The notes below the pieces were generated by a model that was not told where the DNA came from, ran no database searches, and was given only the letters and a program-made list of their open reading frames with translations. A DNA stretch of 39,965 nt from an uncultured Deferribacteres bacterium (GTDB taxonomy: Bacteria; Zhuqueibacterota; Zhuqueibacteria; Zhuqueibacterales; Geothermadaptataceae): assembly GCA_964014485.1 (NCBI GenBank), contig CAXHAT010000059.1:1-39965 (forward strand), read 5' to 3'. Below are positions 1 to 39,965 of this stretch, one piece after another (positions within the stretch are counted from its first letter, which is position 1; each line of letters begins with the position of its first letter). The position numbers were made by a program, and so were the translations under genes.

Positions 1-56
1 TGCGCCGATCTCAATTGCCGAGTTTAGCCTATAAATCCACTAGCACCAAAGGTTAG
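1..56. mobile_element. Terminal fragment of an IS (probably IS630-like), with terminal inverted repeat at 39-56
   Basis: ACTAGCACCAAAGGTTA (39-55) is the exact reverse complement of 39911-39927. It is followed by g56 and TA (57-58), the putative duplicated target. Confidence 0.7.
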
Positions 57-57
57 T

Positions 58-177
58 ATATGTGAGGGCTTCTCCGACAGCCATTTTGCTTACTTTTCGA
101 ATTTTGATCAGATCGACCAATTCAGATTCAAGCTCGCCAAGCTTTGTAGACAATTCGGGGACTTTGAAATCGAACAT
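58..177 (-). pseudogene. N-terminal 40 codons of an IS-interrupted hypothetical gene
   Basis: ATG at 177 reads MFDFKVPELSTKLGELESELVDLIKIRKVSKMAVGEALTY into the repeat. It continues in frame at 39908 if the ends are joined through one TA. Confidence 0.7.
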
Positions 178-220
178 AGCATATTTGAATATTAGAGATT
201 TCAACTTCCTTTGAGGGTAT

Positions 221-250
221 CCCGCCCCCTGCCGACAGGCAAGGGACGGG
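221..250. terminator. GC-rich hairpin downstream of 259..555
   Basis: CCCGCCCCCTGCC-GACA-GGCAAGGGACGGG imperfect stem; no clear U tract. Confidence 0.35.
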
Positions 251-258
251 AATAACGA

Positions 259-555
259 TCATTCGCTTTTATCATCCCACATGAGCGAGATCGCGGGAAG
301 CGGCAAGTGATAGCGCTCAAAAAGATGCATAAGGTGATGACAACTAATTGCTATTTGCTTGACGAGCACTTTTTGACTGACGTTTTCCGCTTTGACAAGC
401 TGGGCCACCAGCGAATGAAGATATGTGTCAAGAAGGACTATTTTGGCTTCCGTGCGAAGTCCGTTATGATCTGCCACGTAGGAGACAGGATCATGCACAG
501 CTTCCTTGATTTTTCCCATATGATTGACAGTGAAGGTTATATCTGATATGATCAA
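259..555 (-). CDS. Hypothetical protein (98 aa)
   Basis: Co-oriented ORF just downstream of the DUF2958 gene; no recognised motif. Confidence 0.5.
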   Translation of the reverse strand: MIISDITFTVNHMGKIKEAVHDPVSYVADHNGLRTEAKIVLLDTYLHSLVAQLVKAENVSQKVLVKQIAISCHHLMHLFERYHLPLPAISLMWDDKSE

Positions 556-577
556 TGAAGACCTTTGTTGGCGGCTT

Positions 578-901
578 TTAAGCCGCTCTTTTTCTTTTCA
601 GCGCCCAGTACAAGTCATGCGCCGGCGTTGGCGTGAAATAAAAATCTCGCTCGATTTCCATGCCGCGCTGTCCCCTGTTTTTCATCAGCTCCGAGAGCAA
701 AAATGATCCATACTCAAGTTCAAACCCGTCAACCAGGCCGTAAAATAAGTCTTTGCCGTCAAATTCAATTCCATACCACGTCCAGGAAAAATCAGGGTAA
801 AAGAACTTAACGACGGCCAGCGGATTCTCCTGATTGTAAGCTTCACCAAGTCCGGGAAGCTGCGTGAGAATGTCAGGCGGCAGTAGTTGCTCGCGAGTCA
901 T
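578..901 (-). CDS. DUF2958-family protein
   Basis: Typical motif VVKFFYPDFSWTWYGIEFDG..FYGLVDGFELEYGSFLLSEL..IERDFYF. Confidence 0.85.
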   Translation of the reverse strand: MTREQLLPPDILTQLPGLGEAYNQENPLAVVKFFYPDFSWTWYGIEFDGKDLFYGLVDGFELEYGSFLLSELMKNRGQRGMEIERDFYFTPTPAHDLYWALKRKRAA

Positions 902-916
902 ACGCGTATATGTGAT

Positions 917-1123
917 TTAGAGCAAGTCATCCGACTTGTCATTTGAGGATTGACCTTTTGAAGATTTTGCAGGCGGTTTCGTACCGACCTTTTTCTTGCC
1001 GTTGCGGTAGGATTCCAAGAGCTTTGCGCGAAGAATGTCAAAGAAGCGTTCCCGTCCGCCTTCTTGCCGACATTCGTCAAGCGCGCGCTCAAGCTCCTGC
1101 ACCGCATCATCGAGGTAAGACAT
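917..1123 (-). CDS. Small hypothetical protein (68 aa, MSYLDDAV...LLESYRNGKK)
   Basis: ATG at 1123 gives a helical, charged peptide. The upstream extension in the ORF track looks non-coding. Confidence 0.6.
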   Translation of the reverse strand: MSYLDDAVQELERALDECRQEGGRERFFDILRAKLLESYRNGKKKVGTKPPAKSSKGQSSNDKSDDLL

Positions 1124-1531
1124 AGATTGGCAATGAGCATTATATTTTCCGAGTGGCTCGACCTTTTTTCCCAAGGCCACCTGATGGCGGGGTGGCATCA
1201 CTGCGCCGGCTGTCAAGTCCCGCTCGAAAATAAAAGCTGGGAAATGCGAAGGCTCAAAAAAAAGAGGAAAACAGCGCAGGGCTGGTGTGGTAAAATTTCC
1301 TACCACATCAGACATGGGATGTTTTCCGGATTCCTTAAATGTGCGCCGCAGTATTTTTCAGCTTCCAAAGCGTTCGCGGTGACTTTACAGCTTTAGGCGC
1401 AGGGGTGCTACCCTGGCAGCAGGTGGCCTCCTCCCCGCTCCAAACGTTCCTTTTCCGCTCACGATTTTGTTCTGCTCATCTAGTTTAATCAAGCGCCGGG
1501 CAAGGTGTTGGACGTACGGCGCAACTGGGCT

Positions 1532-1795
1532 ATCCGCCGCCGTCGAGGTACGCGGAGCGGCCTCGACCACCCCCTTTCAGGTTGAGCGCTCTTTGATCTA
1601 AAATCAATAGATATGCGCGAAACCCAAAGAGATCCCGCCTGCGACTCATGAGCGGGCGCGGTCGATGCCGCCGGAATCCAGCAACGGGACCCGGCAGATT
1701 GGGCGGTTTGTGCCGATGGGACCCGATCTGTTGGGATGATGGTGACGGTGAAAGGGGGTGGTCGAGGGCGGGATCGCCCGAAGACGGCGGCGGAT
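1532..1795. repeat. Nested long-range inverted repeats (structured non-coding element)
   Basis: 1532-1544 pairs with 1783-1795 (13 bp) and 1561-1579 pairs with 1749-1767 (19 bp); both are perfect. Confidence 0.75.
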
Positions 1796-1948
1796 GAGGC
1801 TGTATGAGTGACGCTCTAAATTCGAATACATGCAGGATTTACGTGCGTCCGAATCAGGCTCAAAATTTTTCGTGCTGTTGTTTTCACTGCGTTTTCTAAG
1901 ATCGCTCGGCTATTACTCCAAAAAGACGATTTGAAAACCACAAAAAGC

Positions 1949-1965
1949 GTGCACTTTTAAGTAGG
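1949..1965 (-). repeat. Solitary inverted iteron downstream of rep
   Basis: GTGCACTTTTAAGTAGG is the reverse complement of the iteron CCTACTTAAAAGTGCAC. Confidence 0.85.
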
Positions 1966-1986
1966 TTTTTGGCTGACGTTCGCAAC

Positions 1987-3657
1987 TCAGCCAGCGTTCT
2001 GTTCGGGGTCTTCTTCCGAATTTATCTTTGCACTCAAACCTTGCATTCTTTTCTCAAGATCACCCATTCTCTCTTTTCGCGCCTTGAGTTGCCCCGGCAA
2101 AATCTTCTTGCTGTAGTCGCGAAGCAACGCCTTGTCAGCATCACTTTCCGGAAGCCGGTTGTGCTCTTTCCGAAACCACCCAAAAACATTTTCCGTGTAC
2201 AGAGTTTCAATCTGTCCGTCATGATCCGCATTGAGAAAATTCTCGATTTTGGCAAATTCGGTTTGCAGCTCCGACAATTGTTCCCGCGCTTTCGAAGGCC
2301 GTTTCCTTTTTTGCGCCTTTTGCTTTTCGTCTTTGGTTGCAAAACCGGACGGGTCGCTCCAGTCTTCTTCAATGGATTTTCTCAGGAATCCGGCCGGGTT
2401 TTTTCCCGCCTTTTCCGGGCGGTTCTCTTTCAGCCAATCGAATACCGTAATCTTATGCTCGATTTTGGCGCCTGAGTGCTCTCTGGAGAGCTTCTGAGCC
2501 GTTTTGCGGCTTATCCCTCGACTCACGAGCTTATCGACGCTCTCAGCGCCGTTTTCGCGCTCTGGGAATGAAAGCTGGGCAGACGTTTTACGACGGCGCG
2601 GCGGCAACGCAACCGTGGTGCGAATTTCCGACTTGTTTTTCTCGTATTCGGCTCGCGCTCGCTTGCCGATGTGATATTGCAATTTCCAGTCATTGGCGTC
2701 AGGCGCGTCGAGCCATTCGACTGCGGAGAGATACTGCGTTTCAATCAAAAGATCATGAGCGCGCTTCAACTGCTTCTTTGCCTTCCACTGAGGTGATTGG
2801 CGGGTCAACGGCAGATAGGCGCACAGCCGGGAGTACTTGGTCTCGTAATATTTTTGCTTGCGTTCAAGCGTTGCGAAAAAATTGATGCAGAGCGTTTCAT
2901 AGAGCCGCGTGGTGATCGCTCCTGTCAGGCTCGTATAATAATTCCAATCGAGCGGCACCACATAATTGGCATTGATGTTTTGCAAAAACCAAGTTCCAAG
3001 CTCAACGAACACGGCATCCGCAACCGTGCCGTCGGTCATTACATCGCCGCGAAAAATCACCCGGTTGTAGAGGTTGAAGCTGTCGCTCATGTGCTTTTTC
3101 GTTTTGTCTGCTTTAAGCTGAAAAGACCCTTCCGCCTGGATAGTCGCCCCCTTGATGCTTCGCAGGCCGTCCTGGATCGCCTTGATGTTTTTCCCGGAAT
3201 TCGAATTGATTCCCATGACCCGCGCAATGTACCGAAGCGACCCGAGTCGCACTGGATTCTCAACAGGCTTTGGCGCAGCATTCAAAATTTGCTCGACGGC
3301 CCGGTGAATGCGTTTCTCAAAATCGCCGGGGAAACGATGCTCAATATTCCGACTCACCTTCCAGTACACCCGCATCGTCCCTTCTTTCGTCTCCACCATT
3401 TCATCGATCTCGAGTTTTGCGCGCTTGCTGTCGCGCCCCAGATCGAAAAACGGAAATTTGAGAAAATTCAGTTCCGTACGCAGCGTTTGCGGAATATCAA
3501 GGTTGAGGCCAAGCTGTTTCTTTTTCGCAAGTTTTTTGCGTTGACCTTTCAAAGATGATGCGTCGTCGCCATCCTTCTGTCGGGATGCGCGAGTTGTTTT
3601 TTTCGGCAAATCAAGCCCCGTGAATTTGGTGTAATGCTGGAAAAATTCATCCCCCAT
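1987..3657 (-). CDS. repA: Plasmid replication initiator, RepA/RPA-like (ATG 3657; alternative TTG 3678)
   Basis: ELNFLKFPFF N-terminal motif, SLRYIARVMG winged helix, C-terminal KNPAGFLRKSIEEDW motif; iterons on both sides; par cassette adjacent. Confidence 0.8.
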   Translation of the reverse strand: MGDEFFQHYTKFTGLDLPKKTTRASRQKDGDDASSLKGQRKKLAKKKQLGLNLDIPQTLRTELNFLKFPFFDLGRDSKRAKLEIDEMVETKEGTMRVYWKVSRNIEHRFPGDFEKRIHRAVEQILNAAPKPVENPVRLGSLRYIARVMGINSNSGKNIKAIQDGLRSIKGATIQAEGSFQLKADKTKKHMSDSFNLYNRVIFRGDVMTDGTVADAVFVELGTWFLQNINANYVVPLDWNYYTSLTGAITTRLYETLCINFFATLERKQKYYETKYSRLCAYLPLTRQSPQWKAKKQLKRAHDLLIETQYLSAVEWLDAPDANDWKLQYHIGKRARAEYEKNKSEIRTTVALPPRRRKTSAQLSFPERENGAESVDKLVSRGISRKTAQKLSREHSGAKIEHKITVFDWLKENRPEKAGKNPAGFLRKSIEEDWSDPSGFATKDEKQKAQKRKRPSKAREQLSELQTEFAKIENFLNADHDGQIETLYTENVFGWFRKEHNRLPESDADKALLRDYSKKILPGQLKARKERMGDLEKRMQGLSAKINSEEDPEQNAG

Positions 3658-3671
3658 ATTTTTCAAAAAAG

Positions 3672-3720
3672 ACAACAACAGCTTCTATTGTTGTTGTTTA
3701 CTTAATTACTTAAATACTTA
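3672..3720. promoter_or_regulatory. Hairpin plus three AT-rich 8-mers (candidate unwinding element of oriV)
   Basis: ACAACAACA-N8-TGTTGTTGT at 3672-3697, then TACTTAAT TACTTAAA TACTTA at 3699-3720, next to the iterons. Confidence 0.5.
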
Positions 3721-3766
3721 GCCGGATTCATAAACCGCTAATTTTACAGCAATTCCAGCGATTTTC

Positions 3767-3974
3767 CCTACTCAAAAGTGCACAGAAACCTACTTAAAAG
3801 TGCACGCTTTCCTACTTAAAAGTGCACAGAACCCTACTCAAAAGTGCACACTTTTTCTTACAAGCCTACTCAAAAGTGCACACCCTTTTTTTGAGAAAAT
3901 AGCGCCTTTGCCGTGCCGGGATGTGTATCCCTGAACAGCAAGCATAGATTTGGCAAGCCTACTCAAAAGTGCAC
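3767..3974 (+). repeat. Iteron array / oriV: six copies of CCTACTYAAAAGTGCAC
   Basis: Copies start at 3767, 3789, 3811 and 3833 (22-bp period, two helical turns), then 3865 and 3958; all upstream of repA. Confidence 0.9.
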
Positions 3975-4108
3975 ACTTTGACAGATGGCAAATACCGCCG
4001 TATACTGACAACACAAAATCCGGCTCTCGTTAAATCAATGAGACCTTTTACGCGATGAAAGCCCAGGGCAATGGGCTTTTTCATTTTACCACATTTTGCA
4101 TATTCAAA

Positions 4109-4175
4109 AAATGCGAACTCAAGTTCGCATTTGTATCGGAGGCAAATCGAAAACACGAACTCGAGTTCGTGTTTT
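4109..4175. promoter_or_regulatory. Two related palindromes, candidate parS centromere
   Basis: AAATGCGAACT-CA-AGTTCGCATTT (4109-4132) and the perfect AAAACACGAACTCGAGTTCGTGTTTT (4150-4175) share the core CGAACTCRAGTTCG and abut the parB stop. Confidence 0.65.
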
Positions 4176-5078
4176 TCATTTTTTCAACCGCCTTTTGACA
4201 TCGTTAATCAGCGACTGAAGCTTCACCAGCAAGTCTTCGTCAGTCGCATAATGAATCAACAGTTTTTTGCCGGCCGGCTCTTGCGGCTCGCCAAGCAATG
4301 CACGCGCCATATCCATTGCCGCCCGTGCTGAAAGCGGGCCGTCGCGATAGGACTTCATTTGCCGCCAAAGCTGAAGTTGTTTATCGGGGTTGTCATGCAG
4401 AGCGTGTAATGCGCGTGCATGGACTTCTGTGAATGCAGTTTGTTCTTTTGTGCGCTTGCTTCCCACGGTCACGAGTTCTTTTTGGATAGCGTCCGGCAAC
4501 TCCAGGAGTTTGAGAAATTGCTGCCGCCTTCGAGGAGTCAAGTCAAGGCGCTCTTCGATTTCCGTCCACTTTACTTTTCGCTTTTCTTCCTGCTCGATGA
4601 CCGCCCGGTAGTTGATAATGCCTTTGGCTTTTTCGACCGGCGAGAGGTCTTCGCGCTGGATGTTTTCAATAAGCTGTTCGGCAATGCGGTCAACGTCGCT
4701 GATGTTCTTCCGGACAATACACGGCATTTCAGAAAGTCCGGCCATTTGCGATGCGCGATACCGGCGCTCGCCGGCAATAATCACGTATTTTTCAATTTCA
4801 GGATTCCAGGTGGCGCTAATCGGCGTTTTCACGCCATAGCGCTTGATCGATTTGGAGAGATTTTCGAGTTCTTCCTGATTGAAATGTTCTCGCGGCTGAT
4901 TTTCATCGCGGACGATAAGGTGAATCGGCACAAAGGCGGCTTCCCGCATGCGTCGCGTTTCTTTTTGACGCGGTTTTGTCAGCTTTGCAAGATCAAGCTC
5001 GTCATCATGAGAATCGGTTTTGGTGATGGTCTCAAAGCGCTCGGTGATGATTTTTTTTCGCTTGCTGTCCATGCTCAT
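4176..5078 (-). CDS. parB: ParB/Spo0J partition protein
   Basis: QPREHF, LSKSIKRYGVKTPI, IIAGERRYRA (arginine patch), ENIQREDLSPVE; overlaps the parA stop. Confidence 0.95.
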   Translation of the reverse strand: MSMDSKRKKIITERFETITKTDSHDDELDLAKLTKPRQKETRRMREAAFVPIHLIVRDENQPREHFNQEELENLSKSIKRYGVKTPISATWNPEIEKYVIIAGERRYRASQMAGLSEMPCIVRKNISDVDRIAEQLIENIQREDLSPVEKAKGIINYRAVIEQEEKRKVKWTEIEERLDLTPRRRQQFLKLLELPDAIQKELVTVGSKRTKEQTAFTEVHARALHALHDNPDKQLQLWRQMKSYRDGPLSARAAMDMARALLGEPQEPAGKKLLIHYATDEDLLVKLQSLINDVKRRLKK

Positions 5079-5881
5079 ACACTGGCGGAATAGTTAATGC
5101 GTTGCAAAATTTCCGTGCGAAACGCGCGATAGCTGTCGGCTTGCTCGGAGTGCGGCTTGGACATGGTGACCGGCTGGCCGTGTATCGAAACTTCGGCGTA
5201 TTCGTTGTTGTCGCGAAATTCAGCCTTGAAAACAAGCTCCTTGAATTTGTTCTGAATTTCATCATGGAAAATGCGTTCGTTGCCGCGTCTGCTGTCGAAT
5301 TTATTGATAATCACGCCGAGCAAGGCAAGGTCGGGATTTTCCTTTTGTTGAATTTCCTGGGTAAACGAAACGGTCTCGGCAAGTTCGGCAATCGAAAGGT
5401 CGCTGCACTCAGTCGGGATGATAATGCCGTTTGCCGCGATCAGCGCCATTGTGGTGGCAAGCTTGAACGAGCTGTGGCAGTCAATGATGATAAAGTCATA
5501 CTGATCGCGCACCGGTTCAAGCGCAATATCGAGGAATTCCGACGATTCTGAAAAATCAGTAAAGAACCGGTCAAGGTTCTTGAGCATTTTGCTTGACGGC
5601 AACAGATCGAGCTTGTCGATCCCGGTCCTTCGAATGGCGTCGACTGCTAAAATGCGTTCACCGTCATCTTTGTCTTCATCGATGAAATCATAGAGAATAT
5701 TCCAGATACCGGGTTTGAGCGACTTTTGACCGGTGAGAATCGAGGTGAGACTGCCTTGTTCGTCCATATCGACAACCAATATTCGAAACCCGGCTTCCGC
5801 AAGGACGCCGGCAAGGTTGAACGAGACGTTGGTTTTACCGATTCCGCCTTTTCGGTTTGCGATTGCAAAGATATGCGCCAT
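5075..5881 (-). CDS. parA: ParA/Soj partition ATPase
   Basis: Deviant Walker A NRKGGIGKT, ILVVDMDEQG, YDFIIIDC. Confidence 0.95.
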   Translation of the reverse strand: MAHIFAIANRKGGIGKTNVSFNLAGVLAEAGFRILVVDMDEQGSLTSILTGQKSLKPGIWNILYDFIDEDKDDGERILAVDAIRRTGIDKLDLLPSSKMLKNLDRFFTDFSESSEFLDIALEPVRDQYDFIIIDCHSSFKLATTMALIAANGIIIPTECSDLSIAELAETVSFTQEIQQKENPDLALLGVIINKFDSRRGNERIFHDEIQNKFKELVFKAEFRDNNEYAEVSIHGQPVTMSKPHSEQADSYRAFRTEILQRINYSASV

Positions 5882-5886
5882 AGAGC

Positions 5887-6099
5887 TTATGTTATGTTGT
5901 TGTTTTGTTGAAGATACAGTTTGATTGCGTGCGCAAGCTCGATGTTTTTGCGGCTCGCCTTTTGAGCCACGCGGATGTTGAACTCCATGACCAGGTCTTT
6001 TGGGATTTCTCCAGTAATTCGCAGGAGCGGTTGATCGCCGAAAGACGGCGGCTTTCCCCCAACGGGCACGGTTTCGGTTTTCTTCTTGCGCAAGCTCAT
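5887..6099 (-). CDS. Small ribbon-helix-helix-like DNA-binding protein (70 aa)
   Basis: RITGEIPKDLVMEFNIRVAQKASRKNIELAHAIKLYL fits a beta-alpha-alpha RHH pattern; first gene of the par operon; ATG at 6099. Confidence 0.6.
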   Translation of the reverse strand: MSLRKKKTETVPVGGKPPSFGDQPLLRITGEIPKDLVMEFNIRVAQKASRKNIELAHAIKLYLQQNNNIT

Positions 6100-6105
6100 G
6101 GGATC

Positions 6106-6135
6106 ATCATAACAAGTTTTCGAGTATTTGTACAA
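6106..6135 (-). promoter_or_regulatory. Sigma70-type promoter of the par operon
   Basis: TTGTAC-18-TATGAT with an extended TGn, ending 6 nt before ATG 6099. Confidence 0.55.
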
Positions 6136-6204
6136 AAACCAAATAAGTGCAAGAAAGCGTTTTTTGTGAGTCTGCCAAATGAAAGTGAACGGACGCTGAT
6201 TGCA

Positions 6205-6233
6205 TTGACATGCGCAAAGATGCACGGTACGAT
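6205..6233 (+). promoter_or_regulatory. Sigma70-type promoter
   Basis: TTGACA-17-TACGAT, ending 6 nt before ATG 6240. Confidence 0.65.
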
Positions 6234-6239
6234 GAGGGC

Positions 6240-6749
6240 ATGACAACGAATGAACTCAAAGCGATTTTAAAAGAGGAGCTTGGCGGATTCCGTGACGAAA
6301 TACGCGGAGAGTTTGGTGAGTTCCGCAATGAGATACGTGGAGAACTTGGCGAATTTCGAAGTGAGTTTGATGCTTTTCGAGCTGAAGTGCGCACAGATAT
6401 TCAGCAGATCAACACACAGCTTGATAATGTTGAAGGACGACTTGGCAATGTTGAAGGAACCGCCGACAGCATGAAAAATCGTCTGGATCGGATCGAGCAA
6501 AACATGACGACAAAGCAGGACGTCGAGCGGATCGACGCGCATTTCACCGCGATCAAGGAAGACCTGACCCATATCGAAGAAGAATATCTTGACCCGATCA
6601 GGCAAGGCAATGCGGCTGTGGTTGAATTGGCTGAAAGCCGAAATCAGGATATAAAAGACGTGAAGAATAAAACGGCGAGCTTGGAGGAAGCGAGTCAAGA
6701 TCATGAAGATCGATTGCAACGATTGGAAATCAAGCCCGCAAGCGTATGA
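6240..6749 (+). CDS. Coiled-coil protein with 11-residue repeats
   Basis: GFRDEIRGEFG/EFRNEIRGELG/EFRSEF hendecads followed by heptads. ATG 6240 is preferred because ATG 6210 overlaps the -35 box. Confidence 0.75.
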   Translation: MTTNELKAILKEELGGFRDEIRGEFGEFRNEIRGELGEFRSEFDAFRAEVRTDIQQINTQLDNVEGRLGNVEGTADSMKNRLDRIEQNMTTKQDVERIDAHFTAIKEDLTHIEEEYLDPIRQGNAAVVELAESRNQDIKDVKNKTASLEEASQDHEDRLQRLEIKPASV

Positions 6750-6916
6750 CGCACGATGCGCAATCGGAAAACTCAAGTGACGAGCTGGTCGTTGAACCAA
6801 TCTCAGAATCAACTCAAACGCCGCTGGCTGAGCTTGCCAGCGGACGCTTTGTGATTATGAGCGACGGCAGCGTCATTTTTGAGCCGGAGTTTGTTGAATC
6901 ACGGCGTTACGCGTGA
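6746..6916 (+). CDS. Small acidic hypothetical protein (56 aa, not in the ORF track)
   Basis: ATGA overlap with the previous stop; MTHDAQSENSSDELVVEPISESTQTPLAELASGRFVIMSDGSVIFEPEFVESRRYA. Confidence 0.45.
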   Translation: MTHDAQSENSSDELVVEPISESTQTPLAELASGRFVIMSDGSVIFEPEFVESRRYA

Positions 6917-6999
6917 AGTTTGATAAAAGTCGTCTTTAGCGTCAGTCCCCTGCTTCAGCCCGAATACGACAATGCAAAAACCCGTTAAAATCTCATTTT

Positions 7000-8376
7000 T
7001 TGGCTAAGGTTAGCAAAAAACATCCTTCCCGACGTCATCACGGCACAGCTCGCGTTCTGCCCAAAGGCCGTTCGCCGACGATCTTTGCCAAAGGCATGGT
7101 CGGATATTATGAGCGCCAATTCGGCCTGACGCAGGCTGATCGGCGTTATCATCTGTATTCGATTGGCCGTACCGGAACCGGCAAAAGCACGCTGTTTCTG
7201 AAAATGATCGCCCAGGACCTGGCCGCCGGGCGAGGACTGGCGCTGATCGATCCACACGGCGACTTGGCGGAGTCAGCGCTTTCATACGTTCCCAAGCGCC
7301 GCCTGCAGGACGTGATCTACTTTCATCCCGCCGACGCCGAGCACCCGGTCGGATTGAATGTTTTCGAACCGGAAAAGAACGCGCCGCATTATTTGGTCGC
7401 AGCGAATATCGTGAGCATTTTTCGAAAATCATGGAAGGAGTTTTGGGGGCCGCGCATGGGATATTTACTGGAGAACGCTATTTTGGCATTGCTCGAATAT
7501 CCAAACGCAACTCTACTTGGACTGCAGCGCTTGCTCACAGACGTCCAATATCGGAACAAGGTTATTGCCGGAGTCACCGACCCGGTAGTAAAACACTACT
7601 GGCAAGTACAATTTGTCGGCTTTCCAGAGCGATTGTTGCCTGAGATCACGTCGCCGGTACTCAATAAGGTCGGATCGTTTTTGGCGAACGACGCGGTAAG
7701 AAACATTGTCGGCCAAAAGCGAAGCGCCATAAACTTTCGCGATCTGATGGATAAGAAGCGAATTTTGATCGCCAATCTTTCCAAAGGGAAAATCGGCGAA
7801 TCCGGCGCTAACCTGCTCGGCTCGCTCTTGATTGCAAAGCTGCAATTTGCGGCCATGGCGCGGGCGGATACGCCGGAAGACCGGCGGCAAGACTTCAATC
7901 TCTTTGTGGATGAGTTTCAGAACTTCGTGACCGAAAGCTTTGCAGATATTCTTGCCGAGGCGCGCAAATACAGGCTCTGTCTCCATCTTGCCAATCAGTA
8001 TCTTGGGCAAGTCGATGAAGGCATTCGCGACGCCGTGCTTGCCAATGCCGGCACGCTCGTTTCTTTCCGGCTGGGGCCGGATGATGCGCGCGTCATTGCG
8101 CGTGAGTTTGAACCGCAGTTTGACTATGTGCAAGTGATGAATCTTGATGCGCACGAGATTATTTGCAAGGTCATGGAAAAAGGAAAGGTGTCCCAGCCAA
8201 TACAGGGCGCAACGCTCTTGCCGTCTCGGTCGCCAAGCGAGAAACGCAAACGTGCGGCGATCAAACTGTCGCGAACGCGATATGCGAAAAAACGCACTTT
8301 GGTAGCAAGCGCGGTGAATGAATTTTTTGAGAGCGGCAACCAAGCTCAAAAGAAATCCGAAATTCTGCTACAATGA
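7000..8376 (+). CDS. VirD4/TrwB-like (HerA/DUF87 superfamily) coupling-type ATPase, no transmembrane anchor
   Basis: HLYSIGRTGTGKS (Walker A), LIDPHGD, LFVDEFQNF (Walker B), EARKYRLCLHLANQY. Start uncertain (TTG). Confidence 0.88.
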   Translation: MAKVSKKHPSRRHHGTARVLPKGRSPTIFAKGMVGYYERQFGLTQADRRYHLYSIGRTGTGKSTLFLKMIAQDLAAGRGLALIDPHGDLAESALSYVPKRRLQDVIYFHPADAEHPVGLNVFEPEKNAPHYLVAANIVSIFRKSWKEFWGPRMGYLLENAILALLEYPNATLLGLQRLLTDVQYRNKVIAGVTDPVVKHYWQVQFVGFPERLLPEITSPVLNKVGSFLANDAVRNIVGQKRSAINFRDLMDKKRILIANLSKGKIGESGANLLGSLLIAKLQFAAMARADTPEDRRQDFNLFVDEFQNFVTESFADILAEARKYRLCLHLANQYLGQVDEGIRDAVLANAGTLVSFRLGPDDARVIAREFEPQFDYVQVMNLDAHEIICKVMEKGKVSQPIQGATLLPSRSPSEKRKRAAIKLSRTRYAKKRTLVASAVNEFFESGNQAQKKSEILLQ

Positions 8377-8659
8377 GATCGCTTTCAGCACCCTTGATGT
8401 ATGAGCGTTGCCCATAACGCTTTCTATTTTTTCAGGGAACCCAGCTTACCCTGAAAAGCACGCGCGCGCAACAAGCTGGATTGCATGCGCGGACACATGT
8501 GTCAGCTAAGGACTGAAAGAAAAACACCACAAAAATGGAAAGCCTGCGGTTTGCCCGCGGGCTTTTCCTTTCCGCTGCATGAGTGCTTCGAGATGACAGC
8601 GCCATAAAACCCAGGTACAATGACGGCGCAACAAATCGTTCATTTTACCTGGAGGAAGC

Positions 8660-8932
8660 ATGCAATACTTGCCTGCGCCGTGCCCTTTTACTCAAGGGTG
8701 CGCCGGTACCGCGCACTATCATCCCATCCTTGTCGGAGAAGAAAATCCTGATAAGAATGGCGGCGACATCGAAATTGTTGTGACCCGGACGGTAACGATG
8801 CAATGCGACAACTGCGGTAAAACAGAAGTCGTGGTTTTTGATCGTCGGGCGCTGCCGCTCGATACGTTCATTGAACTGCCAACAATTGACGCTCTGCTCA
8901 TTGCAGGACATGCGGAAGCGACGATTCCTTAA
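8660..8932 (+). CDS. Small putative Zn-binding protein
   Basis: GGAGGA RBS; CPFTQGC and CDNC pairs; terminator downstream. Confidence 0.65.
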   Translation: MQYLPAPCPFTQGCAGTAHYHPILVGEENPDKNGGDIEIVVTRTVTMQCDNCGKTEVVVFDRRALPLDTFIELPTIDALLIAGHAEATIP

Positions 8933-8952
8933 ACTCTGTCAAGACCGTCTAG

Positions 8953-8987
8953 AGCCGGAATGCTTTCATGGCAAACCGGCTTTTTTT
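8953..8987 (+). terminator. Intrinsic terminator
   Basis: AGCCGG...CCGGCT followed by a T run. Confidence 0.55.
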
Positions 8988-9036
8988 ATGGAGAAAACCC
9001 TGTGCTTGATGAAGTACAGGGTTTCTGAATTGCCGA

Positions 9037-9387
9037 TTAACGGTTTGTTTTGATTTCTCGAAACGGCTTTGGCCGCCAATGCAGGTCTCGGTCAACCTCG
9101 GCCGGTATGGAGCCGATGTGCTTTTCGTCTTTCAGGAGCGGGACGCTCACCTTGATCTCTCTGAGTTCCTCAAGGGAAATATATCCCCATTCAGCATTGA
9201 GATCATCGCCTAAATTGGCGTACCCGAAAAACAAATTCTCACCGTCATACTCGGCAATATACCAATCGCACCCTCCGATAAAAAAGTGCATATGAATGAT
9301 GACTTCCGGCAAAGAAACGCCGGCATCTTCATTGGCATACAGCTTGGGCAGTTTCGCAAGCTCTCTTGCGCTCGGCTCGTTCCACAT
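9037..9387 (-). CDS. DUF2958-family protein (start MWNEP)
   Basis: LPKLYANE, HFFIGGCDWYIAEYDG..FFGYANL..AEWGYISLEEL..EVDRDLHW; GGAGGG RBS. Confidence 0.85.
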   Translation of the reverse strand: MWNEPSARELAKLPKLYANEDAGVSLPEVIIHMHFFIGGCDWYIAEYDGENLFFGYANLGDDLNAEWGYISLEELREIKVSVPLLKDEKHIGSIPAEVDRDLHWRPKPFREIKTNR

Positions 9388-9493
9388 AGAATGCCCTCCG
9401 TGTTTTGTGAAATGGTGATTCAATGAGCAAAAGTGCTGAGCGCATTATTTCACAAAGCGCAAGGATCGCAAACAGGCGTGGGAAAGAAAGGGT

Positions 9494-9739
9494 GTGATAC
9501 AATGGGATGGTCTGGTGAAACGGAGACAGGCTCTGCTGGCGAGCACCCTGTCGAGGGATAGTCAGACGGCTAAACGGATATATCATCGTATCCAGAGCGT
9601 GGCCATCACAACCGGTCACGCTTTTTATATGAAGTCCGGCAGCCTGGAATGCCTTAGAAAACGTGATTTATATGCATTTGAAGCGGTTCTCGTTCAGGAG
9701 ATGAAGGAGCGGATTACAAGAGTTTTGATGAAGATATAA
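9494..9739 (+). CDS. Hypothetical protein (81 aa)
   Basis: GTG start with purine-rich RBS; converges on the 9754-9777 hairpin. Confidence 0.4.
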   Translation: MIQWDGLVKRRQALLASTLSRDSQTAKRIYHRIQSVAITTGHAFYMKSGSLECLRKRDLYAFEAVLVQEMKERITRVLMKI

Positions 9740-9753
9740 ACGACTTTTTTAAC

Positions 9754-9777
9754 AAGGCCGGGCAAGCACCCGGCCTT
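9754..9777. terminator. Hairpin between convergent genes
   Basis: AAGGCCGGG-CAAGCA-CCCGGCCTT. Confidence 0.6.
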
Positions 9778-9789
9778 GTGAGGTTGAGC

Positions 9790-9987
9790 TCACCGTGTTT
9801 CGTTGAGCTTCTCATAAAGCTCCATCACCTTGCCGAATTCCACAATCAGCCCCGTTTTCAAATCCTCATACAGGGCGTCGAGCCGATGCTCGGCGGCAAA
9901 ACACGTCCCCAGTGCACAGCTTTGCAGGACGCAGAGTTCAAGGTAGAGATCATCGTAGAGACGATCTCGGTCGCGCATTTTTTCCAT
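9790..9987 (-). CDS. Small hypothetical protein (65 aa)
   Basis: AGGAG RBS 6 nt upstream; preceded by a structured leader. Confidence 0.65.
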   Translation of the reverse strand: MEKMRDRDRLYDDLYLELCVLQSCALGTCFAAEHRLDALYEDLKTGLIVEFGKVMELYEKLNETR

Positions 9988-10018
9988 GATAATCTCCTAC
10001 GATTCTATCAAGAAAAAA

Positions 10019-10083
10019 GGCCGACCCCTGATAACGCCCGTAGGAGAGCGCCCCAATGCCTCACGACAAAGGGGAGGTCGGCC
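10019..10083 (-). ncRNA. Candidate C4/CI-like antisense or leader RNA
   Basis: Outer stem GGCCGACC/GGTCGGCC followed by a U tract. The internal CTCCTACG is complementary to CGTAGGAG (RBS, 9994-10001) and to an upstream CCGTAGGA (10103-10110). Confidence 0.45.
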
Positions 10084-10435
10084 ATAAATTGCGAGTATGG
10101 TTTCCTACGGTTTAATCGCGGGCAATATAGGGTGGGGCGGCTTGGCGGGAAAGAGTTTTGATGCGAATCATAAACGGATTCAGGCCGCCTCATGGCGGCT
10201 TTCGAATCGACGAAAAACTGTTGCGCGCCGCGCGCTCGCGCCTCTGCTGCAAGCAGGAACGCGAAAACAAGGAGCGTATCTGTTTTTCAGTCGATGGCAT
10301 TAAGTGGAAAGACGATGGCGAGTTTTGCGAATGCAAAAGCTCGGCTTGGTCTTGCAGGGGGGGCGCCAATTTCCGAGACAGTGTTTCGGAAATCTTGCTG
10401 CCGGGATGAATTGTTTGAAGAAAGAACGTTCCCGT

Positions 10436-11296
10436 CTATTTTGTCTTCGACGAACCTTTCTTTAGCGTTCCCGCCTTTTTGAGCGATTTCGTATCGGCTG
10501 ATTTGATTCTGCGCTCGATCTTTTTGATGTCTTCTTCCGGGGGCAGATCTTCAGGCGTGATGCCGCTGTCCCCCAGCGCCCTGCGTACCGTGCGGTTGCT
10601 TTTCACATGCTCGACCGTAATACTTATTTCTCCGTGCAGGTCTTCTTTTTTGACATTAAAATTGGTGATTTCCGTAGCCAGATTTTTGGCGGCGATTGTT
10701 ACTGCGGGCAAAAAATCGGCAAGCGGGCGGCGGTGCGGTACGCCGAGTTTGTATTTCATGTTTCGAGTTGTTTCTCCGCCAAAAAGCGCAGCGTCTCCTT
10801 TGCTCCGGATACGGCCAAAGCCGGCGTTATCAACGCCGCGTTCGAAAATATTTTTAGAGAGCTCTGTTTCGCTGGCCGTCAACTTCCGGCGCTGTTCAAT
10901 GCGCTCAAGATAGGCTAAGCGTTCCTCGATCAATTCTTGTTTGCGGGTTTGGAGCGCAAAATACGTTTGCGCAAAGGCAATTTCGTCTTTACGAGGATCC
11001 CCGTTTTGGGCAATGAGATAGCAGGCATACCGCGTCAACAGCACATCATTGACCTTGCGCGTTGCCTTGGAACCGATCTCGACCATTTTGCGCACGTCCG
11101 CAAAATGGTCTTCAACGGCGTTCCCTGCGTTCTGACAAGAGATTTTCGCCTTTTCTATAACAGGAATAAAGTTTCGCCATTGGGTATACCCAAGAAGCAA
11201 TTGTAGATCACGCGCAAACCAACATTCTACGCCGTCAACATCGGTTGCATGAGCTTCAAAATCGGTCGTGAGGGATTTTATTAAAGATTTGTCCAT
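10436..11296 (-). CDS. dinD: DNA damage-inducible protein D (Bro-N-like N-terminus)
   Basis: ECWFARDLQLLLGYTQWRNF, LTRYACYLIAQNGDPRKDEIAFAQTYFA, RSKGDAALFGG, ADFLPAVTIAAK, PEDLPPEEDIKK; start MDKSLIK at 11296. Confidence 0.92.
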   Translation of the reverse strand: MDKSLIKSLTTDFEAHATDVDGVECWFARDLQLLLGYTQWRNFIPVIEKAKISCQNAGNAVEDHFADVRKMVEIGSKATRKVNDVLLTRYACYLIAQNGDPRKDEIAFAQTYFALQTRKQELIEERLAYLERIEQRRKLTASETELSKNIFERGVDNAGFGRIRSKGDAALFGGETTRNMKYKLGVPHRRPLADFLPAVTIAAKNLATEITNFNVKKEDLHGEISITVEHVKSNRTVRRALGDSGITPEDLPPEEDIKKIERRIKSADTKSLKKAGTLKKGSSKTK

Positions 11297-11348
11297 AATG
11301 ATTGTCTTTTTGGGTGAAAACTCGTGCTTTGTATAAAATACCAATGAT

Positions 11349-11822
11349 ATGCGTCCATATCAAACGAAAGGCGGTGAGCATAAAGACGGGCCGCAATGGA
11401 AGTATAAGGAGCGGGCTATTTCTGAAGTTGGGAAGATTTTAAAGGAAGGGCTTCGGGATACGCCAGAGCCAGGAACGATAATCGTTCCTATCCCTCCATC
11501 TAAACCTAAAAAACACCCCTTGTACGACGACCGGCACCTGCAAGCACTCAAAGGATTGAATTACGATGTTCGCGAGCTTATAATGCAAAATAGAGAGCGT
11601 GAACCGCTTCACGGGATGAAGAAGCGGTATCGGCCGAGCGGCCTCAAGCGATTTTTCTTAATCGATGAATCTCTTGTCGAGCCTAAACCAAAACATATTG
11701 TTCTTTTTGATGATTTGCTGGTTTCTGGCACTCATTTTCGTGTAATTAAAGATATGTTTGACGACCGTTTTCCTGAAGCAATTGTTTGTGGGGTGTTTGT
11801 CGCGAGAAGAGTCAAGCCTTGA
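11349..11822 (+). CDS. ComF-like phosphoribosyltransferase-fold protein, probably N-terminally truncated
   Basis: IIVPIPPSK and the PRPP-binding motif IVLFDDLLVSGTHF. Confidence 0.7.
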   Translation: MRPYQTKGGEHKDGPQWKYKERAISEVGKILKEGLRDTPEPGTIIVPIPPSKPKKHPLYDDRHLQALKGLNYDVRELIMQNREREPLHGMKKRYRPSGLKRFFLIDESLVEPKPKHIVLFDDLLVSGTHFRVIKDMFDDRFPEAIVCGVFVARRVKP

Positions 11823-12181
11823 AATGAGAACTCTCTAAGGTTGAGCAAAGCTTCATGGTGTTCTCTCGTCCTCAAATTTTAGTCACTGCTTCTTTAGAAT
11901 GAGTCTAATTCTGCAAACAGCAAAAATCTTCTTGCCACCTTAAAGCGCTGCACTAACAAATAAAATTATTTACCGCCAAAAAGTTATTCATTTTAAATGA
12001 ATGAAAAAAAATAATAACCACAATTGTTTTCTTGGTTCATTTTCTTGAAAAATAGGTTACAACGTAAGTAAATTTTATCTTTTTTCTTATACAATGTTCG
12101 GCATTTACAGTAGATTGTTCTTTAAGAAAAACAGCATCTAATGTTTTTAATTTTATTTTTAAAAAACACTCCGCTCTCAAA

Positions 12182-13258
12182 ATGGCGCAAACAATGAAGA
12201 ATTCAAAAACAACCCTTTCGAAAATTCTCAGGGCATGGATGCGGACAAACGAGCTAAGTTCATTACGATTAGCTGCGGACAAAATCGGGATTTCTCAATC
12301 CAAGCTGCACGGAATAATAAAAGATGATGGAATCCAGCTCAGAAAAAGCACCTTAAAACAAATTGCCAAAGGTACAGGGATTTCAGAAGATGATTTGTAC
12401 TTAGTTTATGAACTTGGCAACATGCAAAACTCCGAAAAGATTCGCAATATGTTGCAATTTGTCTATCAAATGAGGCAGGCCGGAGAAACCGATATTACTA
12501 AAGCCGCTGAAGAGTTTTATGCCCGGTCTTGGTTAACAAAAGCTAAAATTTGGAAAGAACAAAAATTCGCGCAAGACAAATTAGTAAGACTAACCCGGCT
12601 TAGACGAACAGAATCAATTTGGGAAATCTACGAACACATAACTACCGCTCTACTTGCGCTGCAAGACATTCATTTGAACGAGCTTCATAATATTGGAAAA
12701 GAGGAATTTGTTGGTAAAGATCTCGATGTGAATGAGCTATTTCGAAAAATCGAAAAAGCCGCCCCCGATATGCTTGGAATAATAAACTTGTATGCAAACC
12801 GCAGCCGGGCGGCGGGCTATAGCATGAATTTATTAAGTGTTCCCGCAGGTTTTGGAGCTTACGAAGGAGGAACGGCTTTAGACTTTGGCTTTGAAATGGG
12901 GATTGTTTTAGACGGTAAAAGCCACTTTTTTTCAAGAGGCTTTAAGAAAGAAGATTTGTTCGAAGCAATATTGTCCCAAGGCAAAACATTATGTTATTCT
13001 CGGCATCGAGCGCATGTAATTTTTGCTTATGAAAAAACAAGGATTATCCTATTTCAGATTCCATCAGCCCCCAGAGGAGATTACCCTGTAGCGTTTCGTC
13101 GAAAAAATAATTCGATAAGCACCGCAAAGCTGGGCATTACTAAAATAAAAGACGGACGCGATGTAAGGCGCTTGTACGTGCCCAAATCGAGCCACGAGGC
13201 TCTGCCCGATGAACTCAAAATAATTTTAGACAACCTTGAAAAGACTAAAGAACCATAG
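12182..13258 (+). CDS. XRE-family HTH regulator with C-terminal cupin-like domain
   Basis: HTH SLRLAADKIGISQSKLHGII...TLKQIAKGTGIS; cupin-like FEMGIVLDG...LSQGKTLCYSRHRAH...TRIILF. Confidence 0.7.
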   Translation: MAQTMKNSKTTLSKILRAWMRTNELSSLRLAADKIGISQSKLHGIIKDDGIQLRKSTLKQIAKGTGISEDDLYLVYELGNMQNSEKIRNMLQFVYQMRQAGETDITKAAEEFYARSWLTKAKIWKEQKFAQDKLVRLTRLRRTESIWEIYEHITTALLALQDIHLNELHNIGKEEFVGKDLDVNELFRKIEKAAPDMLGIINLYANRSRAAGYSMNLLSVPAGFGAYEGGTALDFGFEMGIVLDGKSHFFSRGFKKEDLFEAILSQGKTLCYSRHRAHVIFAYEKTRIILFQIPSAPRGDYPVAFRRKNNSISTAKLGITKIKDGRDVRRLYVPKSSHEALPDELKIILDNLEKTKEP

Positions 13259-13964
13259 AGTCATTTACCGAATAAACTCATGGCAAGCAGAATGATTTTT
13301 TATTTTGGGGTATTTAAAGGCCATGAATTCAGGCAAGATTTTCTTGCATTGAGTGATAATGAACCTACTTTAAGGAGGTGTCTTTATGTAATGATTAGTT
13401 AAAACAGAGGTATTTATGGAGTATCAATTCTGGTTTACTTGAACTTGAAATCAAAGCGCTCTGTGCTCCTTGATGTTGAGCGCAAAGGATGGGTAAGCAT
13501 GTGGACAAAAACTATGACGGTTTTTTTGCCAAGCCAAAAGAGGAAAAAACCACATCGACTTGGAACCTTTATACCAACCAATATCGTAAAAAATGGCGGA
13601 GTTGTTGAGCCGCCTATACAGATTCGGACAGAGGTTGTCAGATATTCTGACCGCGACAAGACTGACGCAAAAATTACCGGCACTACTCAAAACAACAAAC
13701 CAAACTATCCTGTCAATGAGCCTAACAAACTCAAATGCTTCGAGCGAAATGAAAAATCTTAGTGTTCACTAAGTTATTTTCAGGCGTAATCAAAGATCAC
13801 ACGATAAACTCTGGTAACTGAAGCTTGTGATTTATTTTGGAAATGTGGCTCTGGTGTTTGGAGTCTTCGTCTCGCCTAATTAAAAATAACAGGATTGTCT
13901 GGTAAATCACGGCTAATATTTGTTCTGGTGGAGTATCCTTCAGAATCAAAGGAGTCCTAAACGA

Positions 13965-14390
13965 ATGGGAAATTCAGATAATTCAAACAAAAAACCTGGA
14001 CGACGAGCATCAAAACACAAACATTTCAAGATTCAGTTCATTCTCCACAAACAAACCATGAGTTTTCTTGAAGACCTGGTCGACCAAAGGGACGCATCGT
14101 CTAAAGCAGAGGTGGTTCGAGATGCGCTATCGGTCTTTAAGTGGGTGCATGATCGCATCAACGAGGGTTACAAAATATATGGCTATAACGAAACAACGGA
14201 TCAGGTGATCAAGCCTGGTGCTGGCTGGACACAGCTTTTCCCCACAAAAAGTGTTTCGGTCAATGCAGCGAATCGCCCCGAAATTGATAACATTACAATC
14301 AACGCCGACACTTTAGCCGCCCGAGCAAAAGTCAATCAAAGAGTGCTTAGTTTGCTTAAAGGTGTTGCCCCTTCCGAAGAACAAAAATGA
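13965..14390 (+). CDS. CopG/RHH-like regulator with C-terminal extension
   Basis: AAGGAG RBS; KIQFILHKQTMSFLEDLVDQRDASSKAEVVRDAL. Confidence 0.7.
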   Translation: MGNSDNSNKKPGRRASKHKHFKIQFILHKQTMSFLEDLVDQRDASSKAEVVRDALSVFKWVHDRINEGYKIYGYNETTDQVIKPGAGWTQLFPTKSVSVNAANRPEIDNITINADTLAARAKVNQRVLSLLKGVAPSEEQK

Positions 14391-14414
14391 CCTTCTAATT
14401 CTTAAACTTCTTTT

Positions 14415-14445
14415 AAAAAGCAGTGCATTATGCACTGCTTTTTTT
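14415..14445. terminator. Bidirectional intrinsic terminator
   Basis: AAAAAGCAGTGCA-TTA-TGCACTGCTTTTTTT. Confidence 0.8.
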
Positions 14446-14535
14446 GTACCCACCCTGTTGTTTATATACACGCTTTTAACCCCTTCTACAAAATTTCTAC
14501 TCTACGTTTAGCAGGAACTTCTGCAAAAACAACCT

Positions 14536-14587
14536 TGGCACAGTCTTCGCTTTTGATGAATTAATCATTAATTATTAATGATTAATT
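14536..14587 (+). promoter_or_regulatory. Candidate sigma54 -24/-12 promoter plus 29-bp AT palindrome
   Basis: TGGCACAGTCTTCGCT (14536-14551) has correct GG-N10-GC spacing; AATTAATCATTAAT-T-ATTAATGATTAATT at 14559-14587. Confidence 0.45.
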
Positions 14588-14626
14588 AACTCTTTTTTGT
14601 TGATTTTATGCATGGAGGTTCTTATT

Positions 14627-15391
14627 ATGTTACTCACAAAAAGATCATTGTTTTGCATAGTCTTAACAAGCCTGATGCAATTCAGCGCAACAAATTCAGT
14701 CTTTGCTCAATTTGGTTGGGCGAAAAAAGGTTGGGATGCAGTAAAAGATAGAACCGTGGCTACTGGTAAAACAGCGTGGCATCACACTGGCGGTAAAGCA
14801 ATAGACGGCGAAAAGAACCATGGTGTAAAACGAGTTCGAAGAGGAGCTGTCGACACATACATCATTGAACCAGGCGGCAGAGGAACGGTTTGGCGGTGGA
14901 ATGGGTTGGCAGGCGGCGGTACACTTTTCTATGCTGTTCGTTTTGCCGACGGCTCTTCAAGCAAGCACGCACGATTAAAAGCATGGTTTCGCTCAAATTT
15001 CAGGATAAATCCCCTGAAAGTCTACAAATCTTTCCAAAATGAACACATTGATGACTTGACAGGATCAGGCAGAGCCCATGTACCCTACGGAGCAGGAAGA
15101 TCTGTACTGCGCGTATCAAACCGAACAGGAAAAAGGATCGAACTCTCAATTAGTTCCAAAGAATTGAGTTTGAGCAATCGCCCAACAGCTGGCGGCTTCT
15201 GGGGACGCTCAGGCCTTAATTCGCAAGTCAACAATGGCTATAAATCAAAAACACCTATATCTCGTCCCCGACCGAGACTCGTTGTTAGGAATGGACGATA
15301 CTATTTAAAGGTGTTTAGGTATGGAAGATGGATTCTAATACCTTACTCGCGCTCTAAACAGCCGCCATATTCTCCAACACTAAAACGATAA
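14627..15391 (+). CDS. Secreted, highly basic Gly/Arg/Trp-rich hypothetical protein
   Basis: GGAGGT RBS; Sec signal peptide ending VFA-Q; hairpin at about 15404-15427. Confidence 0.75.
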   Translation: MLLTKRSLFCIVLTSLMQFSATNSVFAQFGWAKKGWDAVKDRTVATGKTAWHHTGGKAIDGEKNHGVKRVRRGAVDTYIIEPGGRGTVWRWNGLAGGGTLFYAVRFADGSSSKHARLKAWFRSNFRINPLKVYKSFQNEHIDDLTGSGRAHVPYGAGRSVLRVSNRTGKRIELSISSKELSLSNRPTAGGFWGRSGLNSQVNNGYKSKTPISRPRPRLVVRNGRYYLKVFRYGRWILIPYSRSKQPPYSPTLKR

Positions 15392-15461
15392 AAGCTACAT
15401 AACAAGAGCGCCGTTTTGGCGCTTTTGTTCACACTAATACCACTTCAAAAGGAGAGATATT

Positions 15462-16022
15462 ATGAAGTACAAACGCGATGTTACTGTTCGTAAGAGAGCC
15501 AAGCTGCTTGTAGTGCTCTTAATGCCATTCATGCTTTCGGCGTGTGATGTTCCAACAATAATCACAGAATTTGTTCTAAAGCGCCCGGATTTAGTTATTC
15601 AGCTTTTTTCTTATTTTGCTCGTTCTGGTGACGGCGAAGTAAATCATGGAGAAGACGTAGATTTCGATGTTACAGCGGAAAACATACCAGAAAATTCGTC
15701 AGGACCAGAAGAGAATGTGGCAACACAAGCCGCTCCAAACAGCGAAGTTGTGGTGGTGGTCAAAGAAAAAGAAGATGATGGCGGTTTTTCTGAAATCGAC
15801 CGAGAATCTGTAAAACTACAAGGCTTGGAGCCTGATGAAAGAGCGACAATACAGTTCACCTATCGATTTCCGCGACCAGGCACCTACAAGCTGACCGCAA
15901 TTGTCGACGGAACAAATAAAGTTAAGGAAAGAGATGAAAACAACAATGAACGCTTACTTTCTCTAAACGGCCTGGGCAAAGCTTCAAAGCTCAATGAATC
16001 TGGCATTTTAATTGTAAAATAA
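15462..16022 (+). CDS. Lipoprotein with CARDB Ig-like domain
   Basis: AAGGAG RBS; lipobox LSAC; PDLVI...LEPDERATIQF..PGTYKLTAIVDGTNKVKERDENNNE. Confidence 0.85.
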   Translation: MKYKRDVTVRKRAKLLVVLLMPFMLSACDVPTIITEFVLKRPDLVIQLFSYFARSGDGEVNHGEDVDFDVTAENIPENSSGPEENVATQAAPNSEVVVVVKEKEDDGGFSEIDRESVKLQGLEPDERATIQFTYRFPRPGTYKLTAIVDGTNKVKERDENNNERLLSLNGLGKASKLNESGILIVK

Positions 16023-16031
16023 CTCTTCTTA

Positions 16032-16067
16032 AAAGCCAAAGGCGGTCTTAACGCTGCCTTTGGCTTT
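16032..16067 (+). terminator. Intrinsic terminator
   Basis: AAAGCCAAAGGCGG...CTGCCTTTGGCTTT. Confidence 0.7.
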
Positions 16068-16160
16068 CTCCAAAACTGACCTGCCGCTTTAACCCCGTTC
16101 TTTCCGCATACAAAAATTTTTAAATCTAACCCAACGCGCTTGTTTTCAAAAGCCGTTTTA

Positions 16161-16188
16161 GTATAACATAAAGGACGTTATGTTATGC
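16161..16188. other. dif/pdif-like Xer recombination site (11-6-11)
   Basis: GTATAACATAA-AGGACG-TTATGTTATGC; both arms resemble the XerD arm TTATGTTAAAT. Confidence 0.55.
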
Positions 16189-16387
16189 TGAATTCACAGA
16201 GAAAAGGTTGTTGAAAGTGCAATCTACGGCTTCTTTGAGTTCTTCGCGGCCGGGATTCGTAACAAGAACCCCCGCATTGCTTATTATCATAATGTGAAAA
16301 GGTTTTTCCTACTATAGAATCATATTATTGCCCCAAAAGATGGAGTGAAATGAAAAAACCCTGAAAGGCTTTCAATTTTTCTAAGAA

Positions 16388-17299
16388 TTAGAGTTGGCAA
16401 GAAGAGCGTTCATGAATATGATTCGATAGTTGCATCCCGACGTATTCAGCCAGCTTGACCGGTACGGCATTGGCGATAATCTGTTCCGTCGCCGTTTTAG
16501 AGTCGTTCAAAACAAAGCGTTCCGGAAAAGTCTGGATTTGACAGCGCAACTCGGTTGTTAAAGAGCGTATGTCCGCTGACTTTGGTGCGCTGTCGCCGGG
16601 GTGTCCGGGATAACCGCTCGGCATAGGACGGTTTACGCCGCGAATCGTCGGACTCGGCTCGTCAATGCTGAAAATTCCCCGCCGCTTGTAGCTGCGCGGG
16701 TGGCGATAGTAATGTTCAAAATCAAGACTTTCGCCAAAGTAATCACGCATTGTCATCGGTTTTTCGGCGAGATTTTCCAAAAGTCGATCACTCAGCGCAT
16801 CATTTTTTCCGTCTAATTCGCCAATTATAAACAAGCGCTTTCTTCTTTGCGGCGCGCCGCACAAACTGGCGTCGAGCACAATACGGGTTAACCCGTACCC
16901 GACCTTCTGAAAGATTTTAGCGGCATCGTTGACTGAGCGGCTGTTCTTCGCGCGCTCGACGTTCTCCATGACAAACCACGCCGGTTTTATTTCCGCAACG
17001 ATTTGAGCGAACCTGATTGTCAATTCCGCGCGTCCCGAGGATTCATTCCTTTTGCCCGCAGAAGAAAAGTCCTGGCACGGCGGCCCGCCGATAATAATGT
17101 CAGGATTGTATTTCGCAATATGTTTTGCTGCGTCCTCTCGGGAAAGATCGAGTTCGATGATCGGGTGATCCGGAAAATTGGCGCGATAACACTCAATTGC
17201 CGAAGGCCAATGATCGAAAGCGGCCTCGATCTTAAAGCCGGCGTTCAAAAAGCCCAACGACATGCCGCCTCCGCCGGCGAAGAGATCGACAACTTTGTA
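16388..17299 (-). CDS. Orphan C5-cytosine DNA methyltransferase (M.HgiDI-like); start codon unclear
   Basis: Motif I VVDLFAGGGG lies upstream of ATG 17263; GGPPCQDFS, VMENV, QRRKR, target-recognition region YYRHPRSY..SPTIRGVNRP, ANAVP. Confidence 0.88.
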   Translation of the reverse strand, partial: YKVVDLFAGGGGMSLGFLNAGFKIEAAFDHWPSAIECYRANFPDHPIIELDLSREDAAKHIAKYNPDIIIGGPPCQDFSSAGKRNESSGRAELTIRFAQIVAEIKPAWFVMENVERAKNSRSVNDAAKIFQKVGYGLTRIVLDASLCGAPQRRKRLFIIGELDGKNDALSDRLLENLAEKPMTMRDYFGESLDFEHYYRHPRSYKRRGIFSIDEPSPTIRGVNRPMPSGYPGHPGDSAPKSADIRSLTTELRCQIQTFPERFVLNDSKTATEQIIANAVPVKLAEYVGMQLSNHIHERSSCQL

Positions 17300-17577
17300 T
17301 CGGAAAGTTTTACCCGAATGAGGGCAGGCCTGAGCGGTTGCGTTCAGTTGTTTTGCTCTTTTGCTGTTGGTTGATTTTTCGAGAATAGAAGATTGAAATT
17401 ATGTGCAGCCAGGTCTGTTGCCGTGCGTGCAACAGGCGCGCTTTTGCGATCCGTTTCCATTATACCGGATCTTCAGTTTTTCAACGAGAGCTTCAATTCG
17501 ACTGGGCTAAAAAGCGGATTTCAAAGAAAAGGCCGAGGTTCAATATAAGAACCTCGGCTATTGGGTGATGGCTGAAA

Positions 17578-17955
17578 TTATAAATCCAGCGTGTTTTTGA
17601 TGAATGCAACCGCAGCGGACGCAGCGGTTTTGTCTTTCCCGTTCGCTTCACCGTCCAGCAAGCGTGAAAGAGCTTTCTCGATGACCGGCCCGTGGGTTTG
17701 CCAGGCGCTCTCAAGGTCATCGAGCTTTTGCCAATGAACCTTCTTGATTGCTCGAGAATCATTGGGGATCATGGCAAAGTCGCTTTGCAGCAGCTCCTGA
17801 ATAAATTGCGACCTGCTTCCTGCATCCGTCCACAAAAGCGCAATCTCCGTAATTGCCTTTTTCGCGCTCATCGCGCTCTCATGAACGACCAATTCATCCA
17901 GATACTCGTGTTCCCCTTGCACGATGGTATAGAAAACCTTAGTGGACTTCGTCAT
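17578..17955 (-). CDS. Hypothetical protein (125 aa)
   Basis: GGGAGG RBS; overlaps the upstream gene as part of an operon. Confidence 0.7.
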   Translation of the reverse strand: MTKSTKVFYTIVQGEHEYLDELVVHESAMSAKKAITEIALLWTDAGSRSQFIQELLQSDFAMIPNDSRAIKKVHWQKLDDLESAWQTHGPVIEKALSRLLDGEANGKDKTAASAAVAFIKNTLDL

Positions 17956-18475
17956 TGACAGCAGCCTCCCGTTTATTTTCTTCAGTATGCAAGAGCGCCC
18001 GAATATGGCTCAGGATTTCTTTTTCCTTGAACCGCCCCGCCTTGCCGCAACACGGCGTTTTGTGCGGCGCGATCTTGACGTAGGCGATCACGAGCTGAAG
18101 CAGGTCGGTGTGCGGCTCGCCGCACTTTCCGCAGGTCAGCGTCAATTTCGGCAGATCGACTTCAATGAGATCGATAGGGCGATCCGAGAACTTTATCGGA
18201 GACCAATAAGGATCCAACTCGATCTCAATATTGTCGCTGCGTTTGTTTTTGAGCTTGGAAAAGGAAAAGAGTTGCCATTCGGCTTCGTTGATCGGATCAT
18301 GATAGTCAACAAAGCCGTAAAACGTATCTTTTCCGTCAAACCCGGCAACATACCAGTCAACGCCTGCCCGCGTGAAATGCAGATAGAGAATCCGCTCGTC
18401 GACCGGCGTATCCCTGACCGCATCAAGCGGGGGGATTTGTGCGAGTTCTTCTTTAAACGGCGATTCCTGCATCAC
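17939..18475 (-). CDS. DUF2958-like domain fused to a C-terminal Zn ribbon
   Basis: HFTRAGVDWYVAGFDG..FYGFV..AEWQLFSFSKL..IELDPYW, then CGKC and PCC. Confidence 0.75.
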   Translation of the reverse strand: MMQESPFKEELAQIPPLDAVRDTPVDERILYLHFTRAGVDWYVAGFDGKDTFYGFVDYHDPINEAEWQLFSFSKLKNKRSDNIEIELDPYWSPIKFSDRPIDLIEVDLPKLTLTCGKCGEPHTDLLQLVIAYVKIAPHKTPCCGKAGRFKEKEILSHIRALLHTEENKREAAVNDEVH

Positions 18476-18897
18476 GCCCTCCTTTCATCTGCGGAAACGT
18501 TCTGCAGAAACGCCGGCGTTTCCAATGTGGCAAAAACGTCTTCCGCAATCGTCTTGCCAAGAAACCCGCATCCGGAACAATTGAGATTGAATGCGAAGCG
18601 CCAGGTCACGACGCTTTTTGATCCTTCGAATGATTCATGCCGTTGATAAGAATCGTTGAGGTCAAGGTCAGCGTCGCAGTTTGGGCATTTCCGGATTTGC
18701 GCGGCTTCCGGCGGATCATAGAGCACGAGCATGTGGCCGCGTCCCAAGCCGACGCCGGCGCCGAGTTTTTGGAAGTGCAGCGGGCACATTTTAACCCATA
18801 TGTCCGAGACGGTTTTGGCGTCGAAACGTGCGTCTGCGCCGCAAATATCACATGACGGCAGAACGGCAACTTTAGAATAGCTGTTTGGGGGAAGCAT
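18472..18897 (-). CDS. Double Zn-finger protein of phage/plasmid type
   Basis: AAGGAGGAG RBS; CDIC..FDAKT..WVKMCPLH..GVGLGRG, then CPNC and CSGC. Confidence 0.75.
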   Translation of the reverse strand: MLPPNSYSKVAVLPSCDICGADARFDAKTVSDIWVKMCPLHFQKLGAGVGLGRGHMLVLYDPPEAAQIRKCPNCDADLDLNDSYQRHESFEGSKSVVTWRFAFNLNCSGCGFLGKTIAEDVFATLETPAFLQNVSADERRA

Positions 18898-19216
18898 TGC
18901 GATCTCCTCCTTTGGTTATTAAGGAACGGTTTTGTTTTGGGTGAACGTCACCGCTCTGAGTGTATCGCAATGCGGAAAGGCGGGCAATCCCCCGAAAAAC
19001 GGTGCATGAACGCGCTGAGAATCGCTCAGAAAGCGAATCCCTGAGCCTGCAGTCGAATATTCAATTCTCCTGCCGCTCAATCCTCTGTTTTTGTATTGAA
19101 TCAAAACGCAACGGACTCGGCTTTCTGCGAGCTCGTCACACCCCGCTCTCCGGCCGTGTTACAATGAACCCAAAACCCTTCGTTCATTGTCATTTCACAA
19201 AAGGAGATTTTCAAAA

Positions 19217-19723
19217 ATGAATATGGAGATCAACGCCGCTTACGAGTGTCCGGAATGTGGCAACACGGAAAGCTTCAAAAAGCTGGTGTGGGAACAACGG
19301 CTTTATCCCGCTGACAACATCGGCGAGCCGACCGGCTTATCGGAACCGGTTGAACAGACTGAGACGGTCGTCGAGATTTCGTGCGCTGGATGCGGGTACG
19401 TTCTGATCCAAAACGAGATCAGCATGCACGAAGTTTATGACGACCGAGAAACCGAGGATTCAGAGCGCACGGCAAAAGCGTTGCTTGGTCAATTGGTGGA
19501 AAACGTCCATCGGAGCGGGCTGTGGCCGGTCGTCATCGGGCTGCTGAAGCATTTGTTGTTACATGACGGCGTGAAGCGGCGAGATTATCATTACGGCGTT
19601 TTCGCGGTCGCGGACACCCTCTGCGACGCTTATGAAAAGCAGGAATCTAAGGCCAATCACATCCCGAACATCGATATTCAGACGCTAACGCGCTTACGCA
19701 AGCGCAACATGGGATTTCTCTAA
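19217..19723 (+). CDS. Zn-ribbon hypothetical protein
   Basis: AAGGAG RBS; YECPECGNTESF and SCAGCG. Confidence 0.7.
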   Translation: MNMEINAAYECPECGNTESFKKLVWEQRLYPADNIGEPTGLSEPVEQTETVVEISCAGCGYVLIQNEISMHEVYDDRETEDSERTAKALLGQLVENVHRSGLWPVVIGLLKHLLLHDGVKRRDYHYGVFAVADTLCDAYEKQESKANHIPNIDIQTLTRLRKRNMGFL

Positions 19724-19877
19724 ATCACGGCAAAATTGTTCGTCGAGCGGAAAGCGCTGCAACCAGGCTTTCCGCTTTTATTTTACAGCGCTGACAATAG
19801 AACAGAGCTTGGCTTTCCCCTAGAAGATTGTGAAAAAGCGCTCGAGGATAATAATGCTCGTTGCCTCCGCATCCTAA

Positions 19878-20534
19878 TTACTCACCCATATCGATGATTT
19901 CATTGCGTATCGCGAATTTAACCAGTTCTGCAAGGTTGGAAATATTGAGCTTCGACATCAGCCGACGTTTGTGTGCGTCAACGGTTTTTGAAGAAATATG
20001 CAATTGCGCTCCAATCTCCTTTGAGTTGTCCCCAAGTGCGAGAAAACGCAAAACTTCCAATTCTCTAGCGCTTAAATTAAATTGGCGTGACTGAACCGGA
20101 TGTCGTATGTAGTTAACATAATCGATCATCATTATTTTTGAAACCTCCGGAGTAAAGTAAACGCCGTCACGCATAACCGTTTGAATGGCTTCTATAAGTT
20201 CATCTGTGGTGCATGTCTTTAACAAATACCCTTGCGCCCCGGCGTGTATTATATTTCTTACATATTCGACTTTTCCATTTTCTGAAAGAACTATAATTTT
20301 GACACGTCCGCTTGTTGCAATTTGTCTTATCACACTGGTAATGTCGTTTGTAAAGCGCGTCAATGCCACACCCATGATTATTACGTCTGGCGATAGTTGG
20401 TTGGTCAATTTGGCAACATCAGCAATTGTGTTAGTGTCACCAACAACATCAATTTCTTGATATTTTTCTAATAGAGCACGAATGGCCTCAAGAATAAGAT
20501 TAGAATCATCTACAAGAAGTATTTTAGCTTTCAT
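19878..20534 (-). CDS. NarL/LuxR-family response regulator with atypical receiver
   Basis: ILLVDDS, GAQGYLLK, LSARELEVL..NSKEIGAQLHISSKTVDAHKRRLMSKL; the phosphoacceptor position reads PDVIIMG. Confidence 0.92.
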   Translation of the reverse strand: MKAKILLVDDSNLILEAIRALLEKYQEIDVVGDTNTIADVAKLTNQLSPDVIIMGVALTRFTNDITSVIRQIATSGRVKIIVLSENGKVEYVRNIIHAGAQGYLLKTCTTDELIEAIQTVMRDGVYFTPEVSKIMMIDYVNYIRHPVQSRQFNLSARELEVLRFLALGDNSKEIGAQLHISSKTVDAHKRRLMSKLNISNLAELVKFAIRNEIIDMGE

Positions 20535-20801
20535 TTGGTTTGGTAGTGTAATAGAATGTTTTTAAATAATTAGCCAAATGCCTTAATGCTAATAAGCATT
20601 TTACTTATCAAAAACGCCTATTACGCATTGTAATTATTCTGACGACAGCTTATTGTACTATCGAAGTATTTGACGGAATCGGGGAACTGGGGAAAAATAT
20701 CGCGAAGAAACCGCAGATTTTTTTCCGCAAGCGCATCTTTGATTCCGATACCGTGAGCAGTACAACAAACAGGAAAACCCAGCTTGGACGAACTGCTTGC
20801 T

Positions 20802-21119
20802 TCAAAGCATCTCCTTACTCCTTGATTTTTTTAGGAATTTTGATTGTTCCTTCTCGCTCGATAAACGTTTTCCGCTTTCGAGCTTGCAAGAGATGATGCC
20901 TATTGAAAGTGTTGTTTGCTTGCGCTTCTTAATGGATAACCAGAACAGGTAGGCGTAAATTAGATGCTTTAAGGCGAGGAAACAGCATATCACGATTATA
21001 TGATACAACGGAATTTCGGATAAATTGATCGCGGGCATAACAAGGCCCTGGTCGATTTGTTCGTTATCATAAATGGATGTGGAAAGAGAGATCGGCCAAA
21101 ATTTCGCTTTCTGCATCAT
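20802..21119 (-). CDS. Hypothetical single-pass membrane protein
   Basis: Hydrophobic stretch followed by KKRK; start uncertain. Confidence 0.4.
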   Translation of the reverse strand: MMQKAKFWPISLSTSIYDNEQIDQGLVMPAINLSEIPLYHIIVICCFLALKHLIYAYLFWLSIKKRKQTTLSIGIISCKLESGKRLSSEKEQSKFLKKSRSKEML

Positions 21120-21125
21120 ATTGAT

Positions 21126-21160
21126 TTAAAAGGCCCGCATGTGACATGCGGGCCTTTTAA
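21126..21160. terminator. Perfect 17-bp-arm hairpin, probable bidirectional terminator
   Basis: TTAAAAGGCCCGCATGT-G-ACATGCGGGCCTTTTAA. Confidence 0.65.
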
Positions 21161-21373
21161 TTTACAGACACCACAATCAAAAGTCAATTGAAAAACAAGG
21201 GTGTCGTCTTGAATTAATGTTGGCGGTTATCTGTATATCCAACATTTTCAAAACCAACAACCCGAAACAGCTTTTGTTGTAACCGCAATATTTTTTCTCA
21301 CCACCTTCGTCAAACATCCCAAACCAAAGAGAGTCTGTGAAAAAGCGGTCCGGGGAAAAGATATTGAATCGAT

Positions 21374-21413
21374 TATTTTACTATTGATAACGTATTTTAT
21401 CAATAGTAAAATA
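21374..21413. promoter_or_regulatory. Tyrosine-recombinase core site overlapping the recombinase promoter
   Basis: TATTTTACTATTGATAA-CGTATT-TTATCAATAGTAAAATA (17-6-17); contains TTGATA-17-TAAAAT. Confidence 0.75.
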
Positions 21414-21418
21414 GAGGC

Positions 21419-22423
21419 ATGAGCAATCCCCAAAAATTATCCGTCAAGTCCGGCGCGAACGGCTTGTTGTCGCGCGCCGACTTTCAGCAGCTCGCGCAAG
21501 TCCCGCCCGAGGTCGAGTGGTTCGCCAACATCGACAATCCCCGCACCCGCCGCGCCTACCAGATTGATATTAAGGATTTCATGAGCTTCGTTGGTATTGG
21601 ATCGCCGGAGGAATTCCGCCTCGTCACCCGCGCCCACGTCATCGCCTGGCGCTCGGCGCTCGAGCGCCGCGTCGTGGCGCGCAAGGGTTTGCCGGATCAG
21701 CCCTTGTCCGGAGCGACCATTCGGCGCAAGCTCGCCGCGCTCTCTTCCCTGTTTGAATATCTCTGTGACAACAACGCCGTCAGCCATAATCCGGTCAAGG
21801 GGGTGAAGCGGCCGGCGGTGGAGAGTTATGAGGGCAAGACGCCGGCCATTGGCGATCACCAGGCGCGCCGTCTGCTCGATGCGCCGGATTCTCAGACGTT
21901 AAAAGGAAAACGCGACCAGGCGATTTTGTCGGTGTTTTTGTATCACGGCTTGCGCCGCGAGGAGTTGTGCGCGCTGAAAGTACGCGACTTAACCCAGCGG
22001 CGCGGGGTGCCGCATGTGCGCGTGCATGGCAAGGGGCGCAAGATTCGTTACTTGCCCTTGCATCCGGGGACGCTGACCTTGATCACGGATTATCTTGAGG
22101 CGTTGGGTCACGACGATCAACCGGCGTCGGCGCTGTTTCAGCCGCTGAGAAATAACGTTAACGGTAGACTGGACGGGAAGATGACGACGGACGGGGTGTA
22201 TAAAATGGTGATGAAGTATGGCGAGCTGGTCGGCTTGCACGAGATCGACGGCTTTGGCGTGCATTCGCTCCGTGCGACCGCCGCGACCAATGCGCTTGAT
22301 CATGAGGCGGATATTTCAAAAGTGCAGGAATGGCTTGGACACGCCAACATTGCCACGACGCGCTTGTATGATCGCAGGAAATCGCGGCCGGAGGACAGTC
22401 CGACGTTTAAGGTGAACTACTAG
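21419..22423 (+). CDS. Tyrosine recombinase (XerC/D-like), probable plasmid resolvase
   Basis: Catalytic set intact: GLRREE, HGKG, HSLR, LGH, RLYDRR. Confidence 0.95.
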   Translation: MSNPQKLSVKSGANGLLSRADFQQLAQVPPEVEWFANIDNPRTRRAYQIDIKDFMSFVGIGSPEEFRLVTRAHVIAWRSALERRVVARKGLPDQPLSGATIRRKLAALSSLFEYLCDNNAVSHNPVKGVKRPAVESYEGKTPAIGDHQARRLLDAPDSQTLKGKRDQAILSVFLYHGLRREELCALKVRDLTQRRGVPHVRVHGKGRKIRYLPLHPGTLTLITDYLEALGHDDQPASALFQPLRNNVNGRLDGKMTTDGVYKMVMKYGELVGLHEIDGFGVHSLRATAATNALDHEADISKVQEWLGHANIATTRLYDRRKSRPEDSPTFKVNY

Positions 22424-23147
22424 GCTCTTCTTGTTCGGCTGAATACAATGAAATAATGGGCAAAAAAAAAGCAGAACCATGGAACCATAGCCTGCTTTTT
22501 TGAAAAATTCGAATTTGAAAAGCTACACGTAATTACATCTCTCCCCTTCCTTAGCCGCCATGCAAATTTCCTTGGGCATATAACAAGCAAGTTAACATCA
22601 TCAAAAAAGCAAACAAGTTCAGCGAGTAAATGAAATTGAGTGCAGGGAAAGATGTGGTAGCTTCTCTCTCTGGATGGCAAAAGTCAATATCAGACAACGT
22701 CTTTGTCACTTCAGCCCAATCACAATCAACTGCATGCTGAAGAAACTCATACAACGCCTCATCGCATTTTGGCGACGAGTAATGCCAATCAGTAAAACTT
22801 GTACGCATTTAAACGAACGTCCTCTTTGTTACAAAGAATGCTCTTTTGACAATATTGCTTGATTTTTTGCTTTCAGGCTTTCGTGTTCTTAAACACTGTG
22901 ATTCCGGAAAGGCTATTTGATCGTAGGCGCCCCCATGACCGAAATTGTTATTACTGATCACTACAGTTTAACTTCAGAAATCATGGAGTGCCCCGCCGTC
23001 TAAAACCGCCACCTCACATCGAGTTCCTCGCCGATCAAAACTTTTGCGCATTGATCAAACTTCTTCAAGAAAACAATCCAACAAATAGTAATCTTAGGAT
23101 TCTAAACAGCGTTCAATCGGTATTACTTCTTGACCCCGGTTTTATTA

Positions 23148-23483
23148 TCAAATTAATTCGAATAATTGTTCGACGACAAAAGGAAACGGAATGTATTTGA
23201 GAATTTTCAGTAAGCTTTCAAGAAATTTTTCGCGCTCTTCGGGAGTAAGAGTCGCCAGAAGAGCATCCAAGTCAGCATCTGTGATCGGAGAATCGTCAAG
23301 GATCATGACAATTTCATCTATTGAATTGCTGACTCCATTTGCATGAGAGCCTATCAACTCAAGCTTGCTTGCAAGCTTGGGATTGAATACCTCAAACATC
23401 TTTGCGCTGGAGCGCGCTCTCTTAGCCAAGCATGAATATTGAATGGCTAAAAGGTTCAATTTGTCAAATGTGGGTTTTGTCAT
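23148..23483 (-). CDS. Hypothetical helical protein (111 aa)
   Basis: AAGGAGGT RBS before ATG 23483. Confidence 0.7.
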   Translation of the reverse strand: MTKPTFDKLNLLAIQYSCLAKRARSSAKMFEVFNPKLASKLELIGSHANGVSNSIDEIVMILDDSPITDADLDALLATLTPEEREKFLESLLKILKYIPFPFVVEQLFELI

Positions 23484-23905
23484 AATTACCTCCTTGTGGG
23501 GAAGAGCAATCCGACAAAACGCCATCGCGAATTAAGTGGTTATTCCGGAGACAAGTAAAACGCCTACGATTCGTTCAGAATATAGCTATGGTCCATAATC
23601 TTTTCCTTTATCATGTTGATAGTTCTTTCAGAGTAGGTTGTTGACATTGTCGCAAACAGGGTCAGTGCAACTTCAACTTTATTTTCCGTGTTGGGCGGAT
23701 CATTCAGCTTCCACTGCAACTGTTTTTCGAAAGCAGAGCGACAATCAGCTTGTATCGAAGCACCAACGTTTTAGTTGCTCTTTCATAAAGAGAAACCTCT
23801 GTTTTGTTTAATGTGATTTTTGTCGCTTCCCCATTACGAATTCTGTTCGTGCATATCTCTAAGCATCACCTCCTTGCAAAAAGTATTTGTATAATAAAAG
23901 TGAGC

Positions 23906-24274
23906 TCATGCTAGAAGATCGTCAATAGATTTTTCTAACTTTTGAGCAGTGTTTTCTAAATCATCCGACATCTCCAAAATCAAAAACGCCAAAAACTTTA
24001 TCCTGAAGCGCTCTTCCGAATAATTGCTAATTAACTGAAGAAGCTCGCCTTTGAACTCCAAATCTTTATATTCCCTGAGAATAATTGCTGTGATTTTGGC
24101 CAAAGTATCAGCGCTTGGTACCACTCCTCCTTCTTTTGTAATTTTTGTTAGGTTGGATTTGTTTATTTTCAGCGCATCAGCAACTGCGTTTTTCTTGAGA
24201 TTGTGTTTTGCCAGCGTACTACGAATCAGCAAAGCTAAATCTCGTTGAAAGTCATTATAAATGTTGTGTACCAT
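23906..24274 (-). CDS. XRE/Cro-type HTH regulator
   Basis: LKKNAVADALKINKSNLTKITKEGGVVPSADTLAKI; ATG at 24274. Confidence 0.75.
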   Translation of the reverse strand: MVHNIYNDFQRDLALLIRSTLAKHNLKKNAVADALKINKSNLTKITKEGGVVPSADTLAKITAIILREYKDLEFKGELLQLISNYSEERFRIKFLAFLILEMSDDLENTAQKLEKSIDDLLA

Positions 24275-24282
24275 AAGTTTCC

Positions 24283-24313
24283 TACAAGAGTTGCCTTGAA
24301 GGCAACTCTTGTA
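24283..24313. promoter_or_regulatory. Perfect palindrome, candidate operator of the XRE regulator
   Basis: TACAAGAGTTGCCTT-G-AAGGCAACTCTTGTA, 8 nt from the ATG; an extra half-site ACAAGAGTT near 24337. Confidence 0.55.
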
Positions 24314-24510
24314 AAATAACCATTTTCCATCAAAACACAAGAGTTTTTCTTTTGAAGCTGGGTCGAAGGTATTTTAATCAGTAAAAAGCAAGACATCACA
24401 GGCAAGGCGTGTCTTAGGGTACAGAGTAAAATCGATTCATTAAACAAAAAAGCGCCTTTCTCTAACGAAAAAAGCGCTCTATGAATCATATTCGACAAAT
24501 GGCGCGTCCA

Positions 24511-27500
24511 TTATTTAAGAAATGCCATTTTGCGGATTGCTGAAAATGCGCCGGCGGTCAATCTATAGTGGTAAACGCCGCTTGGAAGAATCTCGCCTGA
24601 ATTATTTCGTCCATCAAAAATGATTGCGTGCTGTCCTGCTGGATAGTTCTGATTAACAATCAAAGCCCTCACCTTGCGGCCAACAATATCATATATTTCC
24701 AACGTCACATCTTCCTGTTTGGGCAGATCGAACCGAATCCTGGTTTCCGGATTGAATGGATTTGGATAGTTTTGATGCAAGGCGAAAACAGTGGGCAGGC
24801 TAACGACCTGCCGAGATTGATTTAAGCCCCTCTTTACAAATGCATTCTGATACGACTGTAAAATTTCTTCAGGCGAGCGCGCCACATTACTAATCTTGGT
24901 TGCGGCAATTGCTCCGCCAAGAGACGCCGACCCTGTGTTCTGATCTCGAGAGTGGCCGAGTATAAGCGGATTTGAACCCAAATCTGGGAAACTGCCGGGA
25001 AGCGTGCCGCTGAATGATAGCCCGATAGCATTTCCATTGATATAAAGCTTCAGCTTTTCTGAATTGGATGCCCCATCACCGTTGTATACCAACGCCAGAT
25101 GATACCATGCGTTGGTATCTCTTGCTTGCGCCGCGCTGTAGCCGTAAGCATTATTTATAAAAATATATAAAGGGTTATTTGCCCCCTGCCATTCCGCGCT
25201 AAAATCACCGTCCGAAAGGCGCCCGATGAACGCGTTGTTGTTTGGATTATCAAACTGCACCCACAACTCGAAAGTAAGCTGTGAGAGACCGTTCAATTCA
25301 GTATCAATATCCGTGCGCAAACGGCTATGATTGGCTTTTACAAATCCGTATGCGCCGTTGGGGTCGCCAGCATGACCGTCTGCGGATTCTACGCTTACTT
25401 CCGTCAAGAGGTCTCCAGAAACCATGTTTGTCCTTTTCTGAACAGAGCCGACAACACCCTCCATGTCCCAATAACCAATGGTAAATTGATCATACAGCTC
25501 CTCTTCCATTTCGAGGGCTATAGAGACCGCCTGTGAAGAATCCCCCGCAACAAAATTGATCACTGCTTCATGCGTTCCGCCGCCAAGGCCAGAGGTGTCA
25601 GCCGTTACGGTCACCATTTGATTAAAGCCGTAAACGCTACTCGAACTCACGTTCAGCCAAGACACAGAAGGAGTCACTGTGCAACTGTCTTGCGAACTCA
25701 CGGAAATTGTGCAGGAATTATTTTGAGGACTGAGAGAACAATTCGACGGAGAAACTATAAATGGAATCGTTCCATTTGCAGATGACGCGATCTCACTATC
25801 CGTTCGAGCAATATCGCTCACCCTCACCGGCCCGATCCTGCCGCCCATCGATGAACCGTGCGAGGAATCTTTATAATTCCCGAAAATCAATGGTTCTCCG
25901 GCACCGAGCGTGGTCAAATTCGTCGGGATCGTCCCCCAAAAAGTACATGTCGTTTGCTGTACGCCATCAAGGTACAGCTTGAGTCGGTCACTATTTGAAC
26001 TTCCTGCGCCATCGAACACGACAGCTATATGATACCACTGATTGTCTTGGAGCAACAAAGGATATTCTGCCCGATGGTTGCCCGGATCAGACGGAGAGCT
26101 GGCAATGAATACATAAAAAGTCCCGTTCTGATTCCACTCAATGGTCATTGAGGCGTTTGCGTCCCATCTTCCGAACAGTTGGTTCGTCTGCGTGTTGTCA
26201 AAGAAAAACCATCCTTCAAACGTAAACGCAGACAAACCGTCAATCTCAGTATCAAGGTCAGTGCGCAAACGGCTTTGGCCGCGTGTGAGTGAATATGAGC
26301 CGTCTGGCTCTGAACCAACGCCTTCATCAGATCCAACGCCAATTTCGGTCAAAAGACTTCCCGTGGACTGATTTTCGCGCTTCCCTGCTGAACCTAAAGC
26401 GCCAGACATATTCCAAAGCCCGATAGTGTATTGATCTAAAGTGTAGCCATAGACTGGAAATGTTGGCGGCGGAAGCGGGTCGGGATCGGGTCTTGGAGCG
26501 TTGACATAGCGCAAAATCACTTTGTCAACGAACACAGCATGCCCTGCGGTTTGACGCGTCACTTCATCGAGCAGAACTTCAAGAATATCAGAGTTTCCCT
26601 GGGTAATCTCTTTATAGAAATAACAGCTCATCAGGCTGGTATTAACCTCACGAGTCCCGAGCCCGCCGCCAAGCTTGACTTCAAGACGCGGCCAGTTCAA
26701 TCCTACAGCGCCGTCTGCTCTGGCTATCACTTCAATCTCCACTAAACCGGTATCAGGTATACCGATGTCCTGGAGTAAAAACCAATTTTGCGGATCAGCT
26801 TGGGTTGTCAACCACATCCCCTCATCTGGAACTAACGTACCGACACCGGCCATATCTTCGGCTTCTACGGTGTCTGGGTATGCAGGAGGACTCAGATCAA
26901 CACTTACAAAGGTCGTTTGACTAGAATCAATTGAAAAATTGATTGTTGTTGTTCCAAATCCTGTTTTTTCAATTGTAAATTGATAATTACCGACAGAGAG
27001 AGGTTCATCAAAAATAGACGTGAGTTGCCCAAGAGACGGCCAGGGGGTACCGCTTCGATATATTTGCGCTCCGGACGGTTCTGTGACAACGGTCAGCTTG
27101 CCAGTTCCTGCCGGCGTCGGAATATAGGGATCGAGAGTAACCGAAACCTCCATATCAGCGCTCCCAACATCATAAGTAAATGGTTTATCATAGTAACCAT
27201 TTGCTCTTGCAACCATCGCATAGGTGAATCCTTCATATCCAGAGATATCCAAAGGAGTTGTGCCCAGAAGGTTGCCGTTGTGCCAGATTTCAGCAGATTG
27301 CGCATTCAAACGAGAATTTTTGCTCCGCGCCTTGGCAAGGGATGTTGCAGTGCTAAAATTCGCCTGGATATTAACATTGCGTGGTAAGATTTGTATCCCA
27401 TCGTTGTTGTAGGCAAGAACGCTTACTCCATTCCAAACCAAATACCCTCTTTCAAAATCTTGTCTTCTATTATTAGCTGGGCCATATTCATCGTTAAGCG

Positions 27501-28575
27501 GCGCACCAAGATTACTGTACGCCCCCTCATTCATGTACCAATCCCAAAACCCTTCTTTAAGCAAATAAACGGCATTGCTGTCCTGATTGAAAATCAAAGC
27601 AGTGTGACCGTGTGCAAATCGCGATTGTCCTGCGTATGGTTGATAAAAATCCTGCACCCAAACGCCAAAACCTGCGGCTGGAGTTGGCCCAACGCCCCAC
27701 CAATGTACGAAGTCAGTAGCATCCCCTTGAGAAGCGTCAGGATGATTGTTGTGTGGGCGTCCAAGTTTATTATGATAGTTGTCAAGCTCCATAAACTCCC
27801 ACCATTTATTGAAGAATGCTTCGGAACGCTGGATCACATTATCGTTTTCTATGCCATCCCATGAAATATCTCCGAACGATGGTTCCCGAACAACGCCAAC
27901 ACGCGATGCCGCAATGACAATATGAGTAGGACAATGATCAGACTCATCGTTTGAGTTATAACCAAGGACGAGGTCTGTAAGGCCAAATTTACTGCCGTGA
28001 TGCAAATGTTCATCGCCATCGCCGTTCAGATCATCGGGATCACAATCTCCGTTATGTGGTGCAATCCAACCAAGTATTTCTCCACCAGCAATATCAATAC
28101 TTTCGCTCAGAGGTTTGGAAAAGCTGGTTTTCGGACTTTGGGGATTGCTTGGATCTTGTTGTTCGACAATATGCCCATACACCATTGTAAAATCGCGGCT
28201 GACATCTTCTCTATGAACTCCTACAGGAACTCTCAGGCTTCGATTGAGCCTGTATTGAACAACTGCATACAAGATTCCGTACCCGCAATATTGGCAAGTC
28301 GGCGAGCAACTGCCATTCTGCTGATATCTTACTAATTTTCCGTCCGCAATATTGGAAATCGGAATCTGAGCTGACAACTGAAAATCTTCACCAAGATGGT
28401 ATTTTTGATTTACAGAAGAATAAACCCCAAGCGGGCGACCAAATGAGTACGGATCGTAGCTTTCTACAGCTACCGGGTAATCAAAATAGACATTTTCCGC
28501 AAGTTGCCCAAAAATCGGCGTTTGCATACAAGCGAGTATAACTGAAATCCCAAAACAACGTCTCAGACATTGCAT
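24511..28575 (-). CDS. Large secreted multidomain protein: M23 peptidase-like, LGFP-like, PEGA x2, CBM-like, LamG x2, BACON-like, FlgD-Ig/T9SS-type C-terminus
   Basis: Signal peptide; HLGED, YGH, HLH; LGAPLNDE..RQDFERG; LGTTPL and TEPSGAQIY; VEAEDM; WYHIAVV..KLYLDG and WYHLALV..KLYING; LHQNYPNPFNPET...YDIVGRKV. Confidence 0.85.
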   Translation of the reverse strand: MQCLRRCFGISVILACMQTPIFGQLAENVYFDYPVAVESYDPYSFGRPLGVYSSVNQKYHLGEDFQLSAQIPISNIADGKLVRYQQNGSCSPTCQYCGYGILYAVVQYRLNRSLRVPVGVHREDVSRDFTMVYGHIVEQQDPSNPQSPKTSFSKPLSESIDIAGGEILGWIAPHNGDCDPDDLNGDGDEHLHHGSKFGLTDLVLGYNSNDESDHCPTHIVIAASRVGVVREPSFGDISWDGIENDNVIQRSEAFFNKWWEFMELDNYHNKLGRPHNNHPDASQGDATDFVHWWGVGPTPAAGFGVWVQDFYQPYAGQSRFAHGHTALIFNQDSNAVYLLKEGFWDWYMNEGAYSNLGAPLNDEYGPANNRRQDFERGYLVWNGVSVLAYNNDGIQILPRNVNIQANFSTATSLAKARSKNSRLNAQSAEIWHNGNLLGTTPLDISGYEGFTYAMVARANGYYDKPFTYDVGSADMEVSVTLDPYIPTPAGTGKLTVVTEPSGAQIYRSGTPWPSLGQLTSIFDEPLSVGNYQFTIEKTGFGTTTINFSIDSSQTTFVSVDLSPPAYPDTVEAEDMAGVGTLVPDEGMWLTTQADPQNWFLLQDIGIPDTGLVEIEVIARADGAVGLNWPRLEVKLGGGLGTREVNTSLMSCYFYKEITQGNSDILEVLLDEVTRQTAGHAVFVDKVILRYVNAPRPDPDPLPPPTFPVYGYTLDQYTIGLWNMSGALGSAGKRENQSTGSLLTEIGVGSDEGVGSEPDGSYSLTRGQSRLRTDLDTEIDGLSAFTFEGWFFFDNTQTNQLFGRWDANASMTIEWNQNGTFYVFIASSPSDPGNHRAEYPLLLQDNQWYHIAVVFDGAGSSNSDRLKLYLDGVQQTTCTFWGTIPTNLTTLGAGEPLIFGNYKDSSHGSSMGGRIGPVRVSDIARTDSEIASSANGTIPFIVSPSNCSLSPQNNSCTISVSSQDSCTVTPSVSWLNVSSSSVYGFNQMVTVTADTSGLGGGTHEAVINFVAGDSSQAVSIALEMEEELYDQFTIGYWDMEGVVGSVQKRTNMVSGDLLTEVSVESADGHAGDPNGAYGFVKANHSRLRTDIDTELNGLSQLTFELWVQFDNPNNNAFIGRLSDGDFSAEWQGANNPLYIFINNAYGYSAAQARDTNAWYHLALVYNGDGASNSEKLKLYINGNAIGLSFSGTLPGSFPDLGSNPLILGHSRDQNTGSASLGGAIAATKISNVARSPEEILQSYQNAFVKRGLNQSRQVVSLPTVFALHQNYPNPFNPETRIRFDLPKQEDVTLEIYDIVGRKVRALIVNQNYPAGQHAIIFDGRNNSGEILPSGVYHYRLTAGAFSAIRKMAFLK

Positions 28576-28705
28576 GACTATCCTCCGGAATTTGATAAAA
28601 GACTTTAGTTGATTCTGTTAAAAAATGCCGCAAGCATCTCTTGTGAAAATGAAGCCCCGTTACAGAGTGGAGAACTTAGGTCTAAAAACCCAATGAGCTA
28701 TAGAT

Positions 28706-29359
28706 TTAATGAGTCTCGAGGAATTTAAAATTTTCTATAATCGTATTATGAATACTATACTTTTCCGGGTCGTCCATGCCGCAACGAACACCAAAAGCGA
28801 CAGAGGTGTTTTTGTAGAGCATTAGTCCTTGCAACTCAGAACAAATTCCGTCAGCAGTATATCGGATTACTCTCACGCCGTCTTCTCTCAAAACATCGCT
28901 GAATATTGTAGACCCTTCATTCTTAATTCGTTGTCGCTCTAATTCATAGTCGCCTCCCGATTTGCCTGAAAGGTGATAAACATAACAGTCTGAGCCTTCA
29001 CAAAAACCTTTACCAAGAGGCCCGACATCAAGAGCCCAAGTAATATTTTTCGGTATATTTGTCCGTATTACTGGTTCCGGCCAAGTGTTTGGGTACTTAA
29101 ATTCGATTTCTAGAACAGAATCACGATATGTCAGCCATTCGATAGTGTCAATTTCAGGAACAGCAAAATCCAAAGATATTGTCGACGTGCTGGTTTCATT
29201 CGACGTATCGCCATCATCTTGTTGCAACGCCGTGGAGTTCGTTTCAGCAACTTGTTTTATCGGCGACTTTTCATCATGATTTACATTAGAAATGGATAAC
29301 ACTGTGACCAAAGCTGCCGCTAAAAAAATTAAAACCGCAAACACATGTTTCTTCCCCAT
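28706..29359 (-). CDS. Membrane-anchored or exported PsbP-like protein
   Basis: N-terminal transmembrane or signal segment, Ser/Thr linker, WLTYRD..IEFKYPNTW, C-terminal IIENFKF. Confidence 0.65.
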   Translation of the reverse strand: MGKKHVFAVLIFLAAALVTVLSISNVNHDEKSPIKQVAETNSTALQQDDGDTSNETSTSTISLDFAVPEIDTIEWLTYRDSVLEIEFKYPNTWPEPVIRTNIPKNITWALDVGPLGKGFCEGSDCYVYHLSGKSGGDYELERQRIKNEGSTIFSDVLREDGVRVIRYTADGICSELQGLMLYKNTSVAFGVRCGMDDPEKYSIHNTIIENFKFLETH

Positions 29360-29431
29360 AAGTTAATATTGATCTATCTTTCGCTTTATTTACCAAGACT
29401 GGCAGACTTCATTTTTTCTGAAAGTTTGTAT

Positions 29432-30406
29432 TCAGTTAACCAGACTATACCGTTCCTTGTCAACCGCTGTTCTCCACACCGGCTTAAACGCGCTCTTTGG
29501 CTGTGTTAGATCAAAATCCGCCGCTCGTGCGAACCAGAACAACCGCACTCCCATGCCCTGCTCATCAGCCTGCTTCGAAAGCGCGATCAGATTTTCGAAT
29601 TCCTGATCTTTCATATCATCCGTCACGAGAACCAAGACGCGCATACGTCTGAGTTCCTGAATATCAGAGTACTTCTCGTTTGGATATTTGTCCGTTATCT
29701 TCTTTTTCCAGAAGTAGTAGTACTTGCGGAATTTGGTGAGGAGAGTCTTTGCCCGCTCTTTTGCCTGGCGCGTTGTTTTGGTGCGCCGCTTGGCAGTCTG
29801 CAATTCCAGAAAGAAATTTCGAATCGGTTTCCCGCCGTCTTTAATCGCAAAAAACCAATCCGGCTCGAGCGTGGTTTCCAGCGCATCTTGCGACCAACCA
29901 AGACGAAACGACATACTGATGAAATGCCGATCGGGATAGCTGTAGGGCATATCGACGCCCGCTTGGTCGCACGCGGCCATGACCAGGCCGCGAAATCGAT
30001 TCGTGGCGATAGTGTGCGGCAAATTCGGATGCGGCGCGCTCGGGTCAAAAATCACTTTTCTTATCCGGCGCTCGAGATGTTCGCTCAAAAAGGTGCGGCC
30101 ACGCTCGCAGAGGTAATACACCGCCTTTTGACTCCCGCCTTCTTTGTTGTTGACGCTTTCATAGCTGTTCGGCGGGTAATATTTTGACAAATATTCATGT
30201 TCCCACAGCGTCCGGAGCCGCCTGCGAATGCTCTTGATGTGGCGCCGGGTAATGCACGAAATGATTTCTCCGGTGAGAAACCGGAATTCATTCGGTGAAA
30301 ATAATTCGAGAATCTCGGCATCACGATCCGTAAACCGAAGCGGCCCGCGCGCGTCTTGTTCCGGCCGCTTGTATTTTGACCATTTCTTTTGCATTGTCTG
30401 CATCAT
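29432..30406 (-). CDS. Replication-relaxation (Replic_Relax) family protein
   Basis: FTDRDAEIL..FRFLT..RRRLRTL winged helix; HTIATN; LEPDWFF..FFLELQ..KFRKY PD-(D/E)xK-like core. Confidence 0.8.
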   Translation of the reverse strand: MMQTMQKKWSKYKRPEQDARGPLRFTDRDAEILELFSPNEFRFLTGEIISCITRRHIKSIRRRLRTLWEHEYLSKYYPPNSYESVNNKEGGSQKAVYYLCERGRTFLSEHLERRIRKVIFDPSAPHPNLPHTIATNRFRGLVMAACDQAGVDMPYSYPDRHFISMSFRLGWSQDALETTLEPDWFFAIKDGGKPIRNFFLELQTAKRRTKTTRQAKERAKTLLTKFRKYYYFWKKKITDKYPNEKYSDIQELRRMRVLVLVTDDMKDQEFENLIALSKQADEQGMGVRLFWFARAADFDLTQPKSAFKPVWRTAVDKERYSLVN

Positions 30407-30420
30407 ACCAGAAACCGCCG

Positions 30421-32298
30421 TTAAAAATCCATTAGCTCATCATCCGTACGCTCGGCAGTCGTTTTTGCGACAACACCATGCGCATCGACAATCTCGACGA
30501 CCTGAGCGTCTTCCGGAGCCGCTCCAAAGAGCCGGGCGGTATTTGCTTCACAAAGCTCCAGGCGCTCACGAAACGGCAAATAGATCGAGGGCGTATGTGA
30601 GCGCGAAAGCGAAAGCGCGTGCTCGATCTTCTCGGCGTCTTCCGGATAGGGCGAAATCGTGCGAATCTTCACCATCATGCTCGGTTCGTCCACCAATTTG
30701 ACGATAGCGTGCTGTCTGGGCATGGCGATCAGCTTGACCATCTGCCTGAAATGTTGCTCTTCCTTGCCCCAAAATTCCCGGCTCGCCAGCTCTTTCCCGA
30801 TGATCGGCATGAGCATCAACGCTTCATGTGAGCTTTTGACTTTCGACGTGCCTTCCATATGCGCGCTGAATTCGCTCCAGGAACTCATCATCGAATCAAA
30901 GCTGGCGGATGATTCATGAACTGAAGCAACGCCTTGACCATCCCCTTCCGGCAGGATCACTTCGCCGGAGCTTGTGGTCATGCCCGATCCGGAGGCGCTC
31001 GCGCTCCCCGAGCCTTCGGAATGTGCGTTATGGCTTCCGCTCGCAGTGCCCGAAAGCATCATTTTATGCATCTTGTACCCGAGCACGGTCGTGCGAAAAA
31101 GCTGATGTTTGACTTCAGCCAGATTCCATTCCGGCGCAAAAAGCCATGCCAGCTTTTCTGCGTCCTGGAAGTACACGCTAAAGATAATCTTATTGCGCGC
31201 CTGACTCATCACTGCGTCGTAAATCGCGGTCGGCGGATCGAGATGCTCGCTGACAAGCTGTCCCAGATGCTGGTGAGACAACACCATGTGCATGCCTTTT
31301 TGCCGGCAGGTTTCAAGGATGCTGGAAGCGTTGGGCGTGAGAAAGTGCTGGAATTCGTCAATGAGAAGATAGAACGGCTTCTTGACCGCGTCCTTGCGCT
31401 TACGCCGGAGCGCGTAGTAGTAAAGTTCGTTCACGAGCAAAGTACCGATGATGTAGCTTTCCTTCTCCGAAATCCAACCTTTTTGCGAGAGGTTGACCAA
31501 GAGAATTTTTTGATTCTCAACAATGTCTTCAATGTCGATCACATTCCTGATCTGCCCCAACGTCGCCTTGATCATTTCATTGCGGGCAAAATCGGAAATA
31601 CGGTTGTAAAAGCTCTCAATTCGCTCGCCCTGGTTGCGCGGCGGCAGTTTATCGAAACCGCGCCAGTAGTCGCAGACAATAAAATCGTCGGTATGCGAAA
31701 GAATTGCATCCCGCGTATCTTTATTCGACAAAGCGAAATGGATCAGCTCAAACGAGGTCAAACCCGCTTCGATGATGGGCTGAAGCGAATTTGAAAGCGT
31801 GTTGGAGAGCCGTTTGGCTATCGCAGGATCCGTCTCAAACACCTTGATCATGCTGACCGTGAGAGAACGCACCTGCTCGGCAAGCGACGGATAATACCGC
31901 GCCCTTCTAAGCGGATTGTAGCCGACCATGTAGTCGCTCGGCTCGGTTGGATTGAAAAACACCACGCGATCCGCATACTCCGGATGATGCGCGATGTAAT
32001 TGACCACTGAATCATAGAGAAAACCAAGCGGATCGATCAGGCAGAAGGATTTGCGCATGAATAAGAGCATCCGGATCAAAAGCTCCAAAAAGAACGACTT
32101 ACCGCTTCCGGTAGCCCCGATGATATGCAGGTGGGTTTTCAGGCGCTCCAGATCGATGAACTGCATGCCCTTGCGATCTCGGCCGACCGGAACGAGATCA
32201 GTATTTTGCGACTTGATAAACTGCTCCGGCGTCATGGACGTTTTGGAAAAATAGTCTTTTGGCGTTGGCAGTGTTTTTAAGAATTCATCCGCATTCAT
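30421..32298 (-). CDS. Second VirD4/TrwB-like (HerA/DUF87 superfamily) ATPase
   Basis: HLHIIGATGSGKS, LIDPLG, LLIDEFQHF, CRQKGMHMVLSHQHLGQL; Ser/Gly-rich insert; no transmembrane segment. Confidence 0.88.
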   Translation of the reverse strand: MNADEFLKTLPTPKDYFSKTSMTPEQFIKSQNTDLVPVGRDRKGMQFIDLERLKTHLHIIGATGSGKSFFLELLIRMLLFMRKSFCLIDPLGFLYDSVVNYIAHHPEYADRVVFFNPTEPSDYMVGYNPLRRARYYPSLAEQVRSLTVSMIKVFETDPAIAKRLSNTLSNSLQPIIEAGLTSFELIHFALSNKDTRDAILSHTDDFIVCDYWRGFDKLPPRNQGERIESFYNRISDFARNEMIKATLGQIRNVIDIEDIVENQKILLVNLSQKGWISEKESYIIGTLLVNELYYYALRRKRKDAVKKPFYLLIDEFQHFLTPNASSILETCRQKGMHMVLSHQHLGQLVSEHLDPPTAIYDAVMSQARNKIIFSVYFQDAEKLAWLFAPEWNLAEVKHQLFRTTVLGYKMHKMMLSGTASGSHNAHSEGSGSASASGSGMTTSSGEVILPEGDGQGVASVHESSASFDSMMSSWSEFSAHMEGTSKVKSSHEALMLMPIIGKELASREFWGKEEQHFRQMVKLIAMPRQHAIVKLVDEPSMMVKIRTISPYPEDAEKIEHALSLSRSHTPSIYLPFRERLELCEANTARLFGAAPEDAQVVEIVDAHGVVAKTTAERTDDELMDF

Positions 32299-32310
32299 TG
32301 AATGGCCGTT

Positions 32311-34023
32311 TTATGCGTACGTCTGTTTTGCGCGATCAATACAGCGCTGACATGCGTCGGGATCATTTGCGTGCTTTCGTCTGCACTCGGCAATGCGCGC
32401 CTGGAGCTTTTGTTCGTTGCGCTCCCCTGCTTCAAAGCGCTTGTCGCGTCCAATGGAATCGATTTCAATGGCCTGGTCCCATTTCTCGCGTTCATTTTCC
32501 GGCGAGGGCGCGCCAACCTCTTTCGGCGCACTGTTTCCGCCGCTCATTTTCTGCTTTATGTCATTGATCCTGAGCACTTCTTCCATGCTCTGCCGCACGA
32601 TGCCCAACATCTCCGCGTTCTGTTTCCCGCTTTCAAGCGCATCAATGAATCGTTGCTTGTCGCGGCGCTCGTCAGCCGCGATCCTGCGGCGATACTCGCC
32701 GTCAACTCGCGCCTTCGTTGCGGCCTCAATCTCGAGTTCTTGAAGGAACCGGTGCCGCTTTTCTTTTTCCATTTCATGATATTTCACATGCTGGTTACAT
32801 CGTTTGACAAAACGGTATGAAACCAGCGTACCTAAAACAGTGATGCACGCCCAAAACAGCGGCAGCAAGAGATCACTCACCTTATTCATTTCTTTTTGCC
32901 ACAGCGTATGCAATAAGATCGTGCTGTCAGCATTGGTCGCAAAAAAGATCAAGCTTTTCGCTTCGATTTTGCGCCGGCTGAACTGATTCGCGGGAGCGCC
33001 CACCTGCACGGTGTCGTAAGCGCCGACTGACACATAGAGCAACTTGAGTGAATCCTGAGAATAAAAGTAGATGTTGTCTTCATCATCAACATGACCGTAG
33101 GGCTTTATCCAGCCGTCTTCTCTTCGGAGAATGGCGGTTTGCATCGGCGGCATATCGAATTCATTCGGCAGTTGCGTATAGGTAATCCATTGTTTTTGCA
33201 GTGAGTCCGCTGACGGCGGCGAGCCGGGACAGGAGGCGCTGTTGAGGAACCAGGCTGTGGCAAAGAAAAATAGGATGCATGCGACCAGCCCCACATTGCG
33301 TGAATGAGAATAGCGATCCAGCGGCTGGCCGAATAATTCTTTCCTGATGCCGTCGATAGCCGTCAGAATCATGATAAGCTTCTGAACGATCCAGCTCCCG
33401 CACCACATCACAGCAAAGGCGATTGAGGTTATAATGGTGAGCGCGATAATATCAGGGACGATTCGCCCCCAGAACACTTGCACTTCTTCGACGCGGTACC
33501 AAATAGTGATTTTACGCTCGCCGAGCGGCCAAATGGTGATATGCGTGCCGGGCGGTTCGGCGATGAAGTCGATGACAAACGGGGCTGAACCCAAGGCGTA
33601 TAGAGCATCGGAGCCGAGAACTTCGCTCATCGAAAGGCGAATTCGAGGATTTTGTAGCGGAGAGCCGTTACTCACGCCGACTTTCATTGACTGGCGGGAA
33701 TCCGGATTCCACAAATAAATGTCCTGACCGGCTTTCCATTGGTGAACCACCGTGGCTCCGAAAATTTCTCGCCGCACCCAGCCGTGTTGCATCAATTCGA
33801 CCTCAAAATCTTCCTGCGTCTTCTTTTTGCCGGAGGCATACACGGTCTTGCCGATCTCTTTTTGGAATTGACGATGTTCATCAAAGACCCCCTGGCGCTC
33901 GGGCTTCTGGCCGCATCCGGAGAACAGCCAGAAACAGCAGAGGGCAAGAATGCTTCGAGACTGCCGGAACCATAAAAAAGCGGGCGATTTTGAAGGCATC
34001 ACAAATCCAGACACTCTTGACAT
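32311..34023 (-). CDS. Multi-pass membrane protein with lipobox-like N-terminus and coiled-coil C-terminus
   Basis: FSGC lipobox-like motif; about three hydrophobic segments; charged helical tail; first gene of the ATPase-relaxase operon. Confidence 0.75.
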   Translation of the reverse strand: MSRVSGFVMPSKSPAFLWFRQSRSILALCCFWLFSGCGQKPERQGVFDEHRQFQKEIGKTVYASGKKKTQEDFEVELMQHGWVRREIFGATVVHQWKAGQDIYLWNPDSRQSMKVGVSNGSPLQNPRIRLSMSEVLGSDALYALGSAPFVIDFIAEPPGTHITIWPLGERKITIWYRVEEVQVFWGRIVPDIIALTIITSIAFAVMWCGSWIVQKLIMILTAIDGIRKELFGQPLDRYSHSRNVGLVACILFFFATAWFLNSASCPGSPPSADSLQKQWITYTQLPNEFDMPPMQTAILRREDGWIKPYGHVDDEDNIYFYSQDSLKLLYVSVGAYDTVQVGAPANQFSRRKIEAKSLIFFATNADSTILLHTLWQKEMNKVSDLLLPLFWACITVLGTLVSYRFVKRCNQHVKYHEMEKEKRHRFLQELEIEAATKARVDGEYRRRIAADERRDKQRFIDALESGKQNAEMLGIVRQSMEEVLRINDIKQKMSGGNSAPKEVGAPSPENEREKWDQAIEIDSIGRDKRFEAGERNEQKLQARIAECRRKHANDPDACQRCIDRAKQTYA

Positions 34024-34250
34024 ACAGAGCCGTCCATGGTAAAAAGCCGTCGGCTATGTGGGAAGTGCGCCAATGCGCTAAATCCCAAGCGGGTCGGCCG
34101 AAAGGCAGCAACCTGTCCCACACGCCGGGCCGCGCGCTTCATAAAGCCGCGGCCTTTTTCATGGAAAAGCCATTTACTCTAAATGACTCTGACGAACCGT
34201 TTTTTCTGAATTTTTTGTAGAAAAAGAAGAGGTATGCCGGCAAGCGGCGG

Positions 34251-37200
34251 TTACTTGCCGGTGGCGATATACGGGCCCCAATAATACGGATGATTATATT
34301 TCGGGTGGGCAATCAAGGCTTTTTGAGCATACTGCACGGCAACGGCGGCGTCATGCGTTTTCTGTAATTCAGTATAAAACTCACGCATAAACGTTAATGA
34401 TGACTCATCATTGACGTTCCAGAGCGTTGAGACCACTGCGCTCGCTCCTGCGAAAAGAAACCCGCGCACCAATCCAACGACCTCTCCGCCGGCAGAAATC
34501 CCCGCCCGATATTCCGCTTCCAACCCCGATTCACATGCGCTCAGAACGACCAATGCGCTATCCACCGCAAAGCTAAAAGCGTCATGGACAAAGAATCGTC
34601 CGTCGTCGACTTCGTTTTTTGGTGCGAACTGAAGCGCAAAAAGCAACGGGCTTTCCGGCGATGGTATGCCATGCATTGCAAGATGAATAATATCGACCCG
34701 CTCGGCAAGCTGCCGGAGCGTGTCTTTCGTCGCATGTTCGTCAGTAATGACGCGAACCGGCGCATTCCAGAGCGCTTCAATTGCTTGCGCCTCCGGAACA
34801 ACATATCGAAGCGTTCCTCTTGGGCTCTTAGGATACGCAATCGCCAAAATCTCTTTGCGCATCTGCGCCGGGCGTTGCATGGCAACGTATTTCATGACGC
34901 TTGCCGATGGATAATTGACCACGACAAATTGACTTGCCAAAACCGCCCCATCGAGCATAAGTGTTTGGAAAGGAAGACGATAGAGAACGTCATCGGCCAA
35001 AACAATTACCGAGTTCACATCGTCGAACAATCCGGCCGTTTGTATCGAATCAAGGAGTGCGCCGCCTAAACGAGACGCTTGCTCTTTCCAATTCTGCTGT
35101 TTCAAGCGCACTGCTTCGCGAAACCGGCGCACGTGAGAGCGGAGCACAGCTCGTGAATATGATACAGAAAACACCTGAAGCGGATTTCCCGGACGCGCCG
35201 CACATATCAGAATTCGATCATCCAACACCACATATTGCAGTAATAGCGCATCTTGAGGGATCTGTGGAAGAGCATCTTCCAAGCTGACAACGGCACTCGA
35301 AAGAACCGAGCCGACCATCGGGCGATCTCGCTCTACTTCGTGAAGAAATTCAGAATATGCCGCTTGAGCCTGCTCAAATTGTTTCGATGTGTGCTCACGC
35401 ACTGAACTGCGTGCACCGCTTTCGCCCGACGATATGTTTTGTGCCAACTGAGAATATCGCCGAGAAAGCTCGCTTCTCAGTCGCAAGCCTTTTTTTAAAA
35501 ACTGGTCATTATCGCGAGCTGAAAATTGAACTTCACGCTGAGAAAGCAAACCCAAGAATGTCCGCGCTTTCGCCTTTTCTGCGAATTTGAAAACATCATG
35601 ATATTCCTTGAGCGTGTACGCCCATAAAACTTGTTTTTCTGTGTGCTCCCGCAGTTCGTCAAAATAAGCCGCTCGGCTAAAACTCGACCCAAAGGCATTC
35701 GCAATTTGTTCATGAGTGACCAAAGCGCGTTCATAAGCAAGAGACGCTTGATCTATTCTTCCCATCTTCTCATAGACGCTTCCTTTAGATAGGAAGGCAT
35801 CGGCAAAAAGACGTAAATCTCCATTGGATTGTGAAGCATCGATAACCATATCAAGCAAAGCAATCGCTTGATTCTCCATCCCTTTTTCACTCAATATAAG
35901 GGCCAACACTAGGCGTGTGCTCTCAGCTGTGTACGGGAGTCCCTGCTTTTCAGCATATGCAATCAGTTGCTCCCATTCATTTGTTGATGCAGGCAAAGTC
36001 TTTGTTTCTATATAGCACCTTGCAAGTAAGGTTATTGTAGCGTGAACTAAATCAAAATACTCCAATTCCTTAGCGAGCGGCAGAACGTCTTCATGAATAG
36101 CTTTTGCAGAACGATAATCTTTCTGCGCTTGATAGATCATCGCAATATTGGATTTTGCTTTCAGAGAAATATCTTTTATCCCTAAAGAATCTGCTATAGA
36201 TTGAGCATTCTGTGCAGCTTTTAAACCTTCATCATACCGCCCCATGTACGAATATATCTCAGAGAGCGAACGCAATCCCCCGGAAACGTCCCGCATGTTC
36301 CCTATTTCTCGATGAATATGTATAGATTGTTTTTTATGCTCTTCCGCCTCTTCAAACTGGCCGCGAAAGTAGAAAACATCTCCTAATCCGCTTGTCGAAG
36401 CAGCTTCTAAAAGTCGTTCGCCACGTTCTTTTGCAAATAGTATTGACTTTTCGTAGTAATCTTGGGCCTCATCGTAATAACCAAGCACTAAAGACATATG
36501 GCCCAGGTTGTGCAAAGTGGTGTTGTGGTTCCGTTTGCTCAAGATATCAGCAAAAGAAAGAATCTCTAAGTATGTAGCTCTCGCTTCCCTTATCTCTCCT
36601 GTTTTTTCCTGTGTTGTCGCGATGTTTCCGGCAACTGTCAATACAAATCGTCTGTCATTTATGGCTTGAGCAAATTCCTTTGCTTGTTCATATTTTTCAA
36701 TAGCCTCACGATACTTGGCTGTATAATCTTTTATATTCCCCCAGATATTCAGTATGCGAGCCAATAACCAACGATCACCTGTCTTTTGTGATATTTCGTA
36801 ACTTTTAGTGATATTTTTCTCGGCGTTTAGAATATCACTTGCTCTCATGAAAGCAAACGCACGATACGACAACGCTCTTGCGCGCAAATTATCATGGGTA
36901 ACTTGCTGCCACAATGAATCGGCACGGTTGTAACGATTTATTGCAAGTAGAAATTGGCTCTGCATAAGCGATTGAAACGCCGAGTCAGCCCACGTTTCCG
37001 CCAATCGTCCCTTCCGCGCCTTCTCAACATGGTTTGCAACATCTTCATAGCCTGAATAAGAAGATGCTAAGGAAAATTTATTTGCCGCACTATCAAACTC
37101 GCCAATATAAAAATAGAAATGACCAAGCGCGAGCTTTGCAGAGGGCGCGTCTTTAGCTTCCAAATCGGAACGAAGCCCCCTGTAAGCAGTGGTATCTCCT

Positions 37201-37430
37201 GCAAAGTAATGTGCTCGCAATAAAAACGCCAACACCTCAGAATCCGTAGAATCATCTTGCACCTTACTCTCGGCAATCTGTATTGCGCCGGCATAGTCCA
37301 TCTTTCCCAACAATTCCTGTGCGTCGCTCAAAGACGCTTCACTTGCAGACTGCTTTTCAGAGCAAGAAAGCACAGCGATCACTAAAAGAATCATTGTAGA
37401 CAAAACTGCAATACGTCTCAGCGTCATCAT
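34251..37430 (-). CDS. Lipoprotein TPR-CHAT (caspase HetF-associated) protease
   Basis: VLSC lipobox; many TPR repeats; AEKAKARTF, LPFQTL, catalytic IHLAMHG and VLSACESG, TLWNVND, HPYYWGPY. Confidence 0.93.
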   Translation of the reverse strand: MMTLRRIAVLSTMILLVIAVLSCSEKQSASEASLSDAQELLGKMDYAGAIQIAESKVQDDSTDSEVLAFLLRAHYFAGDTTAYRGLRSDLEAKDAPSAKLALGHFYFYIGEFDSAANKFSLASSYSGYEDVANHVEKARKGRLAETWADSAFQSLMQSQFLLAINRYNRADSLWQQVTHDNLRARALSYRAFAFMRASDILNAEKNITKSYEISQKTGDRWLLARILNIWGNIKDYTAKYREAIEKYEQAKEFAQAINDRRFVLTVAGNIATTQEKTGEIREARATYLEILSFADILSKRNHNTTLHNLGHMSLVLGYYDEAQDYYEKSILFAKERGERLLEAASTSGLGDVFYFRGQFEEAEEHKKQSIHIHREIGNMRDVSGGLRSLSEIYSYMGRYDEGLKAAQNAQSIADSLGIKDISLKAKSNIAMIYQAQKDYRSAKAIHEDVLPLAKELEYFDLVHATITLLARCYIETKTLPASTNEWEQLIAYAEKQGLPYTAESTRLVLALILSEKGMENQAIALLDMVIDASQSNGDLRLFADAFLSKGSVYEKMGRIDQASLAYERALVTHEQIANAFGSSFSRAAYFDELREHTEKQVLWAYTLKEYHDVFKFAEKAKARTFLGLLSQREVQFSARDNDQFLKKGLRLRSELSRRYSQLAQNISSGESGARSSVREHTSKQFEQAQAAYSEFLHEVERDRPMVGSVLSSAVVSLEDALPQIPQDALLLQYVVLDDRILICAARPGNPLQVFSVSYSRAVLRSHVRRFREAVRLKQQNWKEQASRLGGALLDSIQTAGLFDDVNSVIVLADDVLYRLPFQTLMLDGAVLASQFVVVNYPSASVMKYVAMQRPAQMRKEILAIAYPKSPRGTLRYVVPEAQAIEALWNAPVRVITDEHATKDTLRQLAERVDIIHLAMHGIPSPESPLLFALQFAPKNEVDDGRFFVHDAFSFAVDSALVVLSACESGLEAEYRAGISAGGEVVGLVRGFLFAGASAVVSTLWNVNDESSLTFMREFYTELQKTHDAAVAVQYAQKALIAHPKYNHPYYWGPYIATGK

Positions 37431-37444
37431 GACACCCCTTATGG

Positions 37445-38272
37445 TTATCGCTCAAGAGTTTGCGATTCAGACTCCCCAAGATTGCGGGATCCGATAAATG
37501 CCTGCACATACCAAGTATATGTCCGTCCTTCCTGTAAGAAGGCTGTTTCGATATCTGTTAGCATGGTATCTCGGGTTTCAACGCTCTGAAAAAAATCGAG
37601 GTCGCGCGTTTCCTCAAAAACGACTTTATAGCTCGTTGCGTTCTTAAAGCTCTTCCAGTGGAATGTTCCGACAATTTCTATGACATTTTTGCTTTCAGAG
37701 CCTCGTTCATCTGACGAGCTTCGTTCCTTCAGAATCGAGTCAGGCAACACCCACAAGCCAACCAAAATCGCAATTCCGGCAAGAGCGGCTCCCGACACTA
37801 TTTTTCTTGCCGGAGTTGCACCTAAAAACTCCCTCGCGGTTGTCGTCCAGGTTAGGTTTGTACGATCTGACCGCTTACTGGGCATGTCATCCGGTAGATG
37901 CTTTCTCGCATCCTGAATGGCAATGTCACAATACCTGCACATGCGAATATGCTCATCAACCTTCTCCCGGATCATAGCCGACAAGCTGTCTCCGGCATAG
38001 TCAACTATTGTTTCTTCATCAGGACACTCTTTCCCGTCATCATAACGCTCCGGAATTACGATCTCGCCAGATTCAACAGCTTGAGATAGTTCAGCCAACG
38101 CTTTTTCCCGGCGCCTTTCTTTTGCAGACTGAAGCAAACCCACAAACACCTTGCACTCCTCACAGCGATTTACATGCCGCTCTATCGCCAAGAACTTTCT
38201 CTTTTTCCGAATTCGAAGCCAGAATGCGTCTACTGCAAACGCTCTCAATTCATCGACTGATGGATGATCCAT
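37445..38272 (-). CDS. Anti-sigma factor with two zf-HC2 motifs, a transmembrane helix and a periplasmic Ig/FN3-like domain
   Basis: HVNRCEEC and HIRMCRYC; transmembrane AALAGIAILVGLWVL; FHWKS..SYKV..YTWYVQA. Confidence 0.85.
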   Translation of the reverse strand: MDHPSVDELRAFAVDAFWLRIRKKRKFLAIERHVNRCEECKVFVGLLQSAKERRREKALAELSQAVESGEIVIPERYDDGKECPDEETIVDYAGDSLSAMIREKVDEHIRMCRYCDIAIQDARKHLPDDMPSKRSDRTNLTWTTTAREFLGATPARKIVSGAALAGIAILVGLWVLPDSILKERSSSDERGSESKNVIEIVGTFHWKSFKNATSYKVVFEETRDLDFFQSVETRDTMLTDIETAFLQEGRTYTWYVQAFIGSRNLGESESQTLER

Positions 38273-38340
38273 ATCACTTCCCGCATTTCATCTTTTCAGG
38301 CGTAAAAGCCTCCCTCGCTCCATACAATAATGAGACTGCT

Positions 38341-38901
38341 TTATTCGCCTTTTTGCTGAATCTTCTCCCACTCCCGCCAATATTCTAAAAGTTTTGTTCT
38401 ATTGAAATGATTCATTTTATTTGATATTTGTTTTGGGGTCATTCCCATGATCTTCGCAATTTCCCGTGGCGGCGAAATTTCGATCAAATAAAGATGGGCG
38501 ATTTTCTTGGCTTCCGGCTTCAAGTCCGGATCAGTGCGTATTTTGTGTTCTATAAAATCCAGTTCTTCTTTGCCAATTCTGCCCCCGTTTGGCGGTGGGG
38601 GCGGAGGCGGTGGGGGCGGCGACTTGTCTCTTTTGCACTCGTCCAATGTCGTAGTCCGTACGATCTCCCGTAAGTAGGCTTTGTATTTTTCCGAACCATC
38701 AGGCTGACCTTCTTTTAATTTGTCGTATGATTTCACATAACTTGACTGATATGCCTCATGAAAAACATCTTGCCAATTATTGAGCTTCCACCCCTTCATA
38801 TGGTGCCGAATCCAAATCTGCACATCTTTATCAACCAGACTCCAGAGCTTCGCAAACGCAGTATCCTTACAGGATTTCACTTTGTTCGCGAGCCGCGTCA
38901 T
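38341..38901 (-). CDS. Divergent ECF sigma factor with a poly-Pro linker
   Basis: AFAKLW, DVFHEAY, YLREIVRTTTLDECKR (region 2); PREIAKIMGMTPKQIS (region 4); lies upstream of the anti-sigma gene. Start 38901 preferred. Confidence 0.75.
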   Translation of the reverse strand: MTRLANKVKSCKDTAFAKLWSLVDKDVQIWIRHHMKGWKLNNWQDVFHEAYQSSYVKSYDKLKEGQPDGSEKYKAYLREIVRTTTLDECKRDKSPPPPPPPPPPNGGRIGKEELDFIEHKIRTDPDLKPEAKKIAHLYLIEISPPREIAKIMGMTPKQISNKMNHFNRTKLLEYWREWEKIQQKGE

Positions 38902-39548
38902 ACGCCGATCACCACCCATTAGCAGTCCTGACATTTTCAAAAAGAAGATTAACGCGCCAATTCGGAACAATAGTAAATCCAGACGGCTTAAATCCAAGCA
39001 ACGAAGTACCAACCTTGTCCGTTCGCCCACGCATCCATGCACTCATGGTTGGAGCGAAACAGCGTGGATCGCCGCACGGCGGGTGAATCCGCAATCAGCA
39101 TTGCGGAGAGGGCAGTCCCTTAGACATCCCGTCCTGGGCTTCTCAGGGAAGCGCAGGACACCGCTCACCGGATTTTTTTCCTGGAACGCGGGTGTGAGCA
39201 GATTGCCCGCTATGACCGAATCTGCTTGCGCCCTGAAGTGGAAGGAAGAAAAATCCGCAACGCGCACTCCCCGCCCGTGCCAGAAGACGGCCTTTCATAG
39301 CTCCCGCACCCGCGTCTTCCTGCAAATAACCGCATTGCCCGCTCCTTACTCTTTGAGTATATAAAACGGGCGGTGGAACGGCTCGATGAACTGGATCGCG
39401 CAGTGAGTAAAATAAAATGCACCCTTTGAGGTGGAACGACCCCGCTGGATCGAAAGCAGCGAATGCATATCCAATGGAGCGAAGTGGATGGACCGCCGCA
39501 TCAGTGTCCCCGCCCGCCCCGAAATTGGGGCGGGCTTCAAGCATGTGC

Positions 39549-39908
39549 TTATGAGCGCGGTTTCAATCGGGGAACGCCCAGGCTGTTGAATTGGACATTT
39601 CGGAATGCGTCAAGACCGGCTCTCCTGCCAAGCGCAAACGCTTTCCAGAAGCATAACTCAACATACTGCAAGACGAGCGGCCAGAAAAAGTCTCGTGAAT
39701 CAATCATGATGCTCATACGCGCACATAGAGCATCCCATTCCAACTTCATCTGTTCAGCCGCTTCACGACCGCTCGGCCTGGGATTCAAGAATGCGTGAAA
39801 AGTGAGGAGAGGGTAAGGCGTCGCCCCGTCCGTCAGGTTGATCAGCGCATCTCCAAAAGAGGAGAGAGAATAGCGTCCCGCCCAATAAAAATCCGCAAAA
39901 TAACGCTT
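39549..39908 (-). pseudogene. C-terminal 119 codons of the IS-interrupted gene
   Basis: Open from 39908 (KRYFADFYWAG...) to the stop at 39549, in the same frame as ORF 39549..39788. Confidence 0.7.
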
Positions 39909-39909
39909 A

Positions 39910-39965
39910 GTAACCTTTGGTGCTAGTCATATTTTTGTTTGAGAATAATGCCCAACTCTGGTTAA
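39910..39965. mobile_element. Opposite terminal fragment of the same IS
   Basis: TA (39908-39909), then GTAACCTTTGGTGCTAGT; the sequence beyond the repeat differs from that at the left end. Confidence 0.7.

Follow-up and report, generated by a model that had tools for sequence, protein, structure and literature searches.

The window (the whole stretch of 39,965 nt analysed here) is the entire contig C59 in a marine MAG of 8.4 Mb (G000). It most probably represents an iteron plasmid of about 40.75 kb, circular, free and at low copy number, in a KSB1-group host. It would consist of a 39,854-bp replicon, an 895-bp insertion sequence (IS) resembling the IS982 family and a 5-bp target-site duplication, giving a circle of 40,754 bp. 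The original prediction of a complete replicon broken by one multicopy IS is supported by the backbone genes, the shared contig ends, an 899-nt contig at about three times the depth, the matched duplication and the open frame across the join, and from these we infer the closure of the circle.

Plasmid backbone and other genes

The backbone features are the following.

1987 to 3678, minus strand: RPA-family replication initiator (Rep), 563 aa, PF10134 above cut-off
1949 to 1965, minus strand: lone iteron, immediately downstream of rep
3767 to 3974, plus strand: iteron array of six copies (spacing of 22 bp in the first four), preceded by an AT-rich stretch
4176 to 5078, minus strand: ParB (PF02195, TIGR00180)
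5075 to 5881, minus strand: ParA (PF13614; NF041546 below cut-off)
7000 to 8376, plus strand: coupling-protein-like ATPase, TrwB/TraD-like (PF10412, weak TIGR03743)
21126 to 22423, plus strand: XerC-like tyrosine recombinase (21419-22423, PF00589) with two long palindromes before it
29432 to 30406, minus strand: relaxase-like protein of the Replic_Relax type (PF13814 above cut-off)
30421 to 32298, minus strand: coupling-protein-like ATPase, VirD4-like, adjoining the relaxase gene

Rep scores 28.9-30.3 bits against PF10134, for which the cut-off is 27. The iterons beside rep lie in helical phase and have no copy elsewhere in the host assembly at up to one mismatch; the array is likely the origin, and parA and parB adjoin it. 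An RPA-type Rep would bind the 22-bp iterons and open the adjacent AT-rich origin, while ParAB would segregate the plasmid copies. The recombinase and its palindromes (21126-21160 and 21374-21413, both self-matches) probably serve as a unit for multimer resolution, and no tRNA-type att site was found near it in a comparison with 48 host tRNA and tmRNA genes, which gave a single 14-mer match, at 24912. Homologues of the relaxase occur in two other genomes of the 167 searched from the phylum, and there is no match to it in PLSDB. Since no mating-pair (VirB-type) genes were recognised beyond weak ATPase cross-matches (45 ORFs scanned with Pfam and 18 with NCBIfam, many ORFs belonging to no family), the relaxase and coupling proteins would mobilise the plasmid through a helper transfer system.

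The window has no tRNA gene and, in the 45 ORFs scanned, no housekeeping family. A search of 22 ORFs for phage structural families (capsid, terminase, portal, tail) gave one weak coiled-coil match only, and no Rep relatives were found in viral contigs. The other genes with recognisable families are these.

10436 to 11344, minus strand: DinD (Bro-N) protein, NF008573 above cut-off
16388 to 17263, minus strand: C5 DNA methyltransferase; genes on host contigs C94 and C252 are 73% identical to it in nucleotides
24511 to 28575, minus strand: large LamG protein with a C-terminal FlgD-Ig/T9SS-type sorting domain (PF13385, PF13860, TIGR04183)
34251 to 39042, minus strand: cassette of sigma factor, Cys/His partner and TPR-CHAT protein
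38341 to 39042, minus strand: sigma-70-like factor of the cassette (TIGR02937 below cut-off)
37445 to 38272, minus strand: 275-aa protein of the cassette with two HxxxCxxC motifs, by motif presumably anti-sigma-like
34251 to 37430, minus strand: TPR-CHAT protease-like protein of the cassette (PF12770)

Contig ends and the assembly break

Both ends of the window belong to an IS, flanked inwards by a direct repeat.

1 to 53, plus strand: right (3') IS end with terminal inverted repeat 39-53; the same end is found on C152, C244, C388 and C415
54 to 58, plus strand: target-site duplication copy 1, TAGTA
39908 to 39912, plus strand: target-site duplication copy 2, TAGTA
39913 to 39965, plus strand: left (5') IS end with terminal inverted repeat 39913-39927; common to ends of C21, C262 and C384

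The perfect 17-nt inverted repeat that had been noticed at 39-55 and 39911-39927, with one base and then TA next inward on each side, is real: the pattern has 13 copies in the host assembly at up to one mismatch, against none of a reversed control pattern. The true terminal repeat is the AC-ended 15 bp at 39-53 and 39913-39927; of the 17-mer, the outer TA is part of the target duplication. The pattern matched once in the genomes of 40 relatives (G016), where a gene of ordinary appearance starts; we take this match as chance.

The 55-nt ends of the window come from the two opposite ends of a single multicopy IS, and are common to seven other contig ends. The left one carries the same inverted repeat as full-length related elements. 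On the right, bases 2-31 encode the last 10 transposase codons, with the stop extending through 34, and the translation, APISIAEFSL*, agrees with the C-termini of related transposases. These 10 residues are the visible part of a transposase whose full gene, like the IS body, was not found in the host assembly. A repeat contig of about 0.9 kb would be absent from that assembly, the shortest contig of which is 1,570 nt. In run X1, the probable source run, a contig of 899 nt matches window 1-55 and fits the missing IS. We think that the assembler halted at both IS ends, with overlaps of 55 nt, because the IS also occupies several chromosomal sites.

In the same run the window has a depth of 13.4, three other flanks of the IS have 6.4, 8.6 and 9.4, and the 899-nt contig has 40.9, although contig depth is not the same as copy number. 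These figures bear on the best of the alternatives, to which we give a small chance: that the plasmid is integrated as a cointegrate through IS recombination, in the order chromosome, IS, plasmid, IS, chromosome. Short-read contigs, the TAGTA match and a split ORF would look alike in both situations, the plasmid shares identical IS ends with the seven other contig ends, and genome G008 has a relative of the replicon in its chromosome. The depth of the window is however 1.4-2.1 times that of the three other flanks, and the flanks sum to 37.8, close to the 40.9 of the IS, when the window is counted once; both comparisons are weakened by the shortness of the flank contigs (85-377 nt). That parAB, rep and the iterons are intact also speaks for a free plasmid.

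The host

The host of the plasmid appears to be a marine bacterium of the KSB1 group. It is quite improbable that the window is a real plasmid from another organism of the sample, mis-binned into this genome, even if its composition would allow it: the GC content is 47.4% against 50.2%, in the lowest 3% of 149 contigs above 20 kb, and its tetranucleotide distance ranks 9th of 117. The identical IS ends sit on contigs of typical composition, one of them (C21) with a tRNA gene, and both the methyltransferase and the sorting-domain tail of the LamG protein match other contigs of the assembly, the tail as many as 10. The best match to Rep among the 167 phylum genomes is moreover in the same family as the host (G008).

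The duplicated target and the interrupted gene

The single base between inverted repeat and TA had been taken as a separator, next to a duplicated TA. This base varies among the copies, being G, A, A, C and A at the five A-ends and C, T, A and T at the four B-ends, and is thus derived from the target; the duplication is the 5-bp TAGTA. Some small flanking contigs could be lacking in the assembly, which has five ends of one kind and four of the other. Among the 20 possible pairings of these nine assembled ends, TAGTA matches only when C59 is paired with itself; agreement of the middle base is expected by chance in about 1 of 4-5 cases.

Among elements related to the IS that have TANTA on both sides, the middle base is identical in 33 of 44 (shuffled mean 11.9, maximum 22, in 10,000 shuffles), and G makes up 19 of the 88 middle bases. 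Two mini-elements of the host genome with the same ends (C10:49323-49560 and C221:5072-5263) both have matched 5-bp repeats. Related inverted-repeat pairs are flanked by 5-6-bp repeats in 52 of 86 cases and by 2 bp only in 27; among full-length relatives a 2-bp repeat only was seen in 18 of 42. As a positive control, the pairing rule joins C21 to C152, which gives a single long open frame of 497 + 501 codons; the 5-bp join retains the Asn by which that repeat motif is followed in 5 of 10 matches in the genome.

At the window ends the duplication divides an orphan ORF.

59 to 177, minus strand: 5' part of the IS-interrupted orphan ORF, 40 codons, open from the ATG at 177
39549 to 39907, minus strand: 3' part of the same ORF, 119 codons and stop, open frame

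A copy of the IS in the host would have entered a TANTA site within this gene of 160 codons by a 5-nt staggered cut, duplicating TAGTA. With one TAGTA kept, the halves join in frame as a 160-aa ORF with one additional Thr codon, and the empty replicon is 39,854 bp. The fused frame is stop-free, as had been proposed, but the proposed 159 aa and 39,851 bp are each off by one codon as a result of the duplication being of 5 bp and not TA.

Both halves score as coding and stop exactly at the duplication. Among 55,718 wrong-frame stretches about 1% surpassed the score of the 5' half, and 10.5% of 4,068 surpassed that of the 3' half; two neighbouring ORFs on the minus strand (39143-39544 and 39043-39267) have non-coding scores. 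When the window ends were scanned for promoters, none for the split ORF was found on the minus strand. In homologue searches, in which each half was queried separately, the 3' half had no match by word-indexed search, no usable match in the Atlas and only itself in the 167 phylum genomes, and the 5' half had none among longer proteins, which is a weak test. Three matches of the 3' half in a full HMMER scan were repeat-inflated unrelated proteins and were rejected. Neither a contig across the IS nor an empty allele was present among assembled contigs of three runs of one study (left end, window 1-8000).

That no homologue backs the fused ORF is one point in favour of the view that the window comes from a larger plasmid or integrated element and lies between two independent IS insertions, with a coincidental TAGTA match and open frame. 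A tyrosine recombinase is also present, and joining C415 to the right end of C59 likewise yields an open frame. In that pairing the duplication is mismatched and the frame shadows another gene in antisense, so we rejected it. We find such a larger element very improbable: it requires two simultaneous coincidences, whereas the ORF halves both score as coding up to exactly the duplication, nothing att-like in relation to the host tRNAs lies near the recombinase, and the size of the window suits the 32-49-kb class of contigs that bear Rep.

The insertion sequence

Elements of the IS630 group and some of the IS5 group duplicate TA, have TA adjoining the element ends and use DDE chemistry. Our IS has TA beside its ends as they do, but its duplication is of 5-6 bp and its relatives match no IS630 model, and we consider it an IS982-type element judging from its ends and the transposases of its relatives. 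Single-ORF elements of about 880-1000 bp make up these relatives, and their best model match is IS982, below cut-off; 39 of them measure 872-998 bp, 33 of which have a reading frame above 240 aa. In the two relatives tested, the transposases match NF033520 (IS982) and PF13612. NF033520 was the only family match (E 1e-15, 55.9 and 58 bits, cut-off 130), PF01609 gave a weak generic match only, and no NCBIfam transposase of the IS630 or IS5 group matched. Scores of 56-58 bits against a cut-off of 130 indicate a divergent branch of IS982. In the 33 relatives, numbered as in L188, D119 and D195 are conserved in all and E223 in 32, followed by K236 and R241. This is a conserved D-D-E without K or R at +6/7, and the three residues are predicted to be catalytic.

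Fayad et al. 2020 (PMC7335449) describe the IS982 family as elements of 845-1282 bp with one transposase gene, inverted repeats that start with AC (consensus AC(N)6T(N)5TT), direct repeats of 2-10 bp and a DDE transposase that has no K/R 6-7 residues past the E but one about 17 residues past. The window ends start with AC and have T at positions 9 and 15; position 16 differs, though it is T in most relatives. The AC ends, a length of about 895 bp, a 5-bp repeat and the one transposase of about 260-290 aa in the relatives are all in line with that description. Nearest in size is the Deinococcus group ISDge8/ISDds4/ISDds5, to which we liken our IS by description only; ISDge8 has 907 bp and a 5-bp direct repeat (PMC7335449). 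The only relative in a plasmid record is in Deinococcus psychrotolerans (44%). The strong preference for TANTA sets our IS apart from the family as described in the consulted passages of PMC7335449.

A TA-duplicating IS630- or IS5-group element with the empty replicon of 39,851 bp and the ORF of 159 aa is hardly credible: TA does stand beside every copy, the 159-aa frame is open and 27 of 86 related pairs have a 2-bp repeat only, but copies of one end differ in the middle base and true pairs agree in it, 52 of 86 pairs have 5-6-bp repeats, and the AC ends and the NF033520 and PF13612 matches, without any to an IS630 model, all oppose it.

Relatives of the replicon

Of 69 homologues of Rep, 11 are on contigs of at least 30 kb, and nine of these on contigs of 32-49 kb. 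They include KSB1-labelled proteins, many on 32-49-kb contigs and one chromosomal. Outside the phylum, Rep matches 18 plasmid records, mostly annotated as replication initiator protein A or TrfA. These iteron plasmids of the RPA type (PF10134), from Planctomycetota and other groups, have the same initiator family at only 22-29% identity and a host phylum other than that of the window. The two best are of similar size (NZ_CP019084.1 of Paludisphaera, 42.5 kb, and NC_019895.1 of Singulisphaera, 32 kb), and 17 of the 18 are predicted to be non-mobilisable, whereas the window carries a Replic_Relax relaxase.

Closer to the window is an element at about 200,900-232,800 of the 568-kb chromosomal contig C23 of G008. 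Its Rep is 45% identical, and nearly the same 22-bp iterons lie intact upstream of its gene (other 22-bp iterons are found beside the homologue in G105), which indicates that the replicon family can integrate. It also has a DUF2958-type gene, a Replic_Relax relaxase, a coupling protein and the genes for a sigma factor, a Cys/His-motif partner and TPR and CHAT proteins, and is bracketed by two tyrosine recombinase genes in a region of housekeeping-like genes and tRNAs. The relaxase, sigma factor and partner do not align significantly with their counterparts in the window, there was no match to the parAB of the window in the 80 kb examined, and no convincing att repeats of at least 15 nt flank the element in those 80 kb. 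We see about an even chance that these elements form an undescribed family of KSB1-group iteron plasmids of about 33-48 kb, with the replicon either free with parAB or integrated without it, and with the sigma/Cys-His/TPR-CHAT cassette in both.

Significance

It is routine in assembly for an IS to break a plasmid contig, and neither this type of plasmid nor this type of IS is new; what gives the finding value is the host, apparently from the little-studied KSB1 group. Our literature search found no paper on a KSB1 plasmid. The word plasmid is absent from the main text, taken alone, of the phylum papers PMC11683472 and PMC9012183, and the accessible text of a preprint on extrachromosomal elements in sediments (bioRxiv 10.64898/2026.04.10.716911) names KSB1 once, not for a plasmid.

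The IS defines a widespread, divergent branch of IS982 with a TANTA target, the middle base of which allows broken contigs to be paired again. The unit of rep, iterons and parAB, conserved across relatives, is a marker for mobile elements of KSB1 and would be a candidate vector backbone if a member of the group is cultured. If the plasmid family is real, it would provide a group without a cultured member with an origin, a partition system and mobilisation genes of its own.

Probable closure of the contig

The assembly (G000) consists of 8.4 Mb in 465 contigs, the shortest of 1,570 nt, and the window is the whole of contig C59; the runs that contain it are marine metagenomes from one study. The 17-nt inverted repeat at the window ends is present as originally described. 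End A, the first 55 nt, recurs as a terminus of C152, C244, C388 and C415, and end B, the last 55 nt, as a terminus of C21, C262 and C384; the sharing reflects overlaps that the assembler left with a single collapsed repeat. Numerous other contigs (C20, C35, C56, C119, C127, C148 and C291 among them) have one adapter-like sequence at both ends, absent from the ends of C59, which we take to be Nextera and which thus points to untrimmed adapter in the assembly.

All copies of both ends read outward as TA-N-TA, and since N varies between copies of the same end it is target DNA. In the window, TAGTA (plus strand) is found at 54-58 and 39908-39912. Five A-ends and four B-ends give 20 pairings, in which TAGTA matches only for C59 with itself, while TAATA matches in six others. 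A join that keeps one TAGTA opens a minus-strand frame from 177 to 39,549 (halves 59-177 and 39549-39907); it was foreseen as stop-free, correctly, but with 159 aa, and has 160 owing to one added Thr codon. With a hexamer model built from 2,151 long ORFs of the assembly, the 5' half scores 0.215, which about 1% of 55,718 wrong-frame stretches reach, and the 3' half 0.004, which is typical for genes of the window and is reached by 10.5% of 4,068 such stretches. Searched separately, neither half had a homologue. As a control, the same pairing rule fuses C21 with C152 into a long repeat-protein frame. In the metagenome run X1, one contig of 15,258 nt covers the window from 26 to beyond 8,000 with no joint in it and accordingly gives no sign of an empty allele. 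Contig depth in X1, which is not a copy number, is 13.4 for the window and 6.4-9.4 for three other IS flanks.

The best explanation, which we hold to be very likely, is that the window is a mobilisable iteron plasmid, free and of low copy number, that was struck once by an IS982-type element of its host. The predicted circle, a complete replicon with one multicopy IS breaking the assembly, is largely supported by the TAGTA pairing and the open frame, but its TA-type IS is not. The main rival is a cointegrate, produced when IS copies recombined with one another; it would yield the same contigs, and we regard it as unlikely. Misbinning, which is independent of the other explanations, is less probable again, and two independent insertions bounding the contig by coincidence, set beside a TAGTA match unique to C59, slightly less so. 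A duplication of TA hardly comes into consideration, as the duplication is of 5 bp, with TAGTA on both sides and N derived from the target.

Target-site duplication

Matched 5-bp repeats also flank two gene-less mini-elements with the same IS982-type ends, at C10:49323-49560 (238 bp) and C221:5072-5263 (192 bp) (L001, L003, L013, L014). Similar elements of 110-300 bp are numerous in other genomes. A scan of two public collections for the repeat pattern gave at least 127 and at least 124 stretches; 249 loci entered the count of inverted-repeat pairs, and the 14 loci from the scan of G000 and its relatives were left out. Among the matches listed there are 86 distinct pairs, with repeats of 5 bp (40), 6 bp (12), 2 bp (27) and 0-1 bp (7). 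As TA is already required on one side by the search pattern, the informative test is the middle base; among the matches listed, this is identical in 33 of the 44 pairs that have TANTA at both flanks (shuffled mean 11.9, maximum 22). Also among the matches listed, it agrees more rarely in full-length elements (19/42) than in short ones (33/44), for which mis-joined multicopy assemblies could be the cause. A 1-bp duplication with longer IS ends predicts an identical empty site and is indistinguishable here; the version with AC ends suits the IS982 family.

The insertion element

Related elements are 872-998 bp long with a single reading frame (39 collected, 33 aligned). Their proteins terminate in a SIAEFSL-like sequence, and window 2-31 reads APISIAEFSL ahead of a stop codon, which identifies end A as the 3' end of the IS. 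The transposases of two relatives match only NF033520 (IS982) in NCBIfam, with E about 1e-15 and under the cut-off, and also PF13612. D119, D195 and E223 are conserved, with K 13 residues and R 18 residues beyond E223, and such an arrangement is described in part of a review of IS982 (PMC7335449). Judged from these sequences the element is probably of IS982 type; the IS630 or IS5-group identity first proposed gives way to these matches, the AC ends and the 5-bp duplication.

The body of the window's own copy is absent from G000. X1, possibly the source run, holds an 899-nt contig (depth 40.9) that matches window 1-55. Read as the IS with TA at each end, it would imply an IS of 895 bp, a circle of 40,754 bp and, with one TAGTA kept, an empty replicon of 39,854 bp instead of the 39,851 bp predicted.

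Another copy splits a long repeat-protein gene between the ends of C21 and C152 (L004, L007), with a TAATA duplication. On C415 (L012:2-1456, minus strand) the IS immediately precedes a different transposase-like gene, which encodes 485 aa or more and by eye is presumably IS1380-like. At window position 55, the metagenome run X3 has an IS flank beginning TTA, a type not among the A-ends of G000; it may stem from a new insertion or be the partner that the C262 end lacks.

Replicon backbone and cargo

Features of the window
1987-3678, Rep (PF10134)
Adjoining the rep and iteron region, ParB, then ParA
Replic_Relax relaxase
Two coupling-protein-like ATPases
Tyrosine recombinase with palindromes
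DinD
Methyltransferase
LuxR regulator
LamG protein
34251-39042, cassette of sigma factor, partner and TPR-CHAT protein

Scans for tRNAs and gene families recognised neither a tRNA nor any family of housekeeping or phage structural proteins in the window. Rep is 22-29% identical to the initiators of 18 plasmids, the top two being planctomycete (42.5 kb and 32 kb). Six iterons lie upstream of rep and one downstream, and their sequence has no further copy in the rest of G000. The non-coding region below rep has two long inverted repeats, 1174-1429 (34 nt, 82%) and 1558-1770 (22 nt, 95%), with arms about 170-190 nt apart, possibly an oriT or structured RNA.

The partner in the cassette has two HxxxCxxC motifs. 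The cassette resembles a protease-controlled sigma switch, by analogy with Csx29/Csx30/sigma and with a weak NF041237 match. The same three kinds of gene lie beside the rep of G008, a genome of the same family, where sigma and partner have no significant alignment to those of the window. Window 11349-11822 matches PADLOC ShosT (E 5e-22, profile 57-214 of 237). Three related DUF2958-type genes (578-901, 9037-9423 and 17939-18475, the first two with Pfam matches) all match one gene in G008 and one in locus L275.

Relatives and host group

Eleven of the 69 Rep homologues are on contigs of at least 30 kb, nine of these 32-49 kb long. Rep is present in 3 others among 167 genomes of the phylum searched. 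The rep of G008 has iterons nearly identical to those of the window, and on its contig of 568 kb it has tRNA genes and housekeeping-like genes close by; the window's parAB has no match within 80 kb around it. G008:C23 ~200,900-232,800 (L269-L271) holds a chromosomal element between two tyrosine recombinases, with an RPA rep, iterons, Toprim primase, relaxase, coupling protein, HATPase and radical-SAM-like genes, for which no att repeats were found. In two other genomes of the phylum, parB adjoins rep (G098) and rep adjoins its own 22-bp iterons (G105).

The named Rep homologues, P0005 (52%) and P0035 (additionally labelled Deferribacteres), carry the label candidate division KSB1, and it is on such labels rather than on a marker tree that we base the inferred placement of the host in the KSB1 group; according to part of one phylum paper, 'KSB1' at NCBI includes a sister phylum as well (PMC11683472). 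Our literature search found no KSB1 plasmid, and the word 'plasmid' is absent from the main text of the phylum papers PMC11683472 and PMC9012183. The plasmid and the IS each belong to known kinds, and the finding is real and mostly ordinary.
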